The notes: generated from the letters alone by a model not told the origin. Numbered from the stretch's first letter, positions 1-64,000 are shown. The stretch: DNA of 64,000 nt from an uncultured virus (IMG/VR IMGVR_UViG_3300025168_000070) (IMGVR_UViG_3300025168_000070), one strand, 5' to 3'. Numbers and translations: made by a program.

Positions 1-13
1 AGGAGGAAGAAGA

Positions 14-367
14 ATGATAGAAAAAGAAACAATAGAATTGGTCGATAAAGCAACGGAACACGGAGTACTATACGAATTAGTAAATGACTTTCGTATGGCA
101 GCACGGAGAAATGAACGTATTAAACTAGAAAAGAAAATGAGAGATGATTTACAAGACGTTTCTCGTTCACTTAATCGTGTGTTAGATTCGGCGGCGTACA
201 TAGAAGAAGCGTGTGGGTTGCTAGATGAATGGGATATAGATTCACGCAAATACAGAGATGCACTAGATACGCTGTGGGATATGGAAGGCGAGATGTATGA
301 CCTACAAGATAAGGCACAGAAGCGGATACACCTAGAGTTTTATGCAGGAGAGGAGGAATTACCATAA
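14..367 (+). CDS. hypothetical acidic helical/coiled-coil early protein
   Basis: 117 aa ORF preceded by GGAGG RBS; no recognisable motif. Confidence 0.7.
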   Translation: MIEKETIELVDKATEHGVLYELVNDFRMAARRNERIKLEKKMRDDLQDVSRSLNRVLDSAAYIEEACGLLDEWDIDSRKYRDALDTLWDMEGEMYDLQDKAQKRIHLEFYAGEEELP

Positions 368-446
368 CTCATAGGGATTGGACTAGAAGTAGCAAAGGAC
401 TTAAGAAGGATTTAGCATTAGCAATAGATGAATTGGAGGGATATGA

Positions 447-806
447 ATGAATATATTTAACATTGATTATGACGCAATAATAAACGCAATAACAGGTAGG
501 AGTAGGCAACCGGTCAAGGCCAAGCCCAAGCCTACACGTACTAGGAAGGTCGAGACAAACGGGTTGGTTGCCGTTGTTAAAGAAAGAACCGAGACTAGAA
601 AAATAAATCCTAAATACCAACCGATAGTAAACAATAGAGGATTTGTACAGTTTCAGTTTTGTGTTGCTTGTCCTAACTGTAAGGCTAAGGCTATGCAACC
701 GTGTACTGGTACTGGTATCTGTATGGAAAGAGCATTAGAGTTTGCTAGAAAAGCACAAAGAGATTGGGATTGGTATAAGAATCTATGCAAGGAGGCGTAT
801 ATATGA
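447..806 (+). CDS. hypothetical protein with Cys cluster (CxxC...C...C), possible Zn finger
   Basis: CVACPNCKAKAMQPCTGTGIC; GGAGG upstream. Confidence 0.6.
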   Translation: MNIFNIDYDAIINAITGRSRQPVKAKPKPTRTRKVETNGLVAVVKERTETRKINPKYQPIVNNRGFVQFQFCVACPNCKAKAMQPCTGTGICMERALEFARKAQRDWDWYKNLCKEAYI

Positions 807-1096
807 GTCAGTTGGTAGGCATACACGCTAGAAGGCGGGTCAAGAGTCCCGCTATGGAATGCGGTTCAAGGTGGTTGCTAGATAGAGAAACACCGTGTAC
901 TGCTAGGGCAGTTTACGAAAACATGACTTTCAAAAATGGCAGACCATACAAATCTAGTAGGTATGCAATTACATACGGGCAGTTTCTAAGCAGAGCGTTG
1001 CGTAGCCGAGCATTCATCAGGACTACGGCTGTGGGTGTCAAGCCTGTGTTGTTTACTAGCAACGAAGACTCATACAATACATTCAGGAGTGATTGA
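803..1096 (+). CDS. hypothetical basic protein
   Basis: ATG at 803 overlaps upstream stop (ATGA), with GGAGG RBS; ORF track start is 785. Confidence 0.55.
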   Translation: MSQLVGIHARRRVKSPAMECGSRWLLDRETPCTARAVYENMTFKNGRPYKSSRYAITYGQFLSRALRSRAFIRTTAVGVKPVLFTSNEDSYNTFRSD

Positions 1097-1162
1097 ATAT
1101 GAAAGTAAAACAAATGTACTACAATCAAGGAACGATATACCAACCAAAGGAGATGAAAGATA

Positions 1163-1750
1163 ATGAATGAAATAGGATATTTAATGAATACAGACCACAG
1201 AGATAGCCCAATGGCGATACCAAACAAAAAAGGACATGAGAATGCTCTAGCAATTGTCGTTGGTAAAATGTTAGGACATAAGGTAGCATACACCTACGAG
1301 TATAATGGTATGATGTTGCCGGACCCTGTTGATGGTACACCAAGAGAAGTACAGTACATTATGTATGGACCACAAGATGATATGGATATTCCTTACAACG
1401 AACCCCTAGCAACCTTCATTACATCATGGGAAGGTTCATCTGACACATTCCTAAGAGGTAGGGTGTTTGTTATGACCAAAGAAACCAACGGTGAAAAACT
1501 CGATGTAAAAGTATTTCAAAAAGCATACACTATTATTAAATATAAATTACTGGAAATGGAAATGGAAGAAAATATAATTCTAAAGAAATTGAAAGAAGGA
1601 GGCCATGATGTATCTATATTAGAAGATATAATGAAAGACCACTTCCTTTATGGTAAAGAACCTGATTTAACAAAATTGAAAGATTTAGATATTCCTTTGG
1701 AGTCGTTGCTAGACGTACTACGAATGATGAACGGAGATGATGAACAATGA
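1163..1750 (+). CDS. hypothetical protein
   Basis: 195 aa ORF in a tightly packed operon. Confidence 0.7.
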   Translation: MNEIGYLMNTDHRDSPMAIPNKKGHENALAIVVGKMLGHKVAYTYEYNGMMLPDPVDGTPREVQYIMYGPQDDMDIPYNEPLATFITSWEGSSDTFLRGRVFVMTKETNGEKLDVKVFQKAYTIIKYKLLEMEMEENIILKKLKEGGHDVSILEDIMKDHFLYGKEPDLTKLKDLDIPLESLLDVLRMMNGDDEQ

Positions 1751-2520
1751 ATACAGAATGGATACATGAAATAGTACAGGAAATGAAAGAAGATGAACAT
1801 GATACTTTTGAATTATTGATAAGGATAATAGAAGAATTACCTATGCCTTTACATCCAATATATGGTATATATGCTATGGAGCCACAATCAAAGCAACCAA
1901 GTATAATACCTGATGTATTAATAGATAATTATTCGATGATTGACATTTTTACACTAGATAAGTTAATAGAAACTTGTTATAGTGATATACGACATCGAGG
2001 TTATTTCCCTGAAAGTTTAGTTATGACTTGTACTATGATGCTATTTGAAAGAAAAGTAGTAATGGACTATGGGGATGGTTCGTTAATGCCAAACGAAGGA
2101 CCTATGAAAGTACATACATCGTTGCTAGTACCTTATCACTTAGATGCAACACATAAGGAGATGGTGGATATTACGTTGGGATGTGCTAGGAGAGTCTCGC
2201 AACGAGCAGTACAGACATTCGCAGAAGTAAATGTGAAAGGTTTCGCAACCGACCCTAGAGGATTCATAAGTATAGACGGAGAACTAGTACCGGATGAAAT
2301 ACAATTCTTCCTAAACTTCTTAGCCGATAATACAGAAGAGATGGGAGGAATCAAGCAACGGAAAGACGGTAGGCCACTTGAAGAGTTAATTGAGGAAGGT
2401 ATACAAGAACACATGGAGACTTTCGTTGATGTTCCCGAAGACTATAAAAACACCGGTATGTTTGAGTTAGATGTGGACCCTGATTCAGAAGAAAACAACG
2501 ATGAGGTAGTAAGATGGTAA
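1747..2520 (+). CDS. hypothetical acidic protein
   Basis: 257 aa ORF, ATGA overlap with upstream gene. Confidence 0.7.
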   Translation: MNTEWIHEIVQEMKEDEHDTFELLIRIIEELPMPLHPIYGIYAMEPQSKQPSIIPDVLIDNYSMIDIFTLDKLIETCYSDIRHRGYFPESLVMTCTMMLFERKVVMDYGDGSLMPNEGPMKVHTSLLVPYHLDATHKEMVDITLGCARRVSQRAVQTFAEVNVKGFATDPRGFISIDGELVPDEIQFFLNFLADNTEEMGGIKQRKDGRPLEELIEEGIQEHMETFVDVPEDYKNTGMFELDVDPDSEENNDEVVRW

Positions 2521-3074
2521 GTCATAAGACAAAAATACTTAGTATCGAGTTAATCCCTAGCAACTCATTTGGCAACAACCTACGCTCACTCTTGCGTGGT
2601 TGCACATGGGACCGTTTGCGTAAGGATTGTTATGAAAAGGCAGGTCATGTCTGTGAGATTTGTGGTCAAACAGGTAAGCAACAAGGCAGGAAGCATAATG
2701 TCGAATGCCATGAGATATGGGATTACAACGACAGCGAAAGAATACAAACACTCTTGGGATTACAAGCGTTATGTCCGTTATGCCACCAATGCAAACACAT
2801 AGGCAGAAGCCTATCAGTAGGAGCAGGTCGCCCAACGGTATCACACCTAGCAACAATCAATGGTATGGCGTGGCAGGAGACAGAGGACTACATCAACGAG
2901 AGCCTAGTCGAACATACATTACGCTCACATGGGGATGCTTGGGTACTCGACCTTTCCCTCCTACTTAGCAACGATGCTCTTACAGAGCAAGACATCTCCG
3001 ACCTACCTTATGATATAGAAGGGGTTTTTATAGGGAGGTTGGGTCGGATAACCAACGGAAGTGAAAAAATATGA
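2514..3074 (+). CDS. HNH-like endonuclease
   Basis: W..LR...Y......CEICG ... ECHEIWDY ... LCPLCHQCKH: Zn-binding beta-beta-alpha-Me pattern. Confidence 0.75.
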   Translation: MVSHKTKILSIELIPSNSFGNNLRSLLRGCTWDRLRKDCYEKAGHVCEICGQTGKQQGRKHNVECHEIWDYNDSERIQTLLGLQALCPLCHQCKHIGRSLSVGAGRPTVSHLATINGMAWQETEDYINESLVEHTLRSHGDAWVLDLSLLLSNDALTEQDISDLPYDIEGVFIGRLGRITNGSEKI

Positions 3075-3337
3075 ATAAAGAAAAAAATGAATATGAAAAG
3101 ACGGTATTGATAGATGCGTTAGGTGTGAGTGTTATCGCATTACAGACGTACAGGGGTTTGGTACGAGCAACCATTCACCTGTTTACGACTCTTAGCGAAG
3201 AAGCAAACGACCCACTACACCAACAGTATGTGGATTCGTACACTAAATTATCAGAAATAGACGGAATTATTGGTGCTGAAATATCTGAAAACGATATGGT
3301 TGCTGAATTACTGCGAAGCATGGAGGAAGAAGAATGA
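3071..3337 (+). CDS. hypothetical protein
   Basis: ORF with upstream TTTATAGGG promoter-like box and RBS. Confidence 0.65.
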   Translation: MNKEKNEYEKTVLIDALGVSVIALQTYRGLVRATIHLFTTLSEEANDPLHQQYVDSYTKLSEIDGIIGAEISENDMVAELLRSMEEEE

Positions 3338-3630
3338 AACAGACAGGGCAGATAGTAGTATCTTGGTCTAGCAACGATGAAAATGAATTGAACGCATTTT
3401 ACAATTTCCTACACCGCAACGCTACCTGTATAACTCGTATAGCACTTGGTCAAACAATGTGCATGATATATCTCAAGTTATGGGGATGTACTACGGAGAT
3501 AGTATACGAAGTTAGAAACTTTAAGGGAACCAACTTCGCTCATCGGATGCGTGATTTAGCAACAAGAGGTAGCGCACAATACAAGATAACATTCCATCAA
3601 ATGGGACCAATAACGGAGGAAGAAGAATGA
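3334..3630 (+). CDS. hypothetical protein
   Basis: coupled by GGAGGAAGAAGAATGA junction. Confidence 0.65.
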   Translation: MKQTGQIVVSWSSNDENELNAFYNFLHRNATCITRIALGQTMCMIYLKLWGCTTEIVYEVRNFKGTNFAHRMRDLATRGSAQYKITFHQMGPITEEEE

Positions 3631-3923
3631 ACAAAAAAAGAATAGTGGAAATAGAAAGAGGCGACCTTTTAGGAGGTCTAGAAACGACAAGCGGAACAAC
3701 ATACCTACGGGTTGGAGACATAAGTGCAATAACGGTACGTGATAAAACACATGAGTCCGTTCATGGTACAGGTTTAGTGGACCACCTAGAGATAGACATA
3801 CACATGGCAACAGGTACTATATTTACTCTCATGGGTGGCTTAGACTCACTAGCGGCTCTCAACATACCTATCACAGTAGTGGAAGCGAATGGAGATAGAT
3901 ACGGAGGTGAGTTAAGTGAGTAA
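3627..3923 (+). CDS. hypothetical protein
   Basis: coupled by GGAGGAAGAAGAATGA junction. Confidence 0.65.
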   Translation: MNKKRIVEIERGDLLGGLETTSGTTYLRVGDISAITVRDKTHESVHGTGLVDHLEIDIHMATGTIFTLMGGLDSLAALNIPITVVEANGDRYGGELSE

Positions 3924-4062
3924 TATAGACCAAGACTGGCAGATACTCCAAGCAACTATTAGATTAGGAGAAGTTATTCAAAGACTTCAAGATGCTAAGG
4001 TGAGTAAAAAATTACAGAACAGAGCAATACGGTTGCTTAAAGATTTGGAGGCTTTAGAATGA
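3916..4062 (+). CDS. small helical protein, 48 aa (not in ORF track)
   Basis: GGAGGTGA RBS then GTG; MSNIDQDWQILQATIRLGEVIQRLQDAKVSKKLQNRAIRLLKDLEALE*; stop overlaps next ATG. Confidence 0.6.
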   Translation: MSNIDQDWQILQATIRLGEVIQRLQDAKVSKKLQNRAIRLLKDLEALE

Positions 4063-4367
4063 GTGGTGAAAGAGCATCATTCGATGACGATGATAGTAAA
4101 GACGAATTAATCCAAAATATATTTAATGAGGCTGTTAGTGATTGGGTTGCTACATTAGGATACAGTATAAATGGCATTAGTGATATTTTCCTAGATACAT
4201 TAACAACACAGACTATGTGGGTGAGACAAGTAGGCAACCCCACACTTGAGGATACAGATATAAACGTGCAATACGCACAAGAGTCGTTATCAGACCTAAG
4301 AGAGATGGCAACCGATGAAGCAAGAGCAGAGTGGTTAGACGTTATGGGTGATGAGGGACATGAGTAA
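4059..4367 (+). CDS. hypothetical acidic protein
   Basis: ORF with GGAGG RBS, ATGA overlap. Confidence 0.65.
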   Translation: MSGERASFDDDDSKDELIQNIFNEAVSDWVATLGYSINGISDIFLDTLTTQTMWVRQVGNPTLEDTDINVQYAQESLSDLREMATDEARAEWLDVMGDEGHE

Positions 4368-4749
4368 GTACGAGAAGTACACAATAGTACCTAGCAACGC
4401 AGGTGATGGCGACCTATTGATATACAAAGGCGAGAGTAAATTACCTGTCTCTGATGTCAGAACACTAGGCAACATACTCTTGGAGAAAGATATGCCCGAA
4501 GATTACTACAAGGATGCTTATGAGTTGCTAGACGATATGGGTATGTGGATTATACTAAACACATATGCGTTTAGGAAAAGCGACCCGAAAAGAGTTGCTA
4601 GTGTATTAGCAGACCCTAGACTAACCTGTGCATCGTTGGTATTTGCACACCTAACAGGTCGAGATACATACATATTCAACAACGGATACAGTATGCGACC
4701 AAATCCTAAACTATTCAATATCAAAAACGTCAAGGGGTTGCTAGAATGA
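4360..4749 (+). CDS. hypothetical protein
   Basis: ORF in operon; ATG at 4360 preferred over 4348. Confidence 0.6.
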   Translation: MSKYEKYTIVPSNAGDGDLLIYKGESKLPVSDVRTLGNILLEKDMPEDYYKDAYELLDDMGMWIILNTYAFRKSDPKRVASVLADPRLTCASLVFAHLTGRDTYIFNNGYSMRPNPKLFNIKNVKGLLE

Positions 4750-4973
4750 GAGCCAAAACAATCACTCACGTTGAGTATGAGATATTGACATGGTTGCTAC
4801 ACAACATAGAGTTGGATGAATTGAAACATTCAATGTGTCCTGTTGGGGATACCTTTGCAGAAGAAAGATTCAAAAAGGGGGCAACATCCTCGGTTAAATT
4901 GATACAGAATATGTGCGATAGGAGAAAACACAAACTACCAACCGAACATCCTGATTACGAGGTGAAACAATGA
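4746..4973 (+). CDS. hypothetical protein
   Basis: ATGA-coupled ORF. Confidence 0.6.
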   Translation: MRAKTITHVEYEILTWLLHNIELDELKHSMCPVGDTFAEERFKKGATSSVKLIQNMCDRRKHKLPTEHPDYEVKQ

Positions 4974-5542
4974 ATATATTCATACTAGACGAAAACCCAA
5001 TATATGCTGCTAAAATGTACTGCGACAAACACGTACCTAAAATGGTCGTGGAATTATTACAACAACTTGGCTCTGCGGTCATACGACACGGTGCTACACC
5101 CGACATGATGCCGCTTACAAAGGCCGGTAAGCCGCTACGTGGGGGATACCACAATCACCCTGCGACCCGTTGGGTGGGTGAATCTCGCAATAACTTCATT
5201 TGGGCTTGTTGTCATGCAGCCATGTTATGTGATGAGTACACTAAGAGATTCGGTAAGATTCACTTCTGCGAAACAGGTATAGAACATCTATTCACTATGC
5301 AAGAAATTATACCCGAAGGCAACCTTACACCTTACGCTCTGTGTATGCCCGATGAGCATAGACCCGACTACATCCATGTAGCAAGTCATCCGTTCGATGT
5401 CATTACAGATGAGGGCGGTAATAAAATCACTCATGCCACAGGAAACTTAGCAGTTGCAGCATACCGTGATTACTACCACACTAAGACATTCGCTGAATGG
5501 AACAAGAGCCGTGATGCTCCTGAATGGTGGGGTGGTTGCTAA
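4970..5542 (+). CDS. pyrimidine-dimer DNA glycosylase / endonuclease V (DenV-like) family protein
   Basis: MNIFILDENP..AA..YCDKHV.KM..E..Q.L, HNHPATRWV, and C-terminal AYRDYY..K..A.W...R..PEW, typical of this viral family. Confidence 0.8.
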   Translation: MNIFILDENPIYAAKMYCDKHVPKMVVELLQQLGSAVIRHGATPDMMPLTKAGKPLRGGYHNHPATRWVGESRNNFIWACCHAAMLCDEYTKRFGKIHFCETGIEHLFTMQEIIPEGNLTPYALCMPDEHRPDYIHVASHPFDVITDEGGNKITHATGNLAVAAYRDYYHTKTFAEWNKSRDAPEWWGGC

Positions 5543-5724
5543 TGAAAGTACACGAATTGGCCGCATTGTTAAACGATATTGCTTTACAAACCCCTGATTA
5601 CGAGGTATCCGTTGCTTTCCGTTGGAAAGATGACACCGTTATATCAGACGTTGTTAGCCTATGTTATAACGGGGAAAGTATACAACTAAATGAAGAAACA
5701 TTTGAGGCGCATTGTAATGAATGA
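5542..5724 (+). CDS. hypothetical protein
   Basis: ATG overlapping upstream TAA. Confidence 0.55.
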   Translation: MKVHELAALLNDIALQTPDYEVSVAFRWKDDTVISDVVSLCYNGESIQLNEETFEAHCNE

Positions 5725-6025
5725 AAATTACGATGTTGTGTATGGCACACCAATGTATCATAGTTGGACTACTAGGACCGTTGGTAAGGGAGACTATGCC
5801 CGTACTATACGAGTTAAACAATGTGATATGCTAGAAGAGGGCTCATGGCCGCAGCAGTACCTTAGCAACGAAGCCGCACTAAAAATCAAAGCCTGTCCTA
5901 AATGTGTACTCGCAGGTTTCGCAGTACCAATACCAATACCAATCAAGTACACACCAACGGTTGGTAAAGAAAAGACGGTCAAAACTGGCGGTTTATTTCT
6001 AATAGACTATTTAGATAGCAACTAG
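5717..6025 (+). CDS. hypothetical protein with CPKC motif
   Basis: ORF in operon; start uncertain (5690 or 5717). Confidence 0.55.
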   Translation: MNENYDVVYGTPMYHSWTTRTVGKGDYARTIRVKQCDMLEEGSWPQQYLSNEAALKIKACPKCVLAGFAVPIPIPIKYTPTVGKEKTVKTGGLFLIDYLDSN

Positions 6026-6037
6026 GTTTATATGGAG
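6025..6037 (+). promoter_or_regulatory. viral TATA-type promoter GGTTTATATGGAG (representative copy)
   Basis: similar boxes with TTTATA at 3027, 6027, 7082, 12270, 13832, 16456, 19853; several lie 29-30 nt before an ATG. Confidence 0.65.
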
Positions 6038-6055
6038 AACCATTACACACTATAA

Positions 6056-6140
6056 ATGGAGGTCGGGTTTTAAACAACAAGGGTTTTTTCTATTGTCCCT
6101 TATCTCAAGTCATTTTGTTATTCCTCCCCCGACCTCCACA
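6056..6140 (+). ncRNA. candidate small structured RNA
   Basis: 29 nt downstream of promoter box; 11-bp terminal inverted repeat TGGAGGTCGGG/CCCGACCTCCA; only a 5-codon ORF. Confidence 0.4.
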
Positions 6141-6178
6141 ACAAACCATTGAAGTATTAGCAATCATTAGGTCTGTAT

Positions 6179-6910
6179 ATGAGACATCCGTTGCTCTTTA
6201 GTGGCAACTACATTCTGACAACGCCTGAATTGATTGAAGTAGTTGATTTCAAGGCTTGGAGAAAAATATCCAATGCAAAAGAATACAGAAAAAGAAGAAG
6301 ATTTTCACCTTATTTAATTTTAAAGACGGGAGATACGTTGCTAAAATTAGTAGGATATAGTGCTGTTTGGGATTTCTTAGACGCAATTCAACCTAAACTA
6401 CCGAGAATACCAATAAACTCAGTAATGAAAGGTTATGATTTCTATGACGAAGAAACAATGTCGTTTCTAGAAGAGGTTGCTTGGTTCATTATAGAAAGTA
6501 AAATACCGTTTGTAGGATTTGAGATAGATGAAAATGGATTGGCAAGAGTTGTGAAAAAGCCTGTTGCTAACATCCCAATAAACAGTAAGAAGTATGCTGG
6601 TAAAGCAGAATTGACTTTGCTGGATGGGGAAAATTACTACGTTGCTTTGCTGGAAACAAATGATAAACAACGTAATTACTACTGTTATTGTATGGGGATG
6701 GGTGTAAGGCCGTTGTTAGGAAGAGTGTTCGATAATATAGATGAAGCACAAGAATATGCGATAGAGGCGAAGAACAAAGTATCGGCAATAGAAGCAGTAG
6801 GAAAGACACTAGTGATACGCCATAATATGTTCGATGAAGAAGTGGATTTGTTAGAGAATGAGTTATTCTTTTTGTTAAATGAAGAAAATAAAAAACAAAT
6901 TAATGCTTAG
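6179..6910 (+). CDS. hypothetical protein
   Basis: 243 aa ORF. Confidence 0.7.
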   Translation: MRHPLLFSGNYILTTPELIEVVDFKAWRKISNAKEYRKRRRFSPYLILKTGDTLLKLVGYSAVWDFLDAIQPKLPRIPINSVMKGYDFYDEETMSFLEEVAWFIIESKIPFVGFEIDENGLARVVKKPVANIPINSKKYAGKAELTLLDGENYYVALLETNDKQRNYYCYCMGMGVRPLLGRVFDNIDEAQEYAIEAKNKVSAIEAVGKTLVIRHNMFDEEVDLLENELFFLLNEENKKQINA

Positions 6911-6911
6911 T

Positions 6912-7074
6912 AGTACAACGGTTTTCTAATTCTTTCTATTCCCTATAAGGTGTTAAGGTAAATATATACCAATGCAATACTCAATATACCCCTTGAAGTA
7001 TTGAAAGAATAAAAAAAAGGTTGTACTGAAAGGAAGTAATTAGTTAGAAATGAATCAAAAAGAATGAAAAGAAT
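6912..7074. repeat. AT-rich imperfect palindromic element, copy 1
   Basis: arms 6912-6950 and 6991-7027; reverse complement aligns with 58612-58776. Confidence 0.75.
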
Positions 7075-7119
7075 AGTTCGGTTTATATGGAGAGGAAGAT
7101 ACCGTAGGTATGAGACAGT

Positions 7120-7464
7120 ATGGCAAGAGGACAAACGAAACGAGTACAGGCTACGATATATCACTATCTAGTCGAACAAGACGAACCAATGAACACATTA
7201 CAACTAACGGAATACTACAATACATACAAACATAAGAACCCTTCACACACGAAGGGACAGAATCATGGTACTACCGCTAGAAGACTAGGAGGAGTGATGG
7301 CCGCTAGTCTGTTGTTTGAGAACGTATTTACACAAGGGGGATACAACTACTGGGAAGCAAGACCTATCGAAGTCATAATAGAGAGAGCGATTAAGTCTAG
7401 AACAAACCCCAAAAAATATCCACTATTCCTTAGATTACTAATTGAGGAGAGGATACAAGAATGA
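7120..7464 (+). CDS. winged-helix DNA-binding protein
   Basis: IYHYL....PMNT.QL...TARRLGGVM...F...YW pattern. Confidence 0.55.
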   Translation: MARGQTKRVQATIYHYLVEQDEPMNTLQLTEYYNTYKHKNPSHTKGQNHGTTARRLGGVMAASLLFENVFTQGGYNYWEARPIEVIIERAIKSRTNPKKYPLFLRLLIEERIQE

Positions 7465-8198
7465 GAGAAACCGCAAACGATGTTGATATTTATTGGGAAT
7501 CAGAAATAGAGGGTAGTATTAGCAACGTAATAGTATTATGTTCGCAGGAACCATGCCCTATTCCAAACATACTTACCGAATCACTAGAGGAAGAAGGTAA
7601 GGTACTAGCAACAGTATTTTCAAAATTGGATAGAGTACAGCCATTCTTTGAATCCGATTCAATCGTAGGAACCAAGATAATTCAATACGGAGATAAATTG
7701 GTTGTTAATTTTAGAGGCTTCCATCCAATAGTTAGTGGGAATCATTGGTTGTTTGGTTATCCCGTTGTTAGAGAAGCGATAGAATCTATCTTAGATAAAA
7801 CTAATGTTGACTCTTTAACAATACTTACATCCACTATTTACACTAGCCAACCGAATTACGATGAGAAAAAGGATTGTACCTACTATACTATGACTTACCC
7901 TGAATGGACTGATATAGAAAGAGAGAGTAAAGAAGTCTTGCCGTTGTTTGCTTACATGACAGGTTGGTTGTCTAGTATAAGAGACATACCAACAACGATA
8001 GTTTTATTCAAGGCAGCACTAGATAATATTATGACACAACAAATGTTTGCAGATGGTGTTGGTCTATTCCAAATCTTATCCTTACCTGTAAACATAAAAG
8101 AGGCACAAGAGTTATACGACGAACATGAATCCGAGGTAGGTATGATAACCAGTATGCTGAGTAAAGGTGATGTTAGTAGTGGGGGTATGTTCTCTTGA
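7461..8198 (+). CDS. PAC2-family (PbaA/PbaB-like) proteasome assembly chaperone homologue
   Basis: size and pattern fit: ..ILDKTNVDSLTIL.., RDIPTTIVLF, LSLPVNIKEAQE..E..E, C-terminal GMFS resembling the HbYX tail. Confidence 0.5.
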   Translation: MRETANDVDIYWESEIEGSISNVIVLCSQEPCPIPNILTESLEEEGKVLATVFSKLDRVQPFFESDSIVGTKIIQYGDKLVVNFRGFHPIVSGNHWLFGYPVVREAIESILDKTNVDSLTILTSTIYTSQPNYDEKKDCTYYTMTYPEWTDIERESKEVLPLFAYMTGWLSSIRDIPTTIVLFKAALDNIMTQQMFADGVGLFQILSLPVNIKEAQELYDEHESEVGMITSMLSKGDVSSGGMFS

Positions 8199-9529
8199 GT
8201 GATAAAGATATATTCGATGACTTACAGGCATTTTGTGATGCTAACCATTATGTATCGGTTGAAGATAAACTACCTATATTTATTTGTAGTATTGGGGCTC
8301 ATTTATTCAATGCTATCAACAAATGTTCCCGTTGCGATTTCACAGTTGAGAATCCAGTTGATGGTTATTTCTCAATCCCCAATTGTCCGTTGCGACATGA
8401 CAACGGCCCCATCTATACTCCGATGTCTAGGTTGGCTGACACTAGGGTTCACATACTCATGCGTGGAAAGAAAGGTTCAGGGAAGAACGTGTTGATTGAT
8501 TTGTTTTTAGCGGAAGGTACAGGATTGATATGGAATCCCGAAGGCTTCAACGGTATTGGGTTTAGGACTATGATTGGTGCTAACTCTATCACAGAAGCAG
8601 GGTTGTTTGGTAGTGTAAACGAAGAAGGTTATGTCGCAGGTCGCCCTGTTGCTAGAGAGTTATGTGGTGGCTTCTTAGGATTTGAAGAGTTTTCATCTCT
8701 TACTGACGCTACTAAGAAAGACCATAGTATGGATATGAAGAACCAGTTGCTAACCAGTCTAGATAGTGGTCGTGTCAACAAAGGTATGAGACATGGTTGG
8801 GTTAGATACAACACACGTTATACTTGTTGGGCGGGTACGCAACCGGCTAGGTTTGAGTTAGAGTCGGGTCTTGATAGAAGATTCTTCATTATAGAAATAG
8901 AAATGACTCCTAAAATAGAATTAGAATATAAGATAGCACAGAACAAACAGGCTAGAATGTCTCCAAAAGAGAGAGCAGACTTAGCAACAGAGGCTATGCA
9001 CATGAGAGGTTGGTTCTTTAAGAGAATGGAAGAATCCATTTTGAATCCACCTACTAGTGTTTCATTTGCACCGGCTTTTGAAGAGTGGGTGTTGCGTGAT
9101 ACTGTAAGGTCGTTTGAAGCAGACTTATTCAGGAGGTTAGCGATAGGTTATGCTATGATGCAACCTAATTACGAAGGTGGTAAGCCGTTGCTTGTTGATA
9201 TTGATGAAAGATTAGGGTTAATATTGAGTCAATCATTGACCATGAGAAGAACAGTTATGGATGCTGATGTTGCTTTAATCAAATCAATGTATTGGAATCA
9301 GGATATACCGAAATCAACCTTGTTGAAAGAGATTGCTAGAATAATTACCAACGGTGATTACCAAAGTGCAAAGCGTTGGGTGGAAGAAAACTTAGTAGGG
9401 GAGATGTGGTATGAAGAACATACACCGAAAGTAGTGGGTAAGAGAGGCAGAAGAGGTGTCTCTTGTAGGATAGGAGAAAAGCAACCGGAACCTGATGAGC
9501 ATTATGCTAGTTGGGGGAACGGTAATTGA
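8195..9529 (+). CDS. MCM-like AAA+ ATPase / probable replicative helicase
   Basis: HILMRGKKGSGKN Walker A, SITEAGLFGSV, GGFLGFEEF Walker B, AGTQP sensor 1, LDRRF Arg finger; CSRC..CPLRH Zn insert. Confidence 0.75.
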   Translation: MSDKDIFDDLQAFCDANHYVSVEDKLPIFICSIGAHLFNAINKCSRCDFTVENPVDGYFSIPNCPLRHDNGPIYTPMSRLADTRVHILMRGKKGSGKNVLIDLFLAEGTGLIWNPEGFNGIGFRTMIGANSITEAGLFGSVNEEGYVAGRPVARELCGGFLGFEEFSSLTDATKKDHSMDMKNQLLTSLDSGRVNKGMRHGWVRYNTRYTCWAGTQPARFELESGLDRRFFIIEIEMTPKIELEYKIAQNKQARMSPKERADLATEAMHMRGWFFKRMEESILNPPTSVSFAPAFEEWVLRDTVRSFEADLFRRLAIGYAMMQPNYEGGKPLLVDIDERLGLILSQSLTMRRTVMDADVALIKSMYWNQDIPKSTLLKEIARIITNGDYQSAKRWVEENLVGEMWYEEHTPKVVGKRGRRGVSCRIGEKQPEPDEHYASWGNGN

Positions 9530-9855
9530 AAAAGAAGAGAGTAAACTTCGTTAATTCCTGCGAAAAATACCTGAATGAGAAGGGTGCTACTACTGCGATA
9601 GAGTTAATAGACAACGTAAGGAGTAGTTATGGTAAGAAGTACCGCAATATCCCTAGTGTCATGGAGTTAGCCATGATACTTAGAATAGACAAAAGATTCG
9701 TAATAGTGAAGAAAACAAGAGATGGAGTATCATTGTGGGATGTTGATAGAGTGAGTGGAATAATAAAAATCATTTGTAGCAACGAAGGTTGTGATGAATA
9801 TACCAGTAATCTATTCACACGTGTATGTGATGTCTGTATGGAGGAAGAAGAATGA
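9526..9855 (+). CDS. winged-helix protein with C-terminal Zn finger
   Basis: YLNEKGATTAIELID...PSVMELAMILRIDKRF...W; CSNEGC...CDVC. Confidence 0.6.
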   Translation: MKKKRVNFVNSCEKYLNEKGATTAIELIDNVRSSYGKKYRNIPSVMELAMILRIDKRFVIVKKTRDGVSLWDVDRVSGIIKIICSNEGCDEYTSNLFTRVCDVCMEEEE

Positions 9856-10472
9856 AATCCAAATGGTTGATAGAGCAACGACTGGCATACGAAGATGACC
9901 CTTTGATTATCACAGCCCTAAAATGGGTACTAAGTAGCCCTGAATGTCCTTTATGTAATCATCCTCAAAGGAAAGATATAGAGTATGTCGTTGCTAACGG
10001 TACTCAATCCCCATCGTTTCTAGAAGAAAAGAATGGTTGGACTACTGGTATAATTACTGAACACATGAATGACCATATAGAATACGACCCTAAAGAGGCA
10101 GAGAGGGTGGAAAAATTACGTGATGATAGTATCACTACACTAGATATGGCGGAAGATGTGTTCTCAAGAATCAACTCTTGGTTGGATGAGTGGGAGCAGA
10201 AGAAGGATGAAGAGGGTATCTCTAGGGAATGGATAGGAGAAGCAACGAAGTTGGTTGCTGCTGCTAATACTAATCTAAAGTTGATAGGTACACTAAAGAA
10301 AGAAATTGGTGTTGATTCTCAGTTGCTATTAGCACATCAACAGATAAACGGAGTGATGGGAATATTGGTTGATGTTCTAAGAAACGAACCGATGTTGCTA
10401 AATCAAATGGAGTTAAGACTGGCTGCTTTGAAGGCACCTAGTATGGAAGTGGACTTTGAGGTGATAGAATGA
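9852..10472 (+). CDS. Zn-binding HTH/coiled-coil protein, possible terminase small subunit
   Basis: CPLCNHPQRKDIE...EHMNDH followed by helical oligomerisation region. Confidence 0.45.
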   Translation: MKSKWLIEQRLAYEDDPLIITALKWVLSSPECPLCNHPQRKDIEYVVANGTQSPSFLEEKNGWTTGIITEHMNDHIEYDPKEAERVEKLRDDSITTLDMAEDVFSRINSWLDEWEQKKDEEGISREWIGEATKLVAAANTNLKLIGTLKKEIGVDSQLLLAHQQINGVMGILVDVLRNEPMLLNQMELRLAALKAPSMEVDFEVIE

Positions 10473-10771
10473 CTAACGAAGCCGGTGAAAGAATAAAGTG
10501 GCGACCACATTTTAATCAGTTGATTGCTAGACCGATACCTAAGACCGAGTTTCCTAAAATAGTGGAGAGGATGCTTGATGATGGTTTAGTGTGTATACTT
10601 TCTAGTGGTGGGTATCAATGGTATAGTGGAAGATACAGAGTATCTGCTGCTGCTGTAAGAGAGATATGGGGTCTTTCACAAGCCCAATGGTCTAGGTTTA
10701 TGGGATGGGTTTATACGCATGACCCATTCTCAATAACTGATGGCGAAGAGATACAGACAGACGGCGGTTAA
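10469..10771 (+). CDS. hypothetical protein
   Basis: GAGGTGA RBS, coupled ORF. Confidence 0.65.
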   Translation: MTNEAGERIKWRPHFNQLIARPIPKTEFPKIVERMLDDGLVCILSSGGYQWYSGRYRVSAAAVREIWGLSQAQWSRFMGWVYTHDPFSITDGEEIQTDGG

Positions 10772-11003
10772 AAGAGCAGTAAAAGAGTGGGCTAGAAGTG
10801 AATGGTTTACAGCAAGTGAATTGTTAGACTTGGCCTCACAAATGAATAAACAACCTAGAGGTGGTTTAACTGTATTTTCAGTATCTAGGATATTAACTGG
10901 TCTAGAAGCAAAAGGTATGCTACAATCAAAAAAGAAATTAGGGACAAAAATATACAGGAGGATTGAAGATGGGAGCAATAATATTCACGAACACACCCGA
11001 TAA
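10740..11003 (+). CDS. winged-helix DNA-binding protein
   Basis: FTASELL...LTVFSVSRILTGLEAKGML......KIYR. Confidence 0.6.
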   Translation: MAKRYRQTAVKRAVKEWARSEWFTASELLDLASQMNKQPRGGLTVFSVSRILTGLEAKGMLQSKKKLGTKIYRRIEDGSNNIHEHTR

Positions 11004-11625
11004 ATATACAGAGGGTGAAACTGTTTACATGGAAGGGGTATTACAATATCCCCCTACTGGGGTGGGTATAACATACGTTCTAAACGGTCATTTGTCGGAA
11101 GCAGATGCTAGGTTGCTAGCCCCATTGGTAGGTTATCGTTTGGTTATTACACCAAAGAAAAAGCCTAACTTTACAAGTAGTGAAAACATATTAGTTGATT
11201 GGACTAAAAAGAAACACGATATGTCTCCAATTATTAGAGGTGTCTTTACATTCCCACATAGGCTTTCGTTGCTAAAAAGATTACAGGTTGTACCGATACC
11301 TTACTTGTTAGCGGCTACTAGTGCTGTTAGAGATTACCACTTATGGAGGTTGGTTGCTAAGAGTAATATGATATTACCTGATGAGTATGTTAGGGCTTTG
11401 TTTGCCTATGGTATCGACCCTTCGACACTAGAGGTTGCTAAATCAAAACCCAAAAAACAAAAAGATACATCACATCCCCTCTTTAGAGAAAACGATAAAT
11501 GGATTGATTTTATAATTAGAAACGATGAAAAGGTTGCTAACGAATTGAGAATCGTTGCTCCTGATTTATTACCGAAAGGAGTTAAGAAAAGAAAACAAGA
11601 GGTAGGTGGTTCTGAATGGCCGTAG
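10969..11625 (+). CDS. hypothetical protein
   Basis: about 218 aa ORF, GGAGG RBS. Confidence 0.65.
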   Translation: MGAIIFTNTPDKYTEGETVYMEGVLQYPPTGVGITYVLNGHLSEADARLLAPLVGYRLVITPKKKPNFTSSENILVDWTKKKHDMSPIIRGVFTFPHRLSLLKRLQVVPIPYLLAATSAVRDYHLWRLVAKSNMILPDEYVRALFAYGIDPSTLEVAKSKPKKQKDTSHPLFRENDKWIDFIIRNDEKVANELRIVAPDLLPKGVKKRKQEVGGSEWP

Positions 11626-11846
11626 GTAGTGCTGCTTGTTGGATAAGTATATGGATGGTTATTTTATCATACTTGGTTGTTCCCTTATTTGTATGGTGGG
11701 TTAAGTTATCTATGAAATGTTTTGGTTGGACCGTTGGTTCCAAGCCATCGAAACACATGGCTATGGAAGTTGATGAGGACTATGTTTGGGAGCCTAGTGA
11801 TGAATATTATGAAATGACCTTCATATCCTCCTTTAGCAACCAATAA
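11616..11846 (+). CDS. small membrane protein
   Basis: one hydrophobic segment. Confidence 0.5.
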   Translation: MAVGSAACWISIWMVILSYLVVPLFVWWVKLSMKCFGWTVGSKPSKHMAMEVDEDYVWEPSDEYYEMTFISSFSNQ

Positions 11847-11874
11847 TATAGTCTTACTTTCCTGCTATTTCTGT

Positions 11875-12276
11875 ATGAGTGCTAACAACAGACGACTTAG
11901 ACGTTTGGTTGTTGATATATTGTTCGACAAAGGTGCATTAACTAGAACACAAATAGCCGAGCAGTTGGCCGAATTACGTTCTCTTAGAGAAGTACCTAGC
12001 GACAATAGTTTATCTAGTGTTCTTGCTAAAAATGTTCAGTTGGAATCGGTTGGTTTTGCCAAAGTCGAAAAATTAAATGGCAACAAAACAAAGCACATGA
12101 TATTCGATGTTAAGAGAGACTTGATAACAACTAAGGAAGAAATAGAACAAACAAGGCCGATGTCATGTATGACTGCTAATGAAAGGAAGTTAGCACAAAG
12201 ATGTCCTCAATGTGGGAAGCATAGGATACTACCAAAAAATAGTGAAATATGCCTTCATTGTATTAAGGGTTTATAG
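11875..12276 (+). CDS. winged-helix protein with C-terminal Zn ribbon
   Basis: ILFDKGALTRTQIAE.L...VPSDNSLSSVLAKN; CPQC...CLHC. Confidence 0.65.
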   Translation: MSANNRRLRRLVVDILFDKGALTRTQIAEQLAELRSLREVPSDNSLSSVLAKNVQLESVGFAKVEKLNGNKTKHMIFDVKRDLITTKEEIEQTRPMSCMTANERKLAQRCPQCGKHRILPKNSEICLHCIKGL

Positions 12277-12299
12277 GGACATCTTTGCCGTAAAAGGTT

Positions 12300-12929
12300 A
12301 TGAGTGAACCAATAATAGTAGGTATAACAGGAAGGATGCGTAGTGGAAAATCGACTTTGGCCCATACTTTGGGTAATGGTAGCACTAGAGTTGTTATATC
12401 TTTCGCAGAATATGTAAGACGGGAAGTTGCTGACTCTTTCTTCGGTAATTGGGAATGGCCGCTTTGGAAATTACAAGAGTTAGAAGCCGCAGATAAAGGT
12501 ACTGTAAGACCTATACTACAAGCCTTCGGACACGGTAAAAGGACATTAATAAACACAGATTACTGGGTAAATAAGTTAGCAACCGATGTAGCAGACAACC
12601 ATCAAGATAAAGATATTATATTTATTGATGATGTTAGATATGTAAATGAAATAGAATACATAATGAATCATGGTGGGTATATAGTTAGGTTGTCGTGTGA
12701 TGACGAAATACTGATAGAAAGAGGCGCATCGGCTGATGCTTTATTACACCCTAGTGAAAACAACATAGACCCTGATAATCTTACATTGGCTGAATCAACC
12801 AAGCCTTCGCACGTACTCATGTTAGATAGTGGCTCTGCTGATAAAATGCAAATAGCAAGATGGACTACTAGATGGCTACAAACTTTTGATTTATTTAGAG
12901 ATATTAGTCTCTCACCGGATGAGGAATAA
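12300..12929 (+). CDS. deoxynucleoside monophosphate kinase
   Basis: GITGRMRSGKST P-loop, SFAE.VR, R.ILQ.FG..KR, IDDVRY.NE, H.SE. Confidence 0.85.
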   Translation: MSEPIIVGITGRMRSGKSTLAHTLGNGSTRVVISFAEYVRREVADSFFGNWEWPLWKLQELEAADKGTVRPILQAFGHGKRTLINTDYWVNKLATDVADNHQDKDIIFIDDVRYVNEIEYIMNHGGYIVRLSCDDEILIERGASADALLHPSENNIDPDNLTLAESTKPSHVLMLDSGSADKMQIARWTTRWLQTFDLFRDISLSPDEE

Positions 12930-12931
12930 AT

Positions 12932-13876
12932 ATGCTAAAGACTATTTGGTCGGAAAAATATAGGCCGATTAGATTAGAAGAGATAGGCGGCCAAGAAAGA
13001 GTATTAGTTGAATTGGTTGCTATTGCTGCGGGTGAAGGTACTCCTCAACACTTTTTATTTCATAGTGCGGAAGCAGGTACAGGTAAGACCACTACTGCTA
13101 GAGCATTTGCTCACAGTCTAGGTTGGCCCTTACATGAGTTTAACGCATCCACTAAAAGACTTAGAGGTATCGAGTTTATAGAAGATGAATTAATACCCCT
13201 TAGCAACCGAGGAGGTAAGGTCGTATTCCTACTAGATGAAGCAGACCAATTAACCCCTGCTGCACAATCCGCTTTGAAAGGTGTTATAGAGAATACGGAT
13301 GGTATATTTATTTTAACTTCTAATAACATTAGTAAAATATCCACATGGATTAAATCAAGGGTTGCTGTTAGATGCTTTCAACCGATAGATTATGATTGGA
13401 TGAGTCATATAATACGCAAGATAGCAACCTTAGAGAATCTAACATTAGAGGAAAACTGGACTAGGAGAATAATAAAAAGCAACAAAGGGGATTTGAGAAG
13501 TGCTATAAATACATTACAAGCCTTGTCGTGCGTACCCGAAGAGATGAGAGACACATTTACTCTTTCGTTGCTTGGAGAATCAGTTGACACAAAACTATTT
13601 TTGAAAGTATGCTTTAGAGACAAAGATATAGAAACTGCTGTTGCTTTGTTATCAGGATATAGAGTGAGAGAAAGCATAAGAGAAATATTCCAGTACGCTA
13701 CCAATAGTGAAGCAACGGCTGAATCTAAGATGAAAGTTATAGAAGCAGCCATCATAGCGGAGCGTGATTGTATAAACGGAGTACATGAAGAGATAGTCAA
13801 ATGGGCTTTTTGTTCTATGTTGTGTGGGGGGTTTATAGGGAGATGGGAGACAGGAGAGAGTACTACAAACAGGTGA
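12932..13876 (+). CDS. rfcS: replication factor C small subunit (clamp loader)
   Basis: WSEKYRP, GTGKTT, EFNAS..RGI, LLDEADQLT..AQ.AL, GDLR.AIN.LQ. Confidence 0.9.
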   Translation: MLKTIWSEKYRPIRLEEIGGQERVLVELVAIAAGEGTPQHFLFHSAEAGTGKTTTARAFAHSLGWPLHEFNASTKRLRGIEFIEDELIPLSNRGGKVVFLLDEADQLTPAAQSALKGVIENTDGIFILTSNNISKISTWIKSRVAVRCFQPIDYDWMSHIIRKIATLENLTLEENWTRRIIKSNKGDLRSAINTLQALSCVPEEMRDTFTLSLLGESVDTKLFLKVCFRDKDIETAVALLSGYRVRESIREIFQYATNSEATAESKMKVIEAAIIAERDCINGVHEEIVKWAFCSMLCGGFIGRWETGESTTNR

Positions 13877-13882
13877 ATTAAT

Positions 13883-15097
13883 ATGTTAAATGATATGATA
13901 GAGAAAATTGCCGGCAACATAGGTTGTACGGTTGAAGAACTAATGAACGCCCATGCTGCGGTTAAAGAAACCAACCATGCAGGGTTTATTGCGGCAGGTA
14001 AAACTGATGAAGAAGCAAACACTCTTTGTTTAAGAATGGCTTCCACTACCGTAAGAAAGAAATCAATGGCACTATCCCGAAGCGGATTGGAAGAATATGA
14101 AGGTGTATTCCTAAGTGTACCGAGAGCAAAAGACTTTGCAGAATTAGCCTACAAAAAGATGGCAGGTGTACTAAATAATTTAGATAGTACTGGCAGAGAG
14201 AACCTTGTTGCTAGCGGTCAAGTTATGACTTTCTCGCCGGCAGGTAATGGCACGTACTTCCGTAGTGCGAACCCAACTCTCGTTGCTAAACAACCCTTTG
14301 AAGCAGGGCAAACGGATAGAAGTACAGTAACCAATTTGCCTAAGCATACTATGACATTGAATGATGGTACTATATTCTGTTGCGTGTGGAACAACACCAT
14401 GCCAGTATTCCCTAATGGTAATGCCAATTATAGATACGGTCAACCAAGACCTTTGTCTGAGCCTGAAAGGGTTTCAACATTCTTAGGGAGGAAGAGAGGT
14501 ACAGACAACGCACCTACTGTAATGAAAGTATATGCGAGTGGTAAGTTAAGCAGGGCTTCCTTCCCAACACTAACAACCGGCTTTATAGCGGGTAAATCTA
14601 ACGCTAATGGAGATAGGCTTTATCTAAAGGCAGACCTAAGTACATGGAATGATGATGCTAAGGTTGCTACTATGTGGCCTAATGCTCCTCACGAATGGAA
14701 TCTAGCAGACTTAGGAATAACTGCTTTGGATGGTTTAGATTCTATTGAATCCTATGTAGGTGGATTAGGTGATAAAGAAAAGTGGGATGCTTTATGTGCT
14801 GTAAGATTAGAAGTAGTACATATAGACCCACAAGACAGAGGTGGCTTTGTGATAACATTAGGAGACTTAGATTACACAAGTATGTCTATGCCTCTTGAAT
14901 TATGGGTTCCTAAATCTCAAGAGAAATATCTAGACTTCGGTGTAGGTTCAACCATGATGGTAATAGGTCAAGGTTGGATGGGCCGAGATGGTGATGGTAG
15001 GATGTCTATAACAGGATGGTCTGTTATGGATAATCTAGTACCAACAACAGATTATGAAGATACTGATATGGAAGATGCACCGGATGGGTGGGAATAA
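13883..15097 (+). CDS. probable ssDNA-binding protein (RPA-like OB fold)
   Basis: C-terminal beta-rich OB-like pattern (FGVGS..MVIGQ.W); position in replication module. Confidence 0.5.
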   Translation: MLNDMIEKIAGNIGCTVEELMNAHAAVKETNHAGFIAAGKTDEEANTLCLRMASTTVRKKSMALSRSGLEEYEGVFLSVPRAKDFAELAYKKMAGVLNNLDSTGRENLVASGQVMTFSPAGNGTYFRSANPTLVAKQPFEAGQTDRSTVTNLPKHTMTLNDGTIFCCVWNNTMPVFPNGNANYRYGQPRPLSEPERVSTFLGRKRGTDNAPTVMKVYASGKLSRASFPTLTTGFIAGKSNANGDRLYLKADLSTWNDDAKVATMWPNAPHEWNLADLGITALDGLDSIESYVGGLGDKEKWDALCAVRLEVVHIDPQDRGGFVITLGDLDYTSMSMPLELWVPKSQEKYLDFGVGSTMMVIGQGWMGRDGDGRMSITGWSVMDNLVPTTDYEDTDMEDAPDGWE

Positions 15098-16059
15098 TGG
15101 CTTGGGGTCAAGCCGTTGCTTCCTCTCCTAGCAACCCTATCGAAGACAGGTCTTCTTACGGAAGAGATTACTACGCTAATTTGTTGACAGGTAGTACCAA
15201 CAAACATTTCCCTGTAAGATTAGCCGCAGTAGGAAAAGAAAATACTGCAAAGACGGGTACGCTAATTGATTTAGCGTTGAAAACAACAGAGGGAGATGTC
15301 ATTATCCTAGATATAGACAATAGTGCTACACAAACAGTTATGGTTAATTATCCTAATAACGACCGTATCAAAGTTATCCCTGTATACGATGCTTCTGATG
15401 CTTCTCTTTTCAATGAAGATAACTCGACTAACTGGGTTGCTTTGGTTGATAAAATGTCATGGTTCATGCGTATACTGGGTGAACAATGTAAGACAGGAGA
15501 GATAGGAGGAGTTATCATTGACGGTTGCTCCACATTCCTAAAGTGGTGCGAGTTTAGTATGACTGATGTTTTACTACGAAGAGGCGTTATAGAGAAAGAA
15601 GGTGATTCATTCAATCAAAAAGAATGGAGGACTAGAAACCAACTATTCAGAGATGTTATCAACAGAGCCCATCAATTACAGGCTCCATTTGTAGGATACA
15701 CTTTTCACTTAAAAGATGTTAAAGAATATATGGATATTGGCGGAGGTCAAAAAGGTCTTATGAAGGTAGGAGAAACACCGGAATGGGAGAATGGAACAAA
15801 AAGACTATTCTCGCAACAGATTTGGTTGACAAGATACAGTAAGAAAGGAGACCTAGCGGCGGGTGTTAAGAAGGATGCTAGCCTAAGTAGCAACGAGTGG
15901 GTTGTTAGAGGTACTATTACTGAAATGAAAGGACTTCACCAAGAATATCTAGGTACTACACACGATGTACTTACTGTTAAAGATGGTACAGTTGTTTGGA
16001 ATGGACTACCGTTCTTAAACTGGAACAACAAAGCAACGACAACAGAGGTCGAAGAATAA
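15097..16059 (+). CDS. P-loop ATPase (RecA/Sak4/AAA_24-like recombination protein)
   Basis: AVGKENTAKTG Walker A variant, ILDID, GVIIDG Walker B, W..RN. Confidence 0.65.
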   Translation: MAWGQAVASSPSNPIEDRSSYGRDYYANLLTGSTNKHFPVRLAAVGKENTAKTGTLIDLALKTTEGDVIILDIDNSATQTVMVNYPNNDRIKVIPVYDASDASLFNEDNSTNWVALVDKMSWFMRILGEQCKTGEIGGVIIDGCSTFLKWCEFSMTDVLLRRGVIEKEGDSFNQKEWRTRNQLFRDVINRAHQLQAPFVGYTFHLKDVKEYMDIGGGQKGLMKVGETPEWENGTKRLFSQQIWLTRYSKKGDLAAGVKKDASLSSNEWVVRGTITEMKGLHQEYLGTTHDVLTVKDGTVVWNGLPFLNWNNKATTTEVEE

Positions 16060-16195
16060 GATTAGAAGTTGGCGAGGCTAGATAAACAGGTTCTAGCCCA
16101 AAACCATAACCGATATGCACAGGATGTAATTCTGATAATTCATAGAGCATTAACAAGTTGGATAAGCCAATAAAAATCTAGCAACGGAGCCTTTT

Positions 16196-16501
16196 ATGGT
16201 TAGGAAGAATTACTTCATCAAACGATGGGTAATATCTGCTCTATCCACACAAAGAAGACCTATTACTGCTAGAAGAGTATTAGATATAATAAAGGAGCAA
16301 CGAAACCCTAAAATTAATCCTAATGCTAGACAATCCCCTAATTTGTCAGCCGTTCAGTTAGGTGCAATTATGTGTAGGATGAAAGAAATAAACGTGATTA
16401 AACACGCTAGAACAAATGTGAATAATCTGTATCAATTGACTAATGAGCATGACGGTTTATATGGAGAAGGTAAGAGGGATATATATGACATCAAACAATA
16501 G
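16196..16501 (+). CDS. winged-helix DNA-binding protein
   Basis: ISALS....PITARRVLD...LSAVQLGAIM...NLYQL. Confidence 0.55.
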   Translation: MVRKNYFIKRWVISALSTQRRPITARRVLDIIKEQRNPKINPNARQSPNLSAVQLGAIMCRMKEINVIKHARTNVNNLYQLTNEHDGLYGEGKRDIYDIKQ

Positions 16502-17318
16502 TGTAATATTAAACAATCAAAAACTACAAGAAATGTTGAAGGCCGCTAGAAGGTTTAGTTATATCAACGGGACTAAACAGCCTCAATGTCATGCTTGTGT
16601 AATAATCTGCGACCAAAATAGCGACAAAGCAACCATAGTTAGTACAGTAAAGGATGGTGTTAGTAGCGTACATGAATTACAAATGGATTGTGAGGCGGGT
16701 GGATTCCTACACATAGTAGTTGCTGATATAGCAGATATGTTAGGTGTGTTGAAAACTCATAGTGATGAGATTACTATAACTGTTGATAAGATAGGTGATA
16801 ACTTAATAATTAAATCATCGAATAAGAAAACTGTTCTAAGGTCTTCTGCCCTTTGTAGGGCGTATCCGTCTTCTAGACAAACAGCAATAGAACAGATGGG
16901 TAAGGCGGAGGGTATAATTCTTAAGATAGATAAGACTAATCGTACTTATACAGATAACAACGGTAAAAAACATACTCCTTTAACTGGGGATTATTCAAGA
17001 GATGTGTTGGTTGAAGCATTCAAAAGTGCAAATGTGAACGGGCAAAGCGTTGCTAGATATTTATTACATAATTCGGATAATAATACACATATAACAACCG
17101 GTGTCTCGTTAAGAGGTAAAACATCGACTATGATTTCGCTTGCTGCATTCCCCTATAATATTGAGTTTGGTGGCGGTTTGGGGGAAGTACTTACTTACTT
17201 CGATAAAACAATCATACTTTCTATTTACGATATGAGAGACTACGGAGGAGGATTTATACTTCTTTTCCAAGATGGTCGTAATATGGTTATGCAGGTAGGT
17301 GTTTCAGTTGCTAATTAA
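16485..17318 (+). CDS. probable sliding clamp (PCNA-like)
   Basis: about 277 aa alpha/beta repeat pattern, located between RFC and PolB; promoter box 29 nt upstream of ATG 16485. Confidence 0.45.
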   Translation: MTSNNSVILNNQKLQEMLKAARRFSYINGTKQPQCHACVIICDQNSDKATIVSTVKDGVSSVHELQMDCEAGGFLHIVVADIADMLGVLKTHSDEITITVDKIGDNLIIKSSNKKTVLRSSALCRAYPSSRQTAIEQMGKAEGIILKIDKTNRTYTDNNGKKHTPLTGDYSRDVLVEAFKSANVNGQSVARYLLHNSDNNTHITTGVSLRGKTSTMISLAAFPYNIEFGGGLGEVLTYFDKTIILSIYDMRDYGGGFILLFQDGRNMVMQVGVSVAN

Positions 17319-17628
17319 ATGTAGTTGTGGTAATGAGTTTAGTCTCCATAGAGGGATATACTTAGATTATAATGAAACTAAAACTGGTTTCTATTACATA
17401 GGTTGCCCTAAATGCGAAAAGACATTTGATTTGACAGTTAAACTAAAGGGTGTAATTACAGACAAAGGATATAGAAGGAAAGACAGATTGGTTGCTATGT
17501 ACGTTGAACATGGTATGAGTATGCAAAAAATAGGAGATGTATATGGTGTATCTGCTACGGCTATCAACAAGTGGCTTAACAAACACAATATACCAACAAG
17601 GTCGAGAGGTCAAGTGCGTGATAATTGA
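17299..17628 (+). CDS. Zn ribbon + HTH protein
   Basis: CSC...CPKC; MYVEHGMSMQKIGDVYGVSATAINKWL..HNIPTR. Confidence 0.7.
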   Translation: MFQLLIKCSCGNEFSLHRGIYLDYNETKTGFYYIGCPKCEKTFDLTVKLKGVITDKGYRRKDRLVAMYVEHGMSMQKIGDVYGVSATAINKWLNKHNIPTRSRGQVRDN

Positions 17629-19861
17629 ACGGACAGGCCGAAACAAAATATCTGTTAGGCTAAGAGATTCATTAGGAAAACGTATTACTGAAACCTATAA
17701 ATGTCAGCCTTACTTTTACGTTGAAGACACGGCAGTACCTATATCTCATAATTCTATATTAAAGTATGAAAGTGGCTACAAAGGTGTTTACGGTGAAGAC
17801 TTAACTAGAGTGTATACAAAAAGCCCCGAAGACATCTATTCTATAAAACAAGACTTCCCTCATTTAGAAACATGGGAGGCTAATATTCCCTTTGTTAACA
17901 GAGCATTAACACATAACAAAGTGTTGCCTGAAAACTATAATCATAGGGTTTGGTATTTAGACTGTGAATGGTCTATTAGAACAGGTAAATTAACTATAAT
18001 GGTTGTTTATGATACCTTTAGCAACCAATACTTTGTATTCTTTACACACCCTGATTACGAAGCAGGTTATTACGATACATTCCCTTGTAAAAATCATCCT
18101 GATGGTTTGAAAGAGTTGGTATTGAATAAACCAGCCATAGGATTTAGCAACGAGAAATCAATGCTCAAGGCTTTCGCTAAACATTTAGTTAAACAAGACC
18201 CTGATGTTATTACGGGTTGGAACGTGGTAAATGCAGATTTACAAAAGATTATCAAAAGGTTTCAGGCTAATGGTTTGGACCCTAGAACATTATCCCCTAT
18301 CAATAGAATAAGATATAACTTTGGTGATTGGTCGCAACCAATAGGTGGGGTGAATACTATTGATATGATGATTGCTTTCACTAGGTTATGGACTATGAAG
18401 AACGGACAACTACCAAATAAATCATTAGCAACCGTTTCTAGTGAATGCCTACAAGAAACTAAAGTGGAGTTAGAAGACGGGCATGAAACTTATTACACGG
18501 ATTTCGGTACATATCTAGATTACTCCATACAAGATGTTAGGTTGCTACCACAATTAAACTCTCTAAATAACTGTATAGAACACTATACTGCTGTTCAACA
18601 TATTGTAGGTTGCGATATAAGAACGACTCCTTTCATAACAAAAATACTTAGTATACTAGCATTAAGAGATGAAGAGTTTAATTTACAGATACCAACCAAA
18701 CCTCAATTTGAGTTTGAGCCTTATGCTGGAGCATCAATAGCGATAGATAAGGTAGGTGTTTTTGATAATGTTGCTATCTTAGATATTAGGGCTATGTATC
18801 ATAGTAATGTGGACTTACATAATATAGGACACGAAACATTAGATAAGAATGGTAAAGACTGTGGCAACGGAGTTTGTTTTAGCCAAGACAAACCAAGTCT
18901 GTTGCTAAGACAGATGAATAAAATGACAGAATTAAGACAAGAATACAAAGAGAAACTAAAAACAGCAAAAACAAAAGAAGAAAGAAACAGATATGATTCA
19001 CTACAATTCGCAACTAAGTCTTTGGTTGCTAGCCTTTATGGTGCTGCTGGTGATTCAAAATACGGATTGTATCACCCTAAAGTTGCTGCTGCTATAACAT
19101 ACACTTCACGTATGACTCTCCAAAGACTAAGAGAAGAGTGTGAAAGTGAGGGTTTTGAAGTCTTATACTCTCATACTGATTCTGCGTTCGTTATCATCCC
19201 TACGCCTGAACAGGGGATAGAATTGACTAAAGTATTGAATAAGAAAATGTATCCAATAGAGAATGAGTTTGAAAAGTGGTGTAAATGTCTGTTGCTAAAG
19301 GCTAAGAATAGATACGCAGGTATTGTTTCTTGGAGTGATGGTAGGTATCAAGACTCTGAATTATATGTAAAAGGTATAGAGTTGAAACAAGCAAAGATGT
19401 TTCCGATTGTCAAACAAGTATTATCCACTACAATAAATAGTATACTGGAAGATAGAAACGGCAACGAACAGGAGAACACCGAGTTAGTAATTGAAATAAT
19501 AGAAGGGATATTGGAAGGTCGTTATCCCTTAGAAGATTTATGTATGAAAGGTAATCTAAAGAAAGACCTTAGTAAGTACAAGGTTCTTTCGGGAGTTTCA
19601 GCAGGTGCTAGATGGGCTAATGATAATCTAGGTAAGGGTTATCGTAACGGTAGTTTCTTCTTAGTATCATTAGATAGCAACGGAGATTATATTGCTTTCG
19701 ATAATGTTAATGAAATAGAAGGTTTTGCCGAAATAGGAAGACACCACATCATAGATAGATTTATCATCAAAAAGATAGAACCCTATTATCAGGTAGCGGA
19801 TTGGGAGATACAGCCTATATACAATGCCCTACATGGTATTCCATCCGTTGGGTTTATATGA
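17618..19861 (+). CDS. polB: family B DNA polymerase
   Basis: ExoI YLDCEW, ExoII GWNVVNAD, motif A LDIRAMYHS, motif B KSLVASLYG, motif C YSHTDS, KNRYAG, KGIE; GTG start after GAGGT RBS. Confidence 0.95.
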   Translation: MIIERTGRNKISVRLRDSLGKRITETYKCQPYFYVEDTAVPISHNSILKYESGYKGVYGEDLTRVYTKSPEDIYSIKQDFPHLETWEANIPFVNRALTHNKVLPENYNHRVWYLDCEWSIRTGKLTIMVVYDTFSNQYFVFFTHPDYEAGYYDTFPCKNHPDGLKELVLNKPAIGFSNEKSMLKAFAKHLVKQDPDVITGWNVVNADLQKIIKRFQANGLDPRTLSPINRIRYNFGDWSQPIGGVNTIDMMIAFTRLWTMKNGQLPNKSLATVSSECLQETKVELEDGHETYYTDFGTYLDYSIQDVRLLPQLNSLNNCIEHYTAVQHIVGCDIRTTPFITKILSILALRDEEFNLQIPTKPQFEFEPYAGASIAIDKVGVFDNVAILDIRAMYHSNVDLHNIGHETLDKNGKDCGNGVCFSQDKPSLLLRQMNKMTELRQEYKEKLKTAKTKEERNRYDSLQFATKSLVASLYGAAGDSKYGLYHPKVAAAITYTSRMTLQRLREECESEGFEVLYSHTDSAFVIIPTPEQGIELTKVLNKKMYPIENEFEKWCKCLLLKAKNRYAGIVSWSDGRYQDSELYVKGIELKQAKMFPIVKQVLSTTINSILEDRNGNEQENTELVIEIIEGILEGRYPLEDLCMKGNLKKDLSKYKVLSGVSAGARWANDNLGKGYRNGSFFLVSLDSNGDYIAFDNVNEIEGFAEIGRHHIIDRFIIKKIEPYYQVADWEIQPIYNALHGIPSVGFI

Positions 19862-19881
19862 AGAGTGTGTGTGGAAAGACT

Positions 19882-20160
19882 ATGAGTAAAAGCAACGAAG
19901 AATTGACTACGGACATTGATTCTATGAATCATGGTTTGTTAAGCGTACATCAAGGATTACAAGTAGTATTGGCTGAATTAAACTTAGTATCGACATTACT
20001 ACTTAATGACCTAAAAGAAAGAGGAAAGATAAGACAAGTAAACTGTGTTAACTGCGACCAACTAAATAATATACCTTTGGTTGCCGGTATGGAAGTGGAT
20101 GAGTTGATTTGTAGGTTCTGTAATAACGACTTAGAAACCAAAGTGGAGGAAGAAGAATGA
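19882..20160 (+). CDS. Zn-ribbon protein
   Basis: CVNC...CRFC; promoter box 29 nt upstream. Confidence 0.65.
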   Translation: MSKSNEELTTDIDSMNHGLLSVHQGLQVVLAELNLVSTLLLNDLKERGKIRQVNCVNCDQLNNIPLVAGMEVDELICRFCNNDLETKVEEEE

Positions 20161-20237
20161 CAAGAAGAACACCCTCTTCATTATGGACTAATCCTCGTAA
20201 ATTGAAAGTACAACGAGTAAAAGAGGAAGAGGAATGA
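20157..20237 (+). CDS. 26-aa linker micro-ORF
   Basis: MTRRTPSSLWTNPRKLKVQRVKEEEE*; ATGA overlaps at both ends. Confidence 0.4.
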   Translation: MTRRTPSSLWTNPRKLKVQRVKEEEE

Positions 20238-21121
20238 CCTCTTGTGAATGTGTAATACACCCAATTACGAATATTTGTATGAAGTGTGCAGACGATGAAA
20301 CGCTCAGAGAACACTCCTCTTATGACCCAACGGAAGAGGGTAAAGTATTGCGTGTTGCTAAATCTTCCTTTATGAATTACGAATACTGCCCTAGACAATA
20401 CTACTGGGATAAAGTAATACTAAAGGATTTGAGAATGCCCGCTAGTGAGGCTATGATAAGAGGTACTTATATCCATCAAGGACTAGAAGATTTCTATGAG
20501 TCATGGGAAGGCCAACACCATTTGAAGCCACTATTCCCTCCTGATGAAGTCTTTGAGACTTTAGCAGAATTGGAGCAACAGAGATTAGAGGCATGGGGTA
20601 TTGAATATTTTGCTCCAGTTGAAGTCGAAAAGAAAAGAGTATACTACAATGAAAAATATGATATTGTTATTACTGGTATGATTGATGGTGTTGTTAGACA
20701 TGAAGATGGTACTTTGGCAATATTAGAATTGAAGACAGGAAATAGCAACGCAGGTAAGATTACAAAAACAAGAAAGGAATTATGTTTCTATCGTATGGTT
20801 ATAGAAGATATGGATGGAGAGGTAGCAACTAGATTCATATATGTTCTTCCTGATGCTACAAGTGAAAAACTATTGAGGTCCCTACAATCACAAAAAAACA
20901 AGACAGTTTGGGTCGGGGAGGATGCAGGTATAACCCTTGTTGAAAAGGTTAATATGAGAAGTGTCTCATCATTTAATTCCCGCTTTGAGTCATTCCTTGA
21001 GAGGATTAGAAACGAAGAATGGGGTATGAATTGGGATGATTGGAGATGCCCTCAATGGTGTTCCTATGTCATGTCATGTGAAGAAGAAGTAGCAGGAGTG
21101 TCTTTTAATGATGATATGTGA
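20234..21121 (+). CDS. Cas4-like PD-(D/E)xK exonuclease with Fe-S cysteines
   Basis: YCPRQYY, RGTYIH, ITGMIDGV, ELKTG, C-terminal CPQWCSYVMSC. Confidence 0.85.
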   Translation: MTSCECVIHPITNICMKCADDETLREHSSYDPTEEGKVLRVAKSSFMNYEYCPRQYYWDKVILKDLRMPASEAMIRGTYIHQGLEDFYESWEGQHHLKPLFPPDEVFETLAELEQQRLEAWGIEYFAPVEVEKKRVYYNEKYDIVITGMIDGVVRHEDGTLAILELKTGNSNAGKITKTRKELCFYRMVIEDMDGEVATRFIYVLPDATSEKLLRSLQSQKNKTVWVGEDAGITLVEKVNMRSVSSFNSRFESFLERIRNEEWGMNWDDWRCPQWCSYVMSCEEEVAGVSFNDDM

Positions 21122-21263
21122 AGAATGTGATAGTGATATTTTAGGTGAGTTTGAAACGTATGTTCAAGTAACTGGAGATGTGGATAAACCTACATTGGAA
21201 ATTACAGTTGCTACTTGTGCTGTATGCGGTCATAGTGGCGTAGTAAATACAAGGGTGTTATAA
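21108..21263 (+). CDS. small Zn-finger protein, 51 aa (not in ORF track)
   Basis: MMICEECDSD...ATCAVCGHSG; stop overlaps primase ATG. Confidence 0.65.
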   Translation: MMICEECDSDILGEFETYVQVTGDVDKPTLEITVATCAVCGHSGVVNTRVL

Positions 21264-22276
21264 TGATGCAGTTGCTAAGTTTCCCTAGACAAATAGGGTT
21301 GAAGAGAGCGTTGTGTTTAACAGAAGAGGATTTTACAAAATACGTTTCTAGATTGAAAAACTTATCATCGACTTATACTAGTCTTTATGCTTTTGATAAT
21401 ATGATTACAGATAGAAAGGTCGATTACGATTCAGCAATTATGGATAGAGCATGGTGGGATTTTGATGTTATGAATGACATAACTATGGACCAAGTGAAAA
21501 GTGATGTTGCTATTTTAATCAATAGACTAGAAGGGGATGTTCGATGCGTTGCTACCGGCAGGGGCTTCCATGTTCATCAATTCTTCGATAGACCAGTCAT
21601 AGGAAGAGAATGGGCTGGTAGGTTGGATACTTATGAAAAAAGTATGGCTAGTGGGTTGCTATCTTTAGATGGGGTAGGTTATCCTGAAAAATTAGCGAGA
21701 GTACCGGATACATACAATCCTAAAAGAAATAGATGGGCTGTGAGTATTGATGCTAGAGCATTTGCTATGCGACCTTTCGATTATAGAATACCAAAAAGAC
21801 CGGACCCTTCTCTAAGTCATTTAAATCCTTTTAGTGGTATACCACTAGGCCCAAGATTTAGTCTTACAGAATGGTATAGAGACAATAAGAAGGTCATAGA
21901 ATCCACTCTTAAAGGCTCCACAAGCCTCCCTACGGACACGGAACCGTTAGCCACTACTGTACCCCTACCTACGTGTTTAGAACGTGCTATACAAGTCTCT
22001 AATCCACCGCATCATGTTAGGGTAGCGTTGGGTCAACACATGGCCGCATCACTAAGATGGTATGCAGACCCCGAAGATTTGACAAGAGAACAAACACAAA
22101 GTATAGAGGATGAAATATGTTCATTTATAGGTACTTTGGATTGGTCCGATTACAAACCTAGTATAACTAGGAAGGCTGTTAAATCGTTAATGAGGTACAA
22201 ACGATACCCTTCACCGGCTTGGTTTAAGAAAAATAATCTATGTGATGGCAACGGATGTTGGTATTGCGGTAATTAG
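21263..22276 (+). CDS. archaeo-eukaryotic primase, PriS fused to PriL-like C-terminal domain
   Basis: WWDFD, ATGRGFHV, RVPDTYN; then LPTCL...PPHHVRVAL and terminal C...C..C. Confidence 0.85.
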   Translation: MMQLLSFPRQIGLKRALCLTEEDFTKYVSRLKNLSSTYTSLYAFDNMITDRKVDYDSAIMDRAWWDFDVMNDITMDQVKSDVAILINRLEGDVRCVATGRGFHVHQFFDRPVIGREWAGRLDTYEKSMASGLLSLDGVGYPEKLARVPDTYNPKRNRWAVSIDARAFAMRPFDYRIPKRPDPSLSHLNPFSGIPLGPRFSLTEWYRDNKKVIESTLKGSTSLPTDTEPLATTVPLPTCLERAIQVSNPPHHVRVALGQHMAASLRWYADPEDLTREQTQSIEDEICSFIGTLDWSDYKPSITRKAVKSLMRYKRYPSPAWFKKNNLCDGNGCWYCGN

Positions 22277-22304
22277 AACCTTTTATGAAGCAACTGATTA
22301 ATCG

Positions 22305-23021
22305 GTGTACGTGGTAGTGTATATAGATGACAGGGAGAACCCTGCACTCATCCACTCTTTACTAGGAAGGTTAGGAGATGCTGATACAGAAAGCAACGGT
22401 AAAGGAAAGGTCAAAAGACTGTCAACTGGTGATTATGTTATAGGTTCTTGGGGTATCGAAGCCAAAGAAATAAATGATTTATACCGTACTATACTAGGTA
22501 TAGGTCGTAATAGAAACCTAACACAACAACTAGCAGACCTTTGTGATGCTTACGAATATCCTATCTTAGCAGTATATGGTACACAACTCAAGCCTTTCTT
22601 TAGAGGTAGGACAAGTAAGAAAGTGGTTGCTCAAGAGATAATGAAGATGAAAGGGGTTATTCGTAATTTCAAAATGAATATGTATGCTAGATTTCCTAAA
22701 ATTAGATATATTGAGTTTGCTACTATGGAAGACTATGTTCAATGGATAATAACATCTCATACTAAATTAGCAGTTAATAATGCAATAGCAGCAGATAAAA
22801 AGATGCGAAGAAGTGGAAACTTTTCTGAAGATTATAGGGCTGTAATGCTAGCAACGATTCCGGGTGTTTCATTAGAATCTGCTCATGCGTTGCTAAAAGA
22901 GTTTGGTTCTTTAAGGAATATATTATTAAAAAAGAATAATAAAAAATCATTAACTAAAGTAAAAGGTATTAGCAACCCAACGGCTGAAAGAATAATATCT
23001 GTAAGAGAAGATTATCAATAA
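22305..23021 (+). CDS. ERCC4/XPF-type nuclease with HhH motifs
   Basis: IDDRE, GDYVI, EAKE..DL; IPGVS...A..LL..FGSL and VKGIS..TA HhH motifs. Confidence 0.85.
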   Translation: MYVVVYIDDRENPALIHSLLGRLGDADTESNGKGKVKRLSTGDYVIGSWGIEAKEINDLYRTILGIGRNRNLTQQLADLCDAYEYPILAVYGTQLKPFFRGRTSKKVVAQEIMKMKGVIRNFKMNMYARFPKIRYIEFATMEDYVQWIITSHTKLAVNNAIAADKKMRRSGNFSEDYRAVMLATIPGVSLESAHALLKEFGSLRNILLKKNNKKSLTKVKGISNPTAERIISVREDYQ

Positions 23022-26000
23022 GGCTTAAATGCTTTAGCACTAGATTTAGAAGGGTTTGTAGCCCTTCTAGTTGATAAAGATATATTATGTAATCTTAATG
23101 CTCTATAAGATGCTGTGTCGGTTCCTAAACCCGGATTTCTAGTTATAGTAACCTTTAGGTTGCTACCAGCAACAGCACCTTTAACTTTTTGTGAAAACAA
23201 TATGTATTCTTTTCTATCTGTTAAAGTTGAACCGATAGTGATTGTGTTGCTACCAAAATTAGTATTATCCTCCGACTCAACCTTTATTGTAAGAACAGCA
23301 CTTTGATTAGCAGTTTGTTTTGTTCCATCTAAAGTAGCCTGTGCTTTTAATACTACAAAATTATCTATTGAATCACTAGGTACTCTTACTAAAAATGATT
23401 GTTCGTGTGATACACCGGTTCTAGCGGCTCCATCACTATCTATATATGTGCCGGGAAATACAAACCCATCACTACAATTAACACTACCACTACCAGTAAT
23501 AATTGCATCAAAACCATCAATACTAGTATCTGCTGTACTAGTGTTTGCTATCTTTTTCTGTCCTATAACACCCCACTCAGCATCAGCACTTCCAACATCT
23601 GTTTTAAACTCAGTTGCACCGGATAGTCTAGACATAGTAGTAAGGCTCAAAGTCTTTAATTCAATACCTTTATCTCTCATTCCACCTTCTTTATTTGGAG
23701 AAACAGTACCTTGACCTTGAGGACTAGATGGTGTGTAGTGTTGTTGTCCTTCTCCATCTTGTACTCCTCCTGTTGGTTTAGCATCTGCAAATAAAGACGC
23801 TAATGTTTTCTTATATCTTGCCTCGTTTCTTTCTAATGTAAGCGTAAGACTAGGTGTATTTTGTCTTACTTTGTTATACTGTACTCCAGTTATTATCATA
23901 CTTTGAGATGATAAATCTATATGACTATCTGTTATAGTTAGGTTGGTTGCTGGATAGTAATTAACATCGTTTACAACATTTAATCTAGGTGCATACCACG
24001 CAACTCTTTCATTAGATATACCTCCCTCTGTTATATCTATTCTCATACCTAATGGGAATAAAGACTTAGAATCAACACTACTAAATGTACTAAGACCCGG
24101 AATGTTGCTAGCATTTTTTATTTGGTCTCCGCATCTAGTCCTAAGTATTGCTCTTAAATAATCTGTATTTACAGATATAATCATTTTAGCACCAGCAGTT
24201 GCTCCATAAGTGGAAGGAAATGCTAATTCATAAAAACCATTACCATTTACTAAAACAGAAGAATTAGATTTATATGTTGCTGTAAATTGAGATACACTAC
24301 CTGTATTAGCAAACAAATAATCTATTGCGTGAATAGTAAACTCTGCGTCATCAGCATTAGTCCCACTAGCAACACTAATACAAAATCTAATTTCAGAACC
24401 CCAGTTAGTACTAACACTAGGAGTTGATTTAGGTATATGTACTATTTGCATAGCATGACTAATACTTTTTGCACCATAGTTAGTATAGTAATCTTTTGCA
24501 GGGAATGTGTTAATATATTCTATTTGTGCGTTAGCATTACTAATACTATCCATATTTGCTGGATAATAAAATGTTATCTTATCACTACCACTAGTAATAT
24601 TACCAAAGCCTGATACACTAGGGTCAGGTACGTTAAACGTACCAGTTACACTACCGCCATGTGTTTTACTCCAATCTAAATCTAAAGTACCTTGAGTCCA
24701 TCTTAATCCACCATTTCCACCTGCTGCTTCTGAACAACCAAGTATAACAAGGTTTTGTGATAATGGCGTTGTTCTATCATTAAATATAGCAGTACGAATA
24801 GCGTTATTTTTATCACTCCTACTAATACCATCCATAGCATTACACATCCCCGGATATGGTATACCACCATACAATGAAGACCAAGAACAAGCATACTTTT
24901 CTTTATTATTTATCTCTAATGTAACAACAGCAGGGTCAGCAATATAACCATATTTAGCATTAGCAAGATAAGGGTCTTTTTCTGTTCCTTCGCCTATTAA
25001 CATCACATCAACAGACATAGCACTTGACCTTCTTACATCATATTCTTTCTTTGCCAAAGCCAATGCTTCATCTTTACTTCTTACAGCAGATAAATCTAAT
25101 ATCTTCCATCTAGCCTCTGAATTATTACTTACTTCGGGATAATCAACAAACGCTTTATTACCATCGTAATACGCTCTAATGTTGGTAACTATGCCTGTTG
25201 CATCTAACTTCATATTAGCATTTTTTATATTATTTCTTGTTAGTGTTAAATTAGAATTAAATGAAGGTCTATAATCATACATACCATCCCTACCAACAAC
25301 TCTAGAAAAAATCTTATTAGTACCACTAGAACCAGTACCACTATTTCTTCTTATTGAATCTATTCCTTTTTGGAAAGTATTATTTCTAATATCAGTAATA
25401 GTACCAAAGTCTTCAAAGTCAGTACCAGTATGTGCTACTTGTGTAGTAGTCATATTGTTAGTTAAAGGTACATTATTAATATCTGCAATACAAGGTAAGT
25501 GTGTGTTTCTAGTCCATGTATTTAGCAACGCTGTATTTTGTAGCATTCTAATTTTATCACTATCGTAGTATGTACCACTATTTTTATCAGATACATAACC
25601 ATCTATACTCATTAGCAACCTAAATCCATACAAAGCGGCTGGTGTATTGTATACAACAACACTATCATATCCTTCTGTTGTAGTATTAGCAGGGTCTTTT
25701 ACTTGTATATTTGCTCTGCTTCCTAAACTCCATTCACTACTTGAATCATCTAAAAACTGCCTAATACTTGCAGGGTCAACATTCATATCAGGATAACCTG
25801 CAATATATACATTAGTTAATGTATTACCTGAAACTCCATTCCATCTCAAAGCAAATAAATGTCTTTCTTTTCCTGTTTCTGCTACAATTACACCATAACC
25901 ATCCACGCTACCTAAATCAAAATGTGTAGTATCTTGTAAAGCCAAACTTGTTTGGTCCACTATTATACTATCACCATCAAATAGTGTAGCATCATTTAAA

Positions 26001-29000
26001 AAGTTAAATTGATTAGGATGGTTTGCTATATTAGATGTTGTAGTATTATCTAAACTAGTACCGGTGTTTTGATAACTAGCAACGGCTCGCATCCAATAAT
26101 TATCTAAAAGATATGGTTTACCAGCAATAGGAATGTCATAATCATCAAAGTGAGCAAGACCACCTACTTCATACCCCGGTCTTCCATTGGTTGCTTCGGT
26201 ATTCATATTAAAGAACCTGCTAGCATCTATAACTAAAAACGACCCACCTTTATTTTTCCAATCGGAATAAGGATTACTACCACCTGTTATCAATTCTGCT
26301 ATTTTAGATGTATCAGAACCATTTGTTAGGTCAGACCAATCACTACCACTATACGGTTCTGCATCAGCATCCACATTCCATATATCCACTTCTTCACCTA
26401 TCTTTAAACTAGTGAATGGTGTATTGTCATTATCTTCATCAAACTGGTCTGAAAATACGAGGTCTATATTATAGTTAGAAGTAGTAGGCAACATAAGTCC
26501 AAAATCACTTACATTATTTCCATCATTAGCATCTGCGTTGCCGTCATTTCTCATATCAGACCATAGCAACCATATATGTTTATAGCCGTTGCTTTCATCT
26601 ATTTCTCTGTATCTGTATAGGAAATCACCGGAAGTCCAATCTGTTCGTTGCCCTTTTACATTTTGTATATTAAAACTACCAAAGTATATACTACCTGTTG
26701 AAGAAGTAAACTCACTTATATTATAACTAGCATTTGATGTTGTTGGAGAAGATATTTTATTTGTGTATTCATACACAGCATAATTACCAATACCTACACC
26801 TGTTACAACACTATTCCTAGTAATAAGAGGCCACATATCATCAGGGTCATTGAACCAAGATGTAATAACATTAGAAGTATTATTTACTTTAGTATCAAAC
26901 CCTGTTATTCTTACAGCAACATATTTTGTTACACCACCTGTTTGTGTATAAATACCACTAACTTGAAAAACACCATTTAAATGTGGATTATCAAAACCAG
27001 TATGTACCACAATATCCCATATATTAATTGTATCGTTGCTAACTTGAAATCCGTTTTTCCAAGCACTACCTTCAATACTAACACCAGCACCGCTATTTAA
27101 TTGTATATAGGATAAAGAAGCCGTACTGGGAGTTGTAGTACCGTCAAACAATACAGTATCTCTTCTTTTAGTAATAGGGTCTATAACATCTAAAATACCC
27201 GGCTTTCCTAAAACTACATTGTAATACCATATTGCAGGGTCATCACAACTAAGTGTTGTACTAGATGTGGTAAAAGAAGATATACCAGTAAATGTAGCAG
27301 TATCTTGTGAGTATGTACTAGCAAGTGTAGGAGCAACGGGATTATTTATTATTGTATTTTTACCTGCCGAGTGATGGCAAGTTTTAGATATAACAGCAAA
27401 CTTTGATTTGAACCAAAGCGATTCTGATATATCACGCATCCATCTTGTATGTACGTTTCTATAATACCCTCCTTTTTTAGCGGTATAATAATCTGTTTGG
27501 TGTTTACCTACTATGTGTAGGTTATTATCCGATACTCCATAAGTAAGTGCATAACTTTCGTTTATTATAGGTAATCTATATCCAGCAGCACCAAAGTTTT
27601 GTGCTGTGGTATCTGTAATATTCATATTAGTAACTTCAATATCAAAAGTAGTAGTGGAAGGTACACCTATTATTCTATATCTTCCTCCATCAAATAAAAA
27701 TGCCTGTGATACTGGTTCGTTGTTACTACTAGGATTAATAACAGAACCGAATAATATTTTACTACCTAATACTAAATTATGTGCGCTAACAGTAGTAAAC
27801 CTAAGTGTCTTTTTACTACTATGAACCTTATCAGTATATAGTAATTGATATTGAGTACATAATCTAGAATTAGAATGTAGTAAACCTAAGTTAGCCGGAT
27901 TAGCAACTTTCAATAATTTATAAGAAGTAGGTGTTTCATCAGGAGCATCCCCACTCCTACTCATACTTGTTATTGTTGAAACCGTAAAAGTCTTAGTACC
28001 TAAAAGATTACCAAAAGTTGTCATTATAGTATCAGAAGCAGATACACCACTAGAGCCAACTAAGTGTGCGTTGCTATCAATAGCAAAATAAGTAAAACTT
28101 GTAGTAGGAGTAAAAATAAATCTAGCATCTGTTAACATATACTTAGGAGAATCATAACCATCCCATTCTTTTTCTGCGTTATTAGGACCATTAACATCTT
28201 CGTTAATATACATTTGAATTGGATGTGAAGAACCTAAAGATGTTCTTTGGTTGTCTAATGTAGTAAAATCAGAGTCTTCAAAACCAATAGTGGAGTTATT
28301 AAAAGTAAGTTTTTTAGTCCCTGTGTTTAATACATCTTCCATATTTTTTACTAAATTATAATTCTTTTCTATTTGTGTATTTAGTGATAAATGTCCTTCT
28401 CTTGACAGGAAGGCAGATTGACCTGTTTCCCATACTGGTATTTGTCTATCTAGCAACGCATACTTTTCATCAGCAACAAACAAGGTTTCTAATGTTTGTT
28501 GTTTTGGGTTTTGTGTATGAGCCATACTACTTATAGTACCCCAAAATATAGGTCTATCTAAATTATCTCTAAAAATTAACATATCCCATTCTGTAAAGCC
28601 TTCCGAAGATATTAAACTGGTTAATCCGTATCTATTATCATCATCAGATATAACTAACTGTACAGATGATAAAGCATTTATTTGTTTATTGATAGTTAAT
28701 GTATTAATAGGAGTATAATTAGTATCTTGTATTGCATCTCCTACCGGGATATATAGTGCTGCTCTATCTATACAAGTAATCATACCTACGTTTTTACTCA
28801 TGGCTCCAGCGCAATTCACATCAAGAGACCAACCATATATATCACCAGCAGACCAATTGTTGCTAAATGCACCGTTGCTAACTAATGTACCATCTGCATA
28901 TGCTTTGTATGTATTAGCGGAAAAATCTAATACAACATCTATATCAGTCCATTGGTCGTTGTTATCGGATGCAGTATAATTATCTATTTCTAAATAATTT

Positions 29001-29971
29001 CCACTATTATAATTTAAGTGGCTAGTGGAAATATCTATTGATAGCAACGGGTTGCTACCAAATGTTTGATTACTTTTATTGAATCCATCTGCTTTCTTAT
29101 ATCCTAAATTAAGAGTATATCTAGCATCAGCCCAACCTCCCATAGCATGACAAGCAATTCTCATATTAAATGTATCACCTAAACCTACAAATTGCATAGG
29201 TCCATCGTAGTTTAGTATTCTATGCCTACCAGTACTATTACCAAATAATTTAGAAACCAAGAAAGGTTTACCTGCTGGAGACTTTAGGGGATATAAGTTT
29301 TTAGTTGACGTTCCCCTACTAGAAGAAGAAGTATTCATTTGTTCTCCCATCAATACTCCTGCTAAGGATATTGACTTAGTACCATACTGCCCCTCGACAT
29401 CCACACGTATATGCGAACCAGCACCTTCGTACATATCACCATCATTATCTGCTGCGTTACTAGCGTACACTCTAGACCTACCTGCGGTAGCATCAATAGT
29501 ACTTAATGGTGCATAGTACACACCTCTTGTATCATGTGCGTTTACAAACGCTTCATACGAATCTCCTGCTGCTCCACTAAATCTTTGCCTAGTACCTCTT
29601 CTAGAATCAGGATATTGTAGTTGAGCCCTACCTTCCCAATCATATTTATTATTTCTAATTAAATCTAACGTCAACCATTGATGATGTCCTTCGTTTTTTA
29701 ATGATGGTGAAGTAGTAGTAAACAATTGCGCTGAACTAAAAAAATCACTACCTACTAAATAAGAAGTATATTGCGCTCTATCAGCAAATGAATAACGAAA
29801 AGTAGGATTGTTAAATGCTTCTCCGTTCATAGGATTACCATGATGAGTAATAGTATGGTCTGTTGATGTAGCGTTAGCAGCATTTAAATCATCTGCTATT
29901 GACTTACAGGATTGAAAATCATCATAGTAGCCCGTAAGCCACACGTTTATATCGTCTGTTGTGGTTCTCAT
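23015..29971 (-). CDS. giant tail tip/baseplate hub-like virion protein (2318 aa)
   Basis: directly after tape measure; beta-rich, with a lectin-like segment (WTDIDVVLDFSANTYKAYADG). Confidence 0.65.
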   Translation of the reverse strand: MRTTTDDINVWLTGYYDDFQSCKSIADDLNAANATSTDHTITHHGNPMNGEAFNNPTFRYSFADRAQYTSYLVGSDFFSSAQLFTTTSPSLKNEGHHQWLTLDLIRNNKYDWEGRAQLQYPDSRRGTRQRFSGAAGDSYEAFVNAHDTRGVYYAPLSTIDATAGRSRVYASNAADNDGDMYEGAGSHIRVDVEGQYGTKSISLAGVLMGEQMNTSSSSRGTSTKNLYPLKSPAGKPFLVSKLFGNSTGRHRILNYDGPMQFVGLGDTFNMRIACHAMGGWADARYTLNLGYKKADGFNKSNQTFGSNPLLSIDISTSHLNYNSGNYLEIDNYTASDNNDQWTDIDVVLDFSANTYKAYADGTLVSNGAFSNNWSAGDIYGWSLDVNCAGAMSKNVGMITCIDRAALYIPVGDAIQDTNYTPINTLTINKQINALSSVQLVISDDDNRYGLTSLISSEGFTEWDMLIFRDNLDRPIFWGTISSMAHTQNPKQQTLETLFVADEKYALLDRQIPVWETGQSAFLSREGHLSLNTQIEKNYNLVKNMEDVLNTGTKKLTFNNSTIGFEDSDFTTLDNQRTSLGSSHPIQMYINEDVNGPNNAEKEWDGYDSPKYMLTDARFIFTPTTSFTYFAIDSNAHLVGSSGVSASDTIMTTFGNLLGTKTFTVSTITSMSRSGDAPDETPTSYKLLKVANPANLGLLHSNSRLCTQYQLLYTDKVHSSKKTLRFTTVSAHNLVLGSKILFGSVINPSSNNEPVSQAFLFDGGRYRIIGVPSTTTFDIEVTNMNITDTTAQNFGAAGYRLPIINESYALTYGVSDNNLHIVGKHQTDYYTAKKGGYYRNVHTRWMRDISESLWFKSKFAVISKTCHHSAGKNTIINNPVAPTLASTYSQDTATFTGISSFTTSSTTLSCDDPAIWYYNVVLGKPGILDVIDPITKRRDTVLFDGTTTPSTASLSYIQLNSGAGVSIEGSAWKNGFQVSNDTINIWDIVVHTGFDNPHLNGVFQVSGIYTQTGGVTKYVAVRITGFDTKVNNTSNVITSWFNDPDDMWPLITRNSVVTGVGIGNYAVYEYTNKISSPTTSNASYNISEFTSSTGSIYFGSFNIQNVKGQRTDWTSGDFLYRYREIDESNGYKHIWLLWSDMRNDGNADANDGNNVSDFGLMLPTTSNYNIDLVFSDQFDEDNDNTPFTSLKIGEEVDIWNVDADAEPYSGSDWSDLTNGSDTSKIAELITGGSNPYSDWKNKGGSFLVIDASRFFNMNTEATNGRPGYEVGGLAHFDDYDIPIAGKPYLLDNYWMRAVASYQNTGTSLDNTTTSNIANHPNQFNFLNDATLFDGDSIIVDQTSLALQDTTHFDLGSVDGYGVIVAETGKERHLFALRWNGVSGNTLTNVYIAGYPDMNVDPASIRQFLDDSSSEWSLGSRANIQVKDPANTTTEGYDSVVVYNTPAALYGFRLLMSIDGYVSDKNSGTYYDSDKIRMLQNTALLNTWTRNTHLPCIADINNVPLTNNMTTTQVAHTGTDFEDFGTITDIRNNTFQKGIDSIRRNSGTGSSGTNKIFSRVVGRDGMYDYRPSFNSNLTLTRNNIKNANMKLDATGIVTNIRAYYDGNKAFVDYPEVSNNSEARWKILDLSAVRSKDEALALAKKEYDVRRSSAMSVDVMLIGEGTEKDPYLANAKYGYIADPAVVTLEINNKEKYACSWSSLYGGIPYPGMCNAMDGISRSDKNNAIRTAIFNDRTTPLSQNLVILGCSEAAGGNGGLRWTQGTLDLDWSKTHGGSVTGTFNVPDPSVSGFGNITSGSDKITFYYPANMDSISNANAQIEYINTFPAKDYYTNYGAKSISHAMQIVHIPKSTPSVSTNWGSEIRFCISVASGTNADDAEFTIHAIDYLFANTGSVSQFTATYKSNSSVLVNGNGFYELAFPSTYGATAGAKMIISVNTDYLRAILRTRCGDQIKNASNIPGLSTFSSVDSKSLFPLGMRIDITEGGISNERVAWYAPRLNVVNDVNYYPATNLTITDSHIDLSSQSMIITGVQYNKVRQNTPSLTLTLERNEARYKKTLASLFADAKPTGGVQDGEGQQHYTPSSPQGQGTVSPNKEGGMRDKGIELKTLSLTTMSRLSGATEFKTDVGSADAEWGVIGQKKIANTSTADTSIDGFDAIITGSGSVNCSDGFVFPGTYIDSDGAARTGVSHEQSFLVRVPSDSIDNFVVLKAQATLDGTKQTANQSAVLTIKVESEDNTNFGSNTITIGSTLTDRKEYILFSQKVKGAVAGSNLKVTITRNPGLGTDTASYRALRLHNISLSTRRATNPSKSSAKAFKPY

Positions 29972-32900
29972 ATAGGTACACCTTGCGCTCTTAGGTTCAT
30001 CATTACTCCATCTGATACTCTATCTATTGCTTCTTCTATCGTAACACCGTTGAACACATTGGTTTGCATTATTTCGACTCTATGTAATAGACTTTCGACA
30101 CCGCCTTGTGTAATTTTCTTGTATATAGAACCTTGAAAGTTTGCTTGATTACCAAAGAACAATTCTTCTCTAGCGTTAGCAAAGGAACCAACATCTGCAA
30201 GTGCAGTACCTACATCACTAGACATACTTGCTGCTGCGCCACCTACATTCACTAATATACGTTCATAGTATTCTGATATATGGTCTCCTATTTCCATTGT
30301 ATCACTAGCCAACTCGTTATTTAATCTATTCAATTCTTCGTTTCTTTCTTCTGCTGTTGCGTATGTTGTATCTAAACCTACTATCCTATATCCGGCTTCT
30401 TCTCCTATACTACTATAAGCATCTAAATATTGATTTAATTCTTCTCCCTGTAATACTCCCGCTTGGTACAAAGCAGCCTGATGCTGCATATAACCAGCAT
30501 TTAGTTGCATACTAAAATTAAGAGGATTTGTCATATCACTATAAGTTAAATTACTTCTAGTAACATTACTTGTTATACCATGAAATTGATTCATAGCATT
30601 TTCTTCTCTTTGTAATGTGTTAGCCAAAGACTTATGTGCATCATCTATTGTACTTACTTCTTTATTTAATTGTTGATAATAACCAAGTTTAGTTTCTAAT
30701 GCTTTTATTTCTGCATCACTATATTTTTGTAATTCAGGACTTTCTTTATTATCATTATGATATTTTATTATAGCAGTTAATTCATTTACTTTAGTATTTA
30801 AAATATCAACTGATTGTGCTGCTAATTGTGCATCGTTTCTAATTTGATTGTAGGTTGAACTTCCAAGTAATGAATCAATACCTGTTTCTCCTTTTTTGGA
30901 TAAATCGGTCATAACAGATTCTAAGTCTCCTAAACCATTATTCAAATCTGTTATAGCATTCATACTATCTTCAAAGTTTTTATCCGGTTTGAATGTATCC
31001 CAAAGAACATATCCTGCTGCTAATGCTACTGCTGCTAAAGCAAGTGATGTTCCGGCAGTAGCAACCGCTTGAAATAAAATTGTACTTAATGTAGCACCTT
31101 CAAGACTCAAAGAATAAGCCCAAGTAGCGGCTGTGAGAGCCATATTTACCGTTGCTAATCCTATCATAGAAGCAGCCATAAGGTCTGTGTTGTCTGTAAA
31201 CAACATAAAAATACCTAAAATACTAGACATACCTAGTGTAGTAGTTGACATAAAGGATTTCATGGCTCCTTCTGCTTGGAATAAATTATATCTTGTTTGT
31301 GTTACAGCATCTCTAAAATATTTCTGTGCTATTCCAGCAGTAGTTAAATCTCCTTTGTATTTTTGCATATAGACTGATAAACCACCTAATTGTCTGCTTA
31401 TTATTTCTTGTCTAGCACCTAATTGTGTGTTAGCATTTACTAACCCTTCAATTTGTGTTATTGTCCTACCTATTGTTGAAATATGTCTTTCTTTTATTGC
31501 TATTTGTTCTTCTAAGTCTCTCTTTTCTTCCTCATTTAATTCTCCTAACTGTAATCTCATTCTCATTTCTGAAAGCATAAGTTGGTTTGTTCTTATCGAA
31601 GCATTTAAATTATTTACTCTAACAGCCAAGTGTGCTAATTCTGCTGATGTTAATTCTCTAAATATAACTATATGACTTGCTAAATAATCATTTTCTCTTT
31701 GAACATGACTTAAAAAGTTTTTTTGGTCTTTTTGTTGTTGGGCTCTAAATCCTGCTTCGACTTGGAAGTAATTCAATTGGTTTTGTTGATATGCTTCTCT
31801 ATTGGCTCTTATTTGCGTTAGGGCTTGAATCTCTGCTTCTGCCTGTCGCATATCTGCATTATGCGTTACCATTTTTGCCCTTCTAGCCTCAACTTCTAAC
31901 ATCATTTCGTTGCTTTTTTGAATCTTCCTTCCATTATCTAAAGTACCTATGGCTCTATGTTCTTCTAATATTAATGAAATACTTTTTTCGTGTTGCTTAA
32001 TAGAACCCGCCATACGTGCTTTATCTAAACTTTTAGACTTTATTTTTGTATCCATTACGTCTAATTCTCTTTCTTGCATGGTTGCCATATTTTTTATTTC
32101 TTTATGAGCAAACTTATTTTGTAATGCGGATGATTGTTCTTGTATGAATATTCTTCTATGGAATGCTTCTGTATGTACCTTTTCTGCTTGGTGCATTTGT
32201 TTCATTAAAACAGCAAAAGTCTTCATAGATATAAATATATTACCGAAACCCATAGCCATATTAATAGGGACTTCTAATTGTTTCATTGTTTCAGCCAAAA
32301 ACATAACATTACTTATGGCTGTATTCATTCTTGAACCATAGGCTACACCCATAAACTCATTACTTTCGTCTGTAATCTTTTGTAATCCTTGTAAGAAATA
32401 ATATTGCGGAGCCAAAGAACGTACATAAGCATCTGTTAAGTTTTCACCTACCGTTACTCTCATATTTTCAATAGCAGCATTAGCCCTATCAATTACGAAT
32501 ACAGAGGATTGTTGTCTGTTGTTAAACTCATCTGCTGCACTATAATTACCAGCATAAGCCATTTCATTCATTTGTAGCAACCTATCATGGTTTTCTAGCA
32601 ACTTCTGTAATTTGACGTAATGTCTATTTCCAGCAACGGCTTGTGTAAGACGTATCTTTTCTATGTTATCTAATTCTTTATAGTGTGGAACCAATGCTTT
32701 TATTATGTCTGTTAAAGACATCATAGATATTGTTTGTGCATCTAATTCAGGGATAACTGCGGCTAATGCTTCGGAAGCATCTCCTCCGTCAACCGCTATT
32801 CTAGAGAACATCATTCTTAAACCAGTACCGGCTCTGCTAGTTTCTTCACCAGCCTCTAGTAGCATAGCGGCTAAAGCACCCATACTACCCATTGTTTCTC

Positions 32901-33573
32901 CGGCCAAATTACCCTGTGCTGCAAACTGGTTCAATACGAAAGTCATGTCCTGCATTGTAGCAACGCTTGAGTTTTCAATAGTGTTAAGTTGGTCTAGTAC
33001 TCTCATGGTATTACCACGAACAACATTTGCTTGTTCTTGAGCGTCTAATTGGTCGTATTGAGCCTTTGTTAAACCACCCATAGCAAACTGTGTCTGTTGC
33101 ATAAGGCTAGTAAGTTTCTTCATAGCCTCTTGTGTTTCCATATTACCTATTTCAGCAAAGAGAAGACCCATCTCTGTACCAGCAATAACCGCTTCTTTAC
33201 TACCTAGTACTGTTTGCATCTGCGCCATGTTTGCTGCTGCTGATAATGCTTCTGCACCAGTAAATGCGAAAGTCTCACCAAGACGCTTAGATGCGTCTGC
33301 GAAAAACTGAACATCTTCTTCTGAACCTTGATAAAACTTTCTTACCTGAATCATTTGTTCTTCAAACTCATAAAACGAATCTATTTGTTCTTGGAACAAT
33401 TCACTTATACCTTCAAAAGCAAATTGAACAGACTCAAACACACCACCAAAAGCGTCAAGCATAATTGCTTGCATTACAGTTGAAGTGGCTTGTGTATCCT
33501 TCAACAGTTTTTCTGCTTGGAAAGAACCAACAACCTCAAAGAATACTCTTGCCGAGCCGGTACGGGATGCCAT
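29968..33573 (-). CDS. tail tape measure protein
   Basis: 1201 aa helical Ala/Gln-rich, TP901-like core (AGEETSRAGTGLRMMFSRI), hydrophobic segments; follows tail chaperones. Confidence 0.85.
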   Translation of the reverse strand: MASRTGSARVFFEVVGSFQAEKLLKDTQATSTVMQAIMLDAFGGVFESVQFAFEGISELFQEQIDSFYEFEEQMIQVRKFYQGSEEDVQFFADASKRLGETFAFTGAEALSAAANMAQMQTVLGSKEAVIAGTEMGLLFAEIGNMETQEAMKKLTSLMQQTQFAMGGLTKAQYDQLDAQEQANVVRGNTMRVLDQLNTIENSSVATMQDMTFVLNQFAAQGNLAGETMGSMGALAAMLLEAGEETSRAGTGLRMMFSRIAVDGGDASEALAAVIPELDAQTISMMSLTDIIKALVPHYKELDNIEKIRLTQAVAGNRHYVKLQKLLENHDRLLQMNEMAYAGNYSAADEFNNRQQSSVFVIDRANAAIENMRVTVGENLTDAYVRSLAPQYYFLQGLQKITDESNEFMGVAYGSRMNTAISNVMFLAETMKQLEVPINMAMGFGNIFISMKTFAVLMKQMHQAEKVHTEAFHRRIFIQEQSSALQNKFAHKEIKNMATMQERELDVMDTKIKSKSLDKARMAGSIKQHEKSISLILEEHRAIGTLDNGRKIQKSNEMMLEVEARRAKMVTHNADMRQAEAEIQALTQIRANREAYQQNQLNYFQVEAGFRAQQQKDQKNFLSHVQRENDYLASHIVIFRELTSAELAHLAVRVNNLNASIRTNQLMLSEMRMRLQLGELNEEEKRDLEEQIAIKERHISTIGRTITQIEGLVNANTQLGARQEIISRQLGGLSVYMQKYKGDLTTAGIAQKYFRDAVTQTRYNLFQAEGAMKSFMSTTTLGMSSILGIFMLFTDNTDLMAASMIGLATVNMALTAATWAYSLSLEGATLSTILFQAVATAGTSLALAAVALAAGYVLWDTFKPDKNFEDSMNAITDLNNGLGDLESVMTDLSKKGETGIDSLLGSSTYNQIRNDAQLAAQSVDILNTKVNELTAIIKYHNDNKESPELQKYSDAEIKALETKLGYYQQLNKEVSTIDDAHKSLANTLQREENAMNQFHGITSNVTRSNLTYSDMTNPLNFSMQLNAGYMQHQAALYQAGVLQGEELNQYLDAYSSIGEEAGYRIVGLDTTYATAEERNEELNRLNNELASDTMEIGDHISEYYERILVNVGGAAASMSSDVGTALADVGSFANAREELFFGNQANFQGSIYKKITQGGVESLLHRVEIMQTNVFNGVTIEEAIDRVSDGVMMNLRAQGVPI

Positions 33574-33575
33574 TA

Positions 33576-33863
33576 CTAATCACTTCCAGTATTGCCGAAT
33601 GCGTCATTTAACGCTTCTCCTAAACCTTGTTGGTCTAACATAAGAGCCCTGCGTTGATTTCTCTTAGCAACGGCTTGAGTAGCCTTCCTAGATGAAGCGG
33701 CTGGTGATGCAGAATCTTGTTGTTCATTTATTCTTTCGCTGATTTCTGACGCTACCATTAAATCTATATCCATCATATAACGCCCTCCTTGCTCCGCATA
33801 CCTCAACCGCAATTCGCTCGGAGTTATGCCTTTGAAAGTTGAGCAGAGCGCAGGTGCAACCAT
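33576..33863 (-). CDS. tail assembly chaperone, downstream (gpT-like) frame
   Basis: in the -1 frame relative to the upstream gene, between it and tape measure. Confidence 0.65.
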   Translation of the reverse strand: MVAPALCSTFKGITPSELRLRYAEQGGRYMMDIDLMVASEISERINEQQDSASPAASSRKATQAVAKRNQRRALMLDQQGLGEALNDAFGNTGSD

Positions 33864-34219
33864 CAGGAACTCGATAAAGGGACAGCACCCTCTTCGACTT
33901 CATCACCACGTATAAAACGTAGTACAGTCTGCAATTCGCCCATTGTCAAATCATTAGCGTCAAATCCCTCCGAAACAATACAATTGGGAATCCAAGCAGC
34001 CATCTGTGCGGTAGGACCGCAACCAGCCTCGTCTAACTTATCAGCAAACTCTTGCTGTTGTTCTGTGGTCCAATCCATAGGATTAGCACCAAAGTCTCTC
34101 ATGCTTCTAAACACTTTTGCTTGTTTAGAATCAATCTCTAATCGTTCTAATCCTGATACTTGTCGTACCAAGATTTTACTTCCGTCTTCTAATTCAATTT
34201 CTTTTTCTAATACTGGCAT
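33863..34219 (-). CDS. tail assembly chaperone (gpG-like)
   Basis: position after tail tube; slippery site at its 3' end. Confidence 0.7.
   Translation of the reverse strand: MPVLEKEIELEDGSKILVRQVSGLERLEIDSKQAKVFRSMRDFGANPMDWTTEQQQEFADKLDEAGCGPTAQMAAWIPNCIVSEGFDANDLTMGELQTVLRFIRGDEVEEGAVPLSSS
33875..33881 (-). other. -1 ribosomal frameshift slippery site C CCT TTA
   Basis: X XXY YYZ heptamer in the correct phase; -1 frame is open into 33863 ORF. Confidence 0.7.
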
Positions 34220-34258
34220 ATTTCTTCACTTCTTTACTACTCTATTCTATTCTCTATC

Positions 34259-34444
34259 TCATGTCTCATACGTTATATACGCAATATAGTTATTACCTGC
34301 TGCTTTTTTAACGATAGTAATATCGTGTATAATATCACCATCTGATAATGTTCTTAAAAAGGCTTGTACACTTGCTCCCAAACCAGTATGTGAGCCAATA
34401 ATAGTATTGACTGATACGTTTGCTGACGCAGTTATGGCTCCCAT
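34259..34444 (-). CDS. small virion-associated hypothetical protein
   Basis: GAGGTGA RBS, 61 aa. Confidence 0.6.
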   Translation of the reverse strand: MGAITASANVSVNTIIGSHTGLGASVQAFLRTLSDGDIIHDITIVKKAAGNNYIAYITYET

Positions 34445-34453
34445 TTAATCACC

Positions 34454-35524
34454 TCAAGCATCCAAGTCAACTTTTGCGCCGCCTGTGAACGCTGTTGACG
34501 AAGAACTAAAGGTTATCTTAGCCATTTCTGTCTCTGTCTCATCGTACAAGGCCATGAAGTTTACTGACATTGTTTGACTATCTCTTCCACTTACGCTAGT
34601 TTGTGGGGCTTCGTAATGTAGTTTGTGTAAATCTAAGCGGATATAATCTCCTGCTGCAACATAGAAAAGAACAGATAATGCTGGATTAGAAGCACTTCCG
34701 TTAATTAATTCTCCTGATATTAAACTCATATAATCAGGTTCGTCTGTACCTGCTGATGTATCTGCTGCTAGAACACCCTTATGGAAAGTAATTGTACCAC
34801 TTATTTCTCTCATACCTAATGGCGGTACTCTGCTAATACATGAATCACCCAAGTTATATGCGTTATCTAAATCTCTGTTAGTTTTAATATCGACTGAAAT
34901 ACTCTGTACTAATTTAGAGTAAGCAGTAGTTGAAGCAACATCTTCAAAGTTAACGAAAGCACCAACGAAGTGTGCTGCATCTCCTGTGTAATCATAACTA
35001 GGTGTTGCTAGGGCTGTTGAACCAACGCTAATAGTTGCTCCGTTGCTAAGGTTAAATTGAGATTTCATTCCTGTTGTAGTAAATGAAATCATAGCATACT
35101 CCCCAACAGATGCACTTATTGAACATCCTTCAATAACTTGACCTGCGTAAGTATATGCGTGTTCATCTCTTCCTATTAAGAAAGTATAGGATGGGAGATT
35201 AGCGGAAGATGAATCTGCTAATTCTGTTAGAGTATCGTTTGTTCCGGCTGTTCCTCCGGGGGTATGTGTACCAAAAAGACCGTGTAGGCACATCATTGTA
35301 AACCTATCAGGTTGTAAAGGCATTGAAAAAGAACCATCGGCATAATGTTTTGAGTCAAGTGCTTTACTTGCTCCATACCTGTTCATATCTCCTCTAGTAA
35401 GAACATCAAATGACTCTTGGAATCCTTCGTCATCAACCTCACCAAAGGCTGTTGCCGTTGTTATTGGAGTACCAAATGTAGCCTCCTTTGCCATACTTAC
35501 ATATCTGCTTGCGAATGTTGTCAT
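34454..35524 (-). CDS. major tail tube protein
   Basis: KEATFGT N-terminus, REISGTITF, beta-rich; position in tail module. Confidence 0.8.
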   Translation of the reverse strand: MTTFASRYVSMAKEATFGTPITTATAFGEVDDEGFQESFDVLTRGDMNRYGASKALDSKHYADGSFSMPLQPDRFTMMCLHGLFGTHTPGGTAGTNDTLTELADSSSANLPSYTFLIGRDEHAYTYAGQVIEGCSISASVGEYAMISFTTTGMKSQFNLSNGATISVGSTALATPSYDYTGDAAHFVGAFVNFEDVASTTAYSKLVQSISVDIKTNRDLDNAYNLGDSCISRVPPLGMREISGTITFHKGVLAADTSAGTDEPDYMSLISGELINGSASNPALSVLFYVAAGDYIRLDLHKLHYEAPQTSVSGRDSQTMSVNFMALYDETETEMAKITFSSSSTAFTGGAKVDLDA

Positions 35525-35573
35525 GTCGTTGCCTCTAAACTAACTCACTATGCCTGTGGTATTTAACCGTTGC

Positions 35574-36659
35574 TTAGATTTCCCTACGTGTCATATTAAC
35601 TCGTTTCATGTATGTGAGATTAAGATGGTGTATGCAGACTATTTCATCTTCATCCATCTTAGTATCAAAGGTTAAATTATAGCCTATTAAAGAATCAACT
35701 CCGCCTTCTAGACCTGTCTTAGTATACAATTCATCAAAGCATTCTCCTACAATAGATAATCCTAATCTGTAAGCGTTTTTGTAATCAGTACCTCTAGTAG
35801 TTGCATATAAATCAATAGAATAATCTTGTTCTGTATTACTACCTGATAATGTATTAAATTGGGGAGAAGTGGTATTTGTTATTACTACGTGTATACTAGG
35901 TAAAGAAATCCTACTTACCATATTACTGGATAAATCATACCCGTATACTATTGCAGATGGATGTATATGGTTTTTCAAATGAAATCTCTTAGATGCTTTT
36001 AATGTCTGCACTACGGCTAAACCGGTTCGTATAAAAGACGTAGTAACAAAATCGCTTATATCCATTTCATCAGGGGAGTAAGCACCTTGCGTAGTACAAT
36101 AAACTATTTCCCAATCCATAGTACCAGTAGTATTGCCCCAGTATATACCAGCAGATGTGGATGAAGCGGCTGTTACCGAAAGATAATGTGTATTTGCATC
36201 ATCATCTTCTATTATTTCATCAAAGTATAATTTAGCAACGCCGTTGCTATCTAGTGTTAATCGTAATAATACTGGTACAGACATATCTTCACTTACGTCT
36301 AAATCTAAATCGGATTTAGTTGCAGTACTATCACCCACTAATTTTATTTGTGAATTACTACTTGCTATTTTAACATCTGCTCTATGAGTACCATTATCTA
36401 TTGACATAACTACTTCATCAGTATTAGGTTTAGCAACGTAAACAAAACTAGCAACCAACGAATTATTACTACCTGCGCTAACTTTCCATCTTTGGCCGCC
36501 TGAACCACTAGATACTCTCCAGTTGTTATTATTAGCAACACCATCCCCACTATCTCCTGCATCTAAAGCCCATGCTATATTGTTTGAACCGGCAGGGGTT
36601 GTTGGGTCGCTTAAGTTAGTCCTACTAGTCCAGTAATGTGTTTTATCTGATATTCCCAT
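35574..36659 (-). CDS. tail completion/terminator protein with N-terminal lectin-like domain
   Basis: C-terminal LPSIHVVI..QDYSIDLY pattern; position before tail tube. Confidence 0.5.
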   Translation of the reverse strand: MGISDKTHYWTSRTNLSDPTTPAGSNNIAWALDAGDSGDGVANNNNWRVSSGSGGQRWKVSAGSNNSLVASFVYVAKPNTDEVVMSIDNGTHRADVKIASSNSQIKLVGDSTATKSDLDLDVSEDMSVPVLLRLTLDSNGVAKLYFDEIIEDDDANTHYLSVTAASSTSAGIYWGNTTGTMDWEIVYCTTQGAYSPDEMDISDFVTTSFIRTGLAVVQTLKASKRFHLKNHIHPSAIVYGYDLSSNMVSRISLPSIHVVITNTTSPQFNTLSGSNTEQDYSIDLYATTRGTDYKNAYRLGLSIVGECFDELYTKTGLEGGVDSLIGYNLTFDTKMDEDEIVCIHHLNLTYMKRVNMTRREI

Positions 36660-36660
36660 G

Positions 36661-37383
36661 TTAAGCCTTCCTTTTGAATCCGTATACTTCACCCAAAAAC
36701 TCTAATCTTCTAGGCATCCATTGTGTTTTAAACTCTTCTCTTATCATTTTCTCCATAAAAGCAGTATAATCAAATCGTTGTCTTCCTGTAAATCCGGGGT
36801 GTTTACCTTTTAATGACATAGGTAAAGAACTGCTTACACTATAAGGTATCTCTCCTGCACTTCTTTTCATATTACCATAGGATATTGAGGACCTTACAAT
36901 AGGGGGTAATGATGTTAGTCTTTTCTTTTTCTTATACACAAAAGGTCTCATACCACGCTTTACTACTTGTGCAATAGTCTTTTTAGTACCTGCATCTTGT
37001 CTTGAACCTGCTACCCCATGAGGAAAGGGCGCAGAACCGGCCATAACAACACCTTCTGCTGTTATTTGTGCATCTAATGATTCTGCTACTCTTCTGTATA
37101 TACTTTTACTTTGTTTAAACTTTCTAGTTGCTGGTAAAACTTTATCATAAGTACTAGGGTCTTTCTTTTTTAATTCTTCTTGGGCCGCAGGTATAACTTG
37201 GGATTTAAGATAACCTTGTATTTCAAGACCTAACCAATTTTTATGATTTATCTCCATCTCTATGTTTTCCATAGCCTTTATCAATCCTCTATCATAATAA
37301 CCTACACTAATTTGAACAGAGGAGCCCATGTTGGCACCGGCACTTCTGCGTTTGTAAGGAGCCATTTGTTTTATTGACGGCAT
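36661..37383 (-). CDS. basic neck/tail morphogenesis protein (HK97 gp10-like position)
   Basis: synteny; K/R-rich with HPG motif. Confidence 0.45.
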   Translation of the reverse strand: MPSIKQMAPYKRRSAGANMGSSVQISVGYYDRGLIKAMENIEMEINHKNWLGLEIQGYLKSQVIPAAQEELKKKDPSTYDKVLPATRKFKQSKSIYRRVAESLDAQITAEGVVMAGSAPFPHGVAGSRQDAGTKKTIAQVVKRGMRPFVYKKKKRLTSLPPIVRSSISYGNMKRSAGEIPYSVSSSLPMSLKGKHPGFTGRQRFDYTAFMEKMIREEFKTQWMPRRLEFLGEVYGFKRKA

Positions 37384-37922
37384 TAATCAACACTTCCAAG
37401 ATGGGCTAAACGGTATAAGTTTTCATTACCTCTTTTACGAAGAGTATTTGTTCTCAAACCACCTTCCTTTAGACCACCCTGTTGAAATACAGATTCGTCT
37501 TCATAATAATAAGACGATGCTAAATCAGCACATATTTCTCTAAGAACATGAGCAAACTCTCCTTCTTGTACTATTACTCCTGACAAATGGTCTCCTGAAA
37601 TACCACTAACACCAGTTAAAGTATGAGTGGATTTACCGGTCCATTTAAATGAATCTCCATCGACATTTCCATTACCACTACTGGCAAAGGAACCTCCGTC
37701 TGTAAGTACTACACTAGTAGCACCGGCTTCTAATGCTCCGTTTAATGTTGTTTCTCCTATTTCCCTACTAGGTGCATTTCTTCCATAATCTCTAAAACAT
37801 TGGTCTATATCTATTGTAGCCCTTCTTATAGCACTAGTAAGCCTACTAGATGCTCTGCTTCTTTGGGCTGAATCTAAACCTAATCTTTGGCCTACATCGG
37901 AATTAGAACAATAATAACTCAT
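37383..37922 (-). CDS. head-tail adaptor-like protein
   Basis: YYCSNSDV...I..AT..ID pattern typical of adaptors. Confidence 0.55.
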   Translation of the reverse strand: MSYYCSNSDVGQRLGLDSAQRSRASSRLTSAIRRATIDIDQCFRDYGRNAPSREIGETTLNGALEAGATSVVLTDGGSFASSGNGNVDGDSFKWTGKSTHTLTGVSGISGDHLSGVIVQEGEFAHVLREICADLASSYYYEDESVFQQGGLKEGGLRTNTLRKRGNENLYRLAHLGSVD

Positions 37923-38167
37923 AAAAAAACACCTACCATAAAGCATACAGCGCAGAGCCTAATAGCCCACACTATTCTATTCATTAAAGTCGCTGACCTA
38001 TCAATTTGTCGGTCATACCTAACTAAATTATTATTCTCTATTCTTTCTAAAATAGTATGTATTTGTATTGTTTTTTCTTCCAATTGATACACTCTCCACT
38101 CTAGTCTTTGAAGTTGACCGTTATATTCCCGTTTTGAATCCACTCCCTCAACGTCTGTGTTTCGCAA
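37919..38167 (-). CDS. coiled-coil protein with C-terminal TM helix
   Basis: LEWRVYQLEEK coil, hydrophobic C-terminus; true start probably later. Confidence 0.45.
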   Translation of the reverse strand: MRNTDVEGVDSKREYNGQLQRLEWRVYQLEEKTIQIHTILERIENNNLVRYDRQIDRSATLMNRIVWAIRLCAVCFMVGVFL

Positions 38168-38463
38168 AACTCTTCACCCTCTATTTTATACCCTATGGGT
38201 AATGTAATATACAAATAGAGAGGAACATAAACCCTTCCATCGAAGTCTGTTTCGTTATCGAATGTACCATTAAAAAGGATAAAATAATCCGTTTTTGTCA
38301 AGTATGTTTCGTATTCCTTACCTGTTATTTCTCCTTCCGCCCACCAACATTCTTCCGTCATAAAGAAAAAAGAGGGTTTAATAGGCTGAGAAGCCGTTGC
38401 TATAAGTCCTATAACTATTATTGTAAATACGATACCTTGTTGGTCGTATTCTTCAACAGTCAT
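38101..38463 (-). CDS. membrane-anchored protein
   Basis: N-terminal TM helix then small beta domain. Confidence 0.6.
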   Translation of the reverse strand: MTVEEYDQQGIVFTIIVIGLIATASQPIKPSFFFMTEECWWAEGEITGKEYETYLTKTDYFILFNGTFDNETDFDGRVYVPLYLYITLPIGYKIEGEEFCETQTLREWIQNGNITVNFKD

Positions 38464-38784
38464 TTACTCTTCACCGGAAGTTATACGCTCGATTAAATCG
38501 GCTTTTGTTCCAGTAGTAGCAAGTCCTTTTTCTTCTGCAATAACAACTAATTCTGCTTTTTTCTTAGACTTTAGTGCTTTGCTTAGGTCTTCTGCTGATT
38601 CAACTATCTTGTCTGCATACTCTTCGCCTTCTTCGATTGCTCCGATTATTTCATCAAGTGTAATTTTACCGTCTGCATTTAGTTTTTGATACTTCTTTAA
38701 AGCCCAAATACTAGCAGCCGCAACTGCTCCACCTAATGCTAACCAAACTTGTAATTCTATTCCATATATTTCTATCTTACTCAC
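38464..38784 (-). CDS. membrane protein with C-terminal SAP-like domain
   Basis: TM VWLALGGAVAAASIWAL; KKAEL...AEEKGL.TTGTKADLIERI; start uncertain. Confidence 0.6.
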   Translation of the reverse strand: MSKIEIYGIELQVWLALGGAVAAASIWALKKYQKLNADGKITLDEIIGAIEEGEEYADKIVESAEDLSKALKSKKKAELVVIAEEKGLATTGTKADLIERITSGEE

Positions 38785-38943
38785 CTCCTCTGTATTGGAT
38801 TTCTTTGACTGCTGAATGAGGGATAACTGTAAAGTGATTACTGTCTCCCTCTCTGTATATTTTATAACCGTATGGTGTTTCTTCAATTGATACCCTAGTG
38901 TAACATTTTTCAGGGGGTTGGTATACTATTTTTCCTTCTCTCA

Positions 38944-39495
38944 CTACTTCCACCTCGGACCTTCATACCATCCTACTAAACTGGTTCTGCTACCTGAAAG
39001 GATAGGAGATACAGCATGGTCGTAGTATGATACAAATGCTATTACTGTACCCCGTTTCTTAACCGTTATAGGGTCGGGACTTTGTGTTGTCATAAATGTA
39101 AAATCTCCTCCTGTGTATTCTTTAGGGTCTGATAACTGTACTACAATAGAAATCTTTCTATGTCTTCCATCTGCCCTATCCCAATCAACATCGTGATGGT
39201 CGCCATAAAAATGTCCTACATCTTTGTATTCTGTAAACTGTAAATAATCTATACTATCAATATCTAATTTAAAATGTTCATTTGCATCACTAGCAAACTT
39301 ATCAACTATATCTAAAATATCAGGAAAGGCTTCTTTTTGAATCCATCTAACTTGTGTTTTTCTATTAGGGTCATCTCCACCTTTAAAGGTTGATGCTTTA
39401 TTTGGTAATAAAGTTAAACCACTTTCAATAATATAATCACATATTTCATCTGATAATGCGCCTTCCCACATTATCCAAGCCGGATGCTCTCTCAT
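38944..39495 (-). CDS. 2OG-Fe(II) oxygenase (prolyl-hydroxylase/PKHD-like)
   Basis: YGDHHD (HxD), RKIS..VQLS....Y.GG, HAVSP, RTSLVGW. Confidence 0.9.
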   Translation of the reverse strand: MREHPAWIMWEGALSDEICDYIIESGLTLLPNKASTFKGGDDPNRKTQVRWIQKEAFPDILDIVDKFASDANEHFKLDIDSIDYLQFTEYKDVGHFYGDHHDVDWDRADGRHRKISIVVQLSDPKEYTGGDFTFMTTQSPDPITVKKRGTVIAFVSYYDHAVSPILSGSRTSLVGWYEGPRWK

Positions 39496-39529
39496 ATATA
39501 TGACTAAAATTGTTTCTTAATAAACTTTA

Positions 39530-40072
39530 CTAACCACCAATAACGCCTGTTATCGTTGCAGACATTCCGTTGGCGTATGTTATTTTGATTGTTCCGGCTC
39601 TAGTATCTGCTTCCCACTTTAAAATTGTAGTATCCACTTTACCATCGAGATTGACAGGGAAACCACCGCCGCCACCGCTTCCACTAGGACCTGTTGGCCC
39701 CGTAGGACCTGTTGGTCCAGCAGAACCATTACTTCCACTTGGTCCGGTAGGTCCCGTTGGACCAGTAGGTCCCGTTGGTCCAGTAGGACCTGCTGTTGCC
39801 CTTGATACACCCTGCGCTTCTTCTAATTCTCCATAATCAAACCATGATGGAATACTAGGGAAAACCCCGTCATTGTGAAATGATGATTTGGTACTAATAG
39901 AAGATAAGTTTTTCATAGCCGTTCTAAATGTATCTAATTCGGTTTTTTCTGAATCAGATAAAGAGTCATAATAGTTTTCACCGTATGCGTTTTCTATTCT
40001 TTTCAACCATTCTCGTTGCGTTTGTTTTAGTGCTTTTTCTGCGGTTGCTGTATCCTTAAAGTTTCTAGCCAT
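39530..40072 (-). CDS. short collagen-like protein with fibre-chaperone-like N-terminus
   Basis: (GPT)n block; N-terminal EL..FR..M..L...FP.IP.W resembles tail fibre assembly chaperones. Confidence 0.6.
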
Positions 40073-40076
40073 AATA

Positions 40077-43000
40077 TCAGTTCTCCCTTACTTCAAAGTA
40101 AAATGTGGCTCTTAGCCTACCTATCTGATTTGTGCCGCCATAACTTGTAGGACTTGTCAAGCGTAGGTTAAAACTATCACCTGCGGCAAAATCAACATCC
40201 GGTGAAGCACTTCTTGTATAAGAATTACCGCCGCTTCCTGATGAACTCCATGAATATGTTGCACCCAAATCCAAACCATTCTTTGTAATCTTATGAATAA
40301 ATGAAGTTGAGCCTGTTTCTGCACCTACATTACCGACAAACCATTCTATCTTTTTTAGTCTGCAAGCAATAGGCAAAATTGTTCCCATTGGGTTTGTTGA
40401 TGAATCAGTATTATTTACGTTATTGATACCTGCACCAAAAGACCATCTCCAACCATTTCTAAGTGATGCACTATAATATTGGTCGTTCCATTCTGCGACT
40501 ATTAACATCCTACCCGGAGATGCGAATAAAGTCCATCTTGAAGAAACGTCGGGGGCATTATTAACCGCACTCGCATTCGCTATGTAAGTTGCACCTGCGT
40601 AAAGAACGACATCCCCCGCCGAATAAGTAGTCGAAGCCGAATAAACAGTAGGTGCGGAGACAGAACCACTAGGTCCTGTCGGTCCTGTCGGTCCTGTTCC
40701 ACCTGCGGGTCCTGTCGGTCCTGTTCCACCTGCGGGTCCAGTAGGACCAGTAGGACCAGTCCCACCATTACTTCCATCATCACCGTCTGCTCCTGCTGGC
40801 CCTGTTGGACCAGTAGGTCCTGTTGGACCAGTAGGTCCTGTTGGGCCGGTAGGTCCGGTTGAACCGGATGGAATTGTAAAGGCAAAAACTTTTGCTGTGT
40901 TAGGTCCACTAGATGCTATGGCTAAAGGACCACTACTTACAGTAGGTGTTCCAAATCCACCTGCGGCACCTGTCGGTCCTGTTCCGCCATCATTTCCGTC
41001 TGCACCAGCCGGTCCAGTAGGACCTGTGGGACCAGTCGGCCCAGTCGGACCGGTAGCACCACTAGGTATAGTAAACGCAAATACTTTTGCTGTGTTAGGA
41101 CCGCTTGAAGCAATAGCCAAAGGACCTGAGCCTACTGTTGGTGTGCCAAACCCTGCGGCGGGACCAGTCGGTCCTGTGCTACCATCCGAACCGTCGCTAC
41201 CGTCTGACCCATCAGCACCGGCTGGTCCTGCGGGTCCGGTAGGACCTGTTGGGCCAGTAGGGCCAGTAGGTCCAGTTGGTCCAGTTGCTCCGGGAGGAAT
41301 TGTAAAAGCAAACACTTTAGCCGTATTTGGTCCACTAGATGCTATTGCTAAAGGTCCACTACCAACTGTTGGGGTTCCAAACCCTGCTGATGCTCCTGCT
41401 GGACCTGCACCACCGTCTGAACCATCATTACCGTCTGCTCCTGCCGGCCCTGTTGGGCCAGTCGGTCCAGTAGGTCCTGTTGGACCAGTCGGTCCAGTTG
41501 CTCCTACTGGTGAACCTGCTACGGTTAAAGAACCGGGAATATTCACTACACCGGCTGAATTGCCCGTAATCCAAACAGGGGTAGTGTTGTCTCCCGCACT
41601 TATTGATAGTTGTCTGTTTGCGGTTGCATCGGCTACATCTGCCCTACCAATTACAACATTTCCTGTTCCGCTAGTAATATTATCACCTGCGTAGGTCCCA
41701 ATACCGATGTTATAATGGCCCGTATTTACTGCCCTCAAAGAGTTTGCACCAAGACCTGTATTTCTTTGACCGCTACTTACCGCCATACCCGAATCATGTC
41801 CTATTGCCGTATTATGATAACCTCCGGCTATACCCTGAAGAGTTTGATGTCCTACTGAAACATTACCACCACCACTACCATTACCACTAGTACCTTCTTG
41901 TGATAAATCTCCAATAGCGATATTTTCTGAAGTTGTTGTAGTGTATCTATGCGCTCTATAACCAAGTCCTATGTTATTGCTTCCGGTAGTAAAACCGGCA
42001 GTTAAATAACCTACTGCTACGTTATATTGACCGCTACTTATATCAGAACCGGCCCATCCACCAATACCTACATTACCTTTGCCGGATAATGATGACGCAT
42101 CCAAAGCATAAGCACCAATACCTACGCTATAATCAGCACTTGTTATTCCACCTAATACATCTTTACCGATACCTACATTTCCTGATGCACTACTTAGTGT
42201 TCCTGTCGGCGGGGCTGCCCCATCGGGAGATATTATAATACTATCTGTGAAATTAGTAATATTAGCGATTACATCATCAAAAGAGTTTATTGAACCGCTT
42301 GCTCCCGCCGGACCCGTAGGTCCTGTTGGTCCGTCTGAACCATCAGAACCATCTGACCCATCATTACCATCTGAACCATCACTACCTGCTGGACCAGTAG
42401 GTCCGGTAGGTCCAGTTGCTCCAGTAGGTCCTGTTGGACCAGTAGGCCCAGTAGGACCGGTAGGTCCTGCGGGACCATCAGCACCTTGAGGTCCTGTTGC
42501 GCCCGGAGGAATAGTAAAGGCAAATACCTTTGCAGTATCAGGGCCGCTAGAACCAATTGCTAAAGGACCACTACCTACTGTCGGCGTACCGAATCCTGCT
42601 GCTGCTCCTGCTCCTCCTGTATTACCTGTTGGTCCTGTTGGACCCGTAGGACCTGTCGGGCCGGTAGGTCCTGCTGGACCATCAACTCCTACTGTACCTT
42701 GAGAACCAGTAGGGCCGGTAGGACCCGTAGGTCCTGTTGCTCCAGTATTTCCTCTTGGGATAGTAAAAGCAAATACCTTTGCAGTATTAGGACCACTTGA
42801 ACCTATACTAGCACTTGAACCTGCTGGTCCTGTTGCTACTGTCGGTGTACCAAATCCTGCTGCTGTCCCTGCCGGACCCGTACTACCATCTGAACCATCT
42901 GAACCATCTGAACCATCACTACCAGCAGGTCCGGTAGGACCAGTAGGACCAGTAGGACCAGTTGGGCCTGTATTACCATCAGAACCATCGGAACCTGCGG

Positions 43001-46000
43001 GTCCCGTAGGACCAGTTGGGCCTGTTGGTCCAGTAGGACCAGTTGGGCCTGTTGCTCCGGTATCTCCAGTTATATCAGCAATTTCACCCCATGAGCCTGA
43101 TGCTTTTTTGTATATCTTATCATTAGAGGTATTATAGTGGAAGTCGCCGTTGCTACCGCCACTAGGAGTAGTATTAGAAGAAGTCCATGTTGCACCAGCA
43201 GCACCAGCAGCACCAGCAGGTCCCGTTGAACCTGTTGCTCCAGCAGGTATAGAAAATGCGAATATCTTTGCAGTACTAGGTCCACTAGAAGTAATACCTA
43301 TTGGTCCTGTACTAGCAGTTGGTGTACCAAATCCAGCAGCAGCACCAGCAGGTCCCGTTGAACCATCTGAACCATCTGAACCATCAGAACCATCTGAACC
43401 TGCGGGACCTGTTGGTCCGGTAGGACCTGTTGAACCAGTAGGTCCAGTAGGACCTGTTGCTCCGTCTGAACCATCAGAACCATCAGAGCCAGCAGGACCA
43501 GTAGGCCCCGTTGGGCCAGTAGGTCCAGTAGGCCCCGTAGGACCTGTATCTCCCTGTGCAGCAAGAACATTCCAATAAGATGTGTTAGTTGGTAATATAG
43601 AACCGGATGAAGTGTGTGCTTGAATACAAATATAAGAGGATTCATCGGTTGTATAATAGACTGCATCATCCACTACATAAGCAGTTGAAGTAGCCCAAGT
43701 CCCTTTCCATACTAGACCTTCGGGTCCTGTACTACCTGCTGGACCCGTAGGCCCTGTTGGACCGGTAGGTCCGGTAGGACCTGTTGGTCCCGCACTACCT
43801 GTTGTACCTTGAGGTCCTGCGCTACCTGCTGGACCACTTGGACCAGTAGGACCTGTACCACCATCTGAACCATCACTACCTGCTGGACCACTTGGGCCAG
43901 TAGGACCAGTAGGACCTGTACCACCATCTGAACCATCCGAGCCATCAGAACCCGCCGGTCCTGTTGGTCCGGTAGGGCCTGTCGGTCCTGTCGGTCCTGT
44001 TGTACCAGTTATGTCTGCTATTTCACCCCAAGAACCACTAGCCTTTTTGTATATTTTATCGTTGCTAGTATTTAGGTGGAAATCTCCGTTGCTACCGCCT
44101 GTCGGCGTTGTGTTGCTAGAAGTCCAAGTAGCACCAGCAACTCCCCCTGCACCAGTTGGTCCTGTTGGTCCTGTTGGTCCTGTACCACCATCACTTCCGT
44201 CTGCTCCTGCTGCTCCACTAGGTCCGGTAGGACCTGTTGGACCCGTTGGTCCTGCACTTCCGTCTGAACCTGCTGCGCCACTAGGACCAGTAGGTCCGGT
44301 AGGACCTGCTGCACCAGTAGGACCTGTTGGTCCTGTACCACCATCATTACCATCACTACCTGCCGGTCCAGTAGGACCTGCCGGACCTGTTGAACCTTGA
44401 GGTCCTGCTGGACCTGTTGAACCTGCACTACCGTCTGAACCGTCTGCTCCAGCAGGACCCGTTGGACCTGTCGGTCCTGATGGGCCTGTTGGGCCACTTG
44501 GACCAGTTGAACCAGTTAAATCTGTAATTTCACTCCAAGCACCACTACTCTTTTTGTATACTTTATCATTTGAAGTGTTTAAATGAAAATCTCCATCAGA
44601 ACCACCAGTAGGAGTACTACTACTAGAAGTCCAAGTAGCACCAGCAGTACCGCTAGAGCCTGTTGAACCTGATGGACCTGTTGGTCCCGTTGGTCCGGTA
44701 GGACCTGTATTACCATCTGAACCTGCTGGACCTGTTGGTCCTGCTGCACCTGCGGGACCTGTTGCTCCGGTTGGTCCTGTTGAACCTGATGAACCTGTTG
44801 GTCCATCCCCTCCAGTCGGGCCTGATGGACCTGCTGGTCCCGTAGGACCTGCTGCTCCACTAGGTCCTGTATTACCATCAGAACCATCTGAACCTGCGGG
44901 ACCTGTTGGTCCTGACGGACCGGTAGGGCCTGTCGGACCTGCTACTCCGGTATCTCCTTTATCTCCTGTACGGGCAAACGTAACATAAAGGTCATCGTTG
45001 CTAGAAAAAGGAGAAGTTGCAGATGAAGCAACGGGAGCAACGGTAATAACAAAATAACCGGTTGCTTCGCTTAGTGCTGATATTGTAAATAAAACAAACT
45101 CTGCATTATCAGTTTTCTTACTAATTTTAACATGGCCTTTTATTGTTGATGTTGAATCATCTATTGTTCTCATGTATGATTGAATATCTTTACCATCTAT
45201 ATCATTATCATCAATATAGATATTAGTTGCTGCATTCTGAGTGGAATTGTTTAATCTTAAAAATCCACTTCCGGGGTCTGCGTTAGCAGTACTTGTTGAA
45301 AAATCATAAACAAATGTAGCACCACCAAAAGAACCATCAGAACCAGTAAGTCCAGTTGGACCGGTACTACCTGCTGGACCTGTCGGACCTGCTACGGTTG
45401 AATCTGCTCCATCTGAACCAGTAGGGCCTGTTGGTCCTGTTGGACCTGCCGGACCTTGCGCTCCTGCTGGACCAGTTGGTCCTGCAACTCCGGTTGAACC
45501 TGTTGGTCCTGTTGGACCACTAGGTCCAGTAGGTCCTGTGGAACCATCACTTCCGTCTGCTCCTGCCGGACCAGTTGAACCAGTTAACCCAGTAGGACCT
45601 GCTGCTCCTGTTGGACCACTAGGGCCTGTTGCTCCCGCCGGACCAGTTGAACCAGTATCTCCTTTATCTCCGGTTCTAGCAAATGTTAAAGCAACGTCAT
45701 TACCATTTAAGAAAGGACTAGCAGATGAAGAATCAACAGGACTTACAGTTATGTTAAAATAACCTGTTTCTTCTGAAAGTGATGATATAGTAAACATAAT
45801 AAACTTAGAGTTATCATCATATTTACTAATCTTAAGATGTCCTTTAATAGTGGATGTGGAATCGTCTATTGTTCTCATAAAGGATTGTATATCAGTAGCA
45901 TCTAAATCAGAATCATCTAGATATATATTAGTGGATGTGTTTTGGGTACTACTACCTAATCTAACTTTTCCTAATCCGGGGTCTGAATTAGTTGTAGTTG

Positions 46001-47555
46001 ATGAAAAATCATACTTAAATGACGCTCCTCCAAAATTACCAGTAGGGCCTGTATTACCAGTAGGACCTGTACTACCAGCAGGACCACTAGGTCCCGTTGG
46101 ACCGGTAGGTCCACTTGGGCCTGTATTACCATCTGAACCATCTGCTCCCGAAGGTCCTGCTGGACCTGTGGGTCCTTGACTTCCTGTTGGGCCTGTTGAA
46201 CCTATTGGCCCTGCCGGTCCTGTTGAACCTGCTGCCCCAGTAGGACCAGTAGCACCTGCGGGACCTGTTGGTCCTGCTACGGTTGAATCTGCTCCATCCG
46301 AACCATCTGCTCCCGAAGGTCCAGTTGGTCCCGAAGGACCAGTCGGTCCAGTTGGTCCTGCACTACCAGTACTACCTGTTGGGCCTTCGGGTCCAGTTGG
46401 TCCACTAGCACCTTGAGGTCCAGTTGGTCCTGCCGGTCCGGTTGAACCTGCGGGACCAGTAGGTCCATCTGCTCCTGTCGGACCTGCGGGTCCTGCATTA
46501 CCCAATGCTCCTGTCGGACCTGTTGGTCCAGTTGAACCAGTATCTCCTTTATCTCCGGTTCTAGCAAATGTTATTATTAAATCATCACCATTAACAAAAG
46601 GATTACTAGCAGAAGAATCAACTACACTTACAGTAATATCAAAGAAACCACTTTCTTCTGTTAACGATGTTATAGTCATCATTAAAAACTTAGATGTATC
46701 ATCAAGTTTTGTTAATTTAACATGACCTTTAATGGTGGATGTTGAGTCATCTATTGTTCTCATAAATGTTTGAATGTCTGTGCCGTCTAAATCTGAATCA
46801 TCTATATAGATACCAGTACTAGCATTTTGTGTATTATTGTTAAGTCTTAATTTACCTGCTCCGGGGTCTGACCTACTTACAGTAGTTGAAAAATCATATT
46901 TAAAAGAAGCACCACCAAAATTACCTTGAGGTCCAGTAGGACCGCTAGGGCCAGTAGGTCCAGTAGGACCTGCACTTCCTGTACTACCGACAGGTCCAGT
47001 AGGACCTTCAGGACCAGTACCACCAGTAGGACCAGCAACACCAGTACTACCACTAGGACCACTTGGTCCGGTAGGTCCAGTAGGACCTGATGGGCCAGCA
47101 GAACCAGTAGTACCTTGTGATAAAATTATAACCCATGTGTTAGTGCCTGTCTTTCTAATAAAGGCTTTATTATTTTGAGTTAAACTTGTTTCACCAGTTA
47201 TAGAAACTCCTAATGCGCCTGATAATGTTACGACACCACTACCTTTGTTGAATATTCTTATTTCTGTTAAGTTAACAGGGTAAGGAACACTAGAGTTAGC
47301 AGGAATCGTAATTGTCATACTACTGCCTTTATTAGCAATAATTAATCTTCCTTCATCTTCCCTAGTACAAGTATAATGGTCTGTTTTTTCTATTGTTGGT
47401 CTGACATCTATTGTATGTCCTCCAAGAGTACTTCCATCCCCAACAAAAACTGCTCCAGTAGTAGTATCACGAAACATTTGTGCGCCATCGGGTGTTACAC
47501 CGATTCGCTCTGCTTGTGTACCTGTTAATAGATTTTTACTCTGACTTAAACTCAT
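40077..47555 (-). CDS. giant modular collagen-like tail fibre/spike (2492 aa)
   Basis: hundreds of G-X-Y triplets interrupted by repeated globular modules. Confidence 0.85.
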
Positions 47556-47592
47556 CTCTCTCTCTGCTCCTTCTAATATGTATTTGTTATAT

Positions 47593-50526
47593 CTAACTTG
47601 TGTCTATACTACCGAAAACAACGGTTGAATAGACAGTTCCATCCGATACTAATGGACCTATGTCTATGACTGATAACCCTTCCCCTACTGGTGGGCCAGT
47701 AGGACCTGTCGGCCCACTAGGACCCGTTGGCCCCGCAGGGCCTAAACTTCCAGTAGGACCTGTCGGTCCACTAGAACCAGTAGGTCCTGATGAACCAGTA
47801 GGACCAGTAGGTCCCAAAGGACCTGCAATAGTGGAATCAGCACCCGTAGGACCAGTAGGTCCTGTACTTCCTGTACTACCAGTAGGACCACTAGGTCCAG
47901 TAGGTCCTGTGGGACCTGTATTTCCAACACTACCTGCTACACCGGTAGGTCCAGTAGGTCCTGCTGCTCCAGTTGAACCTGCGGAACCAGTATCTCCTTG
48001 TGGTCCAGTAGGACCAGTTAAACCAGTAGGCCCTGTCGGACCTGCTACTCCAGTAGGTCCTGTTGGTCCTGTTGGTCCTGCAACAGTTGAATCTGCTCCT
48101 GCCGGTCCTGTTGCTCCACTAGGACCTGCGGCTCCGGTAGGTCCTGTTGGTCCAGTAAGTCCAGTATCTCCATCATCTCCCTTAACACCTGCTGGTCCAG
48201 TAGGGCCAGTAGGACCTGCGGCTCCGGTAGGACCGGTAGGACCTGTATTACCATCTGAACCAGTTGGTCCACTAGGACCAGTTGAACCTGTCGGACCAGT
48301 TGAACCTGTCGGACCTGTCGGACCAGTAGGTCCGGCTACTGTCGAATCTGCGCCTGTCGGACCAGTAGGTCCTGTGGGACCTGCGGCTCCATCTGCTCCA
48401 GCAGGACCGCTAACACCGGTAGGGCCTGTATTTCCAGTAGGTCCCGCAGGACCAGTTGAACCTGTTGGGCCAGTAGGACCTGTCGAACCAGTAGGACCAG
48501 TAAGACCAGTATCTCCATCATCTCCTTGAGGACCACTAGGTCCTGTCGGACCAACGGCTCCTGTTGGACCGGTTGGGCCTTGAGGACCCGCTACTGTTGA
48601 ATCTGCTCCGGTTGGACCAGTAGGCCCTGTTGCTCCATCATCACCCTTAACACCAGTAGGACCAGTAGGACCACTAGGTCCTGTTGCACCAGTTGGTCCG
48701 GTTGCTCCGGCAGAACCCGTAGGTCCCGTAGGACCAGTTGAACCAGTAATACCAGTAGGCCCCGTTGGACCATCATCTCCAGTTGCTCCTGCTGGACCAG
48801 TAGGTCCAGTAGCACCAGTAGGACCAGTAGGACCTTCGGGACCAGCAACAGTTGAATCTGCACCGGCAGGACCAGTAGGACCTGTTAAACCAGTACTACC
48901 AGTAGGCCCAGTAGGACCTGTGGGTCCTGTATCTCCATCATCTCCTTTAGCACCGGCAGGTCCGGTTGGTCCAGCAGCACCAGCAACTCCACTTGCTCCA
49001 GTTGGTCCAGCAGGTCCACTAGGACCCGTTGCTCCGGTTGGACCAGTAGGCCCTGCTACTGTTGAATCTGAACCCGCAGCACCAGTAGGACCACTAGGTC
49101 CTGTTGCTCCGGTTGGTCCACTAGGTCCACTTGGACCAGTAGGCCCTGTTGCACCATCTGAACCATCAGCACCACTAGGTCCGGTCGGACCCGCAGGACC
49201 GGTTGAACCAGTAGGACCTGTTGGGCCTGTGGGACCACTAGGTCCAGCAACCGTTGAGTTTGCTCCGGTAGGACCGGTAGGTCCAGTAGCACCTGTGGGT
49301 CCCGTAGGTCCGGCTGCCCCTGTTGGACCCGCAGGACCAGCATCTCCTTGAGAACCACTAGGACCCGAAGGTCCTGCCGGTCCACTTGGTCCAGTCGAAC
49401 CTGTTGGTCCACCACTTGTAACAGTAGCCCATTCAACTCCGGTTCTCGCAGCATTTACTCTTAATACTTGATTTGAAGTACCTAATGTAGTAGTACCAGT
49501 ACCTCCATGACCTATACCTAATACCAACTCATCATCGTGCGGGATAAATACCCCATCTGATGTTTGTTTAAAACCCCAACTACCTTCTATGTTAGGTGCA
49601 GAAGAACAATATATCTTACCTCCATTTGTTGAAGTTAAAATAGCACCTGATTCTATTTTTAGATAATTTAAGTTTAATTCTGCTCCTTTACATATTCTTG
49701 CTTTAGAGCCTACACCATTAGCACTAGAGTCAATAGTTATTGAACGAATATCACAATTAAACTGTCCGTTGCTACCATAGGTTGCTAAATTACCGTTGCT
49801 AGGAATCTCAAAGAAACCAGTTGTTTTACCTTGAAAAGTCCATTGTGAAGAACCACAATAAAACGTACTACTTGCTATTGCTAGTGAATCGGTTGCTAAG
49901 TAAAACTTTTTATTTTTATCATTAATATTATGATTAGCACCAGTTATAGGAGCAAAATTAGCGTTACTATTCACAACAAGAGAATAAAAATCCACTTTAC
50001 CATGAGTACTTACTGTACTTACATAACTAACCTTAAAATTACCACTTGTTAGTGTAGTAATAGGATAAATACCATCATCAAAAGGTATATCACTTCCTGT
50101 TCCATTAACTAAATTAAAGGTAGTTATTGCTCTAGTGCCTGTATTCCAAGTAAACCCATCACCAAACTCAACTAATGTACCGTTGCTTGTACCTAATGTA
50201 TTAGCCCCATCTATTGTTATAACAACACTAGTAGTAGGTTTCCAAATACCTCCTTTCAATACTAAATGATTAGTTGTAGTAGTTATAGGAGAAAATACAG
50301 CAGCAGTACCATCTGCCTTAATCCAATCAGCAGCAATATGTATACCATCAGAGTCATCTATATTAAAATCACAATCTATTGCGTTTGCACCTGTAAAATG
50401 CAATTGACCTGCTTTTAGTGTTGCTAAATCAGCCGGTGCAGAACCACTACCATTAGCGGCTGTATTCCAATTAGAAAGTGTGCTTCCAGTTTGATTAGTA
50501 GTTCCTAGCCAATAATAAACCGTCAT
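47593..50526 (-). CDS. collagen-like fibre protein with N-terminal beta-helix-like domain
   Basis: YYWLG...W N-terminus, GHGGTG motif, ~580 aa of G-X-Y with DSTVA interruptions. Confidence 0.85.
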
Positions 50527-50528
50527 AC

Positions 50529-50918
50529 TTATTCAATCCTAGTGCTACTCTGTGTCGTATAGAATGCTGTACCGCCTTCTTCCGCTATGAGTGCTAGGAG
50601 TGAGTCTGCTTGTTTTTGCATAGTTACTAACTGTGTTCGCAAGCGTATATCCTGTTGTCTAAACTCGTTTTCGGGAACGTACATAGGAGCAGTATCTATT
50701 AAAACCCTTAAACAATCACAACAAACTAAATATTTTATTGCATCTGATTTATTGTCATCACTTACCGCACTATCTCCTACGTTGTAATCTGTATTTCTAG
50801 ATACTTTGTTTACTTGGTTTGTTCTCATTGAAATATATTCTGTAATTGTTCCTTCGGTTAAACCTCTTGGCCTATTAAGTAAATCTCTTACTTGGCTAGT
50901 GGATACCGATATTGTCAT
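50529..50918 (-). CDS. head-tail connector-like protein
   Basis: small helical protein shortly downstream of MCP. Confidence 0.5.
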
Positions 50919-51238
50919 TCTTCTTCCTCTCTGTTGTAATTGATGGGGATGTCAAGAAACACCGCATCTTTAGGTGCAACAGGAGTACGGCCTAACATAA
51001 ACACTTCGCCTGATTTAACGATTTGTCTAGCAAAATCACCGTTTGGAATCCAATAAGTAAATCCCTTAGTAAGTTTGTTTTGTGGACCGTTTCTTCTAGG
51101 TCTTCGTATAAGACGGACTAACCATCCATCTCCTTGTTCCCAATTATCAAGCCTATGCTGTAAATTAGCAAGTGTAGGCTCACTCGGTACTGGTATCTTT
51201 TTCTTCCTTAATTTTGCTGTTAATGACGCTCTGCTCAA
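50915..51238 (-). CDS. hypothetical basic protein
   Basis: 107 aa ORF in operon. Confidence 0.6.
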   Translation of the reverse strand: MSRASLTAKLRKKKIPVPSEPTLANLQHRLDNWEQGDGWLVRLIRRPRRNGPQNKLTKGFTYWIPNGDFARQIVKSGEVFMLGRTPVAPKDAVFLDIPINYNREEEE

Positions 51239-51455
51239 CTTTCACACTCTCCTTCTTACTAATAACCTTTTTAGGTTTGTTAATCTTTTTTGGCTCTGTT
51301 TTAACAACAGGTTTAGAGACAGGCTTTGCTTTAGTAGCAATAGCCCAATCTCTTACTTGCCTACGAAGAGTAAAATGTTTTATTTCTTCTTTATGCGCAT
51401 CACTCAAAGACCTACCTAGTCTTCTTTCAGCATAACCCAATAAAAACTCATTCAT
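51180..51455 (-). CDS. hypothetical Lys-rich protein
   Basis: GGAGTGA RBS before ATG 51455. Confidence 0.55.
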   Translation of the reverse strand: MNEFLLGYAERRLGRSLSDAHKEEIKHFTLRRQVRDWAIATKAKPVSKPVVKTEPKKINKPKKVISKKESVKVEQSVINSKIKEEKDTSTE

Positions 51456-51492
51456 CTTAATCACTCCATAAAGCATCCGCAACCGCATAGAA

Positions 51493-51523
51493 AACAGAAG
51501 GATAGGTTTCTATCCGTTCTGTT
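51493..51523 (-). terminator. hairpin downstream of major capsid gene
   Basis: AACAGAA-C-GGATAG-AAAC-CTATCC-TTCTGTT followed by a short T run on the - strand. Confidence 0.45.
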
Positions 51524-51557
51524 AACCATTTAATCACCTGTAATTAACTAACTATGC

Positions 51558-52460
51558 CTAAGCACTTATGTTAGTTAGTTTACAGATACGGTTATTCTTA
51601 CCTGCTGCTGCGCCATCTTGGTGTTCGTGGATTACGCAACCCATGTAGCCAGTTAGAATCCAGTCATAACCTACTCCGGGGAGTCTAGTTAATTCTGTTT
51701 CCATGAAACCAGCACCGTTGTACTGTAAGAACTCTGCTGTTTCTGCGCCCGGCACTAGTAATAGTGCTGTATCTGCAAGTCTAGCATTTCTGCTAAAGTA
51801 TACACGTAGGTTAGCGATTCTAGCCAAGTGGTCTGATAGGGATTCAACTACGTTTCCGTATAGTGTTGTGTTAAGCAAAACGCTTCTTAGTTTTGCTGGT
51901 ACTATCATAGCAAGAGGTTCATCACCGCTTACTCGACCATTCTCAAAAATCTTATCCATAGCGGATAGGATGTTAGATTCTGCATCTTCTGATGCTGTAT
52001 CCCATTCGCTTCCTGCTGCAACTGCAATTGATTGACCTGCTCCAGCAAGTAATTTCTCAAGGATTAAGTCGTCAATAACATCTGCTCTGTTTCTAACGAT
52101 AGCCAATTGTTGTCTATCCATAGTCTCAAAGTTTTCTCCACGTAGTAGTGTGCTGTCTAGGAAGACAGTCCTACCTTGTCCTTTCAAAAGGTTAGCCTCG
52201 TAGGATTGTGTACCAATGTGTGTTGGGTCAACAACTGCGTTGTCGTCTAATGGGTATGTGAAAGTACCATCCACACCAGTATACCATTTAAATGTTAACC
52301 AGTCAACAGTCCTTACACCTACTATTTGTGTACCAACAGCAATCATTGTTGATTGTAGTTGGATGAAATCACGGAGAGTTTGCTCCATAACTGCATTACC
52401 GGGACCAAAAGGTCCTGCATCCGCTTTTACGTTTAATATTTCGTCTAATGTCTTTACCAT
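51558..52460 (-). CDS. major capsid protein (HK97 fold)
   Basis: 300 aa after protease and decoration genes; strong RBS; typical MCP layout. Confidence 0.8.
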   Translation of the reverse strand: MVKTLDEILNVKADAGPFGPGNAVMEQTLRDFIQLQSTMIAVGTQIVGVRTVDWLTFKWYTGVDGTFTYPLDDNAVVDPTHIGTQSYEANLLKGQGRTVFLDSTLLRGENFETMDRQQLAIVRNRADVIDDLILEKLLAGAGQSIAVAAGSEWDTASEDAESNILSAMDKIFENGRVSGDEPLAMIVPAKLRSVLLNTTLYGNVVESLSDHLARIANLRVYFSRNARLADTALLLVPGAETAEFLQYNGAGFMETELTRLPGVGYDWILTGYMGCVIHEHQDGAAAGKNNRICKLTNISA

Positions 52461-52474
52461 ATCTAATCATCTCC

Positions 52475-52936
52475 TTAAGCAATTGCCGCCCCATGCGTAT
52501 CCACAGCGACCATAACACCCTCTGTTAAAGATGCTGTATCACCGGAAAGTGGTGCGGAAAGTGCTGTTGCTGCGTGTGCTGAATCTCCAACGTAAAGTCC
52601 TAAGATTTTCTTACTGGATGATGAAGAGTGAGAAGCAAGTCCGTTTGCTCCGATGTAAACTGTTGCTCCAAAGTTAAATGTTGAAGAAGCATCACATTGT
52701 ACCATAACTACTCCGCCTAATGGAATGTATGAAACTGTTGCTCCTGCTGTATCAAGAGCGTTGTCTGCTCCTTCACGGCTTGAGGATGCTACTGTGATTC
52801 CCATAGCAACGGAAGCGTTTGAACTCAAGTCAGCGTGATTTGCTGTTGAGCCAGCCTTTAGTATTTTTCCTGCTCCGTAAACAACAGTTGCATCTTCTAG
52901 TTCAATATTTCTTGGGGTTTTTCCTTCGTATAGCAT
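52475..52936 (-). CDS. capsid decoration/cement protein
   Basis: small Ala/Gly/Ser beta protein (G.V.V, GATVY...G) between scaffold and MCP. Confidence 0.65.
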   Translation of the reverse strand: MLYEGKTPRNIELEDATVVYGAGKILKAGSTANHADLSSNASVAMGITVASSSREGADNALDTAGATVSYIPLGGVVMVQCDASSTFNFGATVYIGANGLASHSSSSSKKILGLYVGDSAHAATALSAPLSGDTASLTEGVMVAVDTHGAAIA

Positions 52937-54903
52937 CAGTTATCACCTCTAATGGTCTCATATGACTTAGCCCTAAATTGAGTCTCAGCCGGTGTGAGTG
53001 TTCTGTTCCATGCGCTAACCCATGTGTTGTATGCTTTTGAGTAAACATCAACTGGTGTTTCAATGCGCTCTTGGTTAAAGTAGTTAGCAACTACTTCTTT
53101 TGATTCAACAGTTGTTATTGTAGCAACTGCTTCTTCGTCTATGGATGCACCTACTGGTTTCATCTCAACTACTTTTTCTTCCACTACTGGGTGTGTTGCA
53201 TTCCATGATGCAATTAATCCAGTTAGTGTTGCAGATGAAAGGTCATCATGTCCTTTCATACCTAGAGATGATGCCTTTTCAACAAGGGTTGTTCTCTCTG
53301 CTTCTGCTTTCATAGCCTTTTCGTTCTCAAACTCCGCTACTTGGGCCTCAAGCAAAATCTTTTCTGCTCTAAGTGCTTCCATTTCTGCGGAATTATCTTG
53401 TGTATTAGTGTTGTCTGATTCGCTCATAATATTCACTTCTCCTTTCGGATGTTTTAATCCATTGTCAGAGTCATATATAACCGTAGCGGATAATTCAACC
53501 TCTTTACGTTCAACAGAATCAATTTTGGCTCTGCCGTATGCTGGATTGTGTACTATGGCTAAATGGTCGAATTGAAAATTAGAAGAGAATGTAATCATAC
53601 TTCTTCCGTTGTCATCTTCTTCTGCCGCATCAGGAATACCTGTACCACCTATTGATACTCCATATCCTTCTCTAAGCCAAAGACCTGATTCTAAACTTGA
53701 AAACAATTCTTCTCTTACTATATCAGCAGCAAACTTAACTTCCCAAGATGAGCCACTATAAATTACATAAGCATCCGATACATAACCTACTACTGCTTCA
53801 TCAATACCACCGGTCATATTACGTGTGAACCTACCATTCTTGATACTAGGATGATTTAGTGTAACATCAGCACCAACCATATTTACTGCTACCATTTCTG
53901 CTAACTTATTAGTTATCTGCCAATTGTTTTTGTTATATCCTTCGTGGAATGCAGTACCTTTCATGTGTACTAATGTTGAACCTGTTGATGCTTCTATACT
54001 GGTTGCTATTTCATCTATTTCTATTTCCAATGTTACAGCGACTTCAACACACTTACCATCTTGCATCTTTTTGCCCGGAGGACAAGAAGGAGCATTATTG
54101 TAATTTGCTTCACTTCCGTTTTTCTTTTCTTGATATGCTTCCATACTTTCACAAGGCATATACAATTTAGTACCATCTTCGTGTGTATGTGTATGTATAG
54201 AGGAACAACCTAATTCCTTTGCCCTCTCTCTTGCTTCATCAGGAGTACGGTATACATCATCTCCTTCTTCTTGAGCCTCTTTCTTAATTGGTATACAATT
54301 AGGTACTCTTCTTCCATCTTTCATTTTAGTACCGTATTGTTCGTACCCCTGCGTACAAGGGTCATCTTTATCTTTAGCCTCTAATTCTTGTTCAGCATCA
54401 GGGTCGTTCTTCCTGTACCATTCAATAAACTCTTCTTCGGTTTTAGCAGGGAAATATAATGTTCCTCCGTCTGCTGTTGTACTTGTATGTGTTTCTCCAT
54501 CAAAACCAATTTCTTCTGATTTCTTGATTGCTCCTTGTTCATCCATAAATATGTAATCTTCCATTTTTGCTTCCACTTTATTGCCACTTCTCCATTGTCT
54601 GCAAGACCAATATTTAGCCTTCCATTTAGGTCCGGGTTCTGAACAGTTATGTCTATCACGGAATGCCTTTCTTCTTTTAGGGTCATCTCTTTTGATTTCC
54701 ATATTTGGGTCTCCAAATCTAACTAAAACAACATTACCCTTTTCATTCTTAGTATAGACACCAAACTTCTTACTAGCACCCTTTGTTCTAAAAGGTTTGT
54801 TGAGTGTTACTTTTCGGCCTTGATATTCTGCCGCAGTTGCTTCCGTTTCTTCCCAGTTTTCATAGGCTATCTGTTCGCCACCACAGCCACATCCGCAACC
54901 CAT
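52936..54903 (-). CDS. prohead protease-scaffold protein with N-terminal accessory Cys/His modules
   Basis: AFHEG.NKN.W, LNHP, GVSIGG, FDHLAIV..PAY protease motifs; C-terminal coiled-coil scaffold. Confidence 0.8.
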   Translation of the reverse strand: MGCGCGCGGEQIAYENWEETEATAAEYQGRKVTLNKPFRTKGASKKFGVYTKNEKGNVVLVRFGDPNMEIKRDDPKRRKAFRDRHNCSEPGPKWKAKYWSCRQWRSGNKVEAKMEDYIFMDEQGAIKKSEEIGFDGETHTSTTADGGTLYFPAKTEEEFIEWYRKNDPDAEQELEAKDKDDPCTQGYEQYGTKMKDGRRVPNCIPIKKEAQEEGDDVYRTPDEARERAKELGCSSIHTHTHEDGTKLYMPCESMEAYQEKKNGSEANYNNAPSCPPGKKMQDGKCVEVAVTLEIEIDEIATSIEASTGSTLVHMKGTAFHEGYNKNNWQITNKLAEMVAVNMVGADVTLNHPSIKNGRFTRNMTGGIDEAVVGYVSDAYVIYSGSSWEVKFAADIVREELFSSLESGLWLREGYGVSIGGTGIPDAAEEDDNGRSMITFSSNFQFDHLAIVHNPAYGRAKIDSVERKEVELSATVIYDSDNGLKHPKGEVNIMSESDNTNTQDNSAEMEALRAEKILLEAQVAEFENEKAMKAEAERTTLVEKASSLGMKGHDDLSSATLTGLIASWNATHPVVEEKVVEMKPVGASIDEEAVATITTVESKEVVANYFNQERIETPVDVYSKAYNTWVSAWNRTLTPAETQFRAKSYETIRGDN

Positions 54904-55021
54904 GATTGTCGCAGTATTCCACTAACTTATCAACTTTATGAAACTTAAGGTAGTTTATCGGGATTAATGAACATAAACGCTAGGATAAACAACCCCATCA
55001 TAAAACAACAGAAATCAATCA

Positions 55022-55858
55022 TTATTGAACATCCACAGCATACCAGTCAACCGCCCTAGTATAATCACCATGTATTTCAAATGTAGCGTGTATATCGTAT
55101 TTACCTTTTACTAACCCACCAGCACTTACATTAACATAATCCCAATCTTGGTAATATGTTTCGTATGTTAATTCCGGTTGTATTTTAGTCCAGTTGCCTG
55201 ATTCGTTTTCATAAACAGTCCAAATGACCGTTAAGTTATGTGGTTCGTTATCACAAGCCAAATCAGCATCCCAAATGAATGTTATAGTAGTATTATTGTA
55301 TTCAAAGTAAGCATCATACATTTCAGGGTCGCATGGCTGTCCTTCTCTATATTCGCACGAACCATCGTCATAATCTGCATATGGGTCATAGTTAGTTGCT
55401 GTATCATCAGTACATCCGTATGTTTCTTCCGGTTCTTCTTCGTATTCGCACGAACCATCATCCTCTTCTGCTTCTGAATCATAATTCAAAGCATCAGGGT
55501 CGGTGCAACCTTCGGGTCGCACAATGACGGTATCGTTATTCCCATTAGTAAATGAATTATCATCGGGCTCATCAGAACCATCTCGGCAGTTTTTGTATCC
55601 ATCATTAACTAAAGAGTTTTGTATTACTGAACCATCTCCACAAGTAAAGTCATCACCCATTTCCCAATCATCATCAGTAACCCATTCGTCATCTCCATCA
55701 CCGTATGGTGTAAGGTCTAGAATACCTACTGCTTCCATTCCGGGCATTACTATCGCTATGATAGATGCGAGGGTAATGATTAAAGACCTTAATTCTTGCG
55801 CTCTATCATTAATTGTTTCTATTATTGACTCTGCTTCCTCTGCTGTCAACATCCTCAC
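55022..55858 (-). CDS. membrane-anchored Ca-binding surface protein with LDLa-like and GCTD repeats
   Basis: TM helix; FTCGDGS...VNDG..NCRDGSDE; two GCTD..A.NY...A..DDGSC repeats. Confidence 0.75.
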   Translation of the reverse strand: MRMLTAEEAESIIETINDRAQELRSLIITLASIIAIVMPGMEAVGILDLTPYGDGDDEWVTDDDWEMGDDFTCGDGSVIQNSLVNDGYKNCRDGSDEPDDNSFTNGNNDTVIVRPEGCTDPDALNYDSEAEEDDGSCEYEEEPEETYGCTDDTATNYDPYADYDDGSCEYREGQPCDPEMYDAYFEYNNTTITFIWDADLACDNEPHNLTVIWTVYENESGNWTKIQPELTYETYYQDWDYVNVSAGGLVKGKYDIHATFEIHGDYTRAVDWYAVDVQ

Positions 55859-56193
55859 CTCTTGCCGCCATAGTATTCGGTAGCATGACCCTCACTTATC
55901 AACTGTGCGTTGACGTTGGTTTTATTTGCATACAAGGTTCCTAAACAACGACCAAACTTACCTACACCATGCGACTTTAAAACTATGTCTTTGTTTTCTA
56001 ATAGTTGGTCTAATCTCTCTTTAGCGGCTAGACCTAATTTCTTTTCTTCTAAATCTCTAGTACGGGATTCAGGAGCATTTATACCATGTAGTCTAACTCT
56101 TACGTTAAAATGGACTTTAAAACCCAAATCAACTCTAACGTCAACAGTATCACCATCAACTACACGTAATATTTCTGCATTGTACTCAAACAT
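55855..56193 (-). CDS. thermonuclease (SNase family)
   Basis: RVVDGDTVD, RVRL.GINAPE, GKFGR.LG, N..LI.EGHA. Confidence 0.9.
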   Translation of the reverse strand: MFEYNAEILRVVDGDTVDVRVDLGFKVHFNVRVRLHGINAPESRTRDLEEKKLGLAAKERLDQLLENKDIVLKSHGVGKFGRCLGTLYANKTNVNAQLISEGHATEYYGGKR

Positions 56194-56254
56194 TATACCA
56201 CCACACCTATTAGTTTAAGAAAAAACACAAAGATAGGATGTCCTTCGTAATTCA

Positions 56255-56782
56255 TTACTTTCTTGCATCCTTTACCTTGCCGTTGGTAATTTGGTATGCT
56301 TCCATATCTAAAGTGTGTTGTTTTTGCATCTTTTCCATTTCTAGGTCATGCTTCATTTTAAACTCTTCCAACAGTCTTACGTGTGTCTTTTCAGCGTCAG
56401 TTGCTTGAACATCGGCTGAAAGCCTGTCAGGTAAAACTGCTATTTTAGCACTTTCTTTACCTTTGAATAAATCTAGTACACTTGTTATAATAAGTAGTGC
56501 CGGACCACCTAATAGTCCTATAACTGTAAGTTGTGAATCTGATATATCTCTTTGTTCAACAATACTAAAGTATGATGCTGTTGCCGCTATGACAACCCAA
56601 GCCATAACTACACCCATACCAAAAGTCAACATAAGAGTTTCATTAGGATTAGTCATTTTCATCTGTACCACACTCTTTACAGGAGGTCTTTGATTTATCA
56701 ACTTAGCCCCTAGCAAACCTAACATAAATAACCCACCATATATACTTATTAACAATATTATATCTGTCTCATATTGATTCAT
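56255..56782 (-). CDS. multi-pass membrane protein
   Basis: three hydrophobic segments and a C-terminal coil. Confidence 0.65.
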   Translation of the reverse strand: MNQYETDIILLISIYGGLFMLGLLGAKLINQRPPVKSVVQMKMTNPNETLMLTFGMGVVMAWVVIAATASYFSIVEQRDISDSQLTVIGLLGGPALLIITSVLDLFKGKESAKIAVLPDRLSADVQATDAEKTHVRLLEEFKMKHDLEMEKMQKQHTLDMEAYQITNGKVKDARK

Positions 56783-58248
56783 TCAGTTGTCTCCAAGTCA
56801 TCTTGTGCTGGCTCCTCAACCTCTTCCTCTTCTATATCCGGTGTTGTATCTTCAACTCCGGGTTGTGAATCTCTTCTTGGTAGCCTACCAGTAGGTGCGC
56901 CACCTTCCTCATCCTTTCTAATATCTCCTGATGTTCCAATATCAGGTTCTCCTATTACTTCTAACGCTTGGTTTAATGTTAACAAACCTGAATTATAGCC
57001 TAATACAGACCTTTGCATACGCACACTAGGAGATTCATCCTCGACTGGAGAAAACTCTAATTTAGGTATATCTTTCATTTGGTGTTCTATACCCATCAAT
57101 TCTAAATGTTTTGAAAACATATCTTGGATTGATTGGGCTAATATTCCTTGTAGTCTCTTAATTGCAGTAGTAGCCCACACGTTAGCGTTATATGTAGCCG
57201 CAAACGTGGAACCTCTTTCCTGCCCTGCTGCTACTCTTGGGACTTGTAGTACAGCCGCTATGTCTGCATTTACAGTATCTAAGAATGATGTATTGTCAGG
57301 TATAGTGTTTCTAGTATCAGTATGGTGTATTTCTATATAATCAGGGAATATAGGTACTTGGTCTCCTCTAAGGGATTCTAAGGTTTTTACTACCTCATCC
57401 ATGATAAAAGTAAGTCTTGCTCTTTGTTCATCAGGGTCGCTTATGTGTTCAATGGCAGAACTGTTAATGGTTATAAACTGCTTAGTCATTGACTCTTCCA
57501 AAGCCATTCTGTTGTTCAATGTGTTATATTTTGCTCTTATTGCTTGTTTTAACGAAGAAAACCTAGATGCTCCCCAAATACCATAAGTCTCTCTGTTTTC
57601 AGAATCTAAGAACCAATTGCTTCTATAATCTATCCTAATATGTAAAATCTCATCAGCATTGAATTGTTCCTCTGTTGAATCTCCTTCTCTGATAATATAT
57701 GTGGTTGCTTCGACAATTGGGTTCATCCTATCTGTTTGTTCTGTACTCGGCCTACCATCAGTTATTGTCATTTGTGATATAGGTAATGATTGAACCTGTG
57801 TTATACCTACTCCTGTCCTACCAACAAGTTTACTCATGTCATTACCGTACACCATCAAGTTTCTCATACCGTTAATAAGTATATCATCAAAGTCTATTGT
57901 TTCTTCGACTAACATCCTTATACCTTCTCTTAGTTTAGCATTCTTAGCAGTTTTATAGTTTATTTCGTAATTGTTCGCAGTTAAAGATACTGCACGTACA
58001 GCACCGTTCAATTCAGGGTCTAACTCTAACATTGAATCATATATATCAAAGTCAGTAGTAAAATTAGTATTTGCTCTCAAACGGTTGCTTTGGCTCATAA
58101 TATCGCTAAGACCAGCAGCAGCCGCAAGAAGTAAAGGATTTTCGCTAGAATCAGCCCTTCGTGCGTTAGCCCATCCGCTTGCGATGTTTATTTCACTTTT
58201 TTCGGAGATATTTTCCGTTCTTCCGAGTATTCTGTCGAATAATCCCAT
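56779..58248 (-). CDS. portal protein
   Basis: YD.M...DPEL.GAV, L.VYGN, EILHIR, IAAVLQVP, GLLTLNQA; position upstream of head genes. Confidence 0.85.
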   Translation of the reverse strand: MGLFDRILGRTENISEKSEINIASGWANARRADSSENPLLLAAAAGLSDIMSQSNRLRANTNFTTDFDIYDSMLELDPELNGAVRAVSLTANNYEINYKTAKNAKLREGIRMLVEETIDFDDILINGMRNLMVYGNDMSKLVGRTGVGITQVQSLPISQMTITDGRPSTEQTDRMNPIVEATTYIIREGDSTEEQFNADEILHIRIDYRSNWFLDSENRETYGIWGASRFSSLKQAIRAKYNTLNNRMALEESMTKQFITINSSAIEHISDPDEQRARLTFIMDEVVKTLESLRGDQVPIFPDYIEIHHTDTRNTIPDNTSFLDTVNADIAAVLQVPRVAAGQERGSTFAATYNANVWATTAIKRLQGILAQSIQDMFSKHLELMGIEHQMKDIPKLEFSPVEDESPSVRMQRSVLGYNSGLLTLNQALEVIGEPDIGTSGDIRKDEEGGAPTGRLPRRDSQPGVEDTTPDIEEEEVEEPAQDDLETTE

Positions 58249-58285
58249 ATTTGCTAGAGATTGTCAATGCCTTATCATCCTTTCG

Positions 58286-58561
58286 CTAAAGCATTTGATA
58301 AATAATAAACAATATCATACCCATACCACCAGTAGTTTGTGCTACTCTCTTGGTAATAAACCGGTCTAAACTGTAAACAGGACCATCTAGTATCTTTTCT
58401 TGGTTGTTTTTAACTACGCCAAGTGAAGTTTCGACTTCACTCAATCTTAATCCGTGAGTTGAATGTTCCTTCTGTTGTTCTCTTAATACGGTTTTAATAT
58501 CTGAAACATCATCTCTTACTAAATCTAACCTTGCCATTACAGCAAGTGTGGCATCATCCAT
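58286..58561 (-). CDS. coiled-coil protein with C-terminal TM helix (holin-like?)
   Basis: RL..VE coil and hydrophobic tail. Confidence 0.5.
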   Translation of the reverse strand: MDDATLAVMARLDLVRDDVSDIKTVLREQQKEHSTHGLRLSEVETSLGVVKNNQEKILDGPVYSLDRFITKRVAQTTGGMGMILFIIYQML

Positions 58562-58611
58562 TATTCAACAACAAATCACTTCGATATATCACTCTTTAGT
58601 TGAATGTATGT

Positions 58612-58776
58612 TTTTATTCTTTTTGTTGTCAAAATTAATAAATACAAATTACTTGCTTTCAGTACAGCGTTTATTTTATTCTTTCATTACTCTATAAGAC
58701 ATTTAGAGATTTATACTACCCCCTTTTACTAAAATACCTTATAGAGTATAAAAAGAATTAAAAAATCGTTATACTG
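58612..58776. repeat. AT-rich imperfect palindromic element, copy 2
   Basis: arms 58660-58698 and 58738-58776; homologous to the reverse complement of 6912-7074. Confidence 0.75.
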
Positions 58777-58857
58777 GTCTAAAGTAATCTTTCTGAATTA
58801 ATTAAAAACAACAAAAACAATTAAAGTTAATAAGGCATCCCTTTCTTAGTACGGTAT

Positions 58858-60090
58858 ATGGGAAGGGGCTCAAGCATGAAACCATCCGAATTGCAGATAA
58901 TACGAAAACACCAAGAAGACTGGCATGAATTAGGTTCAGATACAGCATTTGCTAGGTATCTGAGTAGTGTTTATGATGATAAGTCAACAGAGGCTTGGCG
59001 TTGGCAGGTACGGACCTTTAGAAAAGATTTTTCCGATGAAGTACCTGAAACATTCTATGGTAAGGCTAGTAAACTAGATAACTTTATTCCTAAATCTTGG
59101 GAAGGTACTGCTAGTAGTTTATCTAGAAAATTACACGCAGAACATCCTGAGATAAGTGTTAAGGCTTGGGAGGCTAGAATACACAATGCTAAACATAACA
59201 ACGCAATAACTATCATTGAAAAGAATGAGTTTACTACTACACATCTAAAAGGTATGTCTCAAGGTATAGAAGATTTATGGGCTTCTGTTGAAGAGTTATC
59301 TTCAAAGAGTATTAATAATATGGAAAGTGCTAGATGGGCTGAAATAACATTCAATACCAAAGGGTACATAGGTGTAGCACTAGCAAGCGACCAACATATA
59401 GGTAATAGTTATACGGACCACGCACGTATGCGTGAAGATGCTGAATTAGTCCGTGATACAGATAATTGCTTTGTTATCCACGCTGGAGACTTTATTGACA
59501 ACTTTATGATTGACAAACCAAGACCTGCTATGAAACAAAAAATCCCTCCGTCTGTTCAATGGAAGTTATGCGACCATTACCTAGATATGTTTGAAGATAA
59601 GATATTAGCCGTAGTAGCGGGTAATCACGACCTTTGGACTAGTGGTGCAACAGACTACGACCCTCTTGCTAAAAAAGTAGCAGACTTGGATGTCATCTAT
59701 CACGCCCACGAATTGAATATTCGTCTGTTAGTTAACAATATCCCCTATAACTTCTCTATTAGACATAAAAGAAGAGGTAATTCAGCACTTAACCCTGCTA
59801 GAGTAATTAAAAAGATGTGGGAAGACGGAGAGTGTGATTTCGACATAGGTGTAGTAGGTCATCACCATACACCAGTAATAGAACCATTCACAAGACATGG
59901 TATGGAGCGTTGGGCTATTAGGCCGGGTTCATATAAATTAATAGACAGTTTTGCTGAAATGATTGGTTTTCAGAAAGAAAGGGCTACCTGTCCTATGGTT
60001 ATACTATCCCCTGATAAAAGAAGCATACAAGTATTCTCAGATTTAAGAGATGGCGTTGCTACTCTAAAAACACTTAATGGTGGTAAATAA
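58858..60090 (+). CDS. calcineurin-like metallophosphoesterase with duplicated N-terminal HTH-like repeats
   Basis: SDQHIG, GDFIDN, GNHD, RHK, GHHH. Confidence 0.85.
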   Translation: MGRGSSMKPSELQIIRKHQEDWHELGSDTAFARYLSSVYDDKSTEAWRWQVRTFRKDFSDEVPETFYGKASKLDNFIPKSWEGTASSLSRKLHAEHPEISVKAWEARIHNAKHNNAITIIEKNEFTTTHLKGMSQGIEDLWASVEELSSKSINNMESARWAEITFNTKGYIGVALASDQHIGNSYTDHARMREDAELVRDTDNCFVIHAGDFIDNFMIDKPRPAMKQKIPPSVQWKLCDHYLDMFEDKILAVVAGNHDLWTSGATDYDPLAKKVADLDVIYHAHELNIRLLVNNIPYNFSIRHKRRGNSALNPARVIKKMWEDGECDFDIGVVGHHHTPVIEPFTRHGMERWAIRPGSYKLIDSFAEMIGFQKERATCPMVILSPDKRSIQVFSDLRDGVATLKTLNGGK

Positions 60091-60320
60091 TGAATGAAGG
60101 TTGGGCGACAGACGACTCCTGTGTTGTAATAGGAGAATCTCACGATGACGAAGATTCATTAGTCATTTGTTTGATTGATGAACATGGTTCTATGATGTCT
60201 GCCATATTAGAAAGGTCTGAAATAGAAGGCTTAGTTGATTTTATGGCTGAATGGATAGGTTATCCCTTAATATTGAATAGTAGTAAAATAGGTGGTTATG
60301 ATGACTGGTCTAATGAGTAG
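60090..60320 (+). CDS. hypothetical acidic protein
   Basis: TAATG-coupled ORF. Confidence 0.6.
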   Translation: MNEGWATDDSCVVIGESHDDEDSLVICLIDEHGSMMSAILERSEIEGLVDFMAEWIGYPLILNSSKIGGYDDWSNE

Positions 60321-61809
60321 TTTTAATTTACAAAGAAGTAAATACGACCATCAACACTTTTACGAATGGTTAGGTTATACTTGGGGTAATCACATAGGTG
60401 ATTGGTTTGAGTTATTTAACGATAGAAAAGGTTCGCAAGTACACCGTGTATTATTGATAGCACCAAGAGACCATAGTAAATCCACTACATTAAGAGTCAA
60501 AGCATTACATTCTGCTTTGTTTGAAAAATGGCGTAATAAACCTTTTACTACTTGGTTGTTCTCTGCTAGTAAAGACCTAGCGGCTAATAGGTTAGAAGAA
60601 ATAAGAGAAGACATGAGAAGACATCCTGACCTATCTAAAATGTTAGATGAGAAGCGTGGCGGTAAATGGGAGTTGCGTTTGACTAATGGTTCTTGGATTA
60701 AAGCCTCATCAGTAGGTTCTGCTATTCGTGGTGAACATCCTGCTCGTATTATCCTAGATGACGTTCTTGATGATTCAGGAGATATGTCTGATGATGTAGT
60801 AAGAAATTGGTTTCGTAAGAAAATGACTCCTATGCTGAGTCCTGATACATCTATATTTGTAGTAGGTACTCCATTAGCCCTTACAGACCTATATCATACA
60901 GAAATGTTGAACAATCAGGCTTGGAAGACTTGGAAGGAAGGTAGTATCTTAAATTACGATGAGTGGTCTAAAGACCCCGATAATGTTATCCCCGAATGTC
61001 TATGGCCTGAATATAGAAGTGTTGAGTTTCTTTTAGAGCAACGTGTTGCTATGGGTGAGTTAGCCTTTTCACAAGAGTACCTATGTAGGGTAGTTGATGA
61101 TGACTCTGCTGTATATCCTTCAAGAATGACTAGAAAAAACTTAGATATGGATGCTATACTAGAATATGATAAGAAACATACTTCTAGATATGTTATTGGT
61201 TTTGACCCTTCACATGGTATAGGTAAAGATTATAGCGTTATGGTTGTGTTAAGGCAAGATACAGAAGGGTTCTTACACGTTGTTAATATTTGGAGGCATA
61301 ATGATTTTGAACCTAGTAAACAAGCAGACGAAATTATTAGGTTATGTTCTCTATATAAGAATCCTGTGTTTGCTGCCGAGTCTGCTGGTTTTCAGAGGTT
61401 GTATCAAGCGTTGCTATTAAACAAAGGAGCCAATGTTGATTATAGAGCAAGTCCAGTACAGAACAGAGTTATGAAGCAATCACTACTTATGAGACTAAGA
61501 AGTTGGTTTGAACAGGGTAAAATTGTTATCCCCTATGGAAACGACCATACTAGAAAGATAATGAATGAGATGTTAGAAGAGTTAGAGACTCATGCTTGGG
61601 ATGGGGGCATCATTGTCGATAAAGGTAGGCATAACGATATTGTTATGGCTCTTGCTCATGCTGTGGACCAGTTTCAAAGTAAGCAAGGAAACACCTCTCC
61701 TATGGTTGGAGGTAGTGCTTCTGTTGGTTCTTGGGGTAAATCTAAGGATGAACCTAGAGGTAAACCTCATAGAGACTCTAACTCTAGGTATGTTAGGTTT
61801 AGACTTTAA
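60292..61809 (+). CDS. terL: terminase large subunit
   Basis: APRDHSKST Walker A, RGEHP, IILDD Walker B, VGTP, FSQEY, GFDPS..DYS, HNDIVMA nuclease; start uncertain (60298-60313). Confidence 0.92.
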   Translation: MVMMTGLMSSFNLQRSKYDHQHFYEWLGYTWGNHIGDWFELFNDRKGSQVHRVLLIAPRDHSKSTTLRVKALHSALFEKWRNKPFTTWLFSASKDLAANRLEEIREDMRRHPDLSKMLDEKRGGKWELRLTNGSWIKASSVGSAIRGEHPARIILDDVLDDSGDMSDDVVRNWFRKKMTPMLSPDTSIFVVGTPLALTDLYHTEMLNNQAWKTWKEGSILNYDEWSKDPDNVIPECLWPEYRSVEFLLEQRVAMGELAFSQEYLCRVVDDDSAVYPSRMTRKNLDMDAILEYDKKHTSRYVIGFDPSHGIGKDYSVMVVLRQDTEGFLHVVNIWRHNDFEPSKQADEIIRLCSLYKNPVFAAESAGFQRLYQALLLNKGANVDYRASPVQNRVMKQSLLMRLRSWFEQGKIVIPYGNDHTRKIMNEMLEELETHAWDGGIIVDKGRHNDIVMALAHAVDQFQSKQGNTSPMVGGSASVGSWGKSKDEPRGKPHRDSNSRYVRFRL

Positions 61810-62129
61810 AATGCAAGTATAGCAACAATAGCATCGTTACCGGGGTCTCCTGAGAATACAACAGTTACAGCGTTGTCTCCAGTAGCCTTTGCGGTTTTTA
61901 TGGTTATGTTGTTAGTACCATCGTCTTTTAGGGTTGCGATAATCTTAGAAGCAGTAGTTACTCCAGCAACAGTTAGTGCTTCGCTTGCAGCACCTCCGGC
62001 TGTTGTTACTTCCACAGCGTAATCCGCAAGTACATTAGTTACAGCACTTGATAAGTCTGCTGTATCCACTCCACCATCTTGTATGTGGTGTCCCATTATT
62101 ACATTTTTCAGTTGTCGGTTCTTTGGCAT
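61806..62129 (-). CDS. small Ala/Thr/Val-rich probable virion protein
   Basis: 107 aa beta-rich ORF convergent with terL. Confidence 0.6.
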   Translation of the reverse strand: MPKNRQLKNVIMGHHIQDGGVDTADLSSAVTNVLADYAVEVTTAGGAASEALTVAGVTTASKIIATLKDDGTNNITIKTAKATGDNAVTVVFSGDPGNDAIVAILAF

Positions 62130-62382
62130 AACATATCGTCATGTTCTCTGATATATGAAGATTTTGTAAACTTTATAATCTTTTATAGGGGATTTAGTGG
62201 TTTTGAAAAAAAATAAAAAAAATAACGAGAGGGGGTTGGCGTACTACTGGGTCCACTAGGGTCCCATTTTTGGCCCTAATTTTAGTATAGATTCTTCGGT
62301 TGCTAAATCGAGAAAAACGCTGTACTGAGAGCCTATTAGTCGGTTGCTAAGTGTTAAAAACTAGGATGGTGTCCGAAGAATC

Positions 62383-62886
62383 ATGGAGTTTACAAAAACA
62401 CCCGCAGAGGATGATACCGATAATACGACTAGGGAGGACCCCTTAAGGGGTCCTGACCTTGAAAGACCTGACTTCGGTCCGGCAATTTTTGACCTAGTTT
62501 CAGGAAATGTGTTCAAAGTACCCGTCGAACACTCCTCGATTCAGGCCCTTGAACACTTTAGTGTTCATTTCGATGCTGACCCCACTTCCGAAGAGGCTCA
62601 GTTGCTAATACAGGTTTTAGATAATGACGGCTATTATCAGACAGGTTTTATCTCAATTACAGACTTAGAAACGTATGACTGGGACGCTATCGACCTGATG
62701 CTTGAAGAACTGGTATATCACGATAATTGCGACCAATTTACATCCGTTTTCTGTGCAGAAACGGCGATTGAAGCCCTCGATGATTGGACGGTTATGGTTG
62801 GTCAAATTATGACTAGTGGAATCGCTGTACTGCTCGACTATATCGGCGATTATGATGACCATACGTCGGTTGGTTCTCTATACTGA
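62383..62886 (+). CDS. hypothetical very acidic protein
   Basis: 167 aa ORF. Confidence 0.6.
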   Translation: MEFTKTPAEDDTDNTTREDPLRGPDLERPDFGPAIFDLVSGNVFKVPVEHSSIQALEHFSVHFDADPTSEEAQLLIQVLDNDGYYQTGFISITDLETYDWDAIDLMLEELVYHDNCDQFTSVFCAETAIEALDDWTVMVGQIMTSGIAVLLDYIGDYDDHTSVGSLY

Positions 62887-63690
62887 AAGTATAGAGGAAG
62901 GAACTGGGTTCAGTTTGGCTAGAACCGACTGGATTCAGGACCTTCCTACTAACCCCTAAAGGGGTTAACAACGGACTTTTTACCCTTACCTTCGGTATCG
63001 GTCCAACAATTTTCGGTTGCTAACTACTATGCTTTTTCAATACCGAAGGTATTGGTAAGATATAGTAAGGCCGGTTTTTCTCAGAGATTTTTCTCTCTTT
63101 AGAGAGTCCAAGCAATTTTGGCTATTTTCTTGAAACTAGTTGCTTTAGTTAATATTGAATCGTGATTCAATCGTTTTTACCATTGGTCAAATCTTGCTAT
63201 TTAGATATTGACTGAAAGTCATCCGATTAATAGAGTTTTTTTTGGGTCCGGTCAATTAACTATATTATCAGATAATATAGATAATTGGTTTAATTTTACT
63301 GCTAAAAATGGCTTCAAAAACAATCATCTCGCACGTAGGACTCTCGCACGGGGGGAGACATCAGAAGTCCCTGCGTGGAGTCCGTGTGCGCCACCTATGT
63401 CTCTAAGATTGCCGAAAAAACAAACATCTTGCGTGTGTTCTCCTGTGTACTCTCAGCGTGAAGATATTCTTTAGAATATCCGTGTGGAGTCGTTGCTAGA
63501 AACGGTGCGTATATTTTAATAGACTAAAGTCTAGTAAAATGGTATCCGTGCGCTAAATACCTACTGAGGTATTTTGACTGAAACTTTTGCTCATTTTTTT
63601 TGGTTGATAACTGGAGCAGAGCCAAAAGACGCACGTAGTCTAGTACTAGACCGATACTCTTTTAGTGCGTAGGCCTCTGCGAATAGAACG

Positions 63691-64000
63691 ATGGAGATAA
63701 GAAATGAAACCCTTACCCTATGCTTAATGCTGATTGCCACAGTCGGAGGTCTTGTCCTACCTTCGGTTGAAATGGTCTTTGGACTATTCTTTGAATACTT
63801 TGAATTGGTAGTTTCCACACTATCATTCGTTGGCTTCGCAGGAATAGTTTCAGATTCGGACTTACAAGTACTACGACAGAGAATTAAAGGTCGTTATTCA
63901 GGTGCTTACAGGCTGAAAGCCGAGAAATCAAGTGCTTGTCCTGTTTGTGATTATGATATGCAGAATGACGAAGTTGTGAATGTACTTCGACATGATAGAA
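63691..64000 (+). CDS. membrane protein with CPVC motif, truncated by window end
   Basis: MEIRNETLTLCLMLIATVGG...SACPVCDY.. open to position 64000. Confidence 0.5.
   Translation, partial: MEIRNETLTLCLMLIATVGGLVLPSVEMVFGLFFEYFELVVSTLSFVGFAGIVSDSDLQVLRQRIKGRYSGAYRLKAEKSSACPVCDYDMQNDEVVNVLRHDR

Follow-up and report, generated by a model that had tools for sequence, protein, structure and literature searches.

A selected word spread through the genomes of a marine tailed-virus lineage, and a small winged-helix protein as its candidate reader

The heptamer GTTGCTA and its complement TAGCAAC are dispersed through the genome of a marine tailed virus of about 69 kb in numbers well above those expected from base composition, codon usage or protein sequence, and the evidence supports a DNA-level signal under selection rather than a product of codon or protein bias. 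Our best reading, held tentatively, is that the word is a selected self-mark which would be read by a winged-helix protein encoded by the virus itself (10740-11003). The window, the whole 64,000-nucleotide stretch analysed here (IMG/VR IMGVR_UViG_3300025168_000070), was compared with related viral genomes, among which the near-identical record G001 stands for the window's whole genome.

The word and its distribution

Examination of the window, which has a GC content of 39.5%, revealed 124 exact copies of the word (74 on the plus strand, 50 on the minus strand), against a mean of 8.8 (sd 2.7, maximum 14) in 100 dinucleotide shuffles. This bears out the original prediction, made from the sequence alone, of an excess of about 15-fold, with about 120 copies where about 8 are expected. 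The copies are dispersed over positions 217 to 63498; the end of the predicted span (874..63498) was correct, whereas its start was not, the first copy lying at 217. Density is about 3 per kb across 1-23 kb and lower in the tail and head genes, and no copy is found from 54002 to 60055, in agreement with the contrast in density and the empty interval of 54.0-60.0 kb that had been noticed earlier. Spacing is Poisson-like, with a CV of 0.98 over 0-37 kb. Collagen-like repeats occupy 40-50 kb of the window.

The word consists of a core of 6-7 nt with weak flanks (TTGCNA/GTTGCTA), preceded by C in 47 of the 124 copies and by G in 38. All 21 of its one-mismatch neighbours are present in 40 copies or fewer, and none is specifically depleted except two that contain words avoided anyway. 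Seven copies lie outside the 68 ORF calls, in about 5% of the window. Sense copies within ORFs (64) are distributed over frames 0, 1 and 2 as 35, 1 and 28, and antisense copies (53) as 0, 18 and 35, the zero arising because a copy in that frame would give a TAG stop. Inverted pairs number only two among the 124 copies, at 29042/29051 and 36233/36243, 9-10 bp apart and both intragenic. The positions, inverted pairs, preceding C or G and use of several frames listed in the original prediction were all found.

Selection on the word

The codon-preserving null proposed as a check on the prediction was run, and the excess survives it. In 200 synonymous-codon shuffles with every protein kept, in-gene copies averaged 18.1 +/- 3.7 (maximum 26) against 118 observed, and shuffling of codon order gave 12.0 +/- 3.5. 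The strictest null was a chain in which proteins and per-gene codon usage were kept and 50 words absent from the window were forbidden; its 12 samples held 32-42 copies, the null count being about doubled, from 18 to about 37, once the 50 avoided words were kept out.

Use of synonymous sites points in the same direction. The virus uses 113 of its 232 synonymous opportunities to write GTTGCTA (49%), compared with 0-17% for 25 control words. The relative G2, about 82% identical, retains the word at the orthologous position in 83 of 114 aligned sites, twice the background of 34% for all 7-mers and 35% for 7-mers of the same composition. Of 25 single-base gains and losses of the word, 16 change an amino acid, compared with 31.5% of matched controls, and relatives of similar composition hold 6-14 copies per genome. 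Shuffles, occupancy and orthologous retention thus agree on the selected signal that had been proposed.

Dialects among related viruses

The word of the window is one dialect of a six-letter word, TTGCNA, of which four dialects were found across related genomes. GTTGCTA occurs in 142 copies in G1 and 153 in G2, TTGCTA in 224 copies in G12 and 226 in G13, and the palindrome TTGCAA in 81 copies in G3 and 213 in G18, with no copy of TTGCAA in G1, G2, G12 or G13. A deeper clade uses TTGCGA together with TTGCTA (132 and 133 copies in G16). The load is 124 copies in the window and 142-265 per genome, or 2-5 sites per kb. Between dialects, sites are rewritten in place: 11-16 of 73-76 TTGCAA sites align exactly to TTGCTA/TAGCAA, compared with 0.3-0.6 in each of the shifted controls. 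The array word GTTACAA of G4 was considered as kin of GTTGCAA and set aside, since G4 is without the winged-helix gene described below and its copies are clustered, not dispersed.

A Chi-like or KOPS-like polar signal, one of the earlier suggestions, is not supported by these genomes. Strand counts are 123:101 in G12 and 118:108 in G13, orientation is mixed in 5-kb bins, and no consistent strand polarity was found in the four complete genomes rotated to the terminase gene; moreover, the sister dialect TTGCAA is a palindrome. A gradient of density toward low values in the head genes is present in clade X, where occupancy of synonymous opportunities is 17% in head genes versus 58%, and is absent in G16, a member of clade Y.

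The virus and its host

In the available part of its published description, magrovirus group C has a head-tail module, PolB, a clamp loader, a RadA-like ATPase and nucleases but no ligase, and a PolD-exonuclease-like gene lies within the structural module (PMC5434244). The window encodes PolB, an RFC-like loader, a weak AAA_24 match, ERCC4 and PD-(D/E)XK proteins, and a Metallophos protein whose gene lies between those of the head and the terminase; searches of the window with Pfam and PHROGs found no ligase and identified no AEP primase, MCM or clamp. The gene set fits that part of the group C description (PMC5434244), and the virus may be a magrovirus, as the original prediction had it; the MGII host given with it is no more than a candidate.

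A megablast search against phage records gave no match, and the only relatives returned by tblastn with PolB and TerL were cultured and distant (23-25% identity). TerL as a single protein had no match in species genomes; a TerL alignment found two contigs there, in bacterial MAG bins (Rhodobiaceae and Opitutales). These bins were treated as uninformative about the host, and the Opitutales MAG is not enriched in the word. Endonuclease I and a DnaG-type primase, genes of bacterial type carried by the G3 contig, were likewise discarded as host evidence, the complete sister genome G18 being without this stretch.

A candidate reader and the genes that co-occur with the word

Comparison of gene content among relatives, with modelling and family searches, singled out the following genes of the window:

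10740..11003, plus strand: A1, an 87-aa winged-helix protein, best candidate reader of the word (AF2, Foldseek and co-occurrence)
12300..12929, plus strand: deoxynucleoside monophosphate (dNMP) kinase, co-occurring with A1 and the word (Pfam DNMK, 9e-9; phrog_139, 1e-28)
2514..3074, plus strand: HNH endonuclease, in word-bearing genomes only (phrog_5200, 4e-44)
58858..60090, plus strand: Mre11/PolD-small-subunit-like phosphoesterase nuclease, in word-bearing genomes only (Pfam Metallophos; phrog_7339, 2e-43)
6179..6910, plus strand: 243-aa protein, in word-bearing genomes only (genome-wide presence profile)
60090..60320, plus strand: 76-aa protein upstream of the large terminase, in word-bearing genomes only (genome-wide presence profile)
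16196..16501, plus strand: second small winged-helix-like protein, in clade X only (alignment)
9526-9855: third winged-helix candidate

The AF2 model of A1 (pLDDT 80) contains three helices and a beta-hairpin. Its best Foldseek matches are Zur/Fur DNA-binding domains, with weak E-values (E 2e-3, TM 0.67), and the PDB matches listed comprise Zur/Fur, Cdt1, RbkR, BlaI and PadR-type winged helices, with E-values no better than 2e-3. RFX does not appear among them, and the resemblance to RFX drawn in the original prediction gives way to a weakly matched Fur/Zur-type fold. Pfam gave a single weak match, to a Crp HTH (E 0.0015). The prediction had also counted five small winged-helix proteins, of which three candidates were seen (9526-9855, 10740-11003 and 16196-16501); its link between the word and such a protein is backed by comparative genomics, which points to one gene, A1.

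A1 is present in 14 of 14 records enriched in TTGCNA and in none of 16 records without enrichment, in which the genes flanking the A1 slot sit -1 to 63 nt apart. At least two further loci were added by a search of metagenomes with A1. The A1 proteins share a conserved helix motif, V(F/Y)(S/T)VSR, followed by residues that vary by dialect, the helix being identical across four TTGCTA genomes and different in the TTGCAA and clade-Y groups. The profile X 5/5, Y 6/6 and Z 0/12 is confined, among 22 genes of the replication module, to A1 and the dNMP kinase. Since clades X, Y and Z form an unresolved trifurcation in a quick tree, the counts of 14/14 and 16/16 cannot be taken as independent, and the association of A1 with the word may stem from only one or two evolutionary events.

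Genome-wide, the profile of A1 is common to the HNH endonuclease (in G2, G12, G13, G18 and G16, not in G4 or G5), the Mre11-like nuclease and the 243-aa and 76-aa proteins. The 243-aa protein has no family, PDB or PADLOC match and its AF2 model (pLDDT 51) is unusable; the 76-aa protein has no family match. The protein at 16196-16501 is found in X 5/5, Y 0/6 and Z 0/12 and is therefore dispensable for the word in clade Y. PADLOC gave one weak match, PDC-M38B (E 0.0026), for 1163-1750, phmmer searches of PDB with four replication-module proteins returned nothing usable, and NCBIfam gave no match.

Possible roles of the word

We propose that one abundant marine lineage of tailed viruses spreads TTGCNA through its genomes, where selection maintains it, and that this word is most likely the predicted site of A1, a putative sequence-specific dsDNA-binding protein. 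A1 would bind as a monomer in either orientation and, at the density observed, would cover the viral DNA much more densely than that of the host, marking the former as 'self'. These viruses may degrade host DNA for nucleotides, because the word co-occurs with the HNH endonuclease, the Mre11-like nuclease and the dNMP kinase, a role read from gene names only. The mark would then spare viral DNA, or steer the replication and expression machinery to it. In T4, base modification plays an analogous role, and the self-mark would be its counterpart in unmodified DNA. Orientation-free copies are as expected of a double-stranded site, with 64 sense and 53 antisense copies, mixed strands and Poisson-like spacing. 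Against A1 as reader, five or six other genes have the same profile and any of them, such as the HNH endonuclease, could take this part; against binding as a monomer, a 6-bp site gives little specificity. A pure self-mark leaves unexplained the lower head-gene density of clade X, which is not seen in G16.

A more elaborate version, unlikely as a whole, would make TTGCNA and A1 a sequence-based viral system of self and non-self, in which the HNH and Mre11-like nucleases would shred host DNA, the dNMP kinase would recycle it and the A1-saturated, unmodified genome would be spared. Host restriction of TTGCAA would then have led to the in-place rewriting of some 150-200 sites to TTGCTA, with the reader retuned. 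If true, this rewriting would be a visible arms-race record of a change of code across a whole genome. In T4, base modification plays an analogous role, and the self-mark would be its counterpart in unmodified DNA.

Among the rival explanations, we consider it rather unlikely that A1 and its dispersed sites form a global transcription switch, similar to the stoperators of cluster A mycobacteriophages, by which early and middle transcription would be blocked or timed. A precedent exists in phage repressors whose many asymmetric sites are scattered across the genome, as far as the available parts of the sources describe them (PMC9283540, PMC6550527), and density and occupancy in clade X peak in early, replication and adjacent genes and are lowest in head genes. 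That gradient is nevertheless missing from the clade Y genome G16, and the word is neither oriented to transcription nor favoured in non-coding DNA, as the counts above indicate. The proteins scanned included no integrase and gave no sign of a lysogeny module.

Less probable again is the reading of the word by a host factor: the word could be Chi-like and restrain a nuclease of the host, or it could be an uptake or identity word taken over from the host genome. Precedents for over-represented words of genome-wide spread are Chi, DUS/USS and HIP1, DUS/USS even having dialects. The lack of strand polarity and the palindromic dialect nevertheless speak against it, and the word tracks viral gene content: A1-less relatives avoid the same restriction-type words as the enriched genomes (AGCT and GATC number 0 in nearly all loci) yet have no TTGCNA enrichment, which argues that the word is not imposed by the host. 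The Opitutales MAG with a related contig has 427 copies of TTGCTA against 1293 of a reversed control word. A search of IMG/VR for three copies within 30 nt, which is no measure of the word's prevalence, gave among the matches listed genome-wide spread only in this clade's own record, the rest being local tandem repeats; none of five records checked whole had such spread.

Lower still we place a role in viral replication, with the word recognised by the replication machinery, or used by it as a start, on either strand, whether as a primase site or as an HNH nick site that primes synthesis or loads a clamp. A density of about one site per kb on each of the two strands, with Poisson-like spacing, would suit it, and so would an invariant TTGC followed by a variable and then a fixed base, a layout resembling that of primase sites with cryptic 3' bases, such as those of T7. 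The HNH endonuclease also shares the genome distribution of the word. Relatives without A1, however, have orthologous replication genes and do without such a word, searches of the window (Pfam, PHROGs, NCBIfam, phmmer against PDB) identified no primase, and nicking of the inverted pairs would yield double-strand breaks.

That the word is a DNA modification target, arising from or maintained by biased repair linked to that modification, a proposal made for HIP1, appears improbable. The switching of alternative words among relatives, a palindrome included, is reminiscent of the alternate HIPs that Elhai reportedly described in 2015, alternative words exchanged in related cyanobacterial genomes. 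Pfam, PHROGs and NCBIfam searches turned up neither a methyltransferase nor a Vsr-like gene in the proteins covered, many small ones being without family, and this speaks against the modification mark of the original prediction; Vsr-type biased repair was rejected since no neighbour of GTTGCTA is specifically depleted. Wholesale avoidance of restriction-type words likewise argues that the DNA is not protected by modification.

Finally, GTT, GCT, TTG and CTA are common codons, collagen-like repeats run across 40-50 kb and avoided words double the null, but it is scarcely credible that codon usage, amino-acid repeats, restriction-site avoidance or mutation bias produced the excess, with 124 copies observed against 32-42 in the strictest null, every permitted frame used on both strands, retention at twice background and only 6-14 copies in relatives of similar composition.

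A common marine virus lineage thus commits about half of the synonymous choices open to it to a word of 6-7 letters, and accepts some amino-acid changes for it. With four dialects, rewriting in place and perfect co-occurrence with one small predicted DNA-binding gene and a nuclease and kinase set, an unexplained sequence statistic becomes a testable candidate protein-DNA pair. It may be a means for a virus with unmodified DNA to distinguish its own genome from that of its host, and A1 together with TTGCNA density would be a marker to sort metagenomic viruses.

Comparison with known systems

In cells, Chi, uptake sequences and HIP1 are known as identity words spread over the genome, and a few temperate phages are known to have dispersed repressor sites. 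The stoperators of such phages, a few dozen sites of 13-14 bp, are aligned with the direction of transcription. In cluster A mycobacteriophages, with immunity repressors of the L5 and Bxb1 type, they are described in the parts of the sources available as many asymmetric sites spread genome-wide (PMC9283540, PMC6550527). As far as these accounts go, the likeness lies in short asymmetric sites across a phage genome, including the inside of genes, in a phage-encoded HTH protein (with binding predicted here), and in lineage-specific site variants that track the protein, here with A1 at 14/14 versus 0/16 and a helix that differs by dialect. Unlike stoperators, the present word has 6-7 bp, 124-265 copies, no orientation and about half of its synonymous opportunities filled, and unlike in their temperate phages there is no sign of lysogeny.

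HIP1 and the alternate HIPs are GC-rich palindromic 8-mers of cyanobacteria, linked to cognate methyltransferases. They share with the present word a short length, a frequency of about once per kb or more, an intragenic position in several frames and alternative words in relatives. GTTGCTA differs in being asymmetric (a palindrome occurs only in the G3/G18 dialect), in having no methyltransferase found with it, and in tracking a winged-helix gene.

Neisseria DUS and Pasteurellaceae USS, of 9-12 nt, are read by the competence machinery and often form inverted pairs in terminators. Like them, the viral word is a genome-wide identity word with lineage dialects one base apart; unlike them, it has 6-7 nt, belongs to a lytic-looking virus, and forms only two inverted pairs among 124 copies, inside genes. 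Chi, read by RecBCD or AddAB, is an over-represented 5-8-mer that can mark self DNA to a nuclease and is polar and strand-biased. GTTGCTA resembles it as an over-represented short word, and differs in showing no polarity and in having, although itself asymmetric, a palindromic sister dialect, TTGCAA, some of whose sites align to orthologous TTGCTA sites.

General features of the viral genome

The tailed-virus genes identified in the window comprise those for a family-B DNA polymerase (PolB), an RFC-like clamp loader, a PD-(D/E)XK nuclease, an ERCC4-HhH nuclease, a dNMP kinase, an HNH endonuclease, the tape measure, the tail tube, the portal and the large terminase, and the set would fit what has been published for group C magroviruses (PMC5434244). 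Features referred to below are:

1163-2520, +: two early genes
2514-3074, +: HNH endonuclease
10740-11003, +: A1, a gene for a predicted 87-aa winged-helix protein
40077-47555, -: collagen-repeat giant of 2492 aa with a CBM_5_12 domain
47593-50526, -: collagen-repeat giant of 977 aa
58858-60090, +: Mre11/PolD-small-subunit-like nuclease

Overall GC content is 39.5%, rising to 46-51% over the two collagen-repeat genes, which account for this rise and for the other top 7-mers (CCAGTAG, CAGGACC and others). The window shares 99.96% identity with a 69,335-nt IMG/VR record (G1) carrying 142 copies of GTTGCTA, and was compared in detail with G2, a genome of 70,452 nt whose long collinear blocks match it at 76-85% identity. 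Most genes are 70-96% protein-identical to their G2 counterparts; the two early genes at 1163-2520 reach 37% and 48% and are fast-evolving.

Tara, ENA and JGI marine data contain many relatives of the terminase, carried by contigs of 60-80 kb. Positions 10001-20000 were found, at least partly, in marine, seawater and viral metagenome contigs from 16 studies. Two related contigs had been placed in bacterial MAG bins, and a language-model look-alike search returned A1-like clusters in Thermoplasmatota, its score serving as a lead only.

GTTGCTA is a sharp and abundant word

The original prediction put GTTGCTA/TAGCAAC at about 120 copies genome-wide and proposed a selected signal. Exact counting gave 124 copies (74 on the + strand and 50 on the - strand) vs 8.8 +/- 2.7 in 100 dinucleotide shuffles (maximum 14). 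All positions cited in that prediction were recovered, together with its two inverted pairs (29042/29051 and 36233/36243) and the empty zone at 54.0-60.0 kb, there being no copy between 54002 and 60055. The word is sharp, each of its 21 one-mismatch neighbours occurring at most 40 times. The preceding base is C or G in 85 of the 124 copies, a preference also anticipated, and the following base A or G in 83; beyond this the flanks carry little information. Markov expectations ran from 8.3 (order 0) up to 99 (order 5), the high-order values being uninformative, in our reading, because sub-words of GTTGCTA itself feed the model.

Codon or protein bias as the source of the word is ruled out, as the original prediction had argued from copies lying within genes in different frames. 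The 68 ORFs called cover 94.7% of the window and contain 118 copies, in frames 35/1/28 (sense) and 0/18/35 (antisense), every frame free of an in-frame stop being used. Shuffles preserving both the proteins and the codon usage of each gene (200) yielded 18.1 +/- 3.7 copies with a maximum of 26, and shuffling of codon order yielded 12.0 +/- 3.5. A synonymous-swap chain that also forbade 50 words absent from the window retained 32-42 copies (12 samples), a figure that includes the intergenic and gene-overlap copies left unaltered by the chain. The word is present at 113 (49%) of the 232 positions where it is synonymously possible, occupancy falling from 58% in early and replication genes to 41% in those of the tail and 17% in those of the head; 25 control words of the same composition fill 0-17% of their own opportunities.

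Individual sites are retained between relatives. G2 contains 153 copies vs 16 of the reversed control word, and 83 (73%) of the 114 window sites lying in DNA aligned to it are intact at the same place, vs 34% of all 56,694 aligned 7-mers and 35% of the 2,779 with the same composition. Among unshared sites (31 in the window only and 40 in G2 only), 69 could be scored in genes, and 51 of these involve an amino-acid difference, where controls with the same number of base changes predict 41.4; among single-base gains and losses the proportion is 16 of 25 vs 31.5% in controls. This excess implies that proteins have at times been bent to fit the word. Strong selection acts on GTTGCTA at the DNA level, on both the number of copies and their retention.

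Distribution along genomes

The word is orientation-free, with no strand polarity that was consistent among four complete genomes after rotation to the terminase gene. Copies in the dense half are spaced in a Poisson-like way (CV 0.98), and there is no preference for non-coding DNA, which holds 7 of the 124. The lower density foreseen for the structural half holds in clade X, the word-bearing group that includes the window: copies are dense over early genes, replication genes and a 2318-aa gene and sparse in those for the tail fibres and head. In G16, a complete genome of the second word-bearing group, clade Y, density is even.

Dialects of a clade-wide word

Related lineages carry their own variants, or dialects, of a common form, TTGCNA.

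Dialects of TTGCNA (copies; PolB identity)
GTTGCTA: G1 142 and G2 153 per genome; L183, 36 in an 11-kb locus
TTGCTA: G12 224 and G13 226 vs 38 and 31 of the control word; PolB ~75% identical
TTGCAA (palindrome): G3 fragment 81 vs 8 expected, complete G18 213 vs 20; PolB ~63%
TTGCGA + TTGCTA: clade Y, complete G16, 132 and 133 vs 29 and 41 expected; PolB ~50%

TTGC and the final A are invariant across dialects, and the fifth letter and flanks vary: G precedes TTGCTA in only half of the copies in G12 and G13, A or T is favoured two bases out on both sides in the TTGCAA group, and T, not G, is favoured before the word in clade Y, in whose loci TTGCGA and TTGCTA are each enriched ~4-6-fold. Relatives outside the word-bearing clades hold 6-14 copies of GTTGCTA per genome and have no excess of TTGCNA; sites of G1 have no counterpart in one of them, G4. 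In a protein-guided codon alignment, of the 73-76 TTGCAA sites in G3 that can be aligned, 11-16 fall exactly on TTGCTA/TAGCAA in G1, G2, G12 or G13, vs 0.3-0.6 in shifted controls, which indicates that these sites are orthologous and have been rewritten in place.

TTGCAA has no copy in G1, G2, G12, G13 or G16, with 20-23 expected in G1, G2 and G16. The window lacks 50 canonical 4-6-mers with expected counts of at least 10, including AGCT and GATC (each 0 vs ~229), CGCG, all RAATTY and CCWGG; GTAGA, CACTG, GTCAC, CGTCTC, GAATTC, GATATC and TTCGAA are also absent. Extreme avoidance also occurs in G1, G2, G12, G13, G16 and G18 with differing sets of words, G12 additionally lacking ACGT, CTAG and GTAC, and GATC and AGCT are at zero in nearly every locus of the family. 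That four lineages have lost TTGCAA completely, alongside dozens of other missing restriction-type words, suggests restriction pressure, which may have forced the change of dialect.

TTGCCA, one letter off the clade-wide word, occurs once in G13 and is absent from G18 (~31 expected), where the shorter TGCCA is itself absent. The left 8.4 kb of the G3 contig (L037, 1-8400), with just 5 copies of TTGCAA, carries genes for a T7-type endonuclease I, a DnaG-type primase and a fused Mre11-Rad50-like protein. This stretch is missing from G18, the complete sister genome, and is either an assembly chimera or a cassette gained recently.

Genes travelling with the word

Clades were assigned from a quick PolB tree, in which the word-bearing records form clades X and Y, joining the word-less clade Z in a trifurcation of unsettled order. 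A1 is present in all 14 TTGCNA-enriched records where it could be sought, its flanking genes lying 194-835 nt apart in A1-bearing records. In all 16 non-enriched records these neighbours are -1 to 63 nt apart, a gap too small for the gene, so that A1 is absent. Only A1 and the dNMP kinase, among 22 replication-module genes, show the profile 5/5 in X, 6/6 in Y and 0/12 in Z. Comparison of whole genomes with the word (G2, G12, G13, G18, G16) and without it (G4, G5) added an HNH endonuclease, a 243-aa protein, a Mre11/PolD-small-subunit-like nuclease and a 76-aa protein; a 51-aa zinc ribbon follows the same profile less surely, with weak matches in G5 and G6. Judged by gene content, the word is confined to viruses carrying A1 and the nuclease/kinase set.

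The predicted model of A1 has three helices and a beta-hairpin (pLDDT 80), its best fold matches, all weak, being Zur/Fur-type winged helices. V(F/Y)(S/T)VSR is common to all versions of the presumed recognition helix. The four TTGCTA genomes share one helix sequence (GGLTVFSVSRILTG), the TTGCAA group has another (GGFSVYTVSRFLSM), and in clade Y the helix reads ..VYSVSR W/Y/H LR... One or two evolutionary events may account for the association of A1 with the word, and the reader of the word could be another of the co-distributed genes.

Other repeats were observed in relatives. In the A1-less G4 (L041, ~41,950-48,300) and G5 (~42,500-50,000), a longer word is packed into arrays, dense and mostly in one orientation, just beyond the terminase gene: 84 of 96 GTTACAA copies in G4 lie in the 40-50 kb bins, 14-30 nt apart (consensus TGGTTACAAAAAC), and 47 of 76 TCTACAA copies in G5 lie in its array (consensus TTATCTACAAAT). 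These arrays may serve as iterons, operators or a centromere-like site. GCAGAC/AGCAGAC is mildly over-represented (e.g. 28 vs 5.8) in several word-less lineages (L200, L223, L226, L227, L247 and other A1-less loci). In L193 (12.7 kb, PolB 53% identical) the palindrome TCGCGA reaches 36 copies vs 7.5 expected, in 12 of 13 kb bins.

Proposed role

No earlier account of the word or the phenomenon was found in the open-access literature searched. From sequence comparison, we propose that A1 binds TTGCNA and that its dense binding would mark viral DNA as self. Such a mark would matter because these viruses may degrade host DNA and salvage its nucleotides, for which the endonucleases, gp46/47 and gp1 of phage T4 offer a parallel.
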